64,000 nt of DNA from Mytilus trossulus. Its lineage: Eukaryota. Location of the stretch: contig NC_086382.1 of NCBI RefSeq assembly GCF_036588685.1, positions 59,520,001 through 59,584,000 on the forward strand, written 5' to 3'. The notes below the pieces were generated by a model. That model ran no database searches. It worked only from the letters and a program-made list of their open reading frames with translations, and had not been told where the DNA came from. Shown here piece after piece: positions 1 through 64,000 of the stretch. The number at the start of each line of letters is the position of its first letter. Positions within the stretch are counted from its first letter, which is position 1. The position numbers and the translations under genes were made by a program.

Positions 1-1735
1 ATATATGATCAGTTAAGTGAAAGATGTATAAAGTTAGGTGATAGATAAATAAAGTGTGGTGATAGATGTATATAGTGTTGTGATAGATGTATATAGTGTG
101 GTGATAATGTGGTGATAGATGTATATAGTGTGGTGGTAGATATAACGTGTGGTGATAGATACATAAAGTGTGGTGATATAGATTTCTATTGAGGTGATTT
201 ATATTTATTAATATGGTGATATATAATTAGAGAGTTGATAGTCTATGTATACAGTGAGGTCATAGATATATACATAGAGTGGTAATAAATAAAAATATAA
301 ACATCTTTTATGGTAAATATGTATAACATTGTATAAAGTCATGATTTTATACAGAATGGTGATAAATATAAAAAAATGTATTGATAGAAGTATAGAGAAG
401 TAATAGATTATTAGTGTGGCGATATATATATATATATATAAAGAGAGGTGATAGATATATTCAATATGTTAATATAAATATAAAGAGAGATGACAGGTAA
501 AACTGTGATGTGATAGATAAATAAGGTGAGGTGTTAGATATAAAGTGTGGTGACAGCTTTATAAAGAGTGGTGATGTATATATATATAGTGTGGTGAAAG
601 AGAAAAATGTGAGGTGATTCATTGATTGGTGTATAATGTTAGGTGATGGATATATGAAGTGTGGGGATAGAAATGTGAAGCTACCTAAAAGAAATCTAGT
701 GAGGCGATTAATATAAACACATAAATATGAGGCCATAGACATATAAAGGGAGGCAGTTAATGACTATAGTATGGTGTAAAAGATATTCAGAGAGATACAA
801 ATATAAACATCTTTTGGTGATAATATATACAGTATTGTACAAATTGGTATTTATACAGAACAGTGATAGTTATATATAATGCTTTTAGTTATATACAGTG
901 TGTTGATTGAATTATAAAGCAGTAATAGATTTAAAAAGTGGTAATACATGTATATATATTCAGTGTGGTGATATTAATATAAAGTGGTGATGGATAAATA
1001 TGTTGATGATACAAAAGTGTAGTGATAGATTAAGTGAGGTGATAGATGTATAGTAAAGACATAGATATATAGTTAGTGGATATCTATATCTGAAGTGGTA
1101 TATATATAAAGTATGGTGATAGAGAGATAAAGTGATAAAGTGATAGATATTGTAGATGGTGATATATATATATTGTGATAAATAATGGAAAATATATATA
1201 GAAAGATCTGAATTAAACACCTTTGGTGTTAGATATATATACAGTATTGTACAAAGTGGTGATAAATACAGAATGGTGATAAATATATACAGTGGTTTTG
1301 GATATATACAGTGTGTTAATAGATTTATAGAGTGGTGATGAACATATAGTGTGGTGATAGATATATACGGGAGTGTTGTACAAAGTGGCGATTGATACAG
1401 AATGGTGATAAATAGATAGCATGGTGATAGATATATACAGTGTTGTATAAAGTGGTGATTAATGCAGAATGGTGATAAATATATATAGTGGATTGATAGA
1501 TTTATAGAGTGGTGATAAATATATAGTGTGGTGATAGATATATTTAGTGTGGAGATTTTAATATATTGGTGATATAGTGTAGTGATAAATAAAGTGAGGT
1601 GATAGATATATAGATTGGTGGAGAGATATAAAAACAGTAGGATGATAGATATATACAGTGGTGATAGATGTTTGCAATGGTGATAGATATATACAATGGT
1701 AATATATATCATGTATGTTTACATTGGTGATAAAA
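1..1735. repeat. Degenerate low-complexity (AGTGTGGTGATAGATATAT-like) minisatellite, C-poor on the + strand
   Basis: GTGGTGATAGATATAT motifs recur throughout. This explains the His/Ile/Tyr/Leu-rich spurious ORFs on the minus strand. Confidence 0.85.
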
Positions 1736-1855
1736 AATAAATATTTTTTTATTATAAATATTGTTTTTATAATAAATATTTTTTAACTCGATATATCGCA
1801 TTCCCGACCTGTTGATTATTTTCATTTAATCTAGGTGTGGTTAGTTTGATCTTAC

Positions 1856-2031
1856 ATTGTAGTTGTTCATTGGTCAATATTTGATTATGACGTAAAATTT
1901 TCATGCTTTCATCTGAAATTCCCATTCTGATGACATGAAAAGACAGAGAAATATATTTCACCTCCAAATCTTGTGCAATACTATATGTATCCACTCTTGA
2001 CTGTGTCAAAAACAATTGATTTTAATATGGC
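1856..2031 (-). CDS. Probable first coding exon of an unidentified neighbouring gene (5'UTR + MGISDESMKILRHNQILTNEQLQ)
   Basis: TTCCTTTAG acceptor at 2032-2033 and GTAAG donor at 1854-1855. ATG at 1925 has an upstream in-frame stop. A candidate non-coding exon ends at an AAG|GTATG donor at 2844. Confidence 0.4.
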
Positions 2032-2348
2032 CTAAAGGAATGTGTACTTTTTTATCGTCAAGGATCAAAAATTACTGTTATAAATGTCATAATAAAAATA
2101 TTGTCTATTGTCTATATTGTCTATTGTCATTTCGCAATTTTTTTTAACGGTTATTAGTGAAGACAGGGGTACCAAGATTCCCAGGGGATTACAAGTATCA
2201 CCCTCATACATGTACATGACCGGGGGTAGGAGGGGTCATGATCCCAAAATCCTGGGCTTAAAAACATGAAATCCCGAGATCCCTTATTTAAATAAATTTA
2301 AATCCCTACATCATGAAATTCAAAAATAGAATTCCTGGATACCTAAAT

Positions 2349-2506
2349 CAGTGGCGGATCCAGAGGAGGGGGGGGGGGGGTTCCGGGGGTGCGCACCACC
2401 CCTTTATTTTTGCCGATCAATATATTTGTATCGGGACATATGTTTTGCACCACCCTTTGCCCTGGGTTAGCACCCCCCCTTTCGAAAATTCCTGCATCCG
2501 CACCTG
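2349..2506. mobile_element. Short GC-rich MITE with 5 bp TSD (hAT-like CAG termini)
   Basis: TIRs CAGTGGCGGATCCAG / CTGCATCCGCACCTG, TSD TAAAT. Nested in an ATCCC-motif repeat at ~2221-2580. Confidence 0.7.
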
Positions 2507-3029
2507 TAAATAGTCAATCCCAAAATCCTGAAGCTAAAAACACCCAATCCTGGTGTCCCGATAAAGGTCCTATCCCCCTCATACTATGATACATGCACGA
2601 TCCATAACAATCTTTTTAAAACTTTCTGGACTCCCCAAGAAATCATTTCGGCCACCTCCTATGAACACTGACCTGACACATACACATGAAAAGTATTAAT
2701 TGTCCGGCTCTTTTGAACCAGATCACATTTTGTAGTTGGAAAAGGAAAAAAGGAGGGGGGTGAAGCCTCCTTTCCTTTAAAATGTTATTTTGCATTTAAA
2801 GATGATGTATGTTTTCATTGTTACAATGCATTATTTTTCATACCTTTCACATGGTGTTTTTTTACGTTTTAGAAGTTATGTGTGCTCTTAAGGACGAGAA
2901 AGAGAGCTACTTCAGCAACTGAGCAAGTGTATTTTCTTTCGCAGATAAAATGTAAATAGATGCGTACAAATCTATCTCCAAATAGAAGATTTGTCAAAAA
3001 TGAAAGTAGGAAATTCAGTGGGCGTTTCT

Positions 3030-3041
3030 TGCGCATGCGCA
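3030..3041. promoter_or_regulatory. NRF1/Ewg-type palindromic site TGCGCATGCGCA; probable housekeeping promoter
   Basis: A perfect 12 bp consensus in a locally CpG-richer patch, just upstream (minus strand) of the candidate exon ending at 2844. Confidence 0.55.
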
Positions 3042-4160
3042 CAGACCACGGTGATAGTTACGGTGACTGTATCAGGAACCTTGCATATTATATACCTCCA
3101 TCTGGCCAGGGATATTATGTATTATTAGTAATACGACACAAAATGTCTGCACATATCTGGCCCGAGAACACAGTTATTTTACCCTATTTGTCTATTGAAA
3201 CATAATGACAATTAAAAAAAATTCCACCTGCTCTTTCCCAATGAGATTTGGTGTGCATAAAGTTTGACTTTTATCCCGAAACATACCAAAAATCCAGAAA
3301 ACTCTACCAGCTCATTTTCTCCTGGTAACCACAAACACGAGGACATCGGTATGGATGAAGCCAGAGAGCTTCCGAGAAGGGGGAATTCCAGCTTTATTTA
3401 CCTGACCAATTCACTCATTTCTACACAAAATTTAAAAAAGATTTTTTTTCAGACAGTATATTTGAAGTCTTATCTTTCACCTAAATGCAAACAAATAGTG
3501 AAAAATTCCAAAAAAAAGACAAAGAAAAAAAATTAAGAAAAGAAAACACTGAAATTAAAGGGAACTATATTCCTGGACAACGAAAATTGAGGGTAGATAA
3601 CTGTGTCCTTGGGCCATCTTCAAAGCGTGTAATAAAGGAACAGTGCGTTCACTGTTTTTTCTCCCGTCGAATGATCAGTTATGCGCTGAATTTCCTACCC
3701 TCAGATTAGTGAATATTTTTTAATATGTAACTAAAACTACAACTGCATTAAAACACGCCTTTCGACAATTTAGAGATTTCATAAGGGGTAAAGAAATCTT
3801 AATATTTTGTCATATAAATTAACATGAATGTATTAAATGTGAAATAAACATTTCAAGTATCCTGATAACTGGTTAGTTAACTTGCCAGAATATATTGCAA
3901 ATCATTAGCGTTTGGATGGAATTACAACATGTAAATATTTTGGTATACACACTGGGAAAATATATTAAGTAGTACACATAAAAGATCCGACAAGAACAAA
4001 TCAGCCAGAAAGGTCAAAGTTGACAGCAAACACCACAAGCACAGATCATTTCTCTGTGGCTTTCACAAAAAAAAGATACATTTATAGTTATAGTAACAGA
4101 AGATAAGGAATATGATTTTGGTCTACCAAAAAAAATTCACATACACACTGGAATAATCTC

Positions 4161-6436
4161 TTTTTTTTTTTTTTTTTTTTAATAAAATAATGTCTTTATT
4201 GCACTTTTCTTTGCTGTTGTAACAAATTACTCGACCTACAGCAGTTGGCCGAGTATCCCTGTGAATTAGTCACTGGATAACCAGGGAATTTATTCAGTGA
4301 ATTCATATATAAGATCATAGCTTGTTAGTTTTACAGTTCATGGTTATTACATACATTTTACAAACTATATTGTTTCATGATTACGGAAAGTGTACAGTTT
4401 TGTCCGGTTTTGTTTCAAAAGATTAAAACTTTATGATCGTTGACCTTAACCTTATTGATGAAAACCGTTGAAGCTGGTTGATCAATTGTCCGGATTAATT
4501 TATATGTTTTATTGATACACACGAACAACCTCAACTTTAGTTAAAAATTACATGTGGTAAGTGTCGACATTGTGGTTGGAAATTCATTTGATTAAGTGAT
4601 AAAGTGTGTGTAAAAGTATTTTGAGACAAAATTCTGTACATTTTCACAAAGCATGCTGTTTTGGTTTATTACCACGTGCTCAGCTCATATATTGTCAACT
4701 TTTGCTACACAAATTCTATACATGAAAAAAAATATTATATCTAGCTATTCATGATCATATGTATCTTTTTACATCATTTAAAAATTTGCTGTTTTTAGCA
4801 TTAATATATATGTTAATTTCGTATGTTTTTAAAAATTCATTTCTGAAAACTGCATAAGCGTCTATGTCTTTTTGTTTATAATTTGATATATGAGTGCTTT
4901 TATGAATTGAATATAATAAGACAGTTAGGAAGAGATTTATATCATTATACATAGGATCATGTATTTTATAGCCAAGTACTAAAGTTTTAAAATTAAAAAT
5001 ATGTGACCCAATTTTGATTTTGCTTACAAGTACATATATTTTCTTCCAAAATTCATGAAAGAATTGACATTTGAGAAAAAAGTGTTCGTAATCTTCAGTC
5101 ACGTTACACAAGTCACACATACTTGTTTCTTGTATGTGCCATTGTAGTAATAATTGTTTACATGGTAGGATGAAATGGAGTAATTTCCATCTTAACATTT
5201 TATATTTGTTATTAATTAAATAGGTAAAAGTAAATTGAAGCACATTATTTATTGGAGTGATTGATTCTAGATGAAAGATATTTTTCCATTTGGAGAACCC
5301 TAGTGGTCTCTCCTCATTTTTGTTATTTAAATAGTTATATATATCTTTGGATGACATATTTTCAATTAGTTCTGGTTTTTTTTTAACAGTCAAGGACAAG
5401 TTTAATTTTGTTTTTACAGAAGTTTTCAAAGATTTGTCAGATTTTAATGTACTAACCCATTCTTTTGGAATGCAATTTTTCAATTTTAAAAGTTCTGAGA
5501 TCCAATTGGTTTTTGAGGTTAGTTTCTCCAATATAAGTTTTTGTGATATGTGCCCTTTTTGGTCAATTATATCATTAATGAAAATAATACCATCTTTTAT
5601 CCAATTTGGATAAACTAAACATTTTCCTTTAAATTTTATATTTTTATTACCCCACAATATTTGCTGCCTAATATTTCTAAAATTTATGATAGGCATATTA
5701 CTTGTTGGTGTATTATATGCTTCATACCAGCTCTTTAATATGTTCAAGTAAAATGAAGGTAGAACATTACTTAAATTAGGTAATGATTTTATGTTGTCAG
5801 GCATCATATGAAATATAAGGTTGTTTTTACCAAATTTATTGAAATAATATGTTGGAATAACTTTCCAATTAGCAAATTCTTTTGCCGTTAATCGTTTAAC
5901 CCATGAAATATTTCGTGCATTTAAGAAGCAATCAATGTCGGTCATTTTTAGACCTCCATTTGTGTAATCTTTGGTAAGTGTTGAGCGTTTTACCTTTTCT
6001 TGTTTATTATTCCATATAAAATTATAAATAAGTTTTTTAAAATCTTTTATGTACATTTGGGGTATTGAAACAACCGAAGCTAAAAAAGTAAGATTAGGTA
6101 AAATAAGCGACTTAACAACTGTTATTCGTCCTATCATGGTTAAATTTCTTTTTTCCCAATCAAGTCTTAATTTTTTTGTCTGTTTCATTGTTTTTTCAAT
6201 ATTTAATTTGTCACATTCACTTTTATCTAATCCGAAGTAAACACCTAGACTTTTAATTGGTTCTTTGCTCCAGTGTATATTTTCAATTTTTTCTTTACAA
6301 TGTTTAAGTCTACCTAACCATATACCTTCTGTTTTAGATTTATTCAGTTTCAAACCAGAAAGTGTTCCAAATATTTCTATTAGGTTTAGTGCTTGGTGTA
6401 TTTCATTTTTTGAACTGAGAAAGAGTGTTGTGTCAT
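4161..6436 (-). mobile_element. 5'-truncated non-LTR retrotransposon (L1/Tx1 clade)
   Basis: A 13 bp TSD CTGGAATAATCTC lies at 4148-4160 and 6437-6449. Poly(A) tail is T20 at 4161-4180, with AATAAA at 4195-4200 on the minus strand. ORF2 C-terminus is present. Confidence 0.93.
4755..6436 (-). CDS. Partial ORF2: reverse transcriptase C-terminus and zf-RVT of the LINE
   Basis: Starts at (A)DDTT, followed by SGLKLNKSKT, LGVYF, NLTMIGRITVVKSL, FIW, GGLKM and CDLC..EDYEHFFLKC. No stops over ~560 aa. The first 13 aa of the ORF-track entry come from flanking DNA. Confidence 0.88.
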
Positions 6437-7046
6437 CTGGAATAATCTCAGCCAAAGCAAAGAAAGTGTACCACAGCATTTATTTATCTCATATGAGAAG
6501 TGAGATTTTCATCCTTCTTATGGTCTTTTGTTCATGCCATAAGTTTGGCATAATCGAAAAGTTAAAAATTGACTCCACTCAAACACAATACACATGAATA
6601 TAAGTTTTACCTGAAATTTCAGATATAAAGTGTCAAATTTGTTTGCTGATGAACATGCATTCCTATTTCAAGAAATCTGTCAAACATCATGAACACCAAA
6701 CAATCATTCGATACAACTTATACAGCTGACCTATTGTTTACGTTATCCTAGAAACAGAAATAACATGAAAACTTAAAATTGACTAATGAAACATGAAAAC
6801 AAGGTCAAGGTCAAATAAACCTTGTCAGAAAGACATGTTCATCTACCAATCATTGCATAAACCAACTATAGTTAACCTATTGATACTATCATTAAATAAA
6901 TATACATCAAGAACAGGATTGATGCTTCCACATTTCTTATGTGCCTGTCCTAAGTCAAGGCCTGTAGTTAAGTGGTTTTCGTTGTTTCATGCCTGTCATA
7001 CTTGTTTTCCATAAATTGTTCATAATTTATAACAATACAGCTATAA

Positions 7047-7772
7047 AGGAGTAGGTTCAGTAAGACCCTCTTGCCACCCTGAGATGTGGTGTGAGTGCCA
7101 ATGAGACAACTCTCCATCCAAATAACAATTTAAAAATTAAACCATTATAGGTTAAAGTACGGCCTTCAACACGGAGCCTTGGCTCACACCGAACAACAAG
7201 CTATAAAGGGCCCCAAAATTACTAGTGTAAAACCATTCAAACGGGAAAACCAACGGTCTAATCTATATAAACAAAACGAGAAACGAGAAACACGTATATA
7301 TTACATAAACAAACGACAACTACTGTACATCAGATTCCTGACTTAGGACACATATATCGGTTATAAGCATCAAGTCATGCTAAATTACTGAAATCTTCAT
7401 TATTTTAGCATTTCATTAAATTTTAGACGGTTTCTGTCTTAAATGAAATTGGCCACATTTGTGTTCATTCATAGTATTGAAATGTAAGTTGTATTTGATG
7501 ATAAAACATAACATATATAAAAATTGAGGATGAACAGGGATGTGGCTACTTTCATTTTTGACAAAAACCATCTGAAAAGTGACGTTTTTTTTTGCAAATT
7601 TTATAGATTTTTCATATTAAAGCTTGAATTGGAACATTTTTAATGACTAAATCAGTTAAAATCTTTAAAATAAACTAATTGAATCAATTGAAATAGACAC
7701 TCAAGTGTTTAAAAAGTGTCCAAAATCGTTTCTTAGATGAGGTCTAAAACAGCCCTTACCGGAACTACTCCT
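7047..7772. mobile_element. MITE shared by both duplicate copies (partner 31482-32056)
   Basis: Termini AGGAGTAGGTTCAGTAAG...CTTACCGGAACTACTCCT. In this copy ~7070-7350 is replaced by another dispersed repeat. Confidence 0.6.
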
Positions 7773-8206
7773 TAGGCAATTGGTTTTGTCAGTTGAATTG
7801 TGTTTGGTGAATAGCTGACTCATTGGCAATTGCACCACATCTCCTTATTTATATATGGATCAATTTTTTGATAAAACAAAATAAAATAATGTTTTGAGTA
7901 GGACACAGCTTTGTATCTTTAAATTTTACAACAAACAGACATATTCCTTTTTATATTCCCCCTGAATTTGTTTATCATCAATTTTAATAGAATCATTCAA
8001 AAGGTTGAAATATGGAAACATGAAAATATCATAATACCAAATGAATAATTACAAAGAAAACATTTGAAGTTTAGCAACTTTTTATTTCCATTATAAAATG
8101 CCTCTTCTTTGATAGCACTTAGATAAAGAATTCAATAAAAATTTAATAGTACAGATCATTCATTTAATACAGGTTTTTAATTGACAGAGAACAAAGAAAA
8201 TAAATG

Positions 8207-11200
8207 CTATCTTTTCCTCGTGCGTTTGCTTTTATTTTCACTGTCTGATGTTGATGAAAGAGATAATGCTTTTCTTTTGTTCCTATCTGAACCTGATGGT
8301 CTGAAAGTAAAAAAAAAGACAAGTTTTTAAAAACTACAAACATGAATAAATATATAAATACTAGAACACACCCGCCATGAGACCAAGTACATAACTATGT
8401 GTAAGCCTTATTTTAGCCTGGATTTTAAGTATAGATATTGTCATCTGATAAAGTCATGCTGATTATAAGATGCAGTTCTACATTCAAAATCTTTTTGTTT
8501 GAACCCGTCACCCTGGAACTTGTAAATTATTGGTAATATTAATTATTTGGAAAACAAAAGGTCCTGGAATGGAGTATGTTTTATCAACAGCATTGTCCTA
8601 TATTAGTCATAAATAAAGTTGAATACTGTACCTATATGCCTTATTCGAAGTCATGTATTTTAGTATTCATATTGTCATCTTATAAAGTCATGCTGATTAA
8701 AATATTACAATAGGAAACAATGTGACAATGATTGAATTTAGTAGTGTCAACCCTGTGATTATGTCTCGTGTATAAAGCAAATCCTAAATACACCCTTTGG
8801 TGGTGCACTTGTCAGATGTGGAACGTACAGATAAGGTAATAGTTGGTAAATATACTATTGGTATCGGTATCAGTTTCGATCCGGAACTTGTTAATTATTG
8901 GCAATATAAATGATTTGAAAACAAAAGGGTCCGCAGGGGAGTTTTTTTAATCTACACCATTGTCCTATATTAGCTATATATAAAGTTGAATTCTTTGATT
9001 TGTCGTTTTTACCCCATGACAGCTGACAAATTGGACCTCGTTATTTTAGAATTATTGATATAAAAATTTGACAACAACTAGAACCAGCAGATGATGAAAC
9101 CTGCATTGAATGTAATATTTCCAACTATTTATAAATCAACGTGCAGCAATTAAAATTAATAGCCTTGTGCTGATGCTGCATTAAAACAACATTTAAAGGA
9201 AGATGAAAATTATATATTTTTTTAAGGTAATACAATTTCTGATTTTGTTCTCTTTGAAAAATAAGCAATCAGGAAATAAAAAGTGTGTGTAGCTTTTCTC
9301 ATAAATTTTCTTTGTGATGAGGGCTGTATCCTATAGTCATTAATTAATCCAGAATATGTCCCTAGTACATGGATGCCGTATCCGCACTATCATTTTCTAT
9401 GTTCAGCGGACTGTGAAAATGAGGTAAAACCTCTCATTTGGCATTACAATTAAAAAGATCATATCATAAGGAACATGTATACTAAGTTTCAAGATGATTG
9501 GACTTCAACTACATAAAAAATTACCTCGACCAAAAACTTTAACCTGAAGTGGGACAGACAAATGGACGAATGAATGAACAAACAGAAGCACAGACCAGTT
9601 AACATAATGCCCATAAATGGGGCATAAAAACAAATATAATAATTTATAATGTAACTTCTACTAATATGTAACCACAGTGGAATACTTACACAGAAACAAA
9701 ACCTGATATATCTGGTGGACAGTAATCTAGTGGGTTGGGCGGAGGATTGTCTGTGAGATGAGCTGCTATAAATTCTGGCTTCAGACATAGTATATTATTA
9801 CCCAATAGAACCTGTATGTCAGACTGAAGCAACAAAATACAAATCATACGATTAACGTCTTTACATCAATTTATTTTGCTGTCGTAAAAAAACAACAATT
9901 GAATGACAACTACACAAACATACTGTAGATTTTTTTTGTGGGTACCAATTTTAGGGAATGTGGATTACAGAAAAAAAATGGATTTTGATTGAAATTCGAT
10001 TTTTTGCTTTTACCAAAATGTGCATAAATCTACAGAAAAAATATTCTTAGTTCAACATTTGAATTTATTGTTCGACCATGATATCAATGAAAATTGGTAT
10101 CCATTAAATAATGATGAACACAAGCTGCAATTCTAAAAATATTGTTTCAAATGAACTCTTTAATATACTTACAGGTTGTAAAGGCTTTTTGCTGAGGTCA
10201 AGGAATGCATGTGAAGCAGATATATTTTCTTCATATGGGGGTCTATAAAAGTGAAATACAATTGTTTTATCATTACAAATGAAATGCAAACTATTTCTAC
10301 ATAACTAAAAATGTTCATTGTTGATTTCTGCGGAAATCATTTTTTCATTTTTGCGGATAACAAAGATGTACTTTCAATAATAAAGAGTTGTGTCATTTAA
10401 AGGACAACATTGCAAATAATAGAAAAGGGAAGACAAATACCAATGGTAAAATTGAACTTGCAAACCAGTTTTGAACTTCATTTAAATTAATACCAAAGTA
10501 AAAACCCACAAAGTTAATTCATTAATATTTGAAATTGGTTCAGACTTGATATATATATTATCATAACTATGATCCAATAAATCATAATGGACTCTTTAGT
10601 TGGTATCTGTTTTTTCTAATCGCTGAAAAGGATTATTAACATTTGTAATGTAATGTAATGTTTCTCATGACATGTGTGTTAGGCATGAGGAAATATATTC
10701 TTAGTTATGATATTTTTACACTTTATTTAAAACACTTACTTATTTGGTAAAACAGTAGCACCTCCAGCCTCTAGCAATCTTTTAAAATTGTCATCTTTAA
10801 CCTTATCACAATTTAGTAGCACTGTCCAACCATCAAATGCACCTATACATTGGTTAGTCGACTGTCGAAAATAAAACAGAGCTCATTATCATAATGCATA
10901 TTAATTTATTTCTGTGGTAACTAATCTTGTAGATTGAGGAAAAATTGTATATCTTAGATTTAAAAAAAAACCTAATCTCAACTCTGCTTCACAACAAATA
11001 CACAGTGTAGATTATAATAACATGTTGTCATTTATTTTTGTGGTTTCTAATCTTGTGGATTGAGGGACAATTGTATATTTGGTGGTGTTTTTTTTTTACC
11101 TTGGTAGATTGTTGAGATGAACAAAAGCTTTAACTCATTTCATATCTGCATCACAACACATACACAGTGCAAATTATGATAACATGTTGTCAAGTATAAA

Positions 11201-14028
11201 CCAAACAGTATCAACAGAGTCAGTCTTCAGTGCAATAATAATTAATTGCTGCTCTTCTAAGACTGCATATCTACCACAATATACACATAACTATCTTGTA
11301 AAAGTTATTCACAAGTTATTAAGATAAAACCAAAATGTCACTATTTTATATTTCATACAATTTACATCTTTTCTGTGAAACATCTTCAAATTTACTAAAA
11401 TGTTCAAGTCATCACTCATCCCAATTAAAAAAAAACAGAATGTAAATAAAATCTTACCAAGAACAATTTCATTATATTTTAAAGAATTCAATTGAATATA
11501 AAATACCACTCCCACCTGTAGCGTATTTTGGACTTTGATCCTCCACCTGTATGCAGCAGCTGCCAGTTTAGCTGTTTGTTGATTGAGCAAACTTTGTGTT
11601 CCATCACCTCCCCATTCATAAAAATCTTCCTACAAGTACAATTATTACTGTACATATAGCACTTATAGAATTTGTTGTTCTTGATTAATATGACATATCA
11701 ACTACAAATAAACAGTACATTTTACCCTCACACATCAATCCTCCAGTTAAACTTGCATCAAGGATGAATAAACCAGAAATAAATTACTTATTAAATGCAA
11801 AAATATAAAATAAAAAGTTTTAAAGCATGGTAATACATTTTTTTTTTACCGAAAGTAAAATGTAATCACAAATATAAGTTTGTTCATTCATAGTAATCAA
11901 TATAAACATATTTGAAGGATTGCTGGTGTTTATCCTTTGGAGCAATTTAGGTGTCCCAAACATAATTCCTTTTATAAATATATAAAAAATATCATTCTTT
12001 GAATATCTTTTTGAGAAGCCAATATTTAAATTTCTTATTATATCTATTTATGTAACATGAAATGACCTTATTGAGGCTTTTCATAAGTCTTTCATTACCT
12101 GAACAAATTGTCTCTCCTGACGACAAGCTTCAAAGTAAGATTTGTGTAGAACCCATTTCCCTGATGCTACACTTGCTAGAAACTTCTCATTTCTTGTAGA
12201 CTTACCTAACAAAAATAATGCTTGTCTAAAAATGTTCATTGTCTCTATAAAATTAGTTCATTAACGCTCTTTATTTTAAAATTACATCAACTTTCAGAAA
12301 ATGCCAAGATACAGAAATTTCAAATTCACTGTGTCTATCCTAAATTGGTTGACATATTATTTTTGTTTTTTTGTTTGTATATTGTTCTTGTCTACTACAC
12401 AACAATATGTATCTCTGAAATGTTTGATGTGTTACATGATACAGATAGATATAAGATTGTATAGAATTCTTCCATGGAAATTGTTAGCTCCCATCATTTT
12501 CTAGATTGAAAGCAGGACTTTCATACACATGTATCATTTTTTCAGATTCCATTTTTTACACTAGAATTGAATGATGAAATTGTGAACACACATATAAAAG
12601 TAGTCCTGTTTTATTATACAATCTACATGTAAGTACTGCACACAAACCTATGACTAGATGTGTACATGAACAATCAAAGTGTAGAGATTCTAATATATTT
12701 CCTCCAAGCTGTTCTACTAAAGCACCATAATTTTCTTTTTCCTAGAATATAAATAATAAATGTAAGGTATGTTATGGTTATATCAAGGTATGTAATGATA
12801 TAAATAATAATCGATTCATATATTTCGTAGGCATCTATTTTCAGAGATTGGGAAAACTTGTGTGTCAATCTCTGCATACAATGTCTATAGAAAGTTTTAA
12901 TTCTTTGAACATTTGAATTTGTGATTCACCTGTAACCACAAAGTGCATGCAAATTGGTATCCAACAAATAATAACAATCCACATTAGTAAAATATATCAT
13001 AATACCAAGATTAATGGTAGGCACTGAAATGCAGGATCTCTAATAAATCATTTAAATTTGTTTTAAATACTAAGGTATTAAATGAGCAATACTTGAATGT
13101 TAGGAAGGAAACATAGATATTAATAGTTTTAATTCTAGTGCTCATATTACAAAATTGTTTGTGAACTTAATTTGTGATATGCCTCCATCAAGAAAATTTC
13201 ATGAAAATATATAAAATCCACAAAAAACAAAATATTGACAGGACTTGTAAAGTAATCTCTTACAGCTTGTTCCATGCCAGGCATAATGAACACAGGGGGT
13301 GATTTCTGGACTGTCAAAACTTTCATCGATAGGTTCTGGAGAGGGAATTCTATTCTCTTCCTTTCTTACCTTGTGGAATGCTAAAACAAACAACATATTC
13401 AGTGTCTCTAATTAGTCAACACTAACTTTTATATGAAAGGTAAGAAATAACATTAATACTAAGTATTTTAACAGTCAAATGTGAATTTTTACTGTGTACT
13501 TCCTTTGGCTCAATATGCATTTGATGATTTATGTATTCACTCACTATTTCAAGTTTAAAATTTCTTCTGAATAGATTTTTAATAATCTTTCTTGTACACT
13601 AATAACACTTGCTCTGTCTAATATTTGATATCTAAGTAAAGTATTGTTTGTTCTATTAGTGCATAAAAAGTGTGTTTTTTTTAATGTTCTACGATAATAC
13701 TATTGCTTTTTTTTCTATATTAGATGAATTTTAATATGTTTGGTAACAATTTGTTTAAAGTTAACAGATATTTATTTCTTTTAACTTTTTATAAAATATT
13801 TAAAGGGTGTATGGTAAAATGCCTGTACCTAGTGAGGAATCTGACATTGTTATTCATTAGTTTGATTTGTTTGAGCTGTTGATTTTGCCATGTGATTAGG
13901 GCTTTCCATTTAAAATTTTCTTTGATGTTTTGTATCTTTGTTATTGGACTTTCATATGCATGTCAATATGAATACCTACCTAGAGATGGACCCTCCGGAG
14001 TTGGAACTCTTTCATTTTTTGGTTTTTC
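8207..14028 (-). pseudogene. TOPBP1: Duplicated TOPBP1 3' end (nine exons, BRCT7/8), copy A; partial pseudogene or alternative 3' module
   Basis: Exons 13980-14028, 13264-13380, 12648-12741, 12099-12205, 11516-11629, 10740-10861, 10173-10242, 9690-9823, 8207-8300 are colinear with copy B and keep GT-AG sites. Exon 13264-13380 is 117 nt versus 110 nt in B (+7 frameshift). The other exons are open. No upstream TOPBP1 exons are attached. Confidence 0.88.
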
Positions 14029-17000
14029 CTTCAATATTGTCAAATAAAAACAGAAAATATAATTAAAATTTCAATTGTTCTTGAACAATTGAGAGGTCTT
14101 TCCTTTTCGTATTGTAAACTACATGTTCCAATAGTCGTAGAATGCATTGAAAAGCTCTCAAACACACATAAAACCGTTAAGATATGACAAAAATAACAAA
14201 TTTGCTTTTTAGGACATGACCTTGACTTTTATCCTTGTGACCTTTGAGAAGGTAATCGGTCCACGATGTCATTATAAAAGACCCATGGGTCGAGGACCTT
14301 TGGTTCAAGAGTTAAAGCTAATTTTGTCTTTTCAGAAACCGTTAACAGGGGTTATGCCCCTTAAGGGTATGTCAAAGCTCTTGGTTACAATGTAAAAAAG
14401 TTGCGCCTTAGTCAACTCAACATTGTTCACTATTTACTATTTCTGTAAGTATAATCGTTTTCGAGATATCTAATAAAAAGTTGAAAGGTCAAAGGTCAGG
14501 GTCAACCTTAAAAAGCTTTTAAACACATCTAACGAATGGACAACAAATATCATATTCCTGACTTGGTACAGGGATTTTCAAATGTTGAAAATGGTGGATC
14601 GAATCTGGTTTTATAGCGCTAAACCTCTCACTTGTATAACAGTTGCGTCAAATTCCATTATATTTACAACGATGCGTAATCAAAAAAGACATATTAGGTA
14701 AAATGCTCAAAATGTGGGTACAGAAGTCATCACTGTGGAACAATCTCAAAATAACAAATATCTAACAAAAAAGGGCACAGTAAGCGACTGGCATGTGACT
14801 GGTTTTCAAGCACGGTAATCGTATAACTTACGGTATTGTGACATCTAGCTGTTTCTCTTTGGTTTTCTTTTTTTAAGTCACTGTCCTATTAATAACTGTG
14901 GCAACTTGAAATGCCAAGGATTTCATATCCAATGAATAGATAACTTAACTTTGTTTTTTTATTTTTTTTATTCGAGAGTCACTGATGATTCTTTGTAGAC
15001 TAAACTCGCGTCTGGCGTATAACATTTTAATCCTGATATCGTTTCATATATATCTACATATATTTTATATAAATTATTTTCTTTCAGAGTATGTTCAGGT
15101 ATTCATGAAACTTAATAAATAAGATATACTGCGAAACCAAGTTTCACTGTAGAATAATTGTATTGTTTTAAAAATTTGAAATGTTTTACATAAGACTAAA
15201 ACGAGTCTCAATATTAGAGGGCCCAACGCAGCTAGTATGTTACTCTTAATAAAATTATACGAAAAATCTTATATATACATGTCAAAGGAAATTTGACTTT
15301 TAAATCTATACAACATCTAAAATGAGTTCATGCAGCTGCAATAATGAGTTGAGAATTTGTAGGCATCCATGCAAGAAACAAAATATCAAGATTAAAAGGC
15401 AAACTGAGTGGTTAAATTTATATTGCAATTGGTTTATGAAATCAGCATTAGACATCTGGTTTGAGGAAACTGGGATTTTCAAAAGGGTTATGAAAAAAAT
15501 ATGTATATTCAGAGAAAGTAAATAAAATATCCGCGCTTTAAAATGTTGATTCAAACAGAAGTTGTGTATATACAGTTTTGTATTCACAACTATCCAGCAT
15601 CGTTTTCAACAATAATGTGCAAGAATGTACACACACTAACCAAGTTTTAATAAACATAGTTTAACATTTTCATTATCTTCCTCACGGTCAATTATTTCAA
15701 TTTAAAAGTAAACAAAAATTCAGCAACAATCTTTTGGTGACCAGCGATCTTAGGTTCACGTGTTACTTTTCTTTTTTTTTAAGAAAGCAATTTGTAACCT
15801 TGGTCACCGTGTATTATCGTCTCGGTCACCCAGACGCTTGAATTTTATTAATCTTATTATGCGTCTGGGTGATCGATACTAATATAGGCACTAAACAAGC
15901 GGGTGTGATCGATTTTGACCTGATATGGTAAGAAAAATCTTATTTTACTTTTAATCTACTTTCAGTGTACATTTCTCAACATCTGAAATTCCGATGATAC
16001 ACGGTGTTGGAGTTGTCTTACAAAGATATAAGGGTTGCAATTAGCCATTTGGCATCTGCTCATGTTATATGTTAAAATTGAGAATGGAAATGAGGAATGT
16101 GTCAAAGCGATAACAACCCGACCACAGAGCATACAACAGCCGAAGGCCACCAATTGGTAGTTTAGTTTAAACATATTTTATTTGCAAAAGTAGCAAAAGG
16201 GATTGGACACAAGTTATAACAACATTAGAGACGTCCTCTCCCAATTGGTCTTCAATGTAGGCGTTCTTCAGCTGGCCCCTAAATAAATACGTATACTAGT
16301 TCAGTGATCATGAACATCATACTAACCTCTGATTTATACATAAGAAACTAAAATTAAAATCATACAAGACTAACAAAGGCTAGAGGCTACTGACTTGGGA
16401 CAGGCGAAAAAATGTGGCTGGGTTAAACATGTTTTTTTGAGATATCAACCCTCTTCCTATACATGCTATACCTCTGGGCAATGTAGAAAAAACAAATACA
16501 CAAGAATACGCACAGTTAAATTTAGTTTAAGAGAAGTCCGAGTCCGATGTCAGAATATGAAATAAAAGCCTTGAAAATAAACAAAATGACAATAAAAACA
16601 TAAATAACAGCAGACTACCAGCAGTTACAGACATGCCAGGCTAGAACTCAATTCAACTGATTGAAAGATTGTGTCTTCATAAAATAAATATATCAGACAC
16701 AATCTGTTAGGGGTTTAGTATTATACCATCATGAAATATGTGATACTATAACCCGTTACATGGTTTTCTATGAGTTTCAACATGAAAATATAAGTTCTAT
16801 TAAGAGTTTACAGAAAATCATTTTCTTACCGAAAATTAAACTTTTGAAAAACCTTAACAAAACATGACATTTAAACCTATTTGAAAAACTTAATCGTGAT
16901 AAACATTTAACCCCACACGCTACAACACCCCATTGTTAACCAGTCAGGCATATCTGCTAGATCTATTAAAATCTTAAACCGTAAGTTTAAGCGTAACGCC

Positions 17001-17689
17001 TATTTCATTTATAGAGATGTGTCTATTTACTGTGACAATAGTTCTTATAATATGACTTGTACAAATATCATTAAAAAATATTTTATTCATTTAAACTGTT
17101 TTTAACTTCAAATGATTAAAGAAAAAAAACCAATGATTGCATCTCAATTTAACTGCACTGACACTTTTAACTATGACGATCACTTTGCGTTCGTCCGTGG
17201 TGTGATCAATTAATGAACACTTATAAGAAATATTGTCTGGAACGAATTTTAACCATTAATTCGGTACAGACATGATGTATAACAAATTGTCTTCAGATTG
17301 TCCGTTAATTAATTTGGAACCTATAAAAAGTAAAGGGTTTAAACTCCATCAGGCAAATTTGATCTCAGTTGGATCTGGTGAATATTTTATGTCCTATTTT
17401 GTAATATAGATCTTCAACTGTTTCAGTCCTTGTATATCCTTAGCTTTCAAATATTCAGCTTTGTGCGTTCCCAGTGAAAGTAAACCCACAGAAACGTTTC
17501 GGAATCGTAACATTTATAACGTGTTTTTTTTTAAAACAAAGTTCAGACTAAATTATCCTGTAATAATTGAGTTTCTGCTATTGTTTATCAAAAGAACAAG
17601 TCATCTTGCAATATAGTAACCAATAAATTGCTATTGTCTGTTGGAATGTCCCTCAAAGTAAAAAAAAAGTTTCAAATCCTTAGAATGGA

Positions 17690-17935
17690 AGATTGATTGA
17701 TTGGTTATAAAGACCACTTTCAACACCATTGTGCTATTTCGCAGAAGTTTTATATGGATTGAGGAAGTCATAGTGCCCGTTGAACAATGTTGAAAAACCA
17801 CAAATATTTGGTAGGAAAACTGACAATCCTAGCCAATTAAGATTGAAGTCGAGGGCACAGCCCCGTGCAGGATTCGAACTCACAACCTATAGTGATGACA
17901 TGCTAGTGATGCAGTAGTTCGACCACTTTACATTA
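17690..17935 (-). mobile_element. tRNA-derived SINE, degenerate
   Basis: B-box-like GTGAGTTCGAATCCTGC on the minus strand (~17867-17883) and a (CAAT)n tail at ~17690-17703. Confidence 0.55.
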
Positions 17936-18702
17936 TTGAAGGACGCTCTCCAAACGATTCTACTACATACGAATACAGATATTGTACGACTGACTGTCAA
18001 TCGGTAACATCATTATTTGTTTTTGCCTTTCCAATTAAACCGATGTCCGTATGCAGTTATAATTATGCACGTACACATATGAACACACGTTGATACGTAT
18101 TTGTTGAACGCAATCTCTTAAATAAGAGTCTGATTTAATCTTTACGAATATGTTCAGGCAGTTCGTAGTGCCTAATTAATTTGACATTTTTGGGGAAAAT
18201 GTCGGCACTACCATTGAACGTTACAAACTACAGGTACAAATTAATGAAGGATCGCACTCGGTATTTTTTTCAAATTCAGGAAAAGAGAAATTTCACAATG
18301 GGAAAAATATAATCCTTTGTTCATTAAGTTTAATTTTTCAAACGAAACACACATTGTGAATATATATTTTAGTGTAAATAAAAGAATATAACAAAAAACC
18401 AAACCGGGCAAAATTAATGATGGGAAAGTCTGAAAAACTGAAAAATAACAATTAACAGAACGAGTAAAAAAAACCCTGCCATATTTCTGGCTTGGTGCAT
18501 GTATTTTCCAAAGAAATGGTGGATAGAACCTGGTTACATAGTTAAATCAACCTCCCACTTATATGGCAAATATTTACAGTTTCGTTATATTCACAAAACT
18601 GTGTATGCAACCAAAATAGACATAAATAAAGGCAACATTAGTATACCACTGTTCGAAATTCATAAATCGATAAAGAAAAAACAAATCCGAGATACAAACT
18701 AA

Positions 18703-19689
18703 AGCCTCGGTTACACCTTACCGGATAGCACAAACGGACGTCTAACGGATGAAAATAAAAGTTGTCCGTTCACAAAATTGTTATCCGTTGGGAGTCACTT
18801 GATGTGCTGACCGAATAAAACGGACGCGTAACGAAGGCAAAACGGACACACACCGGATATGCAACGTACGAGAAACGGAAACTAATCGGACAGAACGGAT
18901 GTCGAACGTACATCCAACGGACGAGTCCCGCTTAAAACGGACACATAACGGAAGCGTACCGGATAAAACGAATGAATAAGATATACAGAAAATTTAAAGG
19001 CGACAATAATAATACATGTTAATCGCATAAATATTCAAAAAGTTTCTATGTAACTGGTTTTGGTTTGGTCTTCAAAAATCCATCAAAGGGTAATGTCTGG
19101 CCTGAATAAGAGCTGCTTGATAGTGAAGACCTGCACTTACTTTAAAATCAATTATGAAAAATAAGAATTTATGACACTCAAGAAATCTGACAAACCAATA
19201 ATTGTTATTTCTGACGCGAAATTTTCAATAAGCATTTATCCGTTTCAGATCCGTTCATCGTCCGTTTTATCCGTTAAACGTCCGGTAGAAGTCCGTTTCA
19301 CATTCGTTCGACATCCGTTGTATCCGTTTAACGTCCGGTAGACGTCCGTTGGTGAATTTGACTACTAGACCTCCAACGGATGTATAACGGACAAGTAACG
19401 GATACGTAACGGAAACGGAACGGACGAGTACCGTACAAAACGGACGACTAACGGGCGTTCAACGGGCATGTTATCCGTTGGATGTCCGTTCGAAAATTTA
19501 AACATGCTCAAAATTTTCCAACGGACAGAACGGAGGTCGACGGATAAAACGTACTCTAAACGGACATGAAACGGATGTGGACGGACGTCTAACGGATAAG
19601 AACGGACGCCTAACGGACATGAGCGGATTGAAAAAAAAGTTATCCGTTAGGCGTCCGTTCGAGCTTTCCGGTAAGGTATGACCGAGGCT
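18703..19689. mobile_element. PIF/Harbinger-type MITE
   Basis: TIRs AGCCTCGGTTACACCTTACCGGA / TCCGGTAAGGTATGACCGAGGCT with TAA TSD. Many internal AACGGA/TCCGTT motifs. It interrupts a dispersed repeat whose uninterrupted copy is at ~29715-29865 (minus). Confidence 0.85.
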
Positions 19690-20783
19690 TAAAACTGAGG
19701 TAAACGCGTCAAATATAAGAAAACTACGACACAACAGTAACACAACATTAAAATGTAACACATACATGGCACAGGTTATTTTAAGATAAAACTGGTGGGT
19801 TGAAACTGGTTTTGTGGCATGTCAAACCTCCCGCTTTCATGGCAATGTTAATTATAACATTAAAATAACAATATTACAGGACAGAACAGCAATACAAATA
19901 AATGGGGAAAACATAGAACAGAGAAACAAACGATTGATATCCAACAAAAGGTACTTTGTTAAAAAAGACAATACGCCAGACGTGCGCCACGTCCACACAA
20001 GACTAACCAGTGACGCCTAGATGAACTAAAAAGTTTGAAAGCCAGAAGAAGTGCAAAGTTGAAAAGCATCGATGACTAAAATTTTAAAAAGTCTCGACCA
20101 AAACGGCCAGGATTATTCACCTGGGACAACAACATCCTTTAATATTATTTAGAATTTTGAATAAAACATATCCTTGTAAATTTTATGAAATTACTTTCAA
20201 TAGATATACATGGTAAAAATGAAGTGGTGGATAGCTACAGAACAAAAACGGATAAAATACATAACCATTGTTACGCTCAAAGTGACATCACATTTGAATT
20301 AAAAAACGGGTTTCCAAAAATTAAGAAAGAATTTAGATGAACTTCAAGATTTAATCTGTATGGCTTATCTAACGCTTATTATTAACATTGAAAATTACAA
20401 TACTAATTAATATCAAATTGTAGTAGCAATTCGACAACCAATTGTATTATCTAGCTATGTCGAGCTTCCTCTGTATAAAGGTTAAAAAAAAGAAATATGA
20501 TAGAGTTTTAACGGTAAATTTCATTTTGAGTTCACCGAGATCAAATTTCTATGTCGTATTCATTTTGTCTGTTACATCAATCTTGCTCGAAAAATATAAG
20601 GAGGAGTAAATGTTACGGTTTATCATCAAAGAATGTTCTGCCGACATTATATTATGTTTTAATTTCAAATTATTTCTAAAAGCACAATAACACAATAGCT
20701 GAATAATATGACCCAAGTTTGTTTTCTTAAACACTAGCTAATGACTACGCCTTTTCATTCCTATATAAAAGTTAAGTTTCGAC

Positions 20784-20814
<31 letters not shown>

Positions 20815-22023
20815 CACAAAGATTAAGGGACAAGTCAAATTTTTGGGGGATTGGCACCGGTGCAATTCACATTTCTCCCTTAAAACATCTATGATCTACC
20901 CTCTGCATATACAAAAAAACTGTATGAAATATCTGCTAAATAAGTATACGTCCTATGTAATCTATGAATAAATCAAACAGACTTTAACTTCATTTTTATC
21001 AGATTAACATAGATAAAATATAGTAGTCTTTGGATTTGTCTGAAATTTTAACTGATCTCATCCTTGAAGAAGGCAAATAAGATATATTCAATGGTGTTCA
21101 AATATTGCAGAGTTGAAATATTAGCTCTCCACAAAAATAACCACTTTTATGGTGCATATTTATGAATTCATTTATGCAATAATATTTTTTTATGTTTTCC
21201 TTGTGATATGCCAAAAAAAAAAAAATCGATGGGAATGCATTATTATGCCTTCGAACCAAAAACTATTTTTGCATATCACATGGAACACATAATATTACTG
21301 TTATTATTACTTTGAATTTTCACGCGCATAGATGATCTTGAGTTAATATGCCATTTATCAGTCTACACATACATACATTCATTGTGATTTTATATTTAAA
21401 CCGTCCATGTTATACTAAAATCGATATAACCCCCTGAATGTGGATATAACCCATTTGATATTACGACGGCTATTATTAGAATCTATTTATTAATTATAAA
21501 AATATGTCAAAACAATAGAACTGCAATTATAATGGAAGATGTTTACATGAAGAGTAATACTCTACAATAGTTTATGAACAATTTTTACAGTGTTATCTTT
21601 TTTTTTAAATATATATATATTTTTCTGTTTGAACTTTGTTCTTTTTTGCCTTAATTTTCTAGCCAGAATATTTTTATTGACAAACAGTTTTCCTTATTTT
21701 TAAAGATGCATACTCTATCTAATCCTTCCTTTTTTTAATGATTTGCATTTGATTAATTTGTACTACACTAATGGCAGTATATCATATGGTGCCTATCATA
21801 TCACTTATTTAAAGCTCTATCAATGTTCTCTTTTTACATTTTTTTATTGTTGTTTATTTTGTTGTTTATTAATTTTATGTTTTTTGTTATTATTTATTTT
21901 TTCTGTTCGTATATTTTTTTCAACCTTTTTAAAATTATTGCATGATTGTTCTATAAACATAATATTAATGTATAGACTGGAAATTGTATTTCCATTGTTT
22001 TTACTTGTTTGTTCCTCAATTAA

Positions 22024-22765
22024 GGTTTATGTACCCTTCTGTAGCCATTTTTGTACGAATTTTTCAAACCTCAATTGTATCAAAACTACAGATATAATGA
22101 ATAAAAGAGATAGGCCATTTAATACATATTCCAATGGGAAACTTGATGCAAAGCATTATTTTTTACTGTTTCATTGCATTTGATAGAAAAAGAGGACTTT
22201 GTGGCAAATAAATCAAGATTTTATAGAAAATCCACAGCCTTTAATACAGAGATTTTTTTTATAAAATTTGAAACATAAATTACTCACTTGATTTTCTATG
22301 ATGTGCTAGTGTTTATTTTTTACAAAAAGTTCTAAGAAACCTGTAAATTCCAAAACACCTCGTGCTGAGTCACTAAAGTCGAGCGTACCCTAAAAGGTGT
22401 ACTTGATTTTGGCCATATATATTTATATTTGTTTTAACCAATAACTACATTTATAAACTTGTTTTAAGGAAATCAATGCTAGCACTGCATGCAATAATCC
22501 TATATCTATCAGTCATCAAGTTGCCAAATATGAGAGTACAAGGATAAGGGCTGTGGATTTTCTATAAAAATCTTGATTTATTTGCCACAAAGTCCTCTTT
22601 TTCTATTAAATGCAATGGAACAGTAAAAAATAATGCTTTGCATCAAGTTTCCCCTTGAAATATGTACAAAATAGCCTATCTCTATTATTCATTATATCTG
22701 TTGTTTTGATACAATTGAAGTTTGAAAAGTTCGTCAAAAAATGGCTACAGAAGGGTACATAAACC
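22024..22765. mobile_element. Long-TIR MITE with TTAA TSD (Kolobok-like)
   Basis: ~220 bp inverted repeats at 22024-22240 and 22548-22765, GG...CC ends, TTAA on both sides. Confidence 0.85.
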
Positions 22766-23293
22766 TTAATCTTGTTTATTCTGTTGTAATGAAATTTGTA
22801 TAGGCTATTCTCCACATTCATACATATGCCATTAAATGCTGATGTCCTATCAGTAATTCAGTAAGAACATGTGTGTGTCCTACTGCGTTTTGCCCCCTCC
22901 CCCTCCAATAGATATTGACCGGTCCCTAACGTCAGCATTAATAAAAGGCTATTCGCTAAATGCTATAATCATAGTATAAAATACAGGATATAATAAAATA
23001 ATTAAGTAAGTGATCAAATGTGAAATATCCTACTTTTACCTCTATATCTAGAATTAACATATACATATTTGATTTAAATAATGTGAGTTGTGTTATAATC
23101 AAAATGAAAACCACCATCGCATAGGTTACATTAAATGCAATGTGTATTATATTATAAAGATTAGTGTTCAGTCAAGTTATAAACCCGCTCAGGTGAAAAA
23201 TATCAATGGTTATATAAAACAACTTGTACTATCGTAATTCCAGTATTGTCAAATATCAAATTTACTGATATCAACTATTTTGAAATTTTGCAG

Positions 23294-26200
23294 GGGGCGA
23301 TTATATGTTCAGCTGTAAAAATCAACGCCACTACAGGAAGCGGTTCAGAGATCATTCACAAAGAAACCGACAAGAACGCTCACAATGAAACCGACCAGAA
23401 CGCTCACACTGAGCAACAACAAAGAAAGAAATCAAAAGAAGAAAACATCAATTCAAAGATAAAACATAAAAACTTGTTTTTAAAAGTGTTTGGATGTAAT
23501 CATACAGATACCAACTTAAAAGCACGATTAAAACGCATTACAAACGAGGACTTAATCGTTGAAGATATCAGACATGATGGCAAAGACACATTTTTCACAG
23601 TACATCTCAGAAGTTCCAAACTGACAAAAAAGATTATTTTTTTTATTTACAAAGAAAACAAAGAAAACGAAAACACCGAAAATGAAATTTTTATAATAGA
23701 TAAACAACAAGAAGATCTCAAAGAACAACCTAACTTTTTCCAAGACAAACAAAACAAATTAAAAGAATTAATGGACAAAGAAGCATGTGACGTTGTGTCC
23801 AATCATAACAAAATGATAAACGAGGTACAACAAAGAATTAAAAATGTCGCTAAAAATTTGGTAATGGACTCACATGAGTACAACGAAGAAGGGGAATTGG
23901 ATATCGTTCCAAAAATTGAAAACTTACACACCAATTTTACTGTAGAATCAACTTTATCCCACGGTACAAAACAGGAAATCGATGCTCTACAAGATAAACT
24001 TTCAGAACTTCGATTGCAACAGAAAGAATTCAAAGATTTTATAACATGTATGGATGAAATGTTTCAGAAACATAAATCATCTAAAAACTCTGCAATGAAA
24101 GTTTATTCCAAGTTTCAGATAGAATGCAAACATCTGAAATCTGCATTGCCTATGTATGCTAGAAGAAATGAAATTGTTTCAACTGTTACAACAAATCAAG
24201 TTTCAATTATCATAGGAGAAACAGGTTCTGGAAAGAGCACTCAAGTTACCCAATATTTATATCAAGCAGGTCTGGCAGATTCGGGATTAATAGTTTGCAC
24301 ACAACCACGAAAAATTGCTGCAACCAGCTTGGCTACACGAGTTGCCCATGAGCTAAACACATCTGTTGGCAATCTAGTTGGATATCACGTTGGTATGCAG
24401 ATGAAAACGTCAAAAACAACAAAAATTATTTACATGACTGATCAAATGCTTTTAAATCTTTGCTTAAAGGATGAAACGTTTTCAAAATACTCGTGCATTA
24501 TAATCGATGAAGCCCATGAAAGAAGCATATACACAGATTTGCTTTTAGGAATGATCAAAACAAGTTTAACTAAAAGACCTGAACTAAAAGTTGTAATCAC
24601 ATCTGCAACAATCGAACCGGAAATATTTGTAAATTTCTTTGGTACATGCCCTGTTTTAAAGATAGCTGGAAGAATGTTTCCGGTAGATGTCATTTGGCCG
24701 ACTGAAAATGAGGCTGAGGAGGATTATAAAAGCGCAGCATTGAAGAAAACAGTATATGTCCACGAAAAAGAACAGAGTGGAGATATCCTGACATTCTTAA
24801 CATCGCCGTTAGAAATCGAGAAATGTTGCAATAATTTTGAAAAGACTTTCAAGGATACGAATAACTTTATATGTCTGCCTCTCCATGGCCGTTTACAACC
24901 ACAAGAACAACAAAAAGTATTTGAACCAAGCCCTGTAGGAAAACGAAAAATAGTTTTTGCTACTAATAGTGCTGAAACTTCGATAACCATACCTGGAATT
25001 AAATATGTCATCGATACTGGAGTTGCAAAAGAAATGTTATATGATCCACAAAAGAACATAAACGCGTTAAACGTAACCAATATTACCAGAAGTTCAGCAG
25101 AACAAAGGAAAGGTCGGGCTGGAAGAACTGAACCAGGCAAATGTTATCGGCTTTATACAGAAAACACTTATAATAATATGGAAACAAACTCAAAGCCCGA
25201 AATATCAAGAGTTCACTTAGGACAAGCTCTCCTTAAGCTATATGAGCTTGGGGTTAATCCACTACAATTTGATTTTGTACAAAAGCCATCACAACATTTG
25301 ATAGACACAGCGATGGAAACGTTGGAGCTTGTTGGAGCTGTTTCTCAAAACAAGATAACCGAACGAGGGAAATGGATAGCAAAGCTTCCGATCGATCCTA
25401 AATTCGGTGCGTTTGTGTATGAAGCTATAAAAGAAGGGATTGGGATTGAGGGAATTGTTTTGTCAGCTTGCTGTGGAACGAGTAGTATGTTTTACAGATC
25501 AGGGTCAGAAAGTCAAAAAAACGAAGCTGACAAACGAAAAGTCCGTTTTTGTCATGAAGGAGGAGATTTCATGACAATGCTAGAAGTATTCCGTGAATGG
25601 CACAGCAAGCCTGAAAAATCTAAGAGTAATTGGTGTAGCCAGAATTCAATTAATAATAAAGTATTACGTGGAATAAGAGAGACAGTCAATGAGATTTTGA
25701 ATGTCCTGAAAAAAGAACAGGGAATACTAATGCCGTTTCAACTCAAAACACCAAAAGATGTTGACGAAAAACTTCAAGAGATGTTGTTCAAGATATTTAG
25801 ACAAAACCTTTGCCATTATCTAGGACACGACAAGGCCGGATATTTAGTTGTACAGAAAGATCAAATCGTGCAAATCTTTCCAGCATCGTCTTTAAAAACA
25901 CTTGGACTTCAACCGGACTGGATTGTAATAGAGCGTGTTTTGAAAACATCTCGTGATTTCGCAATTAATATTACTCCAGTAAAAGATTCGTGGTTACAAA
26001 AGGCATTAGCAGATGATTTACTAAATTTTGACTTAAATGCCGTTCAAAGTCAAAGGGTTGAGCAAGCAGCATTCTGTGCAGTTGGAGAAAAATTGTTATC
26101 GAATTTTGTGGGTGTAAGATATTCTGAACTTCGAAATTTGGAAAAAACAATGCGGCAAGTACTTGATGGAACTTTTGTTACAATAGAGGCATCTAAGGAA

Positions 26201-28471
26201 TATGGTGAAATAACTGCATTTGCGACAGAGAAGAACAAGGAAACAGTTAAAGCTATGATAAATGATCGCTTAAGCTTATTTAAAGGTACAATAAAAGGCG
26301 AGATTAAGGAATTCTACCTATCACCTTTAAAAAAAGGCGTTAAAGTAGTGGTTGGAGCAGGGATGGACATTGTTGATGTACTGATGCCAAATGAATACAA
26401 GACCGTTGTTGTGAACGCTACAGATAATTCTATCTCGGAGAAGGACATTTGTGAATACTTTGAAAAATTTGGTAACGTTGTCAATGCATATAAATTCACA
26501 AATAGCAAAGATAGGACCAAATGGGGGAAAATAACATTTAAACGAAGAGAAGACGCCGAGTCGTCGGTCCAATCGACAAAGGATAAAAGTATAAATGCAA
26601 TTCCAGACATAGGTTATCAACCTGTAAACGCCATTGTTAGCCTTTACACCATCAGAGCAAAGATAGAATGGTGTAGACGTCCAACGTTTGCATTTATTAA
26701 ATTCAACGATTCTTCACTTGTGCAAAGAGCATGCAAGACACCGATTTCCATCGGGGAAATGTCAGTAAGAATTACAAAAGGCAAAGTAAATGCCTCTGAG
26801 GTCCATGTTGCAAATCTCTGCAATTGTACCACAGAAGATGAGTTGCGCACAGCTTTTATCAATGCATTATCACTTGAATCAGGTGCAATAGAGAATATAA
26901 CCATCAGAAAGAAGAATGTAAAAACGAATGAATGTGAACTTCAGACTTTGAAAGAAAAGATTGAGTCTAAATTGAATGAGTATGTCATAGAAGGAACGTA
27001 TTATCTTGATTTAAAAATTCCAAGAGACAACCACGTTACCTTTTTGGCCTTCGTGTCGTTTTCCTCACCAGAAGAGGGAATGGCAGCCTATGCTGGCATA
27101 CATAAAAGATTCAAGATAAACTATCAAACAGTATCGATGTCAGTAGAATTCAAAACCTCAGTTGCTGTTCGAAAACATCTCTTCCCGATGTACGAAGAAA
27201 CATTAAGCAAACTTTCGAAAACGCTCGACAAAAATTTCAATGTAAAACATCTCACAAAGACACTAAAAAATGGGAATGTGCTAGTGGAATTGCTATGTGA
27301 GAACAGCGAGAACATTATGAAAGCAAAAACGGTTGTGGAAAAAGTTATCGACGGAAAAAAGTATGTCACAGATCAACCGGGTGAATTGGGAAAATTGTTT
27401 AATCCGGGCGGTAAGAGATTTTTTGAAAGAGTGAAAAATGAGACCAACACGATTATCCATTTTGACGCTCGGGATTTCTCTATTATCATCCATGGGACAA
27501 CAGAATCGCAAGAAAAAGCTGCAGAAATGATAACAATGTGTTTAAGAGATCTTAGAATTGGCGTATCACAACAAATGGCTTTAAAGGGACCAGACAAACC
27601 AGTTGGAGTGATGAGAGAACTCATGATGCGATATGGTTATGATTTAAATTTGCTTGTTGATGAATATGGTTTGAAAAATGTTGAACTTGATCGTCGGAGA
27701 CATATTTTGACAGTTACTGGTGAGCAAAAAGCAGTTCAAATAGTCATTGAGAAAATGCAAATGGTTATTGAAGAAACCGGACTAAAAATGAAGGGAAGAG
27801 TTCTGAAATCTAGTAAAACACGTGAATGTGTTGTCTGCTTTTGTGAAATAGAAGACGGTAACATGTACAGATTAGAAGTTTGTGGCCATTCCTATTGTAA
27901 ACAATGCGTTCAGTTTCAGTTCCAGGCTGACCTCAACTCTCTTCCGGTATGTTGCAGCAGTGAAGCTTGCGATGAAAAGTGGGCGTTGAAAGATATAACA
28001 ATAATCGCAGATAAAACAAATAATCCAGTTGACCTTTTAGTAGAGAAAGCTACAAGCTCTTTCGTTGCCAAAAATTCGATAGCATATAAATACTGCACAA
28101 CTCCCGATTGTCCTATGATTTATAGGGTATCAGAAAAGGAAAATCTATTCACATGTCCGCAGTGTGAGAGTCGAATTTGCACAGGATGCAACAAACAATA
28201 CCATGATGGATTAACATGTGAACAAGTAAAAAAAGTAGCATCAACCAAGGAGGCTGATGATAATCTCCATTTATTTCTTCAGGAGTGTGAATTGAACATT
28301 AAGAAATGTCCAAAATGTTCAACTTTGATAGAGAAAATCGACGGATGTAATCATGTTACATGTCAAGCGTGTAGAACTAACATTTGTTGGGTTTGTCTGG
28401 ACCACTATCCCACTGACGTTGAATGTTATGTACATCTCAGCCAAGAGCATGGTGGTTGCTTCAATTTCTAA
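23294..28471 (+). CDS. DEAH-box RNA helicase-RBR E3 ubiquitin ligase fusion (DEAH11/DEAH12-like), single large coding exon
   Basis: Uninterrupted ORF with GETGSGKST (24215), DEAH (24506), SAT, ATNSAETSITI and QRKGRAGR (25103), then HA2/OB-like, RRM-like (FEKFGNV..WGKITF) and KH-like segments. It ends with RING1 (CVVC..CGHSYCKQC, 27827), IBR (CTTPDC..CPQC..C..C..H) and RING2 (CPKC..IEKIDGCNHVTC..C..ICWVC, 28307). The ORF-track start is TTG; a TTTTGCAG acceptor ending at 23293 suggests an unseen upstream exon. The first in-frame ATG is at 23770. Confidence 0.92.
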   Translation, partial: GAIICSAVKINATTGSGSEIIHKETDKNAHNETDQNAHTEQQQRKKSKEENINSKIKHKNLFLKVFGCNHTDTNLKARLKRITNEDLIVEDIRHDGKDTFFTVHLRSSKLTKKIIFFIYKENKENENTENEIFIIDKQQEDLKEQPNFFQDKQNKLKELMDKEACDVVSNHNKMINEVQQRIKNVAKNLVMDSHEYNEEGELDIVPKIENLHTNFTVESTLSHGTKQEIDALQDKLSELRLQQKEFKDFITCMDEMFQKHKSSKNSAMKVYSKFQIECKHLKSALPMYARRNEIVSTVTTNQVSIIIGETGSGKSTQVTQYLYQAGLADSGLIVCTQPRKIAATSLATRVAHELNTSVGNLVGYHVGMQMKTSKTTKIIYMTDQMLLNLCLKDETFSKYSCIIIDEAHERSIYTDLLLGMIKTSLTKRPELKVVITSATIEPEIFVNFFGTCPVLKIAGRMFPVDVIWPTENEAEEDYKSAALKKTVYVHEKEQSGDILTFLTSPLEIEKCCNNFEKTFKDTNNFICLPLHGRLQPQEQQKVFEPSPVGKRKIVFATNSAETSITIPGIKYVIDTGVAKEMLYDPQKNINALNVTNITRSSAEQRKGRAGRTEPGKCYRLYTENTYNNMETNSKPEISRVHLGQALLKLYELGVNPLQFDFVQKPSQHLIDTAMETLELVGAVSQNKITERGKWIAKLPIDPKFGAFVYEAIKEGIGIEGIVLSACCGTSSMFYRSGSESQKNEADKRKVRFCHEGGDFMTMLEVFREWHSKPEKSKSNWCSQNSINNKVLRGIRETVNEILNVLKKEQGILMPFQLKTPKDVDEKLQEMLFKIFRQNLCHYLGHDKAGYLVVQKDQIVQIFPASSLKTLGLQPDWIVIERVLKTSRDFAINITPVKDSWLQKALADDLLNFDLNAVQSQRVEQAAFCAVGEKLLSNFVGVRYSELRNLEKTMRQVLDGTFVTIEASKEYGEITAFATEKNKETVKAMINDRLSLFKGTIKGEIKEFYLSPLKKGVKVVVGAGMDIVDVLMPNEYKTVVVNATDNSISEKDICEYFEKFGNVVNAYKFTNSKDRTKWGKITFKRREDAESSVQSTKDKSINAIPDIGYQPVNAIVSLYTIRAKIEWCRRPTFAFIKFNDSSLVQRACKTPISIGEMSVRITKGKVNASEVHVANLCNCTTEDELRTAFINALSLESGAIENITIRKKNVKTNECELQTLKEKIESKLNEYVIEGTYYLDLKIPRDNHVTFLAFVSFSSPEEGMAAYAGIHKRFKINYQTVSMSVEFKTSVAVRKHLFPMYEETLSKLSKTLDKNFNVKHLTKTLKNGNVLVELLCENSENIMKAKTVVEKVIDGKKYVTDQPGELGKLFNPGGKRFFERVKNETNTIIHFDARDFSIIIHGTTESQEKAAEMITMCLRDLRIGVSQQMALKGPDKPVGVMRELMMRYGYDLNLLVDEYGLKNVELDRRRHILTVTGEQKAVQIVIEKMQMVIEETGLKMKGRVLKSSKTRECVVCFCEIEDGNMYRLEVCGHSYCKQCVQFQFQADLNSLPVCCSSEACDEKWALKDITIIADKTNNPVDLLVEKATSSFVAKNSIAYKYCTTPDCPMIYRVSEKENLFTCPQCESRICTGCNKQYHDGLTCEQVKKVASTKEADDNLHLFLQECELNIKKCPKCSTLIEKIDGCNHVTCQACRTNICWVCLDHYPTDVECYVHLSQEHGGCFNF

Positions 28472-28959
28472 ATGATGTTCAAATTAGTGTCATGGAAGAA
28501 CAAATTCTGGAACTAAGTAATTGCTTTAAAGTTTTTACTTTCAAAATGCGTTCATAGTCATGATAGCAGAGCGAAATTAATGATAACACAACAAACTTGA
28601 AACTTAAAAATAACTTAGACTAACAAAAAAATGTATAATTGTATATCTAATCTGTACACAGAGTTAATTGTTTCTTTATGACCTATGTAAATGCGGAAAA
28701 TATATTTTACATTGTCAAAATTATAAATTTAACAACTACAAAATAATTTATGTGAATTCGTTGTGTTTGGCGTAATTTTGTTCTTCGATATCATAAAAAT
28801 GATAAGCATTATCATGCTTTAAGTATCATAATAGTTATCAAAAGTACCAGGATTATAATTGTATACGCCAGACGAGCGTTTCGTCTACATAAGACTACAT
28901 AAACTATGACTCATCATAGATAAAATTGAGAATGGAAATGGGGAATATGTCAAAGAGAC

Positions 28960-29125
28960 CAGAGGCGGATTTAGAGGGGAAGGGGGGGGGAGGGGGACGG
29001 GCCCCACCTCTTTGGGAAAACATTTGGTTGCTTGTATAGGGAATCACTGAAGCGTGGCTGGAGCGGGTCCCCTCTTAGGTGAGTCAGTGGGCCCCCACTT
29101 ATGAAAATGTCTGGATCCGCCACTG
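28960..29125. mobile_element. Short GC-rich MITE with 5 bp TSD (same type as 2349-2506)
   Basis: TIRs CAGAGGCGGATTTAG / CTGGATCCGCCACTG, TSD GAGAC at 28955-28959 and 29126-29130. Confidence 0.75.
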
Positions 29126-32100
29126 GAGACAACAATACGACAAAAGAGTAGGAGGCCACCATCGGGTCTTTAATGCATCGAGATAATACCAGGATTAGAA
29201 ATGATGTACCCATCAGAGAACTCAAACCAACAATTTTTTCAAATAGTCACGGCTGCCTTGTTTGTTGATTAGCAAGAAACTAGATACACTCTTAAAATTT
29301 AGCCTTAGTTTGGTTAAATTGGTGAAAAATTATATTTCAGATAAATCAGAGATTTTTTCTTAAATCTAAAGACGAAGGTGACAATGATGGTGGTAAGGGA
29401 AATTTTTCATCTTGCCAGGGATAGTATGTATTATTAGTAATACATTGCACAAAATTTCTGCACATATTTATCAAAGCATGTAATGAAGGAACAGTACTTT
29501 CACCGTTTTTTCTCTCGTCTAATGATCAATCAGGCGCTGTAGCACCTACCCGGGGATTAGTGAATATTTTTTAAGATGTTAAAAAAACTACATCTGTATT
29601 AAAACACTCAATTTCAACAAAATAAATACTTTGTAATGGGAAAAGAAATCTCAACCCATCATTTTTTCATAAAATGTCCAGTACCAACTCATGAAAAATA
29701 GCCATTGTTACATTATAGTTCGTTTCTGTGTGTGTTACTTTTCGGTGTTGTGTCGTAGTTCTCTTATTTTTGATACGTTTTCCTCAGTTTTGTTTGGAAG
29801 TCAGACTTTTTTTTCTCTATCGATTGATGAATTTTGAACAGCGGTATACTACTGTTACCTTTATAAATCTCAATATTTTGTCATATAAATTTGCACAAAT
29901 GTGTCAATGTTACATAAACATTTCAAGCATCCTTATAACCAGTTTACTGAACTTACCAGAAAATTATGTATGTATATAGCAAATCAATTACCTTTTGATA
30001 GACTGCCAACATGTAAATATTTTGGTATACATACAGGGAAAAAATATGAAGTAGATCACATAAAAGATCAGACATGAACAAATCCGCTAGAAAGGTAAAA
30101 ATTGACAGCAAACACCACAAGTACAGAACATTGCTCTGCAGATTTCCCCCAAAACAGAGATATATGTTATTGTAACGGAAGAGAAGGAATATGATTTATT
30201 GGTCTACAAGTACATGTTCAGATTCAGCATCTCAAAGAACTACAAGATTTCAATTATTGTTAAAATCAACCTAAGTTTAATTTTGGACCCTTTGGATCTT
30301 AAGGAAAATCAATTTGAAATTTGGACCAAAAATTAAGAATCTAAATTCATGGTTAGATTCCGCATATGAAAGAACCCCAACTATTTACATTTTGATGAAA
30401 TCAAACAAAGTTTAATTTTGGCCCCTTTTGGTCCCAATTTCCTAAACTGATTGGGACCGAAACTCCCAAATCAATCCCAACATTCCTTATGTGGTCATAA
30501 ACCTTGTGTTTAAATTTCATAGATTTCTACTTACTTATACTAAAGTTATTGTGCAAAAACCAAGAAAAATGCTATAAGGGCCCATTTTTGCCCCTATTTC
30601 CTAAACTATTAAACAAAAACCTCCAAAATCAATCCCAACTTTCCTTTAGTAATTATAAACCTTGTGTTAAAATTTTATTGATTTCCTTTTACTTATACTA
30701 AAGTTATTATCCAGAAATCATGTCTTTGGACAATGACGACCCAGACGATGAGAACGTGATACCAATTTCTGACCAAAATTTGTTAAATTTTTGCAGTCAC
30801 ATAAAAATTGACCCCACTCAAACAAAATACACATGACTATATGTTTTACTTTAAATTTCAGATATAATGCATCAAATTGATTAGCTGATGTAGCAAGCAT
30901 TACTTTTTTTTATAAATCTCTAACAATTTTCATTTTTTCACTTATATTACTATATCTAAATTAAAAAATGATTTGTTTTTTCAAGTGCAGCTGCTTAAAT
31001 TTCGCACCTGCATTACTTATCATAATTGAATTTTATATGATACACTGAATATAGGTAAACATTCTTACAGTATTTAATAGCAGACTTAATTACAAAAATT
31101 TAAGTGGACCAATAAACCATTAAAATTAGGTCAAGGTCAGAAGAACCCTGTCAATGAACATCAAACAATCATTCGATACAACTTATACAGCTGACCTATT
31201 GTTTACGTTATCCTAGAAACAGAAATAACATGAAAACAAGGTCAAGGTCAAATAAACCTTGTCAGAAAGACATGTTCATCTAACAATCATTGCATAAACC
31301 AGCTATAGTTAACCTATTGATACTATCATCAAATTAACATACATCAAGAACAGTTTTGATGCTTCCACATTTCTTATGTGCCTGTCCTAGGTCAAGGCCT
31401 GTAGTTAAGTGTTTTTTGTTGTTTCATATCTGTCATATTTGTTTTCCATTAATTGTTCATAATTTAAAACAACAGCTATAAAGGAGTAGGTTCAGTAAGA
31501 CCGCTTTTTGGCCCCAAAATATAGCAGTTTCACAAAAGTTTGAAAATGTAATCCTTAAGCTATATACCTGACAGTAGAATGCTTCTGCTACAAAAATATG
31601 GGCTATTTATCATGTTTATACAATACAATGCACATATATCGGTTATAAGCATCAAGTGATGCTAAATTACTGAAATCTTCATTATTTTAGCATTTCAGTT
31701 AAATTTTAGACGGGTTTCTGTCTTAAATGAAAGTGGCCGCATTTGTGTTCATTCATAGTATTCAAATGTGATAAAGCATAACATATATAAAGATTGAGGA
31801 TGAACAGGGGTGTGGCCACTTTCATTTTTGACAAAAACCATCTGAAAAGTTACACTTTTTTTTGCATATTTGATAGATTTTTCATTTTTAAGCTTGAATC
31901 AAAGCGTTTTTAATGACTAAATCAGTTCAAATCTTTCAAATAAATTAATTGAATCAATTGAAATAGACACTCAAGTGTTTAAAAAGTGTCTAAAATCTTT
32001 CGTTAGATGAATCTGAAATTTGAGGTCAAAAAACAGCCTTTACCAACCTACTCCTTAGGCAAATGGTTTCTCAGTTGAATTATGTCATATTTTTCATTTG

Positions 32101-32464
32101 GGGCCTTTTATAGCCGACTATACAGTATGAGTTTTTGTCCTAGTTGAAGACTGCATGGTTGCCTATTATTTCTTACACCCACTTCATTTAAACTTTGGTG
32201 AATAGCTGACTCATTGGCAATCTCCTTATTTATATATAGATCATTTATTTTATAAAACAAAATAAAATTATGTTCTGAGTAGGACACGGCTTTGTATCTT
32301 TATATTTTACAAAAAACAGACAGATTCCTAAATATATTTCCCTTGAATTTGTTTATCATCAATTTTAATAAAATATTCAAAAGTTTGAAATAATATAGAA
32401 CTATAAAAATAATATAACTACCAAATGAAAATTTACAATGAAAGCATTTGAAGTTTAACAACTT

Positions 32465-32470
32465 TTTATT
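32465..32470 (-). terminator. Candidate TOPBP1 polyadenylation signal AATAAA
   Basis: First AATAAA ~120 nt after the stop codon; conserved in copy A at 8081-8086. Confidence 0.4.
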
Positions 32471-32590
32471 TCCATTATAAAATGCTTCTTCTTTGATAGC
32501 ACTTAGATAAAGAATTCAATAAAAATTTAATAGTACAGATCATTCATTAAATACAGGTTTTTAATTTACAGAGAACAATGAAACTAAATG

Positions 32591-35500
32591 CTATCTTTTC
32601 CTTGTGCGTTTGCTTTTATTTTCACTGTCTGATGTTGAAGAAAGAGATAATGCTTTTCTTTTGTTCCTATCTGAACCTGATGGTCTGAAAGTAAAAAAAA
32701 GAGGCAGTGTTTAAAAACTACAAACATGAATAAATATATAAATACTAGAACACACCCGTGATGTTGTGGGTCCGTGACTGAGACAAAATACATAACTATG
32801 TGTAAGCCTCATTTTACCCTGGATTTTTAGTATAGATATTGTCATCTGATAAAGTCATTCTGATTATAAGATGCAGTTTTCTCTGCATTCAAAAACTTTT
32901 TGTTTGAACCCGTCGACCTGGAACTTGTAAATTATTGGTAATATTAATTATTGGAAAACAAAAGGAATGGAGTATGTTTAATCAACATCATTGTCCTATA
33001 TTAGTTATAAATAAAGTTGAATTCTTAGCTTCGCTGTTTAACGTCATGCCAGTTAAAAAATTGGATACTGTTCCTAATGCCTTATTTTAAGTCTAGATTT
33101 TTAGTATTCGTATTGTCATCTTATAAAGTCATGCTAATTAAAATACTTCAATAGGAAACAATGTTACAATGATTGAATTTAGTAGTGTCAACCCTGTGAT
33201 AATGTCCCGTGTATAAAGCAAATCCTAAATGCACGGTTTGGTGGTGCGCCTGTCAGATGTGGAACGTACAGATAAGGTAATACAGTCGATTCCACTTAAT
33301 TGCATACCGCTTATTAGCATAATTCGGTTAATTGCATACTTTTCTCCTGCACAAAACCATTTCCCATTCACCTAATGTTAAATTGTCCGGTTATATGCAT
33401 AGCCTTACAAGTGGCATTTCGGTTTATTGCATAGAAAATAATCGCCAGCTAGATATGCTCAGTTAAAACTGACGAGATTTTTGACCGGAAACGGCAATTT
33501 CGTAAGTATATTTTTCTTGAATGCATCATAATTTTCATTATTATTTCACATTTACTTGTGCGTTATTCAAATAAAGTTTTAAAACAGTATCTTTCGTGTT
33601 TATATGATTATAGAAAAGGCCTCGGTGTACACAGGTAAAGTTTCCCATATTCTATTTTAAGCCTCGAGGTCATAAAAATGTCAATCAGCTGATTGTTGTA
33701 AAAACACAACCATTCTATGATCTTCTATCTCAAAAGGTGTTAATTATTGATTGGATTTCAAACATTGTTTATATTTTGGGTGAATTTTTAAAACATTGAA
33801 CGCCTGCTAATTATCGATCATTATCCAATGTGTAATTTCGTCATTCAGCTTGGTGATCTACATTTATGTTAAATATTACAGGGCATTTATATATGGTTGA
33901 AGAATTTTATACATCAATCTTTCCTTTTTAATATTTTTCTAAAAGAAAATTAACTTCTGATTATTATATTTTCTCACTTTCAACACTTGTATCCAGCAAA
34001 TAACCCATGCATGGCCCCATCACCTGTTAACTGCTTTGCATAAACGAAACTAGCGGTGTGAAAGTAACAGTGTAACATCACTGTGTAATTGGTAAATACT
34101 GCATATCAAAGGCAGTTCATTGCACAATTATTGTTTACAATGATTACAAACTGTGTAGTATTGTTAAACAGTTTAATTTATACAAAGCGTAACAATTTAA
34201 TTTGTACATCCGGGTCATAGAAACAAATCTATTTTTAGAACAATTACATTTTCGTATCTCAGGTAAAGGAAAAGTCGGTACATAAATAAACTAAAACAAA
34301 ATGTGTTTATAAACTTTGTTGAAAGAATACACAATGAAATAAAATGTATGACAGTAGACAAATAACTTTTATTAGAATAAATAAGCATTCATTATGTTGT
34401 AAGTGGACTATGGACGTACATCTTTCTTCTTTGCTGATCTGCACTATCGATGCTATTTGACTCCGTAATTTGTCATTTCGGATATAAGCATACTCCGCTT
34501 TATTGCATAATTTCGTCTGACAAATAGGCTATGCAAATAACTGGAATGTACTGTAGTTGGTGAATAAACTATTGGTATCGGTATCAGTTTCGATCCGGAA
34601 CTTGTTAATTATTGGCAATATAAATTATTTGGAAAACAAAAGGGTCGGCAGGAGAGTATGTTTAATCTACACCGTTGTCCTATATTAGCTATATATAAAG
34701 TTAAATTCTTTCATTTGTCGTTTTTACCCCATGACAGCTAACAAATTGGACCTCGTTATTTTAGTATTATTGATCAGGAAATAAAAAGTGTGTTGCTTTT
34801 CTCATAAATTTCCTTTTTGATGAGGGCTGTATCCTGTAGCCAATAACCAATCAAGAATGTGTCCCTAGTACATGGAAGCCCTATCCGCACTATCTTTTTT
34901 GATGTTCAGTGGACCGTGAAAATGAGGTAAATTTGGCATTACAATTTAAAAGATCATATCATAGGGAACATGTGTACTAAGTTTCAAGTTGATTGGACTT
35001 CAAGTTCATAAAAAATTACTTCAACCAAAAACTTTAACCTGAAGTGGGCAGACAGATGGACGAATGAATGAACGAACAGTCAACATAATGCCCATAAATG
35101 GGGCATAAAAACAAATATAACTAGATACCATTGAGATGGGAGCCATCTCTGTGGGCCCCACTGTCAATAACGTGGGGTAAATAAGTTGTATGGATAATCT
35201 GATATGAAGCATTATTTGAAGTTATTACATAGTCTCATGTTTGATTTTATTCTAAGATTTTAATTTATAACTGATAAATATTCTCAACTTACTTTCATAG
35301 TATAATAGTGATATGACTGCATGATGTGAACTCATTGTTGACTACTCTAAGGTGACTTCTGGATATATGGATTGATGTTTGAACAATATGTTTAAAGGTG
35401 CTGCCCAATTGATATTTGTCACATATTTTTAGAATTATGCCTTCAATATATTATGACCCACCAAGTATAAAGTATGAAATATTAATGGTTCTCAAGAGGT

Positions 35501-38500
35501 AGAGTGGACACAATTTGTTAAGAACAACGAACAGATGGACAGACAGACGGACTGACCTTTGACCTAGGATGCATACATTATGACACATTCTCTGGTGTTG
35601 GTTAATATATATGTTAATTTGAAAATGTTTGTCAGGTATAAAGGATGAAATAATAACAGCTGTCCTCTCAAAATATAGTGTGGATCAAATTTGTTAGTGA
35701 TGGCCAGACCAACAGACAAACAGATCTTTGACCTAGGAAGTTGTACATACATCATGACACACCCTCTGGTGTTGGTAAAAATGGATGTCAAGTATAATAT
35801 TTGAAATCATAACGGTTCTCAAGATATAGAGCGGAAACAATCTTCACCACAGGACACGGGGTTGTCAACTGAAACCAAAGTTTTTTTTACCTTGACCTTT
35901 GACCTAGGAAGTTGTACATACATCATGACATGCCCTCTGGTGGTGGTTAAAATGGATGTCAAGTATAAACTTTGAAATCATAACGGTTATCTAGATATGG
36001 AGCGGACACAAGGTTGTCAACTGAAACCAAAGTTTTTGACCTTGACCTTTGACCTAGGAAGTTGTACATACATCATGACACACCCTCTGGTGTTGGTTAA
36101 CAAACTTGTTAAGTATTAAGTATAAAATTATAACAGTTATCTAGATATGGAGCGGACACGATCTTCACCACAGGACACGGGGTTGTCAACTGAAACCAAA
36201 GTTTTTGACCTTGACCTTTGACCTAGGAAGTTGTACATACATCATGACACACCCTCTGGTGTTTGTTAAAATGGATGTCAAGTATAAACTTTGAAATCTA
36301 ACTGTTTTCAAGATATAGAGTGGACACGATCTTCACCACAAGACACAGGGTTGTCAACTGAAACCAAAGTTTTTATACCTTGACCTTTGACCTAGGAAGT
36401 TGTACATACATCATGACACGCCCTCTGGTGGTGGTTAATTAACATGTAAAGTATAAAGTACGAAATCATAATGGTTCTCTAGATATGGAGCGGACACAAA
36501 GTTAAAGTGTTACGGACGGACGGCAGACTGATCACTATAGGGCAACCCGCCTAAAGGTGGGGCCCTAATAATTTATAATGTAATTTCTACTAATATGTAA
36601 CTATAGTTGAGTACTTACACAGAAACAAACCCTGATATATCTGGTGGACAGTAATCTAGTGGGTTCGGTGGAGGATTGTCAGTTAGATGAGCTGCTATAA
36701 ATTCTGGCTTCAGACATAGTATATTGTTACCCAATAGAACCTGTATGTCAGACTGAAAATATAAAATAGATGACTTGCTATAAATTCTGGCTTCAGACAT
36801 AGTATATTGTTACCCAATAGAACCTGTATGTCAGACTGAAAATATAAAATAGATGAGCTGCTATAAAATCTGGCTTCAGACAAAGTATATTGTTACCCAA
36901 TAGAACCTGTATGTCAGACTGAAAATATAAAATAGATGAGCTGCTATAAATTCTGGCTTCAGACATAGTATATTGTTACCCAATAGAACCTGTATGTCAG
37001 ACTGAAAATATAAAATAGATGAGCTCCTATAAATTCTGGCTTCAGACAAAGTATATTGTTACCCAATAGAATCTGTATGTCAGACTGAAAATATAAAATA
37101 GATAAGCTGCTATAAATTCTGGCTTCAGACAAAGTATATTGTTACCCAATAGAACCTGTATGTCAGACTGAAAATATAAAGTAGATGAGCTGCTATAAAT
37201 TCTGGCTTCAGACAAAGTATATTGTTACCCAATAGAACCTGTATGTCAGACTGAAAATATAAAGTAGATGAGCTGCTATAAATTCTGGCTTCAGACATAG
37301 TATATTGTTACCCAATAGAACCTGTATGTCAGACTGAAAATATAAAATAGATGAGCTGCTATAAAATCTGGCTTCAGACAAAGTATATTGTTACCCAATA
37401 GAACCTGCATGTCAGACTGAAAATATAAAATAGATGAGCTGCTATAAATTCTGGCTTCAGACATGGTATATTGTTACCCAATAGAACCTGTATGTCAGAC
37501 TGAAAATATAAAATAGATGAGCTGCTATAAATTCTGGCTTCAGACATAGTATATTGTTACCCAATAGAACCTGTATGTCTGACTGAAAATATAAAATAGA
37601 TGACTTGCTATAAATTCTGGCTTCAGACATAGTATATTGTTACCCAATAGAACCTGTATGTCAGACTGAAAATATAAAATAGATGAGCTGCTATAAAATC
37701 TGGCTTCAGACAAAGTATATTGTTACCCAATAGAACCTGTATGTCAGACTGAAAATATAAAATAGATGAGCTGCTATAAATTCTGGCTTCAGACATAGTA
37801 TATTGTTACCCAATAGAACCTGTATGTCAGACTGAAAATATAAAATAGATGAGCTGCTATAAATTCTGGCTTCAGACAAAGTATATTGTTACCCAATAGA
37901 ACCTGTATGTCAGACTGAAAATATAAAGTAGATGAGCTGCTATAAATTCTGGCTTCAGACATAGTATATTGTTACCCAATAGAACCTGTATGTCAGACTG
38001 AAAATATAAAATAGATGAGCTGCTATAAATTCTGGCTTCAGACAAAGTATATTGTTACCCAATAGAACCTGTATGTCAGACTGAAAATATAAAATAGATG
38101 AGCTGCTATAAATTCTGGCTTCAGACAAAGTATATTGTTACCCAATAGAACCTGTATGTCAGACTGAAAATATAAAATAGATGAGCTGCTATAAATTCTG
38201 GCTTCAGACAAAGTATATTGTTACCCAATAGAACCTGTATGTCAGACTGAAAATATAAAATAGATGAGCTGCTATAAATTCTGGCTTCAGACAAAGTATA
38301 TTGTTACCCAATAGAACCTGTATGTCAGACTGAAAATATAAAATAGATGAGCTGCTATAAATTCTGGCTTCAGACAAAGTATATTGTTACCCAATAGAAC
38401 CTGTATGTCAGACTGAAAATATAAAATAGATGAGCTGCTATAAATTCTGGCTTCAGGCAAAGTATATTGTTACCCAATAGAACCTGTATGTCAGACTGAA

Positions 38501-41500
38501 AATATAAAATAGATGAGCTGCTATAAATTCTGGCTTCAGACAAAGTATATTGTTACCCAATAGAACCTGTATGTCAGACTGAAAATATAAAATAGATGAG
38601 CTGCTATAAATTCTGGCTTCAGACAAAGTATATTGTTACCCAAAAGAACCTGTATGTCAGACTAAAAAAACAAAATACAAATCATATGACTAACGTCTAT
38701 ACATCGATTTATAACCAAGATCAAGCATGATCATCAGTTCAGCACATAAATAACTTATATCAGATAATTATGGGTTCTTTGTTACTTTGAATGTCATGAC
38801 TTCATACATGAAGATCATAGTAATTTAGGTAATACTTGCCTAAAAGAAACACTATTTTAGTCACTGAAATCAGTGGATTCTAATGAAAATAAAATATATG
38901 GCCAGAAACGACAATGAATGACAAACTACACAAATATACTGTGGATTTTGTTTGATATTTCTTTTGTGCTTTCGCCAAAATGTGCTTACATCTACAGAAA
39001 ATGTATACTTTGTTCAACATTTAAATTTATAGTTTTACCATGTATTTAATAAAAATTTGGTACCCATTGAATAATGATGAATCCAAACTGCAATTCAAAA
39101 AATATAGCTTCAACTCCATGATATACTTACAGGTTGTAAAGGCTTTTTGCTGAGGTCAAGGAATGCATGTGAAGCAGATATATTTTCTTCATATGGGGGT
39201 CTACAAAAGTAACATAAAATTGTTTAATCGTTACAAATGAAACGCATACCATTTGTACGAATTCTGTGGATAAAAAATCCTATTACTTTAAATTCTAAAA
39301 AATTGTATTATTTGAAGAACACCATTGTTTAAAATAGAAAATGGGGAAAGACAAATACCAGTAGGAATATGGAAACTATTAAATCAACCATTCAAGGTTT
39401 TCCAGAGTCTTTATGGTGACTTGAATAAGACCGGTACCACTCAGATTACATTTCTACCTTGACAGGTAAGTTTGTATTTAACCTATAAAATACTTATTTA
39501 GCCTTGAGAATTGAAAGGTCAGTTTATCCCATTCATAGAAGTTTACCTATGAGGGTCAGAATGGGGTTTACAGAATAGAGAATACATGTAATAGCAACAA
39601 AAAAATAGAGAAAAGAGAAAATGAACAATAAAATAAAATATAGAGAATACTGCGGTACAAAAGTATAAATAATAAATGTGCAAAATAACTTGAAAAGGTA
39701 ACTTTAGTAACTGTAATGCAATACTGATAATATAATGATCAATGTACATAATTGATAAATAATCTTGTAAAAGAAACACTATATATATTTTGTATATAAA
39801 AACATTTTACAGAATGAGAGTTATTAGCTCACCAGGCCCAAAGGGCCAAGGGAGCTTTTCCCTTCACTTGGCGTCCGTCGTCGTCGTTAGCTTTTACAAA
39901 AATCTTCTCCTCTGAAACTACTGGGCCAAATTAAACCAAACTTGGCCACAATCATCATTGGGGTATCTAGTTTAAAAAATATGTGGCGTGACCCGGTCAA
40001 CCAACCAAGATGGCCGCCACGGCTAAAAATGGAACATAGGGGTAAAATGCAGTTTTTGGCTTATAACTCAAAAACCAAAGCATTTAGAGCAAATCTGACA
40101 AAGAGTATAATTGTTAATCAGGTCAAGATCTATCTGCCCTGAAATTTTCAGATGAATCGGACAACCCTTTGTTGGGTTGCTGCCCCTGAATTGGTAATTT
40201 TAAGGAAATTTTGCTGTTTTTGGTTATTATTTTGAACATTATTATAGATAGAGATAAACTGTAAACAGCAATAATGTTCAGCAAAGTAAGATTTACAAAT
40301 AAGTCAACATGACCGAAATCGTCAGTTGACCCTTTTAGGAGTTATTGCCCTTTATAGTCAATTTTTAACAATTTTTCGTAAATCTTAGTTATCTTTTACA
40401 AAAATCTTCTCCTCTGAAACTACTGGGACAAATTAATCCAAACTTGGCCACAATCATCTTTGGGGTATCTAGTTTTAAAAATGTGTGGCGTGACCCGTTC
40501 AACCAACCAAGATGGCCATGGGCTAAAAATAGAACATAGGGGTAAAATGCAGTTTTTGGCTTATAACTCAGAAACCAAAGCATTTAGAGCAAATCTGACA
40601 TGGGGTTAAATTGTTTAGCAGATCAATATCTATCTGCCCTACAATTTTCAGATGAATCTGACAACCCGTTGTTGGGTTGCTGCCCGTGAATAGGTAATTT
40701 TAAGGAAATTTTGCTGTTTTTGGTTATTATCTTGAATATTATAATAGATAAAGATAAACTGTAAACAGCAATAATGTTCAGCAAAGTAAGATTTACAATT
40801 AAGTCAACATGACCGAAATGGTAAATTGACCCCCTAAGGAGTTATTTTCCTTTATAGTCAATTTTTAACAATTTTCATAAAATTTGTAAATTTTTATTAA
40901 CATTTCCACTGATACTACTAGGCCAATTCATTATAGATAGAGATAATTGTACTTTAACAATATCACAATAACAATAAAGTGACCTTAATTTTGGACAAGG
41001 TAAATGGCATGAAGCCAAATTTATCAACTTCTATTGTATGAAAGGGAAACTGACCTTTCAATTCTCAAGGCTAAATAAGTATTTCATAGGCTAAATACAA
41101 ACTTACCTGTCAATGTAGAATTGTAATCTGAGTGATACCGGTCTTATTCAAGTCACCATAACACTATTTATTGATTCAGATTTGAAATACATTATCACAA
41201 TTATGATCAGATAAATCAAAATAGACTCTTTAGTTTGGATCTGTATTTTCTAATCATTGAAAAAGGTTTTTAACTTTTGTAATATGTTCTTATAATATAC
41301 ATGTGAGGCATGAGGAAACATATTCTTAATCACAAAACTTTGAAACACTTACTTATTTTGTAGTACAGTAGCACCTCCAGCCTCTAGCAATCTTTTAAAA
41401 TTGTCATCTTTAACCTTATCACAATTCAGTAGCACTGTCCAACCATCAAATGCACCTATACATTGGTTAGTTGACTGTAAAAAATAAAACAAAGCTCACT

Positions 41501-44498
41501 ATCATAATGCATATTAATTTATTTCTGTGGTAACTAATCTTGTAGATTGAGGAAAAATTGTATATCTTAGATTTAAAAAAAAACTTATCTCAACTCTGCT
41601 TCACAACAAATACACAGTGTATATTATAATAACATGTTGTCATTTATTTTTGTGGTTTCTAATCTTGTGGATTGAGGGACAATTGTATATATGGTGGTGT
41701 TGTTTTTTACCTTGGTAGATTGTTGAGATGAACAAAAGCTTTAACTCATCTCATATCTGCATCACAACACATACACAGTGCAAATTATGATAACATGTTG
41801 TCAAGTATAAACCAAACAGTATCAACAGAGTCAGTCTTCAGTGAAAGAATAATTAATTGCTGCTCTTCTAAGACTGCATATCTACCACAATATACACATA
41901 ACTATTTTGTAAAAGTTATTCACAAGTTATTAAGATAAAACCAAAATGTCACTATTTTATATTTCATACAATTTACATCTTTTCTGTGAAACATCTTCAA
42001 ACTTACTAAAATGTTCAAGTCATCACTCATCCCAATTAAAAAAAAACCAGAATGTAAAATAAATCTTACCAAGAACAATTTCATTATATTTTAAAGAATT
42101 CAATTGAATATAAAATACCACTCCCACCTGTAGCGTATTTTGGACTTTGATCCTCCACCTGTATGCAGCAGCTGCCAGTTTAGCTGTTTGTTGATTGAGC
42201 AAACTTTGTGTTCCATCACCTCCCCATTCATAAAAATCTTCCTACAAATAGTGTTATTACTGTACATATAGCACTTATAGAAACTGTTGTTATTATTTAA
42301 CTACAAAATATCGTTCATTTTACTCTCTCACATTTTACCAATCATCCAGTTAAACTTACATAAAGGATGAATAAAACAGTAATAAATAACTAATTACATG
42401 CAAAGATATAAAAAAAAAAAGGTTAATAAAAGTTATGTTTTTTATTTCAAGTCCTATATAAAGCATGACAATACAAAAGAAAACAACTTTACTTGAAAGT
42501 CACATATATAAACACAAGTTCAAGTTTGTACATCATACTTAATGTATAGAAATTGTAATAGACATAAAAATATTAGAAGGATTGTTTTTTTTTATTCTTT
42601 GAAGTAATTTAGGTGTACCAAACATTATTTTTCTTTATCAGTAGTTAAAGATATATTCTCCTTTGTAAGTCTTTTAGAGAAGCCATTATCTAAATTTCTA
42701 ATTATAACTATTTATGTAACATAAAATGACCTTATTGAGGCTGTTCATTAAACTGTCATTACCTGAACAAATTGTCTCTCCTGACGACAAGCTTCAAAGT
42801 ATGATTTGTGTAGAACCCATTTCCCTGATGCTACACTTGCTAAAAACTTCTCATTTCTTGTAGGTTTACCTGAAAGTCATTGAACTTGTGTAAAAATATG
42901 TACTGCCTCTAAAAAGTTATAAAATTAGTACATCAATGCTTTTTATTTTATAATTCACAACCTTCAGTAAATGCCAGATACAGACATTTGAAATTTACTG
43001 AGTCTATCCTAAACTGTTTGACATATTTCTTTTGTTTCTTGTTTGTTTACTTTCTGCTTACTTGTCTTTAAAACTACAACAATGATTATCTCCAGAATGT
43101 TTGATGTTTCAGATAGATTTAAGATCGTACAAAATCCTTGATGGTGATTTTTTTTTATTGTTAGCCTCAGTCATTTTGGAAGCAGGAGTTTCATGTGTCA
43201 ATTTTCTCAGCTTCTATCTTTTATAATAGATTTGTATAATGTTATTGGGACACACAGATAAGAGTAATCCTGTTTTATTACACTATCTACATGTAAACAC
43301 TGCACACAAACCTATGACTAGATGTGTACAGGAACAATCAAAGTGTAGAGATTCTAATATCTTCCCTCCAAGCTGTTCTACTAAAGCACCATAATTATCT
43401 TTTTCCTAGAATATAAATAATAAATGTAAGGTCTGTTATGGTTATATCAAGGTATGTAATGATATAAATAATAATTGATTCCTATATTTTTGTAGGCACC
43501 TATTTTCAGAGATTTTGAAAACTTGCTTGTTTGTCAATCTCTGCATACAATGTCTATAGAAAGTTTTTAATTCTTTGAGTGTTAGGAAAAGAAACATAGA
43601 CATTAATAGTTTTACTTCTTGTGGTCACATTACAAAAATGTTTGTGAACTTAATTTGTGATATGCCTCCATCAAGATAATTTCATGAAAATATATAAAAT
43701 CCACAAAACACAAAATATTGACAGGATTTATAAAGTAATGTCTTACAGCTGGTTCCATGCCAGACATAATGAACACAGGGGGTGGTTTCTGGACTGGTTC
43801 CTCTTCAGGTTCTGGAGAGGGAATTCTATTCTCTTCTTTTCTTGACTTGTGGAATGCTATAACAAACAACATTTTCAATGTCTCTAATTAGTCAACGCTA
43901 AATTTTATATGAAAGGTAAGAAATAACATTAAAACTAAGTATGTTAATAGTCAAATGTGAATTTTTACTGTGTTCTTCCTTTGGCTCAATATGCATTTGA
44001 TGATTTATGTATTCACTCATTATTTCAAGTTTAAAGTCTCTTCTGAATAGATTTTTAATAATCTTTCTTGTACACCAATAACACTTGCTTTGTCCAATAT
44101 TTGATTTCTAAGTTAAATTCTGTTTGTTCTTTTAATGCATGAAAAAGTGTGTTTCTTTTTAATGTTCTATGGTAATACTATTGCTTTTTTTTCTATATTA
44201 GATAAATTTTGATATTTTTTGTAACAATTTATTTATAAAGTTAACAGATATTCATTTCTTTTAACTTTTTATAATGGGTGTATGGGAAAGTGCCTTTATT
44301 AAGTCAGGAATATGACATTGTTATCTATTACTTTGATGGGTTGAGCTTTTGATTTTGCAATTTGCTTAGTGCTTTCTGTTTAAATTTTTCCATGATGTTT
44401 TATATTTTTAATATTGTACTTTTATATACATGTAAATATAAATACCTACCTAGAGATGGACCCTCCGGAGTTGGAACTCTTTCCTCTTTTGGTTTTTC
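32591..44498 (-). CDS. TOPBP1: TOPBP1 last nine exons (BRCT7/BRCT8 and basic NLS-like tail), functional copy B
   Basis: Open frame from [18 protein letters not shown] through [46 protein letters not shown] and ASHAF to [13 protein letters not shown]. Confidence 0.93.
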
Positions 44499-47400
44499 CT
44501 TTAATATTGTCAAATAAAAAAAGAAAATATAATCACACTGTACTCGTGTAATGCTAGCAATTTATCATATTATAACAAAATAAATGTTTCAGTTGTTACT
44601 CTGTACTGTTGAGATATGGATGATTTTTTTGTTTTTCTGTTTTCATGTTTTACTTTTTACATTTTATCTTTTAAATTGGATCTTACATCTTCCTTAATTA
44701 ATGCGTATAAATTCCCAAAAATCATCAGAATGACAAACAGGATGCATGTGTAATTATGCTAAGCATATCCGTCTAATTTTGTAAGTGTCTGTTATCGTAA
44801 AGTAACTACTATAAATTTGAAAAGCTGATACACTTTACAAAGCATCACTGTTGAGCTTCTGAACAAATATGAAGTCAATCTGTCGTGTAGATTTTGAGTA
44901 AAGTGGGTCAAAAATATTTGTTAAATAAACAGGTGGAGGTGATTGCAATTTAGCCAACTTTTAAAGTGGGAGTATAATATTTAATTCAGCCAAAATAAAG
45001 TTTAAAATTATTTGTACATTTTGTACATGAGACAAATTTTCCTTTTTGTTATCACATAGTTGTATGGTGTATGAGAAATTGTGTACTTCCTATCCTTGGG
45101 TCATGTATCAAAGTTATTGAAACATTTTGCTTGCTCCATATTTAAGGATAGCAACATACACAGCAACTCTGAATCACTCTGAAATGGAAAAATAAAATCC
45201 TATACTTACTTGAGGAACTTCAGCTTCAGGTTCGTGTAACCCTTCCTCATAATCTATGTCTTCTTCCTCCTCAGAGAACTCCCCGTCCAGGAACTCAGCT
45301 ACATCCTGGGTAGGGCTACACGCTCGTTCAAGTTTGTGAGCTAACTTTTCTTGTTCTAGTCTGTAAAGCATTTACCAGAGGCATTGATATAAACGGGAGG
45401 AAAGGGAGATTTTTTTACGTTATAATACATTAACTTGTAGTGGATTATTGTCTATTTCTTATTATGTATGTATAAAAAAAATGATTTTTTAAATTTGAAA
45501 TGCCTTCTTACTCCTTATTGCTATACCTTCAGAAAAGTCTAAATCTGTATTGCAGAAAAAAATATCATCAATTAAGATAATTCTAACTATATCTGAACAC
45601 TAAATTATCTTTGACAGATTTAAATATTATTAGAGAGTATATTCATCAAAATATATTCACTTCTGATTCGTAACAATAAAGTGTTGGTTTTTAAAAAAAA
45701 GTTTTATTATGCAAAACCTCAGAAACTAAGAAGTATGTAACTCCCCCACGAGAAGAACCAGTAAAGAAATACTATAAGAACAAAGTCTCCCATTTGTTGA
45801 TGGGGAATATAAAAAGTAAACATGGAAGCTTATTAGTTATAATTCTAAAAAATTTGTAAGGGTTCCGCGGAACCCAGTGTCTCGCCTACTTTTGCTGTAA
45901 ATCGCAGGTTCAACAAAAATGAGGCAAAAAATCAATAAAAATATTCCTCTTGATACTATCCTATGATTGTAAGAAGGTTCTGTCCAAGTTTGGTAAAAAT
46001 CTAGGACAGTTAATGAATCTAATAAATGTGTTGAAAACTTTAACTACAGACTGTATGTAATGTTAACTAGAAGAAAATCTAAGTCAATTTAAAAGTAAAA
46101 TACAGAAAAAATGGAGTTATACAAAATTTACTAACTTATGATCATAAATAAGCTTCTGTCCAAGTTTGGTACAAACCCAGGATAGTTTAAGAAAGTTATT
46201 CAAATTTTAAAAACTTTTACCACAGAGTGAATGTAATGTTTCCCTGCAGAAAAACTAAGTTCATTTAAAGGTAAAATACGGAATAAATGGATTTATTATT
46301 TTATAAATTTTGCCTCTGGATACTATCTTATGATCATAAACAAGTGTCTGTCCAAGTTTGGTACAAACCAAGGATAGTTTAAGAAAGTTATTCAAATTCT
46401 AAAAACTTTAACCACAGAGTGAATGTAATATTTCCCCACAGAAAAAAATAAGTCCATTTAAAAGTAAAATACGGAAAAAATGGAATTTTATTTTTACAAA
46501 GTTTACTTCTGGATACTATCTTATGATCATAAACAAGCTTCTGTTCAAGTTTGGTAGAAATCCAGTATAGTTTAAGAAAGTTATTAAAATTTCAAAAACT
46601 TTAACCACAGAGTGAATATTTGTGGACGCCGCCGCCGCCGACGGAATGTAGGATCGCTTAGTCTCGCTTTTTCGACTAAAGTCGAAGGCTCGACAAAAAG
46701 GTTTTAATCAGATGATATAAAATACATCTTACCTTCCAGTATGATCATCCCATGTGACCTGCACACTCTGTGAAGGCTCCGGTCCTGAGTGATTTTCTAA
46801 CGCTTTCCCTGTTAAATATATATACAAATTTTCATTACTGGATAATAATTTTAAGAAAGGATAATTTAAAATCCAACTGAAAATGTGATGCATTATAGTA
46901 GATTTTGCAAAAAACAAAACTTTAGTATTAAAAGACAGATGGGCAGAAAATATGTCTTCCTATGGAAATGAGGGAATTTAACTATAACAATAAAAATCTT
47001 ACAGCAGACTTAAAATCTTTTTCTTTTTTTATATATATATATAATTGATTCAAACCTGAGCTTGTTGGAGTCTTCTTTTCAACTTTATCGTCTACAATAA
47101 GATCAAATGATTTAAATTTTAAATCACATTTCAATATCAAACATCAGAATAAATTTTAACAGACTTTTCATTATGACACCTTTATATCAACTGAAATGTG
47201 TAACCTCATTGAACAAGTTGACATCATTTTGTAAAAATTCATAGATATGTCAAATGTTGATATTCATCTTTTTATTTCTGCATGTTTAATTTAAAGTGGT
47301 CTTGTAAGGAGCATGAATTGCTAATCAATACATTCAGGTAAGCTAGTTTCATCCAAATCAAGATGTCAAGGAATATTATGATAATAATATGAAAATTAAT

Positions 47401-50400
47401 ACAATGTACATAAAAAATAATTTGCAGCAGTCTAATTGATTGTCCCCAAGGCTTTGTGATATATTTGCACATTTTGTAGTCTTATTTTCATCATTTTCAC
47501 CTAATGTCACAATACATGTTAAAATTCAGAGAATAAAGATAATTATGACCTCTGTTAACATTCAAGCCTGTAGTTACTTTAACTTACCAGTTAAACTCCA
47601 TCTGTTTTGTCTAGAACTATTTTTATCAGCACTACCTGACAGATCACCGGACAAATTACCACTACCTGTCGAAATAAACAAACTCATCGAAATCAATTAT
47701 CTTCATTTACATATTAACATTTATCTGTCTTCAATCATTTTCCATTTCTTTGATTTTCAATATATGAGTTAGGCTGTTTATAGTATAGAAACATATTACA
47801 TAAGCAGAAACATAAGGTGCCTTGGAAGTCTGCATGTTTTCTAAATAAAATATTGTAAAATCTGATATTTCTGTATGCATAATTTGTTGCAAAATTGTTC
47901 AGTAACAGAAAAAAATGTGAGATTGTTATTACAATTTTAGGAAATGCTACATGCAAATATTTCTATAAAATCTGAAATGTGAGTTTTTATATATGACAAT
48001 TAGTATCATGTCAAAATTTTTGAAAATAATTAAAACCAAATATAGTATACAAGTAAAAAATTCATCATTTCCTGATGTTAAAAGATAACACAGTAATACT
48101 AAAAACTTACAATTTAATCTTTTACTCCTTCTCCTCATTGCTTTTTTAGTTCTGGAAGTAATAAACAACAATAAAAGGAAGAACTAAAGATAACAAAAAA
48201 TTCAATCGAATAAAAAGCATAATAACAGGAATTTCATTTGAGAACTATGAAAGTTCTATCAAGTTTTAACTTTTTCCTTTCATTACATGTGCACATATTA
48301 TTTAGATGCATTCTAAAGACTGTTGGGCACAGAGACACCCTTGTCTTGTGCTACTTAAAAGTGTCACCATAATAAAATGGAATATCAAAAAGGTATCTTA
48401 TCAGAAGCAAGTTAAATGCTAGTATTTTTAAAACATATTGGGTATAACTATAGTTCCTTTTGACTCGAAATATTTTAATTTCCACCTATTTACAAACAAA
48501 ATGATGAAATCTGGTCCTTTTAACTTATCACAAAAAAAAGATTTGATTCTCAAATCCAGTGTCCTAATACAGTAAATTTTTAATGTTCTGTACTATTTGG
48601 CCTGTAAATTTTGTTTTCCCAACATATTTTAGTATGACAAATAACATAGCCCTGCTGTGTCAGATATGTCAGATAATCTTCTTTTTGTTGGTAAGATACT
48701 GTAACAATGATTTCTGATGAACATAAGTTATTTTCCTATGTAATCAGGATTATAACACAAAACCAACTGGACCAGGAATTAAATTAGTTTTTTATTATTT
48801 TCAATTCTTACTTTGATGCTGCCATAATACTTTCCATCTCCTTTGATAGAACTTCCCTCATTTCCATGGACCCTGCTGCTGGCACAGCATCCTAATATCA
48901 ACATAAAAATAGTGAAAATTTAAGTTAAAAGTAGGTAATGAACATGATAAAAGAGGGTGACTGTCAATTTTATTCAACTTAAATTAAAACTATTCATACA
49001 TGTTTTTTTTTTTTCTTTTTATATCAAGATCTACAAATGAAGGCAATGATTTGAAAGAAAAAAGACCAAAAGGTCAAAATACTGAGACTACTATTATATG
49101 AAAATTGTTTGCTAGTTCTTTCTAATAATTTTCATCAAAATTTTTAATAAAAGTTATACTTGAGTAAAATGAACACATTGAACTTTTCTAGTAAAATATT
49201 TGCCTGGTTTACAAATGTGTAACTAACCTCTTTCCCTCGATCTTCATCAATGGAATTTATACTACTTTTCCTATTCCTTCTTCCACCCTTTGTTATTTCT
49301 TCCGGAACCTCCACTACATTCCCTAGCCTTGACCTTATTTCAGTATCAGTGTCTGTTTGTCCTTGACCTAACCTTGACCTTATTTCATTATCTGTGTCAC
49401 TTTCACTAACTGTTTCCTTGTCCGATTCCATTACTTTTTGTACTGGCTTTTTTAATGTTTTTTCTACTTCCTGGTCAAAGGTCAATATTTCTGGTTTCAG
49501 GTCACTTGCTGATTCTAACCGTGTTGCCCTGGTTGCTTTTCTGCTACTTCTAGCAGGTGTTCTTGCTGGGGTTCCAGTCTTTTTTCTTGACACAGACTAA
49601 AATAGAAATCTTTTAGTTATTGAAGGCTTTTAACATACCTTTAAATTAACAAAACATATTATTTATACTACTTATAAAAAAAAGCTTTTTCGTTTCCTGC
49701 TTCTTTATCAAAACTTTTTGCAGTAATTATACATCTAAAAAGACAAAATTATAATTAAATATGATGAAATATCAGTGATTATTTCATTCTTGCACATCTC
49801 TAGACACATAATGCTTTATTTGAATAACAATTTTAATATTTTTAGATGGCCTACACAAACTTGAAAAAAAATAATAACAGTTTTTAAACAACTATCAGAT
49901 TTCTCTATTTTTTTCAGAATAATTTTCAAATTTCAACTGACAGTAACTTCCTACGTTTCATCTAATATCATTTTATTTAAGATGATAGTCAAATAATAAA
50001 CTTACCAGTGTAAGATTTGGATTGTAGTTATGTGGAAACAATGACTCATCTACCCAGGCGTTCTGTTCTTTACACTGAAAATAAAAACGTAATAAGAATA
50101 TACTTACAATATGATCTTCTATGAACATCTAGATAGATATAATATCAATTATTTAAACTTCGAGCAGTAAAATTTACAGTTTTCTTTTAGATATTACAAG
50201 TTTGAATTATAAACTTGTATGTTATTTTCTTTACCGAGGATGCAGTAGAAATTCTCACAGTTGAGATGTATGCTTTATAATACATGTATTTTCCAAATCA
50301 TGAAGTATTTAATGATTTTTTTAACCGTATATTCCTTCATTATACTTAATTCAAAATTTTTGGTTTAAATTACATCCATCATTTTTCCTTACTATAATTT

Positions 50401-53400
50401 CAGTTTTCTTTGTAATAGTGCAAAAATTCTGCAGATGTTGAGATTACGTTTTTTTGGGGTTGTTCTAATTTAAAAAAAAAAGTCTATTCGTTCATTAACA
50501 TAAGTATCAGCTATCTATGAATAGCATCAATTTCTTATAAAATCAAGACTATAGGGATTTCTGTTCTTGCTAAATTGTGTGAACTCATTTGTTCATCATA
50601 CCAACTTTCAAGTAAACGGCAAGATGAAGAACAGCCATGTAAGTACTGTCCCTTTCATATTCTTGTTATTCTTAGGGATTTTCTTATATGCAAACACCTT
50701 ATATCCATTTTTACACAACAGTTTCTTCAATAAAATATTTTCAATGCAGATATATACTATTTTTTTAGGCTCAGATACCTTAAAATATAAAGTATGTAGA
50801 CTCACAGAACTTTATTAATACACTTACCATTAACAGCCAATGAGATGAAACAATAATTTTCTTTTGGTCCCTTGCAACTCTGAACTCTTTAGTGGTATCA
50901 TTTGCTCTAGTGCTCTGAAAGCAAATATAAAAATACATTATTTTTGATGCTGAGCCCTTACATGGCATTAAAGACAGAGAATTTTCAATTTACTCTTCTA
51001 TATTAAGGGATTTCTTTATGTGATGTCTAACTTTGCCAATGAATCACAAAAGTATATCCAACTTTTAATAAACTACTTCAGCAATGTTGGCTTCCGGTTG
51101 TTTTTGGGAAGTCTTCTTTGTGTTATCACCACATTTATACATTTTTAACCTTTAAAGCTTAAGACTACTAGTTTACCTTTTCACAGTCAATATAAGGGCT
51201 AGATGATAGTTACCCTCCAAAGATATCTATTATCTCTTTGGAAATCTGCACTTTGGCAACAGCCATCATAATAGCAAACCTTTAATCAATTAAGCATTTT
51301 CTATTTCTAGTGTTGCTCTCAATATCTTAGTAATTTATATTTCATTCAGGATATACTCAGGTGAGGTTTTGGAAATTTGTGTCAGAACTTTTCGGACTGC
51401 TTGGTTTTTACCAACAATACAGGGAAAAACATTTTGCCCCATAACACCCACATTTCTTTTCATAAAAGACTTCAAAAGCTCATAAAAGGTCATTTTCTAA
51501 AATTTAAGCAGACTCTTGATTTCTTTTCTTTCAATCTGAGACCAAAATAAATGCTTTGCAAATGTAGGGTAAAAGTCTGAGTCAACCTTAAGACAAAATA
51601 TCTAAACCACTGACAGTCTTCCTTACCTGGAATATAAAATGTGTACATGATTCATCATAGGCCCATCTATAATCTCCTCCCAGTAATGATACCATATTGT
51701 TGTACTCTGCCTGGTGGGAACTCAGCTTCTTACTCACTGCTATCACTACTCCCTTCAATGGTCCGGCCTCTTGTTGCTGTAGAAAAAACAAGAATGTGTC
51801 CACAGTACACGGATGCCCCACTTGCACTATCCTTTTCTATGTTTAGTGGACCGTGAAATTGGAATAAATTCTCTAATTTGGCATTAAAATTAGAATGATC
51901 TTATCAAAGGGAACATGTAAACTAAGTTTCAAGTTGATTGGACTTCAACTTCATCAAAAACTACCTTGACCAAAAACTTTAACCTGAAGTGTAACAGACG
52001 GATTGAATGAATGGGTGAAAGGACTCACAGACCAGAAAACATAATGCCCCTCTACTATCATAGGTGGGGTAAAAAGATAAGAATATGAATTGAAGTTTTT
52101 AAATACGAGATCTCAATTCAGTCAACTTTGACATTAAATCTGATCAATTGAATACATATATCCTTCTTTTAAAAAAAACTAATTGTATACATTAAAAATT
52201 TGTAAGGGTTCCGCGGAACCCAGTGTCTCGCCTACTTTTGCTGTAAATTGTGGGCTCAACAACAATGAGGAAAAAAATCAATAAAAATTCTCTTGATACC
52301 ATCTTATGATTGTAAGAAGCTTATGTCTAAGTTTGGTAAAAATCTAGGAAAGTTAATAAATCTAATGAATGTTTTGAAAACTTTAACTGCAAACTGTATG
52401 TAATGTTAACTTAAAGAAAATCTAAGTCCATTTAAAAATAAAATACAGAAAAAATGGAGTTATCTTTTTACAAAATTTACTTCTGGATACTATTTTATGA
52501 TCATAAATAAGCTTCTGTCCAAGTTTGGTACACACCCAGGATAGTTTAAGAAAGTTATTAAAATTTTTAAAACTTTAACCACAGATTGAATGTAATGTTT
52601 CCCCGCAGAAAAACTAAGTCTATTTAAAAGTAAAATACAGAAAAAATGGAGTTATCTTTTTACAAAATTTACTTCTGGATACTATTTTATGATCATAAAT
52701 AAGCTTCTGTCCAAATTTGGTACACACCCAGGATAGTTTAAGAAAGTTATTAAAATTTTTAAAACTTTAACCACAGATTGAATGTAATGTTTCCCTGCAG
52801 AAAAACTAAGTCCATTTAAAAGTAAAATACGGAAAAAACAGATTTATATTTTTACAAAATTTACTTCTGGATACTATCTTATGATCATAAACAAGCTTCT
52901 GTCCAAGTTTGGTACAAACCCAGGATAGTTAAAGAAAGTTATAAAAATTCTAAAAACTTTAACCTTAGAGTGAATGTTATGTTTCCCCGCAGAAAAAACT
53001 AAGTCTATTTATAAGTAAAATACGGAAAAAATGGAATTTTATTTTTACAAAATTTACTTCTGGATACTATCTTATGATCATGAACAAGCTTCTATCCAAG
53101 TTTGGAAGAAATCCAGTATAGTTTAAGAAAGTTATTAAAATTTCAAAAACTTTAACCACAGAGTGAATATTTGTTGACGCCGCCGCCGACGGAATGTAGG
53201 ATCGCTTAGTCTCGCTTTTTCGACTAAAGTCGAAGGCTCGACAAAAACCATAACAAATAAATGAATGCTGTCCAAATGAGCTTGATTTAAACTGATAAAT
53301 TAATTATTAACAATTCTGTCAGTTTCATTAAATTACACTGCTTATAATCAAATACTGCCTCAATAAATACACTTTTAACACAATGTTATGAATATTAGGT

Positions 53401-56400
53401 ATTCTTGAGTTGTAAAAGCAACCCACAAAACACTATACAACCAAATGAAACATAGATTTCCAAATGTGGTGTGCAATGATAGATATGTATCCATATATCA
53501 TATGTTGATGTATATATATATAAGTTTCAATTATGTTGCTACTTCCCTTTGATAATGTATACAGGACATTTCATCTCTTCAAATGTGCAATATTGTCTTT
53601 TATAAAGTTAAAAATTTTCAGTACTTAAATGTGTTTATAACAATTGAGTACTCTACCACTGTTCAGATTAACATTAACAGAAACAGAACTGACTAACTTA
53701 GTAAAAATATATATAAACTTACAGAGAGTCCATCCATACCAGAGCCATCTACTTCATCTGAACCCCTTGTAGCAGTTGTAGCTCCCTCAGATATTTCTAC
53801 TGCTCTCTGTAACTTGATGGTGAAAAGTTCCTCTAAGGGCTGAAAATTGTTTATATGGTTAAGAAAAAAGCAATTTATGTTTGAGCATCATCTGCTCATT
53901 TAAAAAAATAACATAATAAGTAGTAATTGAAGCTACAGATTTTTTTTATTAAAATGTCAAAAAAATTAGGAGAACATAAAATATCATACTGATTTATCTC
54001 AGACGTTGAAACACACTATATCATTGATTGTGCAAATTAGTTTTGTTAATTTATTGTAAATTGATTATTTTCAGTTTGCATCATTCTACATTACCTGGCT
54101 TTGTCTTCTTTTGGCATTTCTGGCTTTTTCTGCTGGTGGAGTCTCTAAACACTTCCAAACATCCTGAAATAATTCCATTAATTACTTTTTTCTATAATGT
54201 TTAACTAAATTATAGAATAACTATTGCATAAAATCAGTGGTGAAAAATCATGATTTTATGTTAACAAATGTTTATATTTGAGAGGGCAATCACAGAATTT
54301 CATTGCAAAATATGTGATAATGATTTGTGGCACAGACTCTAAGTTTAAATTCCAAAGAATATTTATTAACTCCTCTATCCTATATCTCTAAAAACTCATC
54401 AAAGGGGAGACATAAGATAACAATGATATAAAGATTTGCCTAAATTATCAAGTAATCTCCCTAATGTTTAAGCTATAAATACATTTACATCTAATTTGGC
54501 ATAGTCATAGTTTAATATTTACTGTATGTAGTAGCTTTCATAGAAGCTGTATCAGGGACACATCTTGTTTCCTTAATAAATAATAACCAAGTTTAATCAA
54601 AAAAGTTTGTACATAGTTATGCAATGAACTTTTCTATCTAAATATACCTCCCAGTTTATGAAGGATTAAATTTTTTTGTTATAATATTTTGTTTTTGAAT
54701 GATACATTCAAACAAACATAAGCAGTTTCTGAAAACAAAAGAACAAGAAAATATATTTCATGTCTCAGGGCTATATGGGGAATGATGAAAAATATAACCA
54801 TTTACCGTGAGATCCCATTTTGGTCTGAATTCTTTTGTGGGATCCAGGAATCTCCCAGGTGAAGGAGAACTGATGCTGGCTCTTTTAGAAGAATTCTTTG
54901 GTGTGGTCTCAAAATCATCATTTTGTAAGGCCTGAAATATAAAGTAAACACCCTTTTTATGTATCAATGTCACATAGAATATAATTACTATATATAACAT
55001 CCACCAATGACACTATTTTATCTATCAGATCAAAAGGATCTAGATGAGCAAAATGGAATACTATATGCATTTGGCAAACTTGAAATAAATAAATACACAT
55101 TTCACAACTATATTAAAGATTACATATATATCAGAAAATAATACCTTAATATGCGAGCAGATTAAATTTAGTATCAAATGGTTATGCTCACTTAGGTGAA
55201 GCTCTGTATAAAATCACAAGACAAATAGTTAGTGTAACTAGGCCCAAACATCCAGCTGTAAATCTTATTCAATCATACAATGCATACCTTTACTCTCTGA
55301 TTTACAACTTTTGGTTGAACAGGAATAGGTTCTTTTTTCTGATGTACATTTTCTTTCTGACTTTCTTGAAAAGGTTTAGGATTATTTGTTGAGGTTGTAT
55401 CTAAATTTTCTTCATCTCTAATATTCTCTTTACTCTTGTCAGCAGGTAATGCACCGTCTATTGTCATCTCAGAATTAAAACCTTCCATGGCCTCCATTGT
55501 TTCCATGCCAACAGAAAGATTACCACTTCCACGTTTAGAAATGTCTTTTTGGTTAGAATTTGTCATAGAATCACGCTTTGAGTTATTTGCTTGGACCCCT
55601 TGTTCATAATTGTCAATTTTTATGGCTTTGTTATCTCCCTTCATTGAGATATCTTGTTTAAGAGATTCATTTCTATCATTCAAAACTGCAGTTGTAGCAG
55701 TTTTACTCAGTTCTGATTCATTCTCCTCCATAACATTTTGTTGGTTATCAATAAGATACTTTTCTAAAGGCTCTGGTTTTCCAGATTTGGCACATGCTAA
55801 AATCCACCTAAAATATTCAATTGAAGATAAGAACAAGCTTCTAGACTAACAAAAGGTTGATTATTAAATAATTGAAATATATCTCAAATGTAAATGAATT
55901 AGTTAAAATTTTAATGTTTCTTACAGCTAATATAATCCTTCTGTCAAATGTTCAAAATGACAAAAGTCACTAGCTGTAAATAAATATCAAAGGTACCAGG
56001 ATTATAATTTAGTAAACCAGACTCCCGTGTCGTCTACATAAGACTCATCAGTGACGCTCAAATCAAAATATTTATAAAGTCAAACAAATACATCACATTT
56101 TGATAAAAGTACATCTAAATGATCGCTTAAAAATATTATTTTAAAATCTCTTACAAAACCCTTCTTTTCAATATGTATTACTGTATTAGTTTCATGTTGT
56201 TTTACAAGTTGAACATACGTTTTAGATAATGCTGGTATCCCCCAGTTTTTAGCAGCAGTGTACTTTTGACCAGAAGCCTCCTTGGTTATCAAATGAGTTG
56301 TAGGCAAAAGCCCTTTTTTGGCATTTCTCACAAAATATTCCTGTGTTCTGTAAGAAAAATAATACTACACTTAACAGATCAAATAAAAAAAATAAAAATA

Positions 56401-59400
56401 TAAACACATATATATTTTATATAAATTGATGATGACTGATATGGGATGATTAACATACTCTTGGAAATATGATATGCATATAAGGACAAGAAAATGTTTA
56501 TGTGATGTTAATTTGAACCTTCTTTTGAAAAAGACTGTTTTTTAAAAGAAAAATTTAATTTATTTAAAACGAACTTAAGTGTTATCTAGATATTTTGTAT
56601 TCACACAGAAAGGTCTTGTCTGCTTTAAAGATTATAATAGAATTTTGTGTTGGTAAAATTTTGTTATTTGTAAAGTACATCTTAAAACCACACAATTGCA
56701 TTTGATAGAGCTGCTTGAATAGGAAAATATATATCTTAATCTCCAATACCCAACTTTGGTAGCAGTTGAGATGAAAGTTGTTATTTGTATCCAATAAATA
56801 TAAACATTGATGTCTGCCTATCCTAGTTAGTAAAGAATAATCTTTTGACAGATGGGTTGTTAGTTTAAGGTGGTACCAAACAGCATGATTAAAATGCACC
56901 ATGAACTTGAACCATACTTTATCTGGAAAAACGTTTTTGAATATCAAGAAGTTTGACAAACACTAATTTTAATCAACGAGAAGCTTTGAGAAGTCATTAA
57001 CAATAAAACATGATTACATAATTTAGCTGGTTTTAACAGAGTTATCTCCCTGTAGTGAAATGTATCATCTTAAACCAAAAATCTTTTTCCTCTATAATAA
57101 TGAACTTACTGAGCACCTATACACTGGGCAATATGCATCAGACATTCTTTTTCTGTTCCAAACCAACCACTGTAACAAAATATAAATATCTATTTGTTGC
57201 AGAAGTATATATTTCTGAATTTGTATGTCAAAATATATATGATTGTCATACATATTTTTTTCACCGCAGTAAAATCGCATTTAAGTCTAAAATATCAAAA
57301 TCGCAATATCAAATGTACGCAATAATTTCTGAATTTACAGTATTTACACCTTTGGAAAGTTTTGTTGATACTTATCTAAATTCTGTATCCTTGTTGACAA
57401 TAGACAGGAATATAGATATGTGATACTAGTCATAGTACACACAAACTGATGACACAAAGTTGACAATGTACAGTGTGTGTAATAGAATAATACTCAACTA
57501 CTTACTTTTAATTGATTTATAAAATACCTATGATTTTTATCTTACAGCATCATAAAAAGTGTTTTTTAGAATTCAGTTAGAAGCTTTAAGTTATTTTTCA
57601 TACTTCTTGTTAAATAATAATTGTCTTTATATGTCCTGTATGAACTAATGATCAATCAGTTTCATTAACACGTTCCAATCCCTACTGACTCACCTGAATG
57701 ATAAAATACAGTCCACCAGTGGATTGTCTTCAATATTGATATCCACGGGAGAAAATAGTGGATTACTACTCACTGGTAAAAGTGTGTCAGATTCTGCACA
57801 CATTTGCTGTAATCAATAAATATATTTCAAATATATGTTTTCAGTTCAAAGCTTTAGAAATATATATTTTTTTAAATCAAAATTTCTCTGTTTAGAATCT
57901 CTTAACTGCAGATCTGTTTACCAAATTTGAAAATACAAAAACCATAAATAATAGCCAAATAGCATTAATTTCAATGACACAGAAATATTTTAATAAACAA
58001 GCCATTTTTTTATGGTTTAAAACTAAAATTGGTTTGATAGATTCTCATTAATTTGACTTTTTAAACAGAGACTATAATCAGATTCAGATAATCTTCAATT
58101 TCAGTTTAAAGCTTGCTCAGCTTAATTGAGTATCAAGAATTTTCTTTCTTCTTTGTATTTTTTAAAATTAATATTTATTTCTAAATGTGATCTTATTTCA
58201 AAATTCAGTTTTTAATATCACAAGCATAATAACCTTTCTCAGTCATGTTTGTTATCTCCCCTTAATTTGAAAAGAATGGAGGAAAAAAAACTTTTCTAAA
58301 ACTAATATGTATAAATATTTCCAGCAATAATAGCTTCTACTGTATATTCACAGAATCTTTTAATAAGAAGTTTGTTCATTTAAAAACCCTTTACACACTT
58401 TCTTTAGTAATGGAAAATATTAATATCTTTGGCATCTGAACAGTACTCAGAAATTTCACTTCTTTTGTCCTTCAACAACTGTTTTATGACTGGATTAAAT
58501 CCTGTAATTTTTCAAAAAGTATGTTATAACATTGAATACAAACCAGCCAAGTACTGGTTGCTATTTCTCCAACTGTTTTGTCCACAGGAAATCCATCTAC
58601 AGGAACAACACCATAATCTGGTACCAGTCTAGTGTTACCCTGATAAACTTTTCCTGAAAATTTAAAGATCATTGTAGCAGCAATTTTAAATTGTTAAATA
58701 GTAACCACAAGAAATTATCTTTATCATTAACAAAATGTACAATTTCGGTAAAACAACAAAAAATCAGGACCAAAACAAAAATAAAGGAAAATTTTTACCA
58801 CTCATACATTTGCTGCAGAAATAAGAAAGTGTTTAAGAATTCTAAATTAAAACAAACCTCCTTCCTCATTTACAAATTCTGTTAATGGTGTATGCTGCTC
58901 TTCCTCAAATCCAAAAAACATAAATGATTTTCCTGTAAACACCTTTTTCTGTATCTGACTGTCACCTAAAATTACGTATCAAAAAATATTATTTCTTGGG
59001 TAAATTATATTTAGCTATAAATATTAGAATTTTATACAAAATTTTGGTAAATCATTGAAAAAATATATTTCTTTTGAACTTTCATACACTTATATGCCAT
59101 TTTTTGAAAAACTCTGAAAGTTTGGAGACCTATATCAATCTGTGTTTTACATGTTTTCATGCATGCTCAGTCGATGTGAAAACTGTTTCAACACTTGCCC
59201 AACTGCACAGGCATCTTCTAGTTAATATAAAACTGTGCATACATAATTTAGAAAAAAGATTATCAGAACAATCATTTTGTTAAGATATAAATTTTGCAGC
59301 CTTTTGTGTAATAAGGAGTCAACTAGGATACAATTTACTGCAAAAAATTCTACTTCACAATGACTGACTTTTAAAAGTAATATAACACAACTAACAAATT

Positions 59401-62400
59401 ATACAAACTTACCATCAGGATTTTGAGTCATTTCATCTGCCTCTGTTTCTACAGGTCTTTGTTCTATAGCTGTAGGTTTATCTTCATCTTTCATGGTTTT
59501 ATCCTGTGTATTATCTAAAATGTATGATTTAAAAATTAATCAGTATTTAACATTTTAAAAATCATCACAAAAGCATGATATACAATGGGAAGCAATGCTT
59601 ACAGCCTTTATTCTAATCTAACCTGAAAATTCTTGAGTATTCATAAATATCATACTGATTCGACATCTGCTAAATTCAAATAAATAAGGGTCAAAATTAT
59701 CAACATCAGTTTATTTATTATGATGTCAGTGATATGTCTGGGTCAAAGTTATAAAGGCTGGGTCAAACTATTTGACGTCACAAAGGCATGATATGTAATT
59801 TTGTCAAGCGCTGAGTAGATTGATACAGACAATAGGACAACATATAATTATTTATACCGTAACATCTTTTGGCTGTACAATAGGACAACATATAATTATT
59901 TATACCGTACCATCTTTTGGCTGTACAATAGGACAGCATATAATTATTTATACCTTACCATCTTTTGGCTGTACAATAGGACAACATATAATTATTTATA
60001 CCGTACCATCTTTTGGCTGTACAATAGGACAACATATAATTATTTATACCGTACCATCTTTTGGCTGTACAATAGGACAACATATAATTATTTATACCGT
60101 ACCATCTTTTGGCTGTACAATAGGACAACATATAATTATTTATACCGTACCATCTTTTGGCTGTACAATAGGACAACATATAATTATTTATACCGTACCT
60201 TCTTTTGGCGGTACAATAGGACAACATATAATTATTTATACCGTACCATCTTTTGGCGGTACAATAGGACAACATATAATTATTTATACCGTACCATCTT
60301 TTGGCTGTACAATAGGACAACATATAATTATTTATACTGTACCTTCTTTTGGCGGTACAATAGGACAACATATAATTATTTATACCGTACCATCTTTTGG
60401 CGGTACAATAGGACAACATATAATTATTTATACCGTACCATCTTTTGGCTGTACAATAGGACAACATATAATTATTTATACCGTACCATCTTTTGGCTGT
60501 ACAATAGGACAACATATAATTATCTACACCGTACCATCTTTTGGCTGTACAATAGGACAACATATAATTATCTACACCGTACCTTCTTTTGGCGGTACAA
60601 TAGGACAACATATAATTATTTATACCGTACCATCTTTTGGCGGTACAATAGGACAACATATAATTATTTATACCGTACCATCTTTTGGCTGTACAATAGG
60701 ACAACATATAATTATTTATACCGTAACATCTTTTGGCTGTACAATAGGACAACATATAATTATTTATACCGTACCATCTTTTGGCTGTACAATAGGACAA
60801 CATATAATTATTTATTCCGTACCTTCTTTTGGCGGTACAATAGGACAACATATAATTATTTATACCGTACCTTCTTTTGGCGGTACAATAGGACAACATA
60901 TAATTATTTATACCGTACCATCTTTTGGCTGTACAATAGGACAACATATAATTATTTATACCGTACCATCTTTTGGCTGTACAATAGGATAACATATAAT
61001 TATTTATACCGTACCTTCTTTTGGCGGTACAATAGGACAACATATAATTATTTATACCTTACCATCTTTTGGCTGTACAATAGGACAACATATAATTATT
61101 TATACCATACCATCTTTTGGCTGTACAATAGGACAACATATAATTATTTATACCGTACCTTCTTTTGGCGGTACAATAGGACAACATATAATTATTTATA
61201 CCTTACCATCTTTTGGCTGTACAATAGGACAACATATAATTATTTATACCGTACCATCTTTTGGCTGTACAATAGGACAACATATAATTATTTATACCGT
61301 ACCATCTTTTGGCTGTACAATAGGATAACATATAATTATTTATACCGTACCTTCTTTTGGCGGTACAATAGGACAACATATAATTATTTATACCTTACCA
61401 TCTTTTGGCTGTACAATAGGACAACATATAATTATTTATACCTTACCATCTTTTGGCTGTACAATAGGACAACATATAATTATTTATACCTTACCATCTT
61501 TTGGCTGTACAATAGGACAACATATAATTATTTATACCTTACCATCTTTTGGCTGTACAATAGGACAACATATAATTATTTATACCGTACCTTCTTTTGG
61601 CGGTACAATAGGACAACATATAATTATTTATACCTTACCATCTTTTGGCTGTACAATAGGACAACATATAATTATTTATACCGTACCATCTTTTGGCGGT
61701 ACAATAGGATAACATATAATTATTTATACCGTACCATCTTTTGGCTGTACAATAGGACAACATATAATTATTTATACCGTACCATCTTTTGGCTGTACAA
61801 TAGGACAACATATAATTATTTATACCGTACCTTCTTTTGGCTGTACAATAGGACAACATATAATTATTTATACCGTAACATCTTTTGGCTGTACAATAGG
61901 ACAACATATAATTATTTATTCCGTACCTTCTTTTGGCGGTACAATAGGACAACATATAATTATTTATACCGTACCTTCTTTTGGCGGTACAATAGGACAA
62001 CATATAATTATTTATACCGTACCTTCTTTTGGCGGTACAATAGGACAACATATAATTATTTATACCTTACCATCTTTTGGCTGTACAATAGGACAACATA
62101 TAATTATTTATACCGTACCATCTTTTGGCTGTACAATAGGACAACATATAATTATTTATACCGTACCATCTTTTGGCGGTACAATAGGACAACATATAAT
62201 TATTTATACCTTACCATCTTTTGGCTGTACAATAGGACAGCATATAATTATCTACACTGTACCATCTTTTGGCTGTACAATAGGACAACATATAATTATC
62301 TACACTGTACCATCTTTTGGCTGTACAATAGGACAACATATAATTATCTACACTGTACCATCTTTTGGCTGTACAATAGGACAGCATATAATTATCTACA

Positions 62401-63969
62401 CTGTACCTTCTTTTGGTTGTATAAGATACTGTGACATGATATCCATTTCTTCTTCTTCCTTGTGATCATCCTCATCAGGTTTTATGTTTTCTGGTTCTAA
62501 AGTTTTGTTTTGGATACTCTCTTTTCTTTCAAGTTTCTTCTGTTTGCTGTTTAAAAAAATGTAATAAAAATGATAAAAAATACTTATGCATAATAGCAGA
62601 CTCAAAAACTTAATCTTTTCATAGGAGGTAAAAAAGCTTATTGTGTTTAATATTACATATCTACAAACAAATACCATCACCAGTTTCAGTGTTAACAAAA
62701 TTTTTGCAACTCTGTAAAAAAAATATCTTACGACTAAAATTGATAGTTATACTGAAATGTGAATGACTTAATAGTATTTTTACTTTAAGTTTTTTGGGGA
62801 AAAAGAGCCCCTGATTCTAATATTAACTGTGTAAGTTCAACAGCATCATCTTAGAAGATGTGGCACTGCTTTATGCATGATTTAGTCAAATATGTATAGT
62901 CTCAATCTAAGATGTAAAACTTCTAGATTTCATTTAAAAAGTTTATGACTTCTACTATATATATATATAAAGGTTCACATCACATGCAAAGGCTGTTTGT
63001 GATGAAACCTTCTGCCAAAAAGTAGACAGATACCTGAGCATTCTGTAGAAAAGTTTACGTTATTAAAGTTAATAATCTTCATATATTTGGAAACTAAGAA
63101 CACAATTTTGATGACTAAGAAGTAACTTTAATCCTTACACTGTTAACTTTGGAGATTCTGATTCAGGTTGAGGTATATCTAGACATGAGAATGGTGCTTC
63201 ATCCACTGTTCTACCATTACGGTAACATTCTGCTAGCCAGGCTGGGGAAACAACCTGTGGTCTATAAATATACCAAGTAAATTATATCAATAATTTTAAA
63301 CTTGAACTCAGTTTCGCAAATATTTTTTATTGAAATTGAGTGATCTATGTCTGATATTTTTTCTTTCTAGTAATAAATCATTCCTAAGCCTCATTTTTGA
63401 AGTTGAAAGTAACTGTAAATGCAAGAATCAGTGTTGAACCTGATGAATCCTAAATAATGTTATTAGACACTCACTTTTACTCATGAAAATTTGTGTTAAT
63501 GTTACAAATAAATATAAGATGATAGATATTTTTTTGATATAGCGGAGTATATTTTTTGTGCAAATAGTTTGTATAACAAGGCAGTCTTAGAATTGATATA
63601 ACTTCTTGTTTTAGTTTTACCTATACAAAGAATTCTTCAAATATCGATGAGCAATGGAGAAAAGAACATTACTACCACTTTATATTAACTTTGTTGCATA
63701 ATTGTCGTATTGGCAATCATACCACATCTCCTTATTTTCATACCAGTATTTCATTACAGATAAAAAATTGAACTGGTTAACTGGACAATGTCTTATCGAA
63801 CAAACTAAAATCAGAAGTGTATTGTCCTAGAAACAAACAAATACAGATTTTATATTCATGTATTTTTTTAGACATTTACCTGACAGTGTTTGAAGTTAGT
63901 AATTCGATATCTCTGTCAATTCTTACTCCCAGTATGACGTGAGTGACAGCTTCATTTAACTGGTTAAGT
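32591..63969 (-). CDS. TOPBP1: DNA topoisomerase II-binding protein 1, multi-exon; 5' part lies beyond the window
   Basis: 32 GT-AG exons join in frame: 63880-63969, 63139-63261, 62407-62546, 59413-59514, 58858-58965, 58544-58653, 57694-57806, 57110-57169, 56219-56347, 55288-55807, 54806-54931, 54095-54163, 53723-53839, 51627-51776, 50828-50914, 50006-50074, 49228-49596, 48812-48891, 48111-48151, 47588-47665, 47056-47091, 46733-46808, 45210-45360, 44450-44498, 43747-43856, 43312-43405, 42763-42869, 42128-42241, 41353-41474, 39131-39200, 36619-36752, 32591-32684 (TAG). Recognisable TOPBP1 peptides: [86 protein letters not shown]. Confidence 0.96.
33283..34553. mobile_element. Tc1/mariner-pogo-type non-autonomous element
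   Basis: TA|CAGTCGATTCCACTTAATTGCATA...TATGCAAATAACTGGAATGTACTG|TA. The empty site GGTAA-TA-GTTGG is at 8835-8846 in copy A. Confidence 0.88.
35119..36568. mobile_element. Helentron/HINE-like element with ~6 internal ~165 bp tandem units
   Basis: Repeated GACCTTTGACCTAGGAAGTTGTACATACATCATGACAC core, a GGAC microsatellite and a terminal GC hairpin. Absent at the equivalent site in copy A (~9638). Confidence 0.7.
36686..38663 (-). repeat. 83 bp minisatellite, 24 copies; unit = 16 nt splice acceptor + first 67 nt of a TOPBP1 exon
   Basis: GTCAGACT recurs every 83 bp (36751 to 38660 = 23 x 83). The minus-strand unit is TATTTTATATTTTCAG|TCTGACATACAGG...GCAGCTCATC. Confidence 0.97.
39405..41165. 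mobile_element. Long-TIR element (~120 bp TIRs) carrying a nested repeat
   Basis: 39411-39530 is the reverse complement of 41044-41161. Absent from copy A. Confidence 0.75.
39822..40950. mobile_element. Nested Helentron/Helitron-like element with two ~500 bp tandem units
   Basis: Begins TTAGCTCACC..GGCCCAAAGGGCC (hairpin), then a CGT microsatellite. Units start at 39891 and 40393. Confidence 0.65.
45210..46808 (-). CDS. TOPBP1: TOPBP1 ATR-activating domain exons
   Basis: 46733-46808 gives [16 protein letters not shown], and 45210-45360 continues LEQEKLA. The SQ site and the critical Trp of the AAD (human EPSQNEQIIWDD) are kept. Confidence 0.92.
45850..46698. mobile_element. Helentron/HINE-like element, 4 internal ~190 bp units
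   Basis: Starts TTTGTAAGGGTTCCGCGGAACCC (palindrome) and ends with (GCC)n and a TTCGACTAAAGTCGAA hairpin. Sister copy at 52195-53246. Confidence 0.75.
50006..51776 (-). CDS. TOPBP1: TOPBP1 exons encoding BRCT6
   Basis: [33 protein letters not shown] / [18 protein letters not shown] / [19 protein letters not shown]. Confidence 0.93.
51787..52075. mobile_element. Short HINE-like repeat (other copies ~9350-9630 and ~34850-35110)
   Basis: AACAAGAATGTGTCC...GTTTCAAGTTGATTGGACTTCAAC...ATAATGCCC..TGGGG terminal hairpin. Confidence 0.65.
52195..53246. mobile_element. Helentron/HINE-like element, 5 internal ~192 bp units
   Basis: Same termini as 45850-46698. Core repeats at ~52306, 52497, 52689, 52881 and 53074. 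Confidence 0.75.
55288..58965 (-). CDS. TOPBP1: TOPBP1 exons encoding BRCT4/BRCT5
   Basis: Six exons give [101 protein letters not shown] and [10 protein letters not shown]. Confidence 0.92.
56011..56060 (-). ncRNA. Degenerate minimal type I hammerhead ribozyme motif in a Penelope/retrozyme-like repeat
   Basis: Minus strand reads GCGTCA-CTGATGA-GTCTTATGTAGAC-GACAC-GGGA-GTC-TGG. Related copies are at 14974-15020 (+), 19971-20017 (-) and 28863-28916 (-). Confidence 0.6.
59829..62421 (-). repeat. 48 bp minisatellite, 54 copies; unit = last ~15 nt of a TOPBP1 exon + splice donor + intron start
   Basis: AATAGGA recurs every 48 bp (59831 to 62375 = 53 x 48). The minus-strand unit CAGCCAAAAGATG|GTACGGTATAAATAATTATATGTTGTCCTATTGTA matches the true junction CAACCAAAAGAAG|GTACAG at 62407/62406. 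Confidence 0.97.
63139..63969 (-). CDS. TOPBP1: TOPBP1 exons encoding the C-terminal half of BRCT3
   Basis: 63880-63969 gives [29 protein letters not shown]. 63139-63261 gives [17 protein letters not shown]. Both match the vertebrate FNQLNEDVTHVIVG...RPHVVGAKWLLEC pattern. Confidence 0.9.
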
Positions 63970-64000
63970 CTGAAAACAACATGTAATAGAAACAGATATA

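What the first reader, a model, noticed from the sequence alone, without database searches (positions are those of the whole stretch)
3098..44600. Helicase-RBR cassette (~15 kb) sandwiched between two direct copies of the TOPBP1 3' end
Seen: the order is neighbour promoter - X(A) - 15 kb insert (~14080-29408) - X(B) - rest of TOPBP1, where X is the last nine exons plus downstream DNA. Inference: this is what single-crossover integration of a circle, or template-switching repair, would leave. Recombination between A and B downstream of the frameshifted exon would remove the helicase gene while leaving a full-length TOPBP1. That is a concrete route to the gene presence/absence variation known in mussels.
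Basis: partly seen in the sequence, partly recalled or inferred. Interest (0 to 1): 0.8.

Follow-up and report, generated by a model that had tools for sequence, protein, structure and literature searches.

The report
Tandem duplication: helicase plus TOPBP1 tail
In this mussel chromosome a block holding a helicase-ubiquitin-ligase gene and the tail of the neighbouring DNA-repair gene TOPBP1 was copied in tandem long ago, and a giant transposon later split the first copy; this explains the 'sandwich' without any foreign insertion and is an ordinary kind of rearrangement.

Summary
A (3100-14063) and B (29408-44533) are collinear direct repeats, 4.6-22% diverged. They flank 15.3 kb holding an intact 1741-codon DEAH11/12-type helicase-RBR ORF. 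Both carry TOPBP1 BRCT7/8 exons; I find eight coding exons, not nine. A's first exon has a +7-nt frameshift.

The cassette-insertion reading does not hold. A helicase paralog (hel2; 85% aa, dS 0.30) lies 62 kb upstream. Its downstream DNA is homologous to hel1's up to the base where B starts. In copy 1 that continuous sequence is split by a 35.9-kb foldback-like transposon with terminal inverted repeats and a 5-bp target-site duplication. Sixteen such inverted pairs exist in the genome. Window 1-3099 is this element's arm, not a neighbour promoter. The ancestral state was therefore [hel2-X(A)][hel1-X(B)-rest of TOPBP1]: one tandem duplication of at least 27.7 kb with one novel junction, 14063|14064.

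That junction is bridged by a contig from a run under another organism label. The duplication predates the split from the M. edulis lineage.

Deletion by A/B recombination remains possible. A half-dose hint in one run is not decisive.

First-stage notes report other foldback elements in this genome, none this duplication.

The parts
1..3099 (.). Right arm and terminus of a 35.9-kb foldback-like TIR transposon. The element runs from 32,788 bp left of the window to 3099.
   Evidence: An inverted copy of 432-3099 lies just downstream of hel2 at 82-95% identity. Terminal inverted repeats were read at base level. The terminal 542 bp occurs as 16 inverted pairs 11-45 kb apart in the genome.
3100..3104 (.). 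Right copy of the 5-bp target-site duplication (ATCTG). The left copy lies directly before the element's left terminus, outside the window.
   Evidence: 5-bp duplications are also seen in 3 of 5 other copies.
3100..14063 (-). X(A): orphan copy of the TOPBP1 3' end (exons E1-E8 plus downstream DNA).
4127..6562 (-). LINE-type retroelement fragment present only in A (ORF 4758-6479).
   Evidence: Gap in the A/B chain. Pfam zf-RVT 7.6e-8 and RVT_1 4.1e-4.
8210..8299 (-). E8(A): in-frame core of the last coding exon, followed by the same TAG stop as in B.
9692..9823 (-). E7(A): end of BRCT8. It differs from B at 6 sites, all synonymous.
10173..10241 (-). E6(A): identical to B in the coding core.
10739..10840 (-). 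E5(A): start of BRCT8.
11516..11629 (-). E4(A): identical to B.
12099..12203 (-). E3(A).
12646..12738 (-). E2(A): start of BRCT7.
13264..13380 (-). E1(A), with 7 extra nt at about 13311-13323 that shift the frame. An ATG at 13326, downstream of the shift, is in frame with E2. The 7 nt are absent from the A-type contig of run X3.
   Evidence: read-laying table 4 shows 2+2+3 nt left out at 13318-13328 in X3 only.
14063..14064 (.). The one novel junction of the tandem duplication: the end of unit 1 (equivalent to B 44533, inside a TOPBP1 intron) is joined to the start of unit 2.
   Evidence: Sharp loss of A/B homology. Bridged by X2 record 12, a 753-nt contig lying on 13423-14176.
14064..14532 (.). 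Interspersed/tandem repeat whose end coincides with the junction.
   Evidence: Multi-copy at 83-91%. In 4 of 4 other copies fetched, homology starts at 14054-14061.
16073..16763 (.). Highly abundant interspersed repeat.
   Evidence: Word depths of 10^4-10^5.
16785..18036 (+). Region upstream of hel1 that is homologous to the region upstream of hel2. It is the leftmost detectable part of duplication unit 2.
   Evidence: substitution divergence 0.19-0.23.
18701..19695 (.). ~1-kb element with inverted ends, inserted upstream of hel1.
   Evidence: copies at 85-89%.
22019..22770 (.). Young ~750-bp MITE with ~225-bp inverted arms.
   Evidence: many copies at 95-96%.
22927..28831 (+). Core hel1/hel2 homology block (86.5% nt). 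It includes the hel1 ORF 23246-28471.
23246..28471 (+). hel1: a single-ORF DEAH11/12-type RNA helicase-RBR E3 ligase gene. Motif positions in the ORF: GETGSGKS at aa 324, DEAH 421, SAT 453, QRKGRAGR 620; RING1 at about 1546; RING2 GCNHVTC at 1700. The start codon and any 5' exon are unresolved.
28472..29412 (+). DNA downstream of hel1, homologous to DNA downstream of hel2 up to the transposon insertion point.
   Evidence: divergence 0.15.
29409..29413 (.). Empty target site (ATCTT) in unit 2. It corresponds to the ATCTG duplicated around the transposon in unit 1.
29408..44533 (-). X(B): the 3' end of TOPBP1 that is contiguous with the rest of the gene. In-frame exon cores: E8 32594-32683, E7 36621-36752, E6 39131-39199, E5 41352-41453, E4 42128-42241, E3 42763-42867, E2 43310-43402. 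E1 is at about 43747-43856.
30208..30707 (.). Common ~500-bp interspersed repeat present only in B.
36684..38677 (.). 83-bp x 24 minisatellite in B that repeats the E7 acceptor and exon start. A has a single copy at 9756-9839.
44534..62746 (-). Rest of TOPBP1 (upstream exons), for example 45177-45371, 49147-49596, 51591-51836 (BRCT), 55276-55845 and 56083-56364 (BRCT).
   Evidence: ORF pieces. Pfam BRCT 1.6e-5 and PTCB-BRCT 4.3e-8.

Best explanation
The sandwich is the product of one old tandem segmental duplication, not of a cassette insertion.

Starting state (inferred): a DEAH11/12-type helicase-RBR gene on the + strand and TOPBP1 on the - strand were convergent neighbours. In unit 2 their stop codons are 4.1 kb apart.

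The duplication (inferred): a block of at least 27.7 kb was duplicated head to tail. In present-day unit 2 it runs from 16785 or further left to 44533. It includes the helicase with its upstream region, the intergenic DNA and the last eight coding exons of TOPBP1 (BRCT7/8 plus the C-terminal tail). Its right breakpoint lies in a TOPBP1 intron. The result was [hel2-X(A)] | [hel1-X(B)-rest of TOPBP1], with one novel junction at 14063|14064.

What followed:
- TOPBP1 stayed intact through X(B). X(A) became an orphan 3' fragment. Both helicases stayed under purifying selection.
- A 35.9-kb foldback-like TIR transposon inserted between hel2 and X(A), duplicating 5 bp. It pushed hel2 out of the window and created the apparent left edge of the A/B repeat.
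- A LINE landed in A. A repeat and satellites expanded in B. Several transposable elements landed upstream of hel1.
- Parts of A and B were homogenised by exchange (inferred from the mosaic of divergence).

Shown: the homology, the junctions, the target-site duplication, the transposon family and the relative timing. Inferred: the order of events, the mechanism of the duplication (non-homologous or replication-based, since no shared repeat was found at the unit's ends) and the exchange between A and B.
For: 1. hel2 lies 62 kb upstream on the same strand and hel3 80 kb upstream. The hel1/hel2 homology runs 22927-28831 at 86.5%. Weaker homology continues upstream (16785-18036) and downstream (29126-29412).
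2. The hel2-side homology ends at 29412 and the A-side homology starts at 29408. The overlap is the target site. In unit 1 the same sequence is interrupted by an element with terminal inverted repeats, flanked by ATCTG on both sides.
3. The element is a real transposon family. 32 of the 40 scored matches to its terminal 542 bp form 16 inverted pairs at 92-100% identity, 11-45 kb apart. 5-bp target-site duplications are seen in 4 of 6 copies examined.
4. Divergence at the left end of A/B (0.15-0.20) equals that of the helicase flanks (0.15-0.20) and is near helicase pS (0.25).
5. In the tree hel2 groups with the M. edulis protein P0002 (support 100/99) to the exclusion of hel1. Amino-acid identities are 93% (hel2 to P0002) against 85% (hel1 to P0002).
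6. Contigs of A type and of insert type occur in runs under a second organism label (X2, X3). X2 record 12 bridges 14063|14064, with 641 nt on one side and 113 nt on the other.
7. The family forms local clusters in other bivalves: several proteins on one contig in Mercenaria, Saccostrea, Ostrea and Patella.
Against: 1. Divergence is uneven. X averages 0.096, with tracts of 0.046-0.08, against 0.15-0.25 for the helicase part. A single event therefore needs later A/B exchange or constraint.
2. The 5' edge of the unit was not found. 14064-16784 has no counterpart upstream of hel2, only short repeat-type matches.
3. The junction coincides within 10 bp with the end of an interspersed repeat. A transposon-linked break, or a later insertion at the junction, cannot be excluded.
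4. No long molecule spanning A-insert-B was seen. All four runs laid were short contigs.
Confidence: 0.8

Rival explanations
1. A discrete ~15-kb helicase cassette, foreign to this spot, entered the TOPBP1 3' end. It came either by single-crossover integration of a circle carrying X, or by template-switch repair, and this left X on both sides.
For: The X-insert-X order is real. The 14063 breakpoint is sharp and shows no flanking homology. The insert is rich in mobile repeats.
Against: The helicase is not foreign to the locus. Once the transposon is removed, hel2 sits directly upstream of X(A) with the same downstream DNA as hel1 before X(B). The left 'edge' of X is a transposon target site, not a recombination edge. 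The family is native and clustered in bivalves. The event predates a species split. A locus-derived circle re-integrating would give the same product as a tandem duplication and cannot be told apart from it.
Confidence: 0.07
2. Two separate events: an older duplication of the helicase alone, and a younger, independent duplication of X that happened to land next to hel2.
For: X is on average less diverged (0.096) than helicase synonymous sites (pS 0.25) and helicase flanks (0.15-0.20).
Against: Independent events would leave a second novel junction between the DNA downstream of the helicase and X in one of the units. None exists: homology runs through that point in both units and is interrupted only by a transposon with a target-site duplication. 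The left 1-3 kb of X is as diverged (0.15-0.20) as the helicase flanks.
Confidence: 0.08
3. Assembly artefact: two haplotypes of one locus were joined in tandem.
For: Mussel genomes are highly heterozygous, and hemizygosity is widespread (abstracts and passages of PMC7653742 and PMC10514466). In X1, A and the insert have about half the depth of contigs carrying B letters.
Against: dS of 0.30 between hel1 and hel2, with hel2 closer to an M. edulis protein than to hel1, fits paralogs and not alleles. The two units differ by many transposon and satellite insertions. An independent run's contig bridges the junction. A-specific and insert-specific contigs have equal depth in X1 (16-17 against 17-19).
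Confidence: 0.03

Closest known systems
Tandem segmental duplications that copy one whole gene plus a fragment of its neighbour (partial-gene duplicates, as described in many animal genomes; recalled general knowledge)
   Same: Two head-to-tail units and one novel junction. One complete extra gene (the helicase) and one truncated copy (the 3' end of TOPBP1). Decay by transposon insertions after the duplication. Patchy homogenisation between the copies.
   Different: The 5' edge of the unit is not recoverable. One unit is split by a 36-kb transposon. The truncated copy keeps a strong signature of purifying selection (pN/pS 0.07).
DEAH11/DEAH12-type RNA helicase-RBR proteins (Pfam KH_DEAH11 and RBD_DEAH11; sources name them 'ATP-dependent RNA helicase DEAH12, chloroplastic-like')
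   Same: Same domain order: DEAH helicase core, OB fold, RRM-like RBD, KH, RING1-IBR-RING2. Hundreds of full-length relatives in molluscs, crustaceans, corals and a brachiopod.
   Different: hel1 is a lineage-specific paralog. No protein more than 88% identical to it appears among the 120 best database hits. It lacks the in-exon ATG that hel2 has.
Foldback-type DNA transposons (long, internally repetitive inverted arms; recalled from Drosophila FB and Galileo)
   Same: Multi-kb inverted arms built largely of tandem repeats, short terminal inverted sequence, target-site duplication, many copies.
   Different: Very large (about 30-45 kb in most pairs). 5-bp duplication. No ORF of 110 aa or more with ordinary composition in this copy. 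Superfamily and transposase are unknown.
Non-allelic homologous recombination between low-copy repeats as a source of copy-number and presence/absence variation
   Same: Direct repeats of 11-15 kb flank a gene. A deletion product would keep TOPBP1 whole.
   Different: The repeats are 5-22% diverged, which is poor substrate for recombination. No deletion allele was observed; there is only a depth hint in one run.

Membership tests
TOPBP1 (3' end: BRCT7/8 plus tail) | Sequence match of the exons to TOPBP1 BRCT7/8 rather than to other BRCT proteins | tested here: met
   E2 and E7 of B each hit only TOPBP1 chains in the PDB (5 of 5 hits; E 3e-4 and 7e-4). They cover chain residues 17-47 and 199-234 of the BRCT7/8 construct. 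E5 hits Pfam BRCT_TopB1_SLF1 at 2.2e-5, below the curated cut-off because it is a single exon.
TOPBP1 (whole gene) | Full array of BRCT domains upstream, contiguous with X(B) | tested here: inconclusive
   Only two upstream exons were tested, and both hit BRCT/PTCB-BRCT. No full-length reference protein was obtained. The gene probably runs beyond the window.
DEAH11/12-type helicase-RBR | DEAH helicase core with motifs I, II, III and VI | tested here: met
   Pfam DEAD 1e-9 and Helicase_C 4.7e-15. The motifs are located.
DEAH11/12-type helicase-RBR | Family-specific KH and RNA-binding domains | tested here: met
   KH_DEAH11 1.4e-19 (70 bits against a cut-off of 27). RBD_DEAH11 1.4e-7 (32 bits against 28.4).
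DEAH11/12-type helicase-RBR | C-terminal RBR module (RING1-IBR-RING2 with a cysteine-bearing RING2) | tested here: met
   IBR 4.8e-16 (2 stretches) and IBR_1 4.4e-9. Cysteine motifs are in the ORF. Enzymatic activity is not testable here.
Tandem segmental duplication | Two units in the same orientation, adjacent, with homology running through the helicase/X boundary in both | tested here: met
   The only interruption is a transposon with a target-site duplication.
Tandem segmental duplication | A single novel junction (end of the unit joined to its start) | tested here: met
   14063|14064. It is present in an independent run.
Tandem segmental duplication | A start of the unit identifiable in both copies | tested here: inconclusive
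   Homology is detectable only from 16785. 14064-16784 has no partner upstream of hel2.
   The helicase and its flanks are duplicated too, and hel2 was contiguous with X(A).
TIR DNA transposon of foldback type | Terminal inverted repeats, target-site duplication and multiple copies | tested here: met
   There are 16 inverted pairs, and a 5-bp duplication is seen in 4 of 6 copies.
TIR DNA transposon of foldback type | An encoded transposase (autonomous element) | tested here: not met
   All 30 ORFs of 110 aa or more have skewed, satellite-like composition: the four commonest residues make up 43-69%. No family search was run on them.
Gene presence/absence variation | The gene is present in some individuals or haplotypes and absent in others | tested here: inconclusive
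   All 5 mussel-labelled DNA runs listed hold at least 0.54 of hel1's words, but the tool lists holders only. In X1, A and the insert have depth 16-19 against 24-36 for contigs carrying B letters.

The most novel reading that the evidence does not exclude
The orphan TOPBP1 tail X(A) is not a dead relic, and the A/B repeats still interact.

Evidence that A's exons are constrained:
- E2-E8 of A differ from B at 16 synonymous but only 4 non-synonymous sites (pN/pS 0.07). The probability is 6e-5 under a model in which A drifts neutrally.
- The splice sites and the stop codon are kept.
- The +7-nt frameshift in E1 is absent from the A-type contig of one run, X3.
- In the window's allele an ATG downstream of the shift is in frame with E2.

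A may therefore encode a stand-alone BRCT7/8 protein, or serve as an alternative 3' module. This matters because B's own E7 acceptor is repeated 24 times.

Exchange between A and B could also produce haplotypes without hel1, as the half-dose in run X1 hints. That would be one traceable route to mussel presence/absence variation.
Probability: 0.25. Interest if true: 0.6.

Novelty: new member of a known kind. Interest (0 to 1): 0.33.

Why it matters
It replaces an attractive but wrong reading, a foreign helicase cassette captured between repeats, with a documented history. Two convergent neighbour genes were copied together, and a giant transposon disguised the structure.

For mussel genomics it is a worked example of how lineage-specific gene families grow by tandem duplication. 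The literature already suspects this process behind dispensable genes (passage in PMC10514466). The example also shows how such duplications create direct repeats that could later delete a gene copy without harming the essential neighbour.

It flags two things worth following:
- A truncated TOPBP1 BRCT7/8 copy that still looks constrained.
- A family of about 36-kb coding-free foldback-like transposons with 5-bp target-site duplications.

Tried and rejected
1. Full-length TOPBP1 reference. The one exhaustive protein search, with the 190-aa exon 55276-55845, returned only two fragments of 99 and 116 aa. Exons were therefore assigned through Pfam and PDB one by one.

2. A third, older X relic between hel3 and hel2. 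The match of about -44.4 to -43.4 kb to B 30203-30707 is rejected, because that stretch is a common ~500-bp repeat with thousands of candidates.

3. The 5' edge of the unit at 14539-14626, matched to -43308. Rejected: the same short motif matches many places on both strands.

4. Origin of the duplication by recombination between repeats at the unit's two ends. No repeat is shared between 14064-14532, the DNA right of 44533 and the DNA upstream of hel2.

5. Giant element as a Maverick/Polinton. No ordinary ORF of 110 aa or more, so this is not supported. I ran no protein-family search on its short ORFs.

6. Hemizygosity from depth. In X1, 10 of 10 listed variant letters are B letters, on contigs of depth 24-36 against 16-19 for A and insert. 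The result is suggestive only.

7. Expression. X5, which is labelled RNA only by a guess, holds 0.59 of hel1's words. It has zero or near-zero depth on A's exons E1-E3 and on 16801-17800. This gives no support for transcription of A and no location for a hel1 5' exon.

8. Literature. The search 'DEAH12, RBR, helicase, invertebrate' (listing and abstract starts only) gave no paper on this family's function in molluscs among the 12 listed. One clam study mentions DEAH12 35 times; I saw the listing only. For PMC7653742 and PMC10514466 I read search passages; 'helicase' occurs 0 times in either main text. Supplements are closed, so I could not see whether these helicase genes or this locus are in their lists of dispensable genes.

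Full report
**Where this is**

The window is G000:C10:59,520,001-59,584,000 of a 1.30-Gb, 541-contig assembly. Contig C1 has the same length (113,486,924) as the contig recorded for a Mytilus trossulus protein (seen). The genome is therefore probably M. trossulus. This is an inference from one number only.

**1. The observation**

A self-BLAST shows a collinear chain of direct-repeat blocks between A (3099/3100-14063) and B (29408-44533).
- The right ends are sharp. The two copies read alike up to 14063/44533 and then differ completely.
- Substitution-only divergence is 0.096 over 6,987 aligned nt, but it is a mosaic:
  - 0.15-0.20 at the left end (3620-6668);
  - 0.046-0.08 in the middle (6689-9839);
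  - 0.14-0.22 at 9979-10456;
  - 0.095 from 10534 to 14063.
- The size difference comes from insertions. A has a LINE fragment (zf-RVT and RVT_1). B has a common 500-bp repeat, an 83-bp x 24 minisatellite and other tandem repeats.
- A 3.5-kb part of A has no third long copy in the genome.

The 15,344 bp between the repeats hold one 1741-codon ORF (23246-28471, +). Pfam finds DEAD, Helicase_C, OB_NTP_bind, RBD_DEAH11, KH_DEAH11 and IBR. The rest of the insert is largely interspersed repeats.

On the minus strand I find eight coding exons in each copy.
- Searched exon by exon, E2 and E7 hit only human TOPBP1 BRCT7/8 chains (5 of 5 PDB hits each).
- E5 hits BRCT_TopB1_SLF1.
- A's E1 carries 7 extra nt, which shift the frame. 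E2-E8 keep their splice sites, their frame and the same TAG stop.

The sandwich is therefore real. I count eight exons, not nine.

**2. What the surroundings show**

The helicase DNA has two paralogs upstream on the same strand of the same chromosome:
- hel2, 62 kb upstream, 88% nt identity;
- hel3, 80 kb upstream, 73% nt identity.

I fetched 70 kb to the left and 30 kb to the right and compared them with the window.
- The hel1/hel2 homology is strongest over 22927-28831 (86.5%).
- It continues upstream (16785-18036; divergence 0.19-0.23).
- It continues downstream (28474-29412; divergence 0.15).

The decisive point is the downstream end. The hel2-side homology stops at 29412 and the A-side homology starts at 29408.
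- Read base by base, unit 2 is continuous across this point and carries the pentamer ATCTT there.
- In unit 1 the same sequence is split. The left half ends in ATCTG and is followed by an element terminus.
- The right half begins, after the inverted terminus at 3095-3099, with ATCTG again.

This is a terminal-inverted-repeat element with a 5-bp target-site duplication. It is 35,888 bp long, and its right arm is window 1-3099.

The element has these properties:
- Its arms are inverted copies: 432-3099 against the DNA just right of hel2, at 82-95% identity.
- Its interior is mostly inverted satellite blocks.
- It has no ordinary ORF of 110 aa or more.
- Its terminal 542 bp occurs as 16 inverted pairs at 92-100% identity, 11-45 kb apart. 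These are 32 of the 40 scored matches. The other 8 matches are at 81-82%: three more pairs and two singles.
- Of five other copies examined, three show clean 5-bp duplications (GCAAT, GTACC, GATTT) and two do not.

The 'neighbour promoter' is therefore a transposon arm. The left edge of the A/B repeat is an insertion site, not a recombination edge.

**3. The history that follows**

With the transposon removed, unit 1 reads hel2, downstream DNA, X(A). Unit 2 reads hel1, downstream DNA, X(B). Homology runs through the helicase/X boundary in both.
- Separate duplications of the helicase and of X would have left a second novel junction there. None exists.
- The only novel junction is 14063|14064. 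There the end of unit 1, inside a TOPBP1 intron, meets the start of unit 2.
- The structure is thus a tandem segmental duplication of at least 27.7 kb (present-day 16785-44533). It copied a whole helicase gene and the last eight coding exons of its convergent neighbour.

Timing:
- hel1 and hel2 are 85% identical in protein. pS is 0.25, dS 0.30 and omega 0.27.
- hel2 is 93% identical to the M. edulis protein P0002, and hel1 only 85%.
- In a maximum-likelihood tree of 15 proteins, hel2 and P0002 are sisters (support 100/99), with hel1 outside. hel3 pairs with an M. galloprovincialis protein.
- The duplication therefore predates that species split. No protein closer than 88% to hel1 is among the 120 best database hits.

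Both helicases have been under purifying selection since the duplication.

**4. Points against this reading, or left open**

- The X part is on average less diverged than the helicase part. I explain this by exchange between A and B, which the mosaic suggests, and by constraint. This is inference.
- The unit's 5' edge is not recoverable. 14064-16784 has no counterpart upstream of hel2.
- The junction coincides within 10 bp with the end of an interspersed repeat, in 4 of 4 other copies examined. A transposon-linked break, or a later insertion exactly there, is possible.
- The sequence cannot tell unequal exchange, replication-based template switching and re-integration of a locus-derived circle apart.

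**5. Independent data**

hel1's words are held by runs under two organism labels:
- X1 (organism A): 0.90;
- X2, X3, X4 and X6 (organism B, one study, four samples): 0.54-0.74;
- X5 (labelled RNA by a guess): 0.59.

I laid X1, X2, X3 and X5 on 12001-18000. All are short Logan contigs.
- X2 record 12, a 753-nt contig, lies on 13423-14176 with 8 other letters and 1 gap. It bridges the junction with 641 and 113 nt. The 113 nt lie in the repeat.
- A-type and insert-type contigs are present in X2 and X3, so the duplication exists under the second label too.
- In X1, A-specific contigs (0 differences) have depth 16.0-17.1 and insert-specific ones 17.2-19.4.
- All 10 listed variant letters in X1 are B letters, on contigs of depth 23.9-35.7.
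- X5 shows no cover of A's exons.

With dS 0.30 and the tree, a false join of two alleles is very unlikely.

**6.

A crossover between A and B to the left of E1 would remove hel1 and leave TOPBP1 with B's E1 and A's intact E2-E8. The logic holds.
- It would remove only one of three local helicase copies.
- The repeats are 5-22% diverged.
- No deletion allele was seen.

Papers on mussel presence/absence variation say its origin is unresolved. They say dispensable genes tend to sit in recently expanded families, probably made by tandem duplication (passages of PMC7653742 and PMC10514466). Their supplements, which might list this locus, were closed.

**7. Comparison with known things**

- The helicase is a clear member of the DEAH11/12-type helicase-RBR family. 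The family is widespread in marine invertebrates and often clustered.
- X is the BRCT7/8 end of TOPBP1.
- The rearrangement is a tandem segmental duplication with a partial-gene copy.
- The interrupting element is a foldback-type TIR transposon. First-stage notes of this scan list several other foldback-like elements in this genome (unchecked leads).

None of these is a new kind of thing.

**8. What remains curious**

- A's E2-E8 differ from B at 16 synonymous and 4 non-synonymous sites (S 157.5, N 547.5; pN/pS 0.07). If A had drifted neutrally, about 65% of the differences should be non-synonymous (P = 6e-5).
- Synonymous divergence (0.10) equals intron divergence, so conversion of exons alone does not explain the deficit.
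- The 7 extra nt in E1 are missing from X3's A-type contig but present in X1 and X2 (table 4).
- In the window's allele an ATG at 13326 is in frame with E2.
- B's own E7 acceptor is repeated 24 times.

Whether A is transcribed is unknown.

**Verdict**

The cassette-insertion interpretation is replaced by an old tandem duplication of helicase plus TOPBP1 tail, later split by a giant transposon. Presence/absence variation by A/B recombination is possible but unshown. Interest is modest.

Noticed in passing
window 1-3099 and 32.8 kb to its left (L012-L015): A 35.9-kb foldback-like transposon. It has multi-kb inverted arms made largely of satellites, a 5-bp target-site duplication and no ordinary ORF. 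There are 16 inverted terminal pairs at 92-100% identity in the genome, most 30-45 kb apart, plus a subfamily at 81-82%.
   Followed up: partly
window 8210-13380 (A exons E1-E8): The orphan TOPBP1 BRCT7/8 exons look constrained: 16 synonymous against 4 non-synonymous differences from B (pN/pS 0.07). The +7-nt frameshift in E1 is absent from run X3's A-type contig. An ATG at 13326 is in frame with E2.
   Followed up: partly
window 36684-38677: In the TOPBP1 copy that is joined to the rest of the gene (B), an 83-bp unit holding the E7 splice acceptor and exon start is repeated 24 times at 97% identity. Copy A has one unit, at 9756-9839.
   Followed up: no
window 12001-18000, run X1: A-specific and insert-specific contigs have depth 16-19. 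Contigs carrying B letters (10 of 10 listed variants) have depth 24-36. This hints that A plus hel1 is at half the dose of B in that sample.
   Followed up: partly
window 3620-14063 vs 29471-44533: Mosaic A/B divergence: blocks at 0.046-0.08 lie next to blocks at 0.14-0.22. This is as expected from past gene conversion or unequal exchange between the copies.
   Followed up: partly
window 23183-23300: hel1 has isoleucine where hel2 and the M. edulis protein have their start methionine. The database model of hel1 (P0001) begins with M followed by GAIIC, which implies an ATG supplied by an unidentified upstream exon.
   Followed up: no
L002, L003 (left of window); also C9 and C1 (L004-L007): There is a local helicase-RBR cluster. 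hel3 (longest ORF 1410 codons, dS about 1.3 to hel1 and hel2) pairs with an M. galloprovincialis protein. Partial paralogs lie on two other chromosomes.
   Followed up: partly
window 22019-22770: A young ~750-bp MITE with ~225-bp inverted arms. Dozens of copies at 95-96% identity suggest recent activity.
   Followed up: no
window 59829-62421: A 48-bp x 54 satellite (96% matches) lies inside the upstream part of TOPBP1.
   Followed up: no
window 14054-14532: The duplication junction coincides within 10 bp with the end of a repeat that forms short tandem arrays elsewhere in the genome.
   Followed up: partly

What the first reader, a model, noticed from the sequence alone, without database searches (positions are those of the whole stretch)
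23294..28471. Intact RNA helicase-RBR ubiquitin ligase fusion in one 5.2 kb exon in an animal genome
Seen: one open exon joins an N-terminal coiled coil, a complete DEAH helicase, RRM/KH-like modules and a full RING1-IBR-RING2 that keeps the catalytic GCNH cysteine. Known: this architecture defines the plant helicase subfamily of RBR ligases (Arabidopsis DEAH11/DEAH12), and I know of no human, fly or worm gene with it. RBR ligases form a ubiquitin thioester, and some act in innate immunity (HOIP/HOIL-1). Inference: a single-chain RNA sensor/unwinder that ubiquitylates targets is a candidate antiviral or RNP quality-control system. One huge exon beside an intron-dense housekeeping gene suggests retroposition, transfer or a mobile, expanding immune-type family.
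Basis: partly seen in the sequence, partly recalled or inferred. Interest (0 to 1): 0.85.

Follow-up and report, generated by a model that had tools for sequence, protein, structure and literature searches.

The report
Mussel helicase-RBR ubiquitin ligase gene
This is an intact, transcribed mussel gene that fuses an RNA helicase to an RBR ubiquitin ligase; the family is already known in invertebrates and plants, has seven copies in this mussel, and has no studied function in animals.

Summary
Window 23294-28471 (+) is one stop-free 1725-codon exon. It encodes a complete DEAH helicase, an array of RRM-like and KH modules, and a full RING1-IBR-RING2 with the catalytic Cys (GCNH).

Position 23294 is a splice acceptor, not a start codon. 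RNA contigs from two studies join it to an upstream exon ending in ATG at 15927, across a 7.4 kb intron. So the gene is spliced and expressed, at low depth.

The architecture is not plant-only. It is the "Helicase" RBR subfamily, already reported from animals (Marin, PMC2904391). Full-length relatives occur in molluscs, crustaceans, a spider, a brachiopod and cnidarians, with partial ones in an annelid and a sponge.

The genome is Mytilus trossulus by identity of its paralogues. It holds at least seven single-ORF copies in three clusters, two of them with in-frame stops. All belong to one Mytilus clade.

The window copy arose by DNA-level duplication, because homology to its neighbour includes intron and flanks. 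It did not arise by retroposition. It is under purifying selection (dN/dS 0.26). An immune role was not tested.

Side finding: decapod crustacean homologues nest inside bivalves, next to scallops. This suggests an old cross-phylum transfer.

The scan's other note on this locus (s1-826862) lies on the same window, not on other DNA.

The parts
15830..15927 (+). Exon 1: 5' UTR plus the start codon ATG (15925-15927) as its last three bases. An in-frame TGA lies at 15916-15918. The donor gtaaga starts at 15928.
   Evidence: Loose ends of RNA contigs before 23293, in X1 and X3 (two studies), read AAGCGGGTGTGATCGATTTTGACCTGATAT. That is window 15897-15926, and the next base G is shared with the acceptor. 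The overhangs are 84 and 98 nt, so the 5' limit of the exon is a minimum. Database protein P0001 equals M plus the exon-2 translation.
15928..23293 (+). Intron, 7366 nt, GT...AG. It holds repeats and an unassigned 146-aa ORF.
   Evidence: Parts of it (16785-17583 and 23031-23293) are homologous to the region upstream of paralogue L002.
23294..28471 (+). Coding part of exon 2: 1725 codons plus the TAA stop.
   Evidence: RNA contigs tile 23293-28708 at 95-100% identity in 4 runs from 3 studies.
23468..23698 (+). N-terminal small alpha/beta (ferredoxin- or RRM-like) domain, aa 59-135.
   Evidence: AlphaFold model with pLDDT about 90. Only weak fold matches, to TAP/NXF1 RNA-binding and ACT domains, at E of 5e-3 or weaker.
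23729..24142 (+).
   Evidence: AlphaFold model. Conserved E..AL.DKL.EL..QK.EF motif in the alignment of 33 homologues.
24125..26008 (+). DEAH/RHA helicase core (RecA1, RecA2, winged helix, ratchet, OB), aa 278-905. Motif I GETGSGKST 24215-24241, DEAH 24506-24517, SAT 24602-24610, motif VI QRKGRAGR 25103-25126.
   Evidence: Aligned end to end with Prp22/DHX8 structures at E=1e-134. Pfam DEAD, Helicase_C and OB_NTP_bind. Motif coordinates.
26033..27181 (+). Array of alpha/beta RRM-like modules, aa 914-1296. It includes RBD_DEAH11/RRM_1 at aa 1018-1100 (26345-26593).
   Evidence: Pfam. AlphaFold pLDDT 86. Foldseek matches to multi-RRM proteins Prp24, raver1 and HuR.
27182..27793 (+). KH-type modules, aa 1297-1500. 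They include KH_DEAH11 at aa 1427-1494 (27572-27775).
   Evidence: Pfam KH_DEAH11 E=1.3e-19, 70 bits against a cut-off of 27; KH_DEAH11_2nd is weak. Model.
27827..28411 (+). RBR supradomain: RING1 27827-27970, IBR 28046-28219, RING2 28295-28411. The catalytic Cys codon TGT is at 28346-28348 (aa 1685) and is followed by N-H.
   Evidence: ARIH1 E=1e-19, HOIL-1 E=7e-17. Foldseek matches ARIH2, HOIL-1, ARIH1 and HOIP. Most RBR zinc ligands and the catalytic Cys are invariant, and the remaining RING2 Cys at least 90% conserved, in 33 homologues. Coordinates.
28472..28708 (+). 3' UTR. The end is approximate and no genomic poly(A) tract follows.
   Evidence: Contigs end at 28631, 28651 and 28708. Sequence.

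Best explanation
The window holds a functional, transcribed member of the ancient Helicase subfamily of RBR E3 ubiquitin ligases (DEAH11/DEAH12-like). It lies in the mussel Mytilus trossulus.

Shown:
- The gene has a short 5' exon that supplies the ATG, a 7.4 kb intron, and a 5.2 kb exon carrying the rest of the 1726-aa protein.
- All helicase motifs are present; the RBR zinc ligands and the catalytic Cys are invariant or at least 90% conserved across 33 homologues.
- It is one of at least seven single-ORF paralogues, in three chromosomal clusters, that form a Mytilus-only clade.
- It arose by DNA-level segmental duplication next to a BRCT (TOPBP1-like) gene.
- It is under purifying selection in every domain.

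Inferred from the families:
- The DEAH core, closest to Prp22/DHX8, binds single-stranded RNA and moves 3'->5' using ATP.
- The flanking RRM-like and KH modules add RNA affinity or specificity.
- The C-terminal RBR takes ubiquitin from an E2 onto Cys1685 as a thioester and passes it to proteins sitting on the bound RNA or RNP.
- RNA engagement possibly releases RBR autoinhibition.

Which RNPs are targeted, and whether the role is immune, is unknown.
For: - Intact ORF and domain order.
- Splice junction in RNA contigs from two studies, and contigs tiling the exon in four runs.
- Database model P0001 = M + exon 2.
- Helicase core aligned with Prp22/DHX8 over RecA1 to OB, E=1e-134.
- RBR aligned with ARIH1 and HOIL-1, catalytic Cys in register. 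Invariant or at least 90% conserved zinc ligands and Cys across 33 homologues.
- High-confidence fold of aa 905-1725 (pLDDT 86) with RBR and multi-RRM matches.
- Seven paralogues. One Mytilus clade at 100 support.
- Helicase and RBR halves give congruent trees.
- dN/dS against the tandem paralogue is 0.26 overall and 0.14-0.36 per domain, with dS 0.30. No 60-codon window exceeds 0.75.
- Homology to L002 includes intron, acceptor and 3' flank.
- Literature places the subfamily in animals: PMC2904391.
Against: - No biochemical or genetic data exist for any animal member; literature searches gave nothing.
- Expression evidence comes from assembled contigs of runs only guessed to be RNA. The spliced junction shows RNA, but levels, tissues and induction are unknown.
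- The mechanism (RNA-coupled ubiquitylation of RNP proteins) is inferred from domain families only.
- Exon 1 has no detectable counterpart at the paralogues. Its ATG is therefore a copy-specific solution, and protein-level use is unproven.
Confidence: 0.8

Rival explanations
1. Immune or accessory reading: the protein is an RNA sensor and unwinder that ubiquitylates targets in antiviral defence, and the family expands as an immune-type family.
For: - Lineage-specific expansion to at least 7 copies, with two carrying in-frame stops, which looks like birth-and-death turnover.
- Several proteins encoded on the same contig in other molluscs: Mercenaria, Haliotis, Patella, Mizuhopecten.
- Patchy distribution in animals (PMC2904391).
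- Fast divergence between Mytilus clusters, 43-66% identity, and a long C10 branch.
- From general knowledge, some RBR ligases (HOIP, HOIL-1) act in innate immunity.
Against: - No expression data after challenge.
- dN/dS is well below 1 in all domains, with no hot spot.
- A clam study treated its DEAH12 homologue as a single-copy nuclear marker (PMC8765752).
- The one functional study found concerns cotton fibre development (PMC13407882).
- No literature links the family to immunity.
Confidence: 0.2
2. The big exon marks a processed retrocopy (retroposition), possibly a young pseudogene.
For: Almost the whole coding sequence lies in one 5.2 kb exon. A reverse-transcriptase fragment lies at 4755-6479 on the minus strand, 9 kb upstream of exon 1.
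Against: - The gene has a spliced 5' intron.
- Homology with paralogue L002 runs through 263 nt of intron plus the acceptor, and beyond the transcript's 3' end.
- No genomic poly(A) tract follows the 3' UTR.
- All seven paralogues, old and young, match as single continuous open frames.
- The ORF is intact, under purifying selection and transcribed.
Confidence: 0.03
3. This copy was acquired by horizontal transfer or rides on a mobile element.
For: The family shows a transfer-like pattern elsewhere: decapod proteins nest inside pteriomorph bivalves. The gene sits between two direct copies of a neighbouring gene's 3' part.
Against: - The window copy lies deep inside a Mytilus-only clade, next to its tandem paralogue and the M. 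edulis orthologue of that paralogue.
- GC content matches the surroundings.
- No terminal repeats or transposase were tied to the cassette.
- The flanking direct repeat is explained by segmental duplication.
Confidence: 0.03

Closest known systems
Helicase ('Plant I') subfamily of RBR E3 ligases: Arabidopsis DEAH11/DEAH12 and the invertebrate proteins that NCBI names 'ATP-dependent RNA helicase DEAH12, chloroplastic-like'
   Same: Same order of parts: N-terminal region, DEAH/RHA helicase with OB, RRM-like and KH modules, C-terminal RING1-IBR-RING2. The family-specific Pfam domains KH_DEAH11 and RBD_DEAH11 score above threshold. Full-length alignment at 36-43% identity to mollusc, crustacean, brachiopod and coral proteins.
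   Different: It is a Mytilus-specific, fast-diverging paralogue, only 43% identical to the C1 copies of its own genome. Its start codon is supplied by a copy-specific upstream exon. Plant sequences were not fetched, so the direct distance to DEAH11/12 was not measured.
Prp22/DHX8 and other spliceosomal DEAH helicases
   Same: The helicase core aligns end to end (RecA1 to OB) at E=1e-134, with all motifs conserved.
   Different: It lacks the S1/RS N-terminus of Prp22. It carries about 820 extra C-terminal residues holding the RRM/KH array and an RBR ligase.
Ariadne (ARIH1/ARIH2) and HOIL-1 RBR ligases
   Same: These are the best sequence and fold matches for the RBR. The catalytic Cys-x-His of RING2 is in register.
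   Different: It has no Ariadne, UBA-like, UBL or NZF domains. Regulation by neddylated cullins or LUBAC partners is therefore not expected. A helicase and RNA-binding modules take the place of those regulatory domains.

Membership tests
Helicase subfamily of RBR E3 ligases (DEAH11/12-like) | A DEAH-box helicase and an RBR supradomain in one polypeptide, with the helicase N-terminal | tested here: met
   A single stop-free frame carries both.
Helicase subfamily of RBR E3 ligases (DEAH11/12-like) | Family-specific domains between helicase and RBR (Pfam KH_DEAH11, RBD_DEAH11) | tested here: met
   KH_DEAH11 scores 70 bits against a cut-off of 27; RBD_DEAH11 scores 32 against 28.4. KH_DEAH11_2nd scores only 15.6 against 27, below threshold.
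Helicase subfamily of RBR E3 ligases (DEAH11/12-like) | The RBR clusters with plant and fungal Helicase-subfamily RBRs rather than with Ariadne, ARA54 or others in a tree | not tested
   No plant or fungal sequences could be fetched. Only animal members were placed in trees.
RBR E3 ligases (general) | RING1-IBR-RING2 with complete zinc ligands and the catalytic Cys (followed by x-His) in RING2 | tested here: met
   Aligned to ARIH1 at E=1e-19 with GCNH in register. The zinc ligands and Cys1685 are invariant or at least 90% conserved in 33 homologues. Fold matches to ARIH2, HOIL-1 and HOIP.
RBR E3 ligases (general) | Forms an E3~ubiquitin thioester and ubiquitylates substrates | not testable with these tools
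   This needs an in vitro E2 discharge and autoubiquitylation assay with a Cys1685Ala control.
DEAH/RHA RNA helicases | Motifs I, Ia, II (DEAH), III (SAT), V and VI, plus winged-helix, ratchet and OB C-terminal domains | tested here: met
   Motifs located. Aligned over 628 residues with the Prp22 helicase core. OB_NTP_bind scores 30.7 bits against 29.5.
Processed retrocopy | Homology to the source copy is limited to the mature mRNA, with a poly(A) remnant and no intron | tested here: not met
   Homology to L002 includes intron, acceptor and 3' flank. A 7.4 kb intron is spliced. No poly(A) tract is present.
Immune-type expanding gene family | Induced by infection, presence/absence variation, positive selection | tested here: inconclusive
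   Copy-number expansion is seen. The pairwise test showed no positive selection. Induction and presence/absence variation could not be measured: the runs were contigs only and the single run search was already used.

The most novel reading that the evidence does not exclude
The helicase-RBR family is an accessory system in marine invertebrates that is gained and lost, and is sometimes passed between phyla. On this reading, reptant decapods acquired their copy from a scallop-lineage bivalve, mussels expanded theirs to seven, and the protein works as an RNA-activated ubiquitin ligase in antiviral or RNP surveillance.
Probability: 0.15. Interest if true: 0.75.

Novelty: new member of a known kind. 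Interest (0 to 1): 0.4.

Why it matters
The helicase-RBR fusion is one of only three RBR subfamilies found on both sides of the eukaryote tree (PMC2904391). I found no function reported for any animal member.

A well-supported gene model helps anyone who wants to test what an RNA helicase wired directly to a ubiquitin ligase does. Here that model comes with evidence of splicing, purifying selection, a domain map and a named catalytic residue.

The mussel expansion and the decapod-in-bivalve tree give two evolutionary handles on whether the family is dispensable or accessory.

The gene itself is not a new kind of system.

Tried and rejected
- **One script call returned nothing**. The AU test was repeated on a smaller set.
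- **Literature searches** for DEAH12/DEAH11, helicase plus RING-between-RING, IBR plus helicase plus bivalve, and decapod-bivalve transfer found no functional or immune study of animal members.
- **The ESM Atlas search** only returned the same family, without taxa.
- **The N-terminal domain fold search** gave no significant match.
- **A search for exon 1 counterparts** upstream of paralogues L002 and L003 found none.
- **Retroposition, pseudogene and direct horizontal origin** of this copy were considered and rejected (see rivals).
- **The joined exon 1 + exon 2 coding sequence** was not assembled or searched by me. Exon 2 was searched by reference, and database protein P0001 stands for the joined product.
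- **Operator limits:** The single read-laying run used 5951 letters.
Full report

Yes. The window has a single open frame at 23246-28471 on the + strand: 1741 codons, and the only ORF over 150 aa in the 22-30 kb stretch listed. At the window's base composition, the chance of 1741 stop-free codons is about 3e-62.

Translation from 23294 gives 1725 residues. Pfam places the domains in this order:

| Domain | Residues |
|---|---|
| DEAD | 294-441 |
| Helicase_C | 481-612 |
| OB_NTP_bind | 838-903 |
| RBD_DEAH11 / RRM_1 | 1018-1100 |
| KH_DEAH11_2nd (weak) | 1368-1417 |
| KH_DEAH11 (E=1.3e-19) | 1427-1494 |
| IBR | 1585-1642 |
| IBR_1 (RING2) | 1668-1706 |

- **Helicase.** Motifs GETGSGKST, TQPRK, DEAH, SAT, TNSAETSITIPG and QRKGRAGR are all present. 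The core aligns end to end with Prp22/DHX8 structures at E=1e-134.
- **RBR.** It aligns with ARIH1 (E=1e-19) and HOIL-1 (E=7e-17). GCNHVTC lies on ARIH1's GCNHMVC, so the catalytic Cys is residue 1685 (nt 28346-28348), followed by the usual x-His. In an alignment of 33 homologues most RBR zinc ligands and this Cys are invariant, and the remaining RING2 Cys are at least 90% conserved.
- **C-terminal model.** An AlphaFold model of aa 905-1725 is confident (pLDDT 86, pTM 0.70). It shows a string of small alpha/beta modules followed by the RBR. Foldseek matches the RBR to ARIH2, HOIL-1, ARIH1 and HOIP, and the module array to multi-RRM proteins such as Prp24, raver1 and HuR.
- **N-terminal model.** A model of aa 1-310 (pLDDT 80) shows a disordered first 40 residues. 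A small ferredoxin- or RRM-like domain follows at aa 59-135, then long helices at 146-197, 223-259 and 264-283. The small domain has no significant fold match.

**2. Gene model and expression**

Position 23294 is not a start codon. It is the first base after a splice acceptor (ttttgcag|GGGGCG), and the next in-frame Met lies about 190 residues downstream.

The public protein encoded on this same contig, P0001 (1726 aa), is M followed by the translation from 23294.

I laid the assembled contigs of four public runs on 22900-28850.
- Contigs tile 23293-28708 at 95-100% identity.
- In two runs from two different studies, a contig continues upstream of 23293 with AAGCGGGTGTGATCGATTTTGACCTGATAT.
- That string is window 15897-15926. 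It is followed by G|gtaagaaaaa, that is, ATG at 15925-15927 and a strong donor.

So exon 1 ends with the ATG. An in-frame TGA lies 9 nt upstream of it. The intron is 15928-23293 (7366 nt), and exon 2 runs from 23294 to about 28630-28710.

The junction shows that these contigs derive from spliced RNA. The gene is therefore transcribed, apparently at low depth, since the contigs are fragmentary. Contigs cannot give levels, tissues or induction.

In the tandem paralogue L002, an in-frame ATG follows the equivalent acceptor (GKNMSST). In the window copy that codon is ATA, and exon 1 supplies the start. Exon 1 has no detectable counterpart near L002 or L003.

Exon 2 was used by reference, and P0001 stands for the joined product.

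**3. What family, and how widespread?**

The whole-length search returned over a hundred full-length relatives at 35-84% identity with the same Pfam set. Many are named by NCBI 'ATP-dependent RNA helicase DEAH12, chloroplastic-like'.

Taxa with full-length relatives:
- bivalves, gastropods and a chiton
- decapods and krill
- the spider Uloborus
- the brachiopod Lingula
- corals and Nematostella

A tubeworm and the sponge Geodia have partial sequences named DEAH12.

[quoted passage not shown] It also notes several independent losses in animal lineages (PMC2904391). A clam study used 'DEAH12' as a single-copy nuclear marker (PMC8765752).

So the architecture is not plant-specific, and it is not new in animals. 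I found no functional study of an animal member. The only functional paper found concerns cotton fibre development (PMC13407882).

**4. Copies in this genome and origin of this one**

The genome search found seven near-full-length copies, each matching as one continuous frame. Because a stricter first look was used, that count is a floor.

| Chromosome piece | Copy | Position / state |
|---|---|---|
| C10 | L003 | 59.463 Mb, 66% identity, 2 in-frame stops |
| C10 | L002 | 59.481 Mb, 85% identity |
| C10 | window copy | 59.543 Mb |
| C9 | L004 | 3 in-frame stops |
| C9 | L005 | open |
| C1 | L006 and L007 | nearly identical (dS 0.005), 10 Mb apart, opposite strands, long N-terminal extensions |

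Two own copies are identical to proteins named Mytilus trossulus, so the genome is M. trossulus.

In trees, all Mytilus copies form one clade with full support. The window copy is sister to L002 plus an M. edulis protein. The expansion is therefore Mytilus-specific, and the window/L002 split predates the edulis-trossulus split.

Helicase-only and RRM-KH-RBR-only trees agree with each other, so the fusion has evolved as one unit in animals.

Evidence that the duplication was DNA-level and not retroposition:
- Nucleotide homology between the window and L002 runs from 23031 to 28831. That span includes 263 nt of intron, the acceptor and sequence past the transcript end.
- Homology reappears at 16785-17583 (intron) and at 29197-29390.
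- No genomic poly(A) tract follows the 3' UTR.

The gene lies in the roughly 15.8 kb between two direct copies (3794-14063 and 29865-44533, 80-94% identical) of the 3' part of a minus-strand BRCT gene. This agrees with the scan's other note on this window (s1-826862) and fits segmental duplication.

**5. Selection**

Against L002, dN=0.078 and dS=0.302, giving dN/dS=0.26.

| Region | dN/dS |
|---|---|
| N-terminus | 0.36 |
| Helicase | 0.14 |
| RRM array | 0.27 |
| KH | 0.34 |
| RBR | 0.21 |

No 60-codon window exceeds 0.75. Both copies are maintained by purifying selection, and this simple test gives no sign of an arms race.

A tract at aa 522-641 has almost no synonymous differences. This suggests gene conversion between the tandem copies.

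**6. How it most likely works**

Shown: an intact helicase, RNA-binding modules and an RBR with its catalytic Cys sit in one expressed, constrained protein.

Inferred from the families:
- The Prp22-like DEAH core binds single-stranded RNA and translocates 3'->5' with ATP.
- The RRM-like and KH modules add RNA affinity or specificity.
- The RBR accepts ubiquitin from an E2 on Cys1685 and transfers it to proteins on the bound RNP.
- Most studied RBRs are autoinhibited (general knowledge), so RNA engagement may be the activating signal here.

The targets are unknown. The immune reading is compatible with the expansion, the copies carrying stops, the patchy distribution and the fast divergence, but no direct evidence supports it.

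**7. Side finding**

Decapod proteins (lobster, crayfishes, porcelain crab, swimming crabs) form a clade whose internal order matches decapod relationships.

- That clade sits inside pteriomorph bivalves as sister to scallops. Support is 100/100 in a careful LG+C20 tree, and the enclosing clade has 96/99. Both half-protein trees show the same placement.
- Krill sits outside the clade that unites molluscs and decapods; its position relative to Lingula is unresolved.
- Forcing molluscs together without decapods costs 143 log-likelihood units (AU p=6e-52). The group was named after the tree had been seen.
- By raw identity, lobster is as close to scallops (49-52%) as to crabs (50-51%), against 39% to krill.

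An old bivalve-to-decapod transfer is the simplest reading. Hidden paralogy with many losses is the alternative.

**8. Verdict**

The family assignment is right.

The claim of novelty in animals is wrong. Retroposition and transfer of this copy are not supported. The immune role is open.

The gene is a new member of a known kind. Interest is moderate, because the family's animal function is unstudied and because of the transfer-like pattern in decapods.

Noticed in passing
Proteins P0015, P0019, P0025, P0033, P0121, P0122 versus P0020, P0022, P0023, P0034 (not in the window): Decapod crustacean helicase-RBR proteins nest inside pteriomorph bivalves as sister to scallops. Support is 100/100 in the careful mixture-model tree, the AU test rejects mollusc monophyly at p=6e-52, and both protein halves agree. 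Krill falls outside the mollusc-plus-decapod clade. This is a candidate ancient bivalve-to-decapod gene transfer, or hidden paralogy.
   Followed up: partly
window 3794-14063 and 29865-44533: Two direct copies (80-94% identical) of the 3' part of a minus-strand BRCT (TOPBP1-like) gene flank the helicase-RBR gene. The upstream copy is detached from the rest of that gene, which continues to about 64 kb. This matches the scan notes s1-826862 and s1-827287.
   Followed up: partly
window 24857-25216 (aa 522-641, RecA2) versus L002: This tract has almost no synonymous differences (pS 0-0.05), against 0.3-0.4 elsewhere between the tandem paralogues. Gene conversion between the copies is the probable cause.
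   Followed up: partly
L006 (C1:80.69 Mb, +) and L007 (C1:91.14 Mb, -): Two nearly identical paralogues (dS 0.005) lie 10 Mb apart in opposite orientation. Their open frames are 3015 and 2865 aa, with an N-terminal extension of about 900 aa that has no Pfam hit. They are either a very recent inverted duplication or an assembly duplicate.
   Followed up: no
L003 (C10:59.463 Mb) and L004 (C9:3.82 Mb): Two paralogues carry in-frame stops in this assembly (2 and 3). NCBI still annotates L004's locus as a 1562-aa protein (P0011). M. galloprovincialis has a 1951-aa protein (P0003) that groups with L003 in the tree.
   Followed up: no
window 4755-6479 (-): A 574-aa ORF carries a reverse-transcriptase fragment (zf-RVT, weak RVT_1). 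It is a retroelement remnant inside the orphan BRCT-gene copy.
   Followed up: no
window 36619-38677 and 59829-62421: Two large minisatellites (periods of about 83 and 48 nt) lie within the BRCT gene region. The second repeats an ATGGTAAG exon-end/donor-like unit on the minus strand.
   Followed up: no

Follow-up and report, generated by a model that had tools for sequence, protein, structure and literature searches.

Two minisatellites spanning an acceptor and a donor of one TopBP1 gene in the mussel Mytilus trossulus

How can a gene accommodate two long tandem arrays, each of which repeats one of its own splice sites, and what places such arrays at exon edges? The question is raised by a stretch of 64,000 nucleotides of Mytilus trossulus DNA, referred to below as the window, whose numbering is used throughout.

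The TopBP1 gene and its two arrays

The arrays lie in a TopBP1 gene that occupies positions 32591 to 63969 of the minus strand, its 5′ part being beyond the window. Translation of an array-edge exon matched a sole protein cluster, represented by the Mytilus trossulus TopBP1-like protein P0004. This protein was placed by tblastn at 63971 to 32594 on the minus strand, and an exact GT-AG chain of 32 coding exons reproduced its residues 408-1685 letter for letter. Pfam models BRCT and TopBP1_BRCT0 were found in the gene, and the C-terminal part of a close relative of P0004 aligns with solved human TopBP1 chains. A 45-bp tandem duplication at 49322-49398 (minus strand) is in frame and lies entirely within exon 17.

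A preliminary description had reported two long homogeneous arrays in this gene, one on an acceptor and one on a donor. Tandem Repeats Finder together with the exon chain confirmed this: acceptor 36752 and donor 62407 each lie inside a terminal unit. The first array (36684-38677, minus strand; period 83, 24.0 copies, 97% matches) is built of a unit which, on the transcript strand, consists of 14 intron-type bases ending in AG followed by the first 69 bases of exon 31. That exon (36619-36752, minus strand, 134 bases) encodes the end of the last BRCT domain, and exon 30 (39131-39200, minus strand) precedes it. The unit of the second array (59829-62421, minus strand; period 48, 54.0 copies, 96% matches) comprises the final 15 bases of exon 3 of the window (62407-62546, minus strand, 140 bases) and the first 33 bases of the following intron; exon 4 of the window (59413-59514, minus strand) lies downstream. 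When the arrays are collapsed to one unit the two introns measure 469 and 348 bases, close to the gene median of 593.

The AG is kept in all 24 units of the 83-bp array and the GT in 51 of the 54 units of the 48-bp array, every one of which also contains an in-frame stop. The statement that the reading frame is left intact holds if the exon-proximal site is used, and not otherwise: 23 of the 24 acceptors yield a stop, only the innermost (36752) avoiding it, and so do 53 of the 54 donor positions, the exception being the first (62407).

The outermost 83-bp unit (38593-38700, minus strand) has native intron upstream of its acceptor, with the exon starting at 38661, and this is the ancestral acceptor. 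Compared with it, the 23 inner junctions have three of their 14 bases changed, one change turning TAG into CAG; on a matrix derived from the other acceptors of the gene they reach 8.8-10.7, the ancestral acceptor 8.2. The in-frame acceptor is thus one of the derived junctions, 1,909 bases downstream of the ancestral one, and its branch point would have to come from exon-derived sequence. The units differ from each other by 2.6% on average, the outer unit having four private letters; variants are interspersed, and a weak 10-unit echo is the sole higher-order structure.

Donor 62407, the site in the first 48-bp unit, is followed by a series of pseudo-donors; it was placed by protein match and by alignment with other Mytilus proteins. 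On a position matrix it scores 1.4, the last of 31, the 30 other donors of the gene scoring at least 4.0, and 47 of the 53 decoy donor positions (4.3-9.4) outscore it. This rank makes leak to the decoys plausible. The energy of pairing with U1, bulges allowed, conflicts with the matrix over the rank of the real donor: at -8.7 no donor of the array surpasses the first, and unit 44 equals it. Units 2-4 are weak relative to the first donor by both measures. Judging by the protein match and the in-frame stops, the first donor is probably the one used. Here the mean pairwise difference between units is 4.5%; the first four share variants rare elsewhere, variants are again interspersed, and a single repeated 4-unit block is the sole higher-order structure. 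The array stretch had no match in 14 other fetched Mytilus proteins at E up to 1. The end of exon 3 (62407-62421, minus strand) reads ..QPKED here and ..QPMEE, QPREE or QPMGE in six other Mytilus proteins; since the units carry the K codon, the array is younger than that change or has converted the exon end. A plus-strand open reading frame of 871 codons through the array (P0003) was taken to be a by-product of the 48-base period and had no matches among 8000 candidates.

An array-free state and the origin of the units

Self-comparison revealed a segmental duplicate of 29408-44533 at 3099-14063 (minus strand; about 80-94% identity in pieces) that contains exons 24-32 in a second copy and lacks the array. 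The empty state is represented by its copy of exon 31 (9690-9823), and the intron upstream of this copy aligns with the flank beyond the outermost 83-bp unit. The exon-31 sequence of the main gene is that of this array-free duplicate, and a single acceptor suffices to produce it. Of 245 codons in exons 26-32, 17 differ synonymously and 4 non-synonymously between the two copies, and the splice sites of the duplicate are intact. Its exon-25 copy has 117 instead of 110 bases, which shifts the frame relative to the upstream part, and an in-frame Met precedes the BRCT7/8 region. The duplicate could encode a BRCT7/8-only protein or could be a diverged haplotype placed in tandem. Its 3′ flank holds a 574-codon remnant of a LINE-type reverse transcriptase (4755-6479, minus strand; zf-RVT and a weak RVT_1) that is missing from the main-copy alignment.

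Four sequencing runs (X1, X18, X19 and X21) were compared over 38545-39880, an interval holding one full 83-bp unit and one junction. The DNA contigs of both X19 and X18 align with the flank and with the unit, stopping at 38593, where the unit ends. In X19 the depth over the junction bin is 0, and none of its 13 differences falls within 38662-38680; X18 has a depth of 22.1 over that bin, of ambiguous source. X19, the DNA of another mussel, appears to lack the 83-bp array and to carry the outer acceptor, with the proviso that contigs show presence better than absence and give no copy number; X18 remains ambiguous. The alignment of the duplicate's upstream intron with the outer flank and the outer acceptor in X19 together identify the outermost acceptor as ancestral. 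Run shares of 0.18-0.23 were dropped as a sign of the array because its exon parts alone give 0.236, and the share of 0.41 in X1 was set aside since a 169-bp satellite (0.119) could supply part of it.

The 83-bp unit has its breakpoints 14-16 bases inside the intron and 69 bases inside the exon, the 48-bp unit 15 (exon) and 33 (intron) bases from the donor, with 1-2 bases of microhomology at the unit joins. A splicing- or RNA-coupled origin, proposed in the preliminary description, finds no support here, as the breakpoints are away from splice sites and the units, at 31-33% GC, are neither consistently G-skewed (13G/14C and 9G/6C) nor unusual in their folding (z from -1.27 to +1.71). Seeding by hairpins or R-loops likewise gains no support from the fold and skew data. 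Spliced mRNA is excluded as a template because the units contain intron sequence.

It proved misleading to argue that boundaries take up little of the gene. Once the arrays are collapsed, its 26,956 bases contain 63 splice sites, and a random seed placed in the collapsed gene, wholly exonic placements being left out, straddles a site with a chance of 0.187 for 83 bp and 0.119 for 48 bp. The probability of at least two straddling arrays is 0.022 in a post hoc count restricted to these two, no other array of the gene being of high copy number; it becomes 0.116 with three arrays (an approximately 500-bp dimer added) and 0.458 with the six non-exonic arrays of the gene span (169-, 192- and 193-bp arrays added). 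None of the four others straddles a splice site, and a second copy within 1.5 kb was found at 2 of the 80 splice sites examined (63 in the main gene, 17 in the partial duplicate). The window was picked from a very large scan, so the value of 0.022 is not persuasive, and the enrichment argument from this gene, computed within the window, is weak.

These figures bear directly on the possibility that exon edges seed duplications above chance, through co-transcriptional splicing, R-loops, nucleosome or GC boundaries, or pre-mRNA-templated repair. The position of both high-copy arrays on junctions speaks for it, as does the recurrence of comparable repeats in amphioxus, the generating mechanism of which is called unclear in PMC3087553. 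A real junction enrichment across the genome, if true, would matter the more for that reason. However, with a copy at so few of the sites, four arrays that do not straddle, breakpoints off both splice sites and exon-exon joins, intron sequence in the units, and neither consistent G skew nor stable fold, we consider such a bias improbable, if not negligible.

The reading that we prefer, with a probability of about 0.7, is that both arrays are copies of the gene's own junctions, of the type called 'mirage' in amphioxus, which arose by chance short duplication followed by slippage or unequal exchange and persist through use of the exon-nearest copy. Each unit is local gene sequence across a splice site, and an empty counterpart of the acceptor array is present in the duplicate and apparently in X19. 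A wholly exonic seed would either disrupt the reading frame, since 83 is not divisible by 3, or alter the protein; a junction-spanning seed would leave one complete exon with usable sites and could survive like an intronic one. Exon definition and upstream-first donor choice would then favour the innermost acceptor and the first donor, and leak to other copies would lead to premature stops and, as predicted, removal by nonsense-mediated decay. Repeated unequal exchange would homogenise the units and spare the edges. Turnover by unequal exchange or slippage is established behaviour of minisatellites and fits the interspersed variants and distinct edge units.

This explanation is supported by units that are exact local copies with breakpoints off the splice sites, by inner acceptors that outscore the ancestral one and by a first donor that is top in U1 pairing. 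The low unit difference, distinct edge units and interspersed variants are as in the turnover of mirages in PMC3087553. Against it stand the straddling of both long homogeneous arrays (0.022), the matrix score of the real donor below most decoys, a gene model of a second species with an upstream acceptor (P0012, below), and the three changes in the 14-base junction, which exceed a plain copy of the ancestral acceptor. Of the earlier suggestions for such arrays, that they are tolerated is the one that fits best.

Splice-site use and sharing with Mytilus galloprovincialis

In the raw RNA of X21 (a related mussel; about 6% of the run) exon 30, ending at 39131, is joined to 38661 in 23 reads and to 38578 in 5. 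These joins confirm the exon boundary at the unit start. X21 is without sign of the array and thus says nothing on which copy is used. X1 consists of contigs, taken by guess to be RNA. Its summed contig depth, which is not a copy number, is 185-260 over the 83-bp unit, against 4.9 over flanking intron and about 23 over exon 30. The pattern suggests a carrier of the array, although X1 could hold an empty allele. The single spliced contig of X1 sits on an inner unit, as seen from an inner-type letter, and none sits on the outer acceptor; an intron-contiguous contig bears the private letter of the outer unit. The X1 contigs lend weak support to use of an inner acceptor. The full-length model P0004 and the spliced contig agree on splicing, and model P0012 reads through; carriers are represented by contigs or models only. 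No leak to decoy sites was seen at read level in X1, X18, X19 and X21 over 38545-39880, X21, the sole raw RNA, being without sign of the array. No RNA run was among the recorded sequencing matches to 36000-40000, and the junction of either array had no matches in metagenome scans.

P0012 is a protein of Mytilus galloprovincialis, one of 15 listed members of the P0004 cluster, with an accession adjacent to that of the normal protein P0009 and a contig of equal length. It ends in a read-through-type peptide, 39 of 41 residues of which match the window's read-through of one junction. A search with the read-through peptide found the P0004 cluster only and gave no matches among cluster representatives. 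The VDI accessions of the M. galloprovincialis proteins presumably belong to a published genome study of this species. Gene models in PMC7653742 are described as PASA transcript alignments combined with predictions and refined for alternative exons. P0012 uses an upstream acceptor in one annotation; as a gene model it may be an artefact of aligning a repeated unit.

The residues across the P0012 join fit the derived junction and not the ancestral acceptor, so that the founding duplication is likely to be the same event, common to M. trossulus and M. galloprovincialis. In P0009, residues of non-trossulus type occur both upstream and where exon 31 ends, evidence against a trossulus allele having been transferred recently.

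This sharing is relevant to the suggestion that the arrays act as dosage modifiers. In that case copy number or unit variants would tune the share of TopBP1 transcripts that use decoy sites, to be degraded or to end prematurely behind the last BRCT helix, and the arrays would be maintained by selection. A derived junction between galloprovincialis-type residues has lasted across a species boundary, P0012 would lose a tail that aligns with human BRCT7/8 structures, and leakage to the pseudo-sites lying nearest is known for the human arrays of CBS and 6-16 (PMC1557585). Yet selection is not needed for sharing among hybridising mussels, the array appears to be absent in X19, the runs examined show no leak, and P0012 itself may be an artefact; dosage modification is accordingly a poor candidate. 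About as doubtful as seeding bias alone is a wider proposal that joins the two ideas. Seeding at exon edges in mussels and other broadcast-spawning invertebrates would be far above chance, and TopBP1 would carry an old, cross-species, copy-number-variable acceptor allele, in which a strengthened neo-acceptor replaces the ancestral one and upstream copies give a truncated or degraded isoform, a heritable dosage dial of a checkpoint gene.

The arrangement could also be read as a case of Rogers-type or stepwise removal: splicing would still go to the ancestral outer acceptor, and a new intron, running from the AG|GT of unit 1 to the matching AG of the last unit, would take out the array and give the same protein. 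The ancestral acceptor and its native intron context are intact, every 83-bp unit has an internal AG|GT at exon base 12, and the inner-type letter of X1, at exon base 18, is compatible with this route. Nevertheless the internal donor scores 0.0 against a real-donor minimum of 4.0, and a 12-base micro-exon would be required, which makes such removal very improbable. Inflation or invention of the arrays by the assembler is barely credible: copy numbers are those of the assembly and the 48-bp array has no match in the outside sources searched, but the arrays mix 12 and 17 distinguishable unit types, interspersed along their length, the junction recurs in a gene model of another species and X1 has the raised unit depth given above.

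Known junction repeats and neighbouring elements

Minisatellites over exon-intron boundaries, on the 5′ or the 3′ side, were named 'mirages' in amphioxus, where splicing is said to be undisturbed (PMC3087553). They were described in Adh3 and the globins BflGb6 and BflGb9, to which troponin C and PGBD5 were added by PMC3902484. Both TopBP1 arrays likewise have a boundary-spanning unit (for the acceptor its position is also given by reads), keep AG or GT in many units, and show concerted evolution with the edge units apart. They differ from the amphioxus repeats in their bivalve host, in having 24 and 54 copies instead of the 3-6 of BflGb6, in the presence of acceptor and donor types in one gene and in a founding junction found in two species.

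Donor-spanning VNTRs are known from human F7 intron 7 (37 bp), CBS intron 13 (31 bp), 6-16, lamin B2 (100 bp) and PDGF (81 bp) (PMC1557585). As in TopBP1, the first unit spans the exon-intron junction and the donor is repeated down the intron; the F7 unit even contains the same number of intron bases, 33, as the 48-bp unit. In F7 the most upstream donor alone is used, even against stronger pseudo-sites (PMC1557585). TopBP1 has 54 copies compared with 5-25, and its decoys vary in sequence, many of them outscoring the real donor on the matrix. On the acceptor side, CBS 844ins68 (PMC2630376) is also a duplicated intron-exon junction of which the distal copy is used, the upstream exon copy being spliced out to give normal mRNA; it has one extra copy, TopBP1 has 23. 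Boundary repeats in human segmental duplications, with 27 curated intron modifications (PMC2812944), similarly differ between paralogues, but their frequent outcome is a new intron or an isoform that retains the repeat, whereas the exon number of TopBP1 is unchanged. The available portion of PMC10078293 provides a catalogue of splicing-associated repeats and contains no test of junction enrichment.

The general class that had been suggested does recur, but it is not unnamed, being the mirage of amphioxus (PMC3087553) and the junction minisatellite of the human F7/CBS type (PMC1557585). No mollusc mirage was found in literature searches judged by title or abstract. This kind of repeat is already known, and the TopBP1 case extends a little-studied type to bivalves; the new details are the array-free duplicate and X19, the ancestral acceptor in outermost position and the junction common to two species. 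The locus offers a natural test of splice-site choice: a single essential gene holds 23 decoy acceptors as well as 50 decoy donors whose GT is intact, and an array-free duplicate nearby can serve as control. It also indicates that a working acceptor can shift 1.9 kb from the ancestral site with the protein unchanged, and that such arrays yield truncated gene models.

Several other elements were found in the window. An intronless open reading frame of 1,762 codons (23183-28471, plus strand) lies between the TopBP1 copies and encodes DEAH helicase, RRM, KH and IBR/RBR domains, a DEAH11/12-like fusion; its exact stop-to-stop translation was missing from the protein collection searched. Satellite-like arrays of 192/193 bp occupy two introns of TopBP1 (45848-46699 and 52194-53247) and have about 790 bases in common at 88%. 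Partial matches to 51786-52049 occur at 9351-9612 and 34849-35070, and the arrays likely belong to a dispersed element. A 150-169-bp array (35462-36497), some 120 bases past the donor of exon 31, is absent from the duplicate and may be element-borne. Inverted repeats of 130 bp (93%) at 39411-41161 surround the approximately 500-bp dimer and have very high contig depth in DNA runs; this is likely a non-autonomous transposon, absent from the duplicate. Degenerate 19-21-bp repeats with strong G skew (GC skew 0.54-0.67) are present at 17-1709. The regions 22019-22770 and 19239-19627 hold a pair of 226-bp inverted repeats (93%), directly upstream of the helicase reading frame, and clusters of 11-bp repeats in inverted orientation, as is usual where an element ends.

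Follow-up and report, generated by a model that had tools for sequence, protein, structure and literature searches.

Boundary-spanning minisatellites are known from the 37-bp VNTR in intron 7 of human F7 (Borensztajn et al. 2006, PMC1557585), a paper that also names 6-16, CBS intron 13, LAMIN B2 and PDGF, and from the mirages in Adh3 and the globins BflGb6 and BflGb9 of amphioxus (PMC3087553). In F7, downstream donor copies are reported to go unused at consensus values as high as 91 and across 1-12 monomers, and in the amphioxus account splicing was undisturbed and the edge units had escaped homogenisation. The nearest one or two copies are described as used to some degree in human 6-16 and CBS, in the Introduction of the F7 paper (PMC1557585), and likewise in human ABCA7, which carries a 25-bp VNTR in intron 18 (De Roeck et al. 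2018, PMC5954066).

The 48-bp array in TOPBP1 of the mussel Mytilus trossulus, located in the window (the whole 64,000-nt stretch of DNA analysed here; Table 1), is a new case of this class. Its units, some tens of bases long, run head to tail, the terminal one lies across a real boundary, the splice signal is reiterated, and the authentic site is used in the mRNA. As in F7, so far as that report describes it (PMC1557585), the boundary between exon and intron falls within the first monomer, donor copies recur along the intron, and the mRNA shows the site furthest upstream. The mussel array differs in having 54 copies against the 5-9 given for F7, in that its donor copies vary and many outscore the authentic one whereas those of F7 are identical, and in belonging to a mollusc rather than a mammal. 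With the amphioxus mirages, as presented in PMC3087553, it shares minisatellite-like duplications of intron-exon boundaries in an invertebrate, of both 5′ and 3′ types (TOPBP1 has one of each), regular splicing without disturbance seen, and edge units apparently outside homogenisation; phylum and gene are different, the copies exceed the 3-6 of the globin examples, and length instability is only hinted at in TOPBP1. In ABCA7 too, the array is reported to begin at the donor and the donor one unit downstream leads to a premature stop (PMC5954066), but the ABCA7 unit starts at GT without exon sequence, and it was in ABCA7 that length-linked skipping of exon 19 was measured. Our literature search returned no relevant paper on exon-intron boundary minisatellites in Mytilus, and the available text of PMC10078293 holds nothing on boundary-spanning repeats.

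Table 1. Features of the TOPBP1 region, in window positions (P0001, M. trossulus TOPBP1)
Feature	Position	Strand	Basis
Minisatellite, 54 x 48 bp; each unit joins the final 14 nt of a TOPBP1 exon to the opening 34 nt of the following intron	59829..62420	-	TRF and unit cutting
Units 2-4, ATG/GTACAG donors, below the authentic donor on both scores; intron side resembles unit 1	62229..62372	-	Unit comparison and donor scoring
Unit 5, ATG/GTAAGG, first copy outscoring the authentic donor, 192 nt downstream; use would give a 332-nt exon	62181..62228	-	Donor scoring
Host gene TOPBP1, 32 coding exons inside the window, residues 407-1685 of P0001	32594..63971	-	Protein alignment
Coding exon of TOPBP1 (140 nt) for residues about 478-524 of P0001; its 3′ end lies in unit 1, and the authentic donor AAG/GTACAG comes after 62407	62407..62546	-	P0001 fit and X7 contig 23
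In-frame TAG for any transcript running past the authentic donor (QPKEGTV-stop)	62396..62398	-	Translation
Intron remainder outside the array; high-copy interspersed repeat fragment at about 59717-59802	59515..59828	-	P0001 fit, contig coverage
Next TOPBP1 exon, 102 nt, acceptor TTTTAG/ATA at 59514	59413..59514	-	P0001 fit and contigs
Second boundary array, 24 x 83 bp; unit is the final 14 nt of an intron plus the first 69 nt of the BRCT8 exon; last copy alone (acceptor 36752) continues into the rest of the exon	36684..38675	-	TRF and P0001 fit
Partial second copy of the final nine TOPBP1 coding exons, DNA about 84-94% identical, one exon with a 7-nt frameshift; single 83-bp unit, exon beginning at 9823	8210..14031	-	Sequence comparison

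The host gene was identified by a match to TOPBP1 in PDB 3jve (E 1e-13) and by the match of its exons to P0001, which bears TopBP1_BRCT0 and BRCT domains; the multi-BRCT architecture with BRCT0 and the TOPBP1 orthology are thus both present. All 31 exon junctions fitted to P0001 have GT-AG ends, that from 62407 to 59514 among them. The original prediction of a stop met at once on read-through holds, and that frame has a stop in every one of the 54 units. The TAG-ATAAT of units 1-4 was considered as an acceptor like that at 59514, but scored −5.0 in unit 1, and the resemblance was put down to chance.

TRF placed the array at 59829-62421 (period 48, 54.0 copies, 96% matches, no indels, score 4689), and cutting of the minus strand from 62420 to 59829 yielded 54 units of 48 nt in 17 distinct types, both in agreement with the 54 copies of a unit copying the 62407 junction that had been proposed. 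The donor variants proposed were all recovered: AAG/GTACAG in two units (1 and 44), ATG/GTACAG in three (2-4), ATG/GTACGG in 23, AAG/GTACGG in 12, ATG/GTAAGG in 10 and the dead ATG/TTACGG in three (12, 36 and 54); a single unit with ATG/GTATGG was absent from that list. GT is retained in 50 of the 53 extra copies, as expected from the claim of about 50 decoy U1 sites, and donor-like sites of at least 4.5 bits number 46 in the array, a density of 17.9 per kb where the 29 introns that lack an array have 4.7 per kb. The units beside the exon are indeed the most like the true junction, with 3, 3 and 2 differences from unit 1 in units 2-4 versus a mean of 6.34 in units 5-54 (permutation p 8e-5), and this likeness is mainly on the intron side, position −2 being T where the true donor has A. 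Beyond units 2-4, no gradient of likeness to unit 1 with unit position was found (Spearman −0.09, p 0.52). Against the bulk of the array, units 1-4 are distinct (p 8e-5) and seem to have escaped its homogenisation, and the variant map contains no repeated block longer than four units. Variable sites may cluster at the donor, with 6/11 in −3..+8 (p 0.01) but 4/11 in −3..+6 (p 0.11), the changes being linked and a CpG lying at +4/+5. Long open frames cross the array on both strands and are by-products of the 48-nt unit.

Evidence for use of the authentic donor comes from contig 23 of run X7 (476 nt, depth 17), which shows 0 differences over 59469-59516 and continues for its next 30 letters exactly as 62409-62438. 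X7 behaves as spliced RNA, since it also skips the next intron of 447 nt. The second RNA-type run, X6, is uninformative because only 3 of 30 bins are covered and no exon near the array is among them. The joint of the authentic donor to the 59514 acceptor is seen in one X7 contig (one informative run of two) and in the RefSeq protein. The check on junctions into 59514 that the original prediction called for returned this single joint; among the contig joints listed from the one informative run, none links a decoy to 59514, contigs being prone to drop rare forms. All eight Mytilus proteins spanning the region are collinear over the junction and carry no repeat-derived insertion.

The authentic donor is weak. 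On a matrix built from the other 30 donors of the gene, which is small and penalises the +4 C absent from all 30, it scores 1.44 bits against 3.9-12.0 for the others, the weakest of 31, and 46 of the 53 copies outscore it; by U1 duplex energy 11 copies are stronger and 9 equal. RNA structure that hides the decoys was considered and set aside: a hairpin over the donor is possible (z −2.3 to +0.2 over 6 units), but the mean unpaired probability of the authentic donor is 0.34, while live copies have 0.15-0.43 and those of the strongest class about 0.38.

Such a weak donor with many stronger copies behind it could be leaky, a real share of splicing then falling to units 2-5 or later; transcripts would include the stop and be degraded, and array length or variant order would tune TOPBP1 dose. 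The 48-nt period is a multiple of 3, yet the stop sits in unit 1, the reported use in ABCA7 of the donor one unit downstream likewise gives a premature stop (PMC5954066), and the acceptor array has an upstream copy in use in the M. galloprovincialis model P0014. The sole displayed junction into 59514 is authentic, however, the three copies that follow the authentic donor are still weaker on both scores, and the first stronger one would create a 332-nt exon where the gene median is 109 nt; we consider this reading unlikely. A broader version, in which selection shapes the variant map, is distinctly improbable: the weak donor would be kept usable by three weaker buffer copies within exon-length range, stronger copies surviving only further out. 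The acceptor array close to the 3′ end would contribute as well, and the length of the arrays and the order of their variants would set a stop-coupled leak tuning TOPBP1 dose between mussel alleles. On this reading the array may also have overwritten the last codons of the exon by gene conversion, the site being Lys here and in all 54 units and Met or Arg in the seven other Mytilus proteins covering it.

Instead of acting on splicing, the copies might bind U1 or cause transcripts to be cleaved and polyadenylated too early. The sense strand holds 46 TATAAA and 2 AATAAA hexamers, TATAAA reaching 17.7 per kb versus 1.9 per kb in other introns, and TGTA occurs at the unit junctions. TATAAA is a weak variant of the polyadenylation signal, and canonical AATAAA is less frequent within the array than elsewhere in the introns (0.77 vs 1.39 per kb). 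Each TATAAA follows a donor-like site at a distance of 5 nt, and binding of U1 is reported to suppress intronic cleavage (PMC10404622), so that protection rather than cutting would be expected of the decoys; this mode of action is highly improbable. The effect on splicing or premature polyadenylation originally anticipated has no support in what was seen, contigs being prone to drop rare forms: contig and RefSeq protein use the authentic donor, and F7 copies are described as silent even when strengthened (PMC1557585). The AG-10 nt-GT segments, correctly noted as frequent (33 of 53 unit junctions, with AG itself at 36), have AG contexts of 3.9-4.9 bits, within the span of 0.6-13.1 found for acceptors of the gene; a role as microexons or recursive splice points is nonetheless barely credible, given that 10 nt breaks the reading frame, that neighbouring segments lie 38 nt apart against a shortest intron of 204 nt in the gene, and that neither the spliced contig nor the eight covering proteins has an insert at the junction. 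An array that is an assembly artefact, or far shorter than assembled, is very unlikely too. No contig spans it, contigs being placed over only its last 82 nt, and the unit depth in X3, 16.5, exceeds that of the flank by a factor of only a few. Against this, a loose end in X1 is a unit-to-unit junction and contigs over 59862 sum to a depth of 750 versus about 33 in the flank, a 78-nt contig of X3 (48+30, as a collapsed 48-nt loop should give) crosses a unit junction with 1 difference, and the distinct unit types follow a non-repeating order unlike a collapsed or inflated consensus. Since two DNA runs show the unit-to-unit junction, the array is no artefact of assembly, and its absence from raw reads, allowed for in the original prediction, did not occur. 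Unit depth relative to flank differs widely between X1 and X3, contig depth being no copy number. No single-unit allele of the 48-bp array was found, a 22-nt exon pattern giving 0 matches in metagenome contigs.

The explanation we favour, and hold to be probable, is that the array consists of copies of an exon end and its donor, born by tandem duplication across the junction, that the first, authentic donor is taken nearly always, and that the whole array is passenger DNA, close to neutral. It likely originated in a single tandem duplication over the exon-intron junction, and growth from an intron of about 348 nt may have proceeded by slippage or unequal exchange, the edge units presumably being left out of homogenisation. 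The most upstream donor would have priority as in human F7, a rule reported from mammalian cells (PMC1557585) that may extend to a mollusc. If the spliceosome takes the first donor, the array would leave with the intron, and rare mis-spliced products would be cleared by nonsense-mediated decay. One spliced message uses the first genuine signal, and the extra copies are therefore likely a tolerated repeat; a regulatory role for the array is unlikely.

Arrays may lean toward exon junctions: both local ones lie there (2/2, p 0.013, chosen after the fact), but over the arrays in the gene the count is 2/5 (p 0.29). The neighbouring partial duplicate keeps its acceptor single, unlike the 24-copy array. 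For annotators it is a warning that a public M. galloprovincialis model ends inside the acceptor array.

The locus adds a clean case from a mollusc to a known oddity: 50 additional donors in one intron and 23 additional acceptors in another are tolerated by an essential checkpoint gene. Its significance would grow if TOPBP1 levels turned out to be tuned by the length of the array. With copies of unequal strength, and with alleles and hybrids to be had in mussels, the locus offers a convenient natural test of position versus strength in 5′ splice-site choice outside mammals.

The intron that follows TOPBP1 exon 62546-62407 carries the 48-bp array, which Tandem Repeats Finder places at 59829-62421 (period 48, 54.0 copies, 96% matches). 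Cutting on the minus strand yields 54 units of 48 nt each, of 17 types, and the original prediction of a 54-copy minisatellite made of exon end and splice donor is accurate. Unit 1 consists of 14 nt of exon end and 34 nt of intron start. When units were classed by donor (slash at the exon-intron boundary), the six variants predicted were all present, namely AAG/GTACAG (2 of 54 units), ATG/GTACAG (3), ATG/GTACGG (23), AAG/GTACGG (12), ATG/GTAAGG (10) and ATG/TTACGG (3), along with ATG/GTATGG (1); GT is retained in 50 of the 53 extra donor copies. Also as anticipated, reading past the authentic donor gives the peptide QPKEGTV and an immediate stop, many unit junctions (33/53) hold an AG-10 nt-GT arrangement, and the units beside the exon are most like the true junction. 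Units 2-4 differ from unit 1 at 3, 3 and 2 positions compared to a mean of 6.34 (p 8e-5), and beyond them likeness to unit 1 is without gradient along the array. A Lys codon near the exon end (62411-62413, minus strand) is common to all 54 units; at this site the seven other covering Mytilus proteins have Met (six) or Arg (one), and either the array was born from a Lys allele or the exon end was converted by the array.

The host gene is well defined. One exon has matches among solved BRCT structures of TOPBP1 (E 1e-13) and is identical to P0001, the M. trossulus TOPBP1 RefSeq protein, of which residues 407-1685 were placed by tblastn at 63971 to 32594 on the minus strand. All 31 of 31 exon junctions, 62407 to 59514 among them, fit P0001 with GT-AG ends. 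Thirteen Mytilus proteins were aligned, and the eight covering the region are all collinear across the junction. The array intron measures 2892 nt, or 348 nt without the 53 extra units, the gene median being 593.

The authentic donor is used, as observed in one assembled contig. X7, designated an RNA run by guess, behaves as spliced RNA because the 447-nt intron 58964-59410 is skipped. Its contig 23 equals 59469-59516 with 0 differences and continues with 30 letters identical to 62409-62438, which identifies the authentic junction 62407 to 59514. This evidence comes from X7, the exon lying outside the coverage of the RNA-type run X6, and displays the donor for one X7 allele. No joint from repeat units was among those listed, which leave aside 46 loose ends and 83 pieces, in contigs that drop rare forms. 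The decoy anatomy proposed for the array stands, the proposed effect on splicing found no counterpart in the X7 joints listed, and the donor copies are probably silent. Exon 59413-59514 has two alleles in each of X1 (DNA) and X7, one window-like (Asp, Arg) and the other with the Glu and/or Lys of other Mytilus proteins, reflecting either polymorphism or hybrid ancestry.

Donors were scored with a matrix built on the gene's other 30 donors (leave-one-out) and by U1 duplex energy. By the gene matrix the authentic donor reaches 1.44 bits, under all 30 others (3.9-12.0), units 2-4 reach 0.04 bits and 46/53 copies outscore the authentic donor. By duplex energy the authentic donor is mid-range (-7.6 kcal/mol), units 2-4 are weaker (-6.1), 11/53 copies are stronger and 9 equal. 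Both scores agree that the three nearest copies are weaker than the authentic donor and that the first stronger copy is unit 5, where splicing would give an exon of 332 nt compared to a median of 109. In this one haplotype the weak near copies could reflect selection against strong copies close to the exon, or equally an edge effect as in amphioxus arrays, whose boundary units are exempt from homogenisation in the accessible part of that report (PMC3087553). A possible RNA hairpin of modest stability, in 62373-62406 (minus strand) and every later unit, forms between donor positions +1 to +8 and the end of the unit, and common changes at +5 and +8 preserve its pairs. Hairpin masking was rejected, as it fails to tell the authentic donor apart from its copies.

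The array most likely arose from a 48-nt tandem duplication across the exon-intron junction that grew through slippage or unequal exchange. The spliceosome would reach the authentic donor first, pair it with the acceptor lying 140 nt upstream, and use it, as one contig shows and as is probably the predominant outcome. A message spliced from any donor further down takes in the stop (62396-62398) and would encode a truncated protein of ~527 residues or be decayed. We consider this overall mechanism probable. It is unlikely that a real share of transcripts is instead spliced from downstream donors, contains the stop and lets the array tune TOPBP1 dose; the many intact and high-scoring copies would permit this, and the X7 joints listed contain none from units. 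Use of the AG-10 nt-GT segments as microexons would shift the frame, and their spacing of 38 nt is far under the gene's shortest intron (204 nt). Premature polyadenylation through decoy U1 sites, also proposed, is very unlikely: the array's sense strand holds 46 TATAAA and 2 AATAAA hexamers, AATAAA is rarer there (0.77/kb) than in other introns (1.39/kb), and since U1 binding suppresses intronic cleavage in the accessible text of PMC10404622, decoy sites are not expected to promote it. Overall, the original interpretation of the array is partly supported, any function being hypothetical.

The array is present in sequencing reads, as unit junctions occur in both DNA runs when four runs are compared with 58400-59910 (the acceptor side and the array's last 82 nt). 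In X1 one loose end is a unit-to-unit junction, and summed contig depth over 59862 is 750 vs ~33 on the flank, contig depth being no copy number. In X3, from another study and labelled as another organism, a 78-nt contig crosses a unit junction (1 difference, depth only 16.5); its length of 48+30 would fit a collapsed 48-nt loop. The two X3 contigs covering 59513 have the Glu allele of other Mytilus proteins, which places the array beyond the window's haplotype. The 54 copies are the assembly's count, the whole array exceeding every contig. Directly behind it, 59717-59802 is a piece of an interspersed repeat whose copy number is very high, with bin depths reaching 8800 in X1 and 2100 in X3.

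Further features of the window
Feature	Position	Strand	Content
Second junction-derived TOPBP1 array	36684-38677	(-)	24 x 83 bp
Single open frame, 1762 aa	23183-28471	(+)	DEAH helicase, RRM, KH (DEAH11-like), IBR domains
574-aa frame	4755-6479	(-)	reverse transcriptase end, zf-RVT domain
Short arrays in TOPBP1 introns	35852-36497, 46129-46617, 52291-53168		150-193 bp units
Degenerate tandem repeats at window start	17-1709		19-21 bp, strong G skew

The 83-bp unit joins 14 nt of intron end to 69 nt of BRCT8 exon start, and only the last copy runs into the exon, as P0001 requires. Its acceptor score (9.3) is the same in 19/24 copies, so position and the downstream donor, not strength, likely mark the authentic copy. 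A partial duplicate of the last nine TOPBP1 coding exons (8.2-14.0 kb), likely a partial pseudogene, has a 7-nt frameshift near 13310 and contains the 83-bp unit once, after an intron resembling the flank of the first array copy, which likely represents the pre-expansion state. More widely, ~3100-14060 and 29400-44530 form a diverged direct duplication of the TOPBP1 3' part and downstream DNA (blocks 79-96%), and the 1762-aa frame, read from the other strand, sits between these TOPBP1 copies. The M. galloprovincialis protein models P0011 and P0014 are identical over 943 residues; P0011 then ends normally, and P0014 has one substitution within the duplicated exon start and terminates in the array read-through peptide, suggesting that this array likely exists in M. 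galloprovincialis too. That TOPBP1 holds two arrays at splice junctions is suggestive (p 0.013 for both of 2 local arrays), and not significant with all 5 arrays of the gene counted (p 0.29). Two of the short arrays (46129-46617 and 52291-53168) are 88% alike, as would fit a dispersed satellite family rather than local duplications; the 574-aa frame is likely a truncated LINE-type element.

Our literature search, with most subscription journals outside its scope, found no Mytilus report of such an array; the locus may nonetheless be published. In the accessible part of PMC1557585, the first unit of a 37-bp VNTR in human F7 intron 7 spans the boundary, as in TOPBP1, and the most upstream donor is the sole one used despite a downstream consensus value of 91 or copy numbers from 1 to 12, with competition from perfect sites only. 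The same text describes use of the nearest two copies as well in 6-16 and CBS, and unused copies in LAMIN B2 and PDGF. The portions available of two other reports describe a donor in use one unit downstream in ABCA7 (PMC5954066) and amphioxus mirages representing both boundary types (PMC3087553). The TOPBP1 array is a further example of these already described boundary-spanning repeats.
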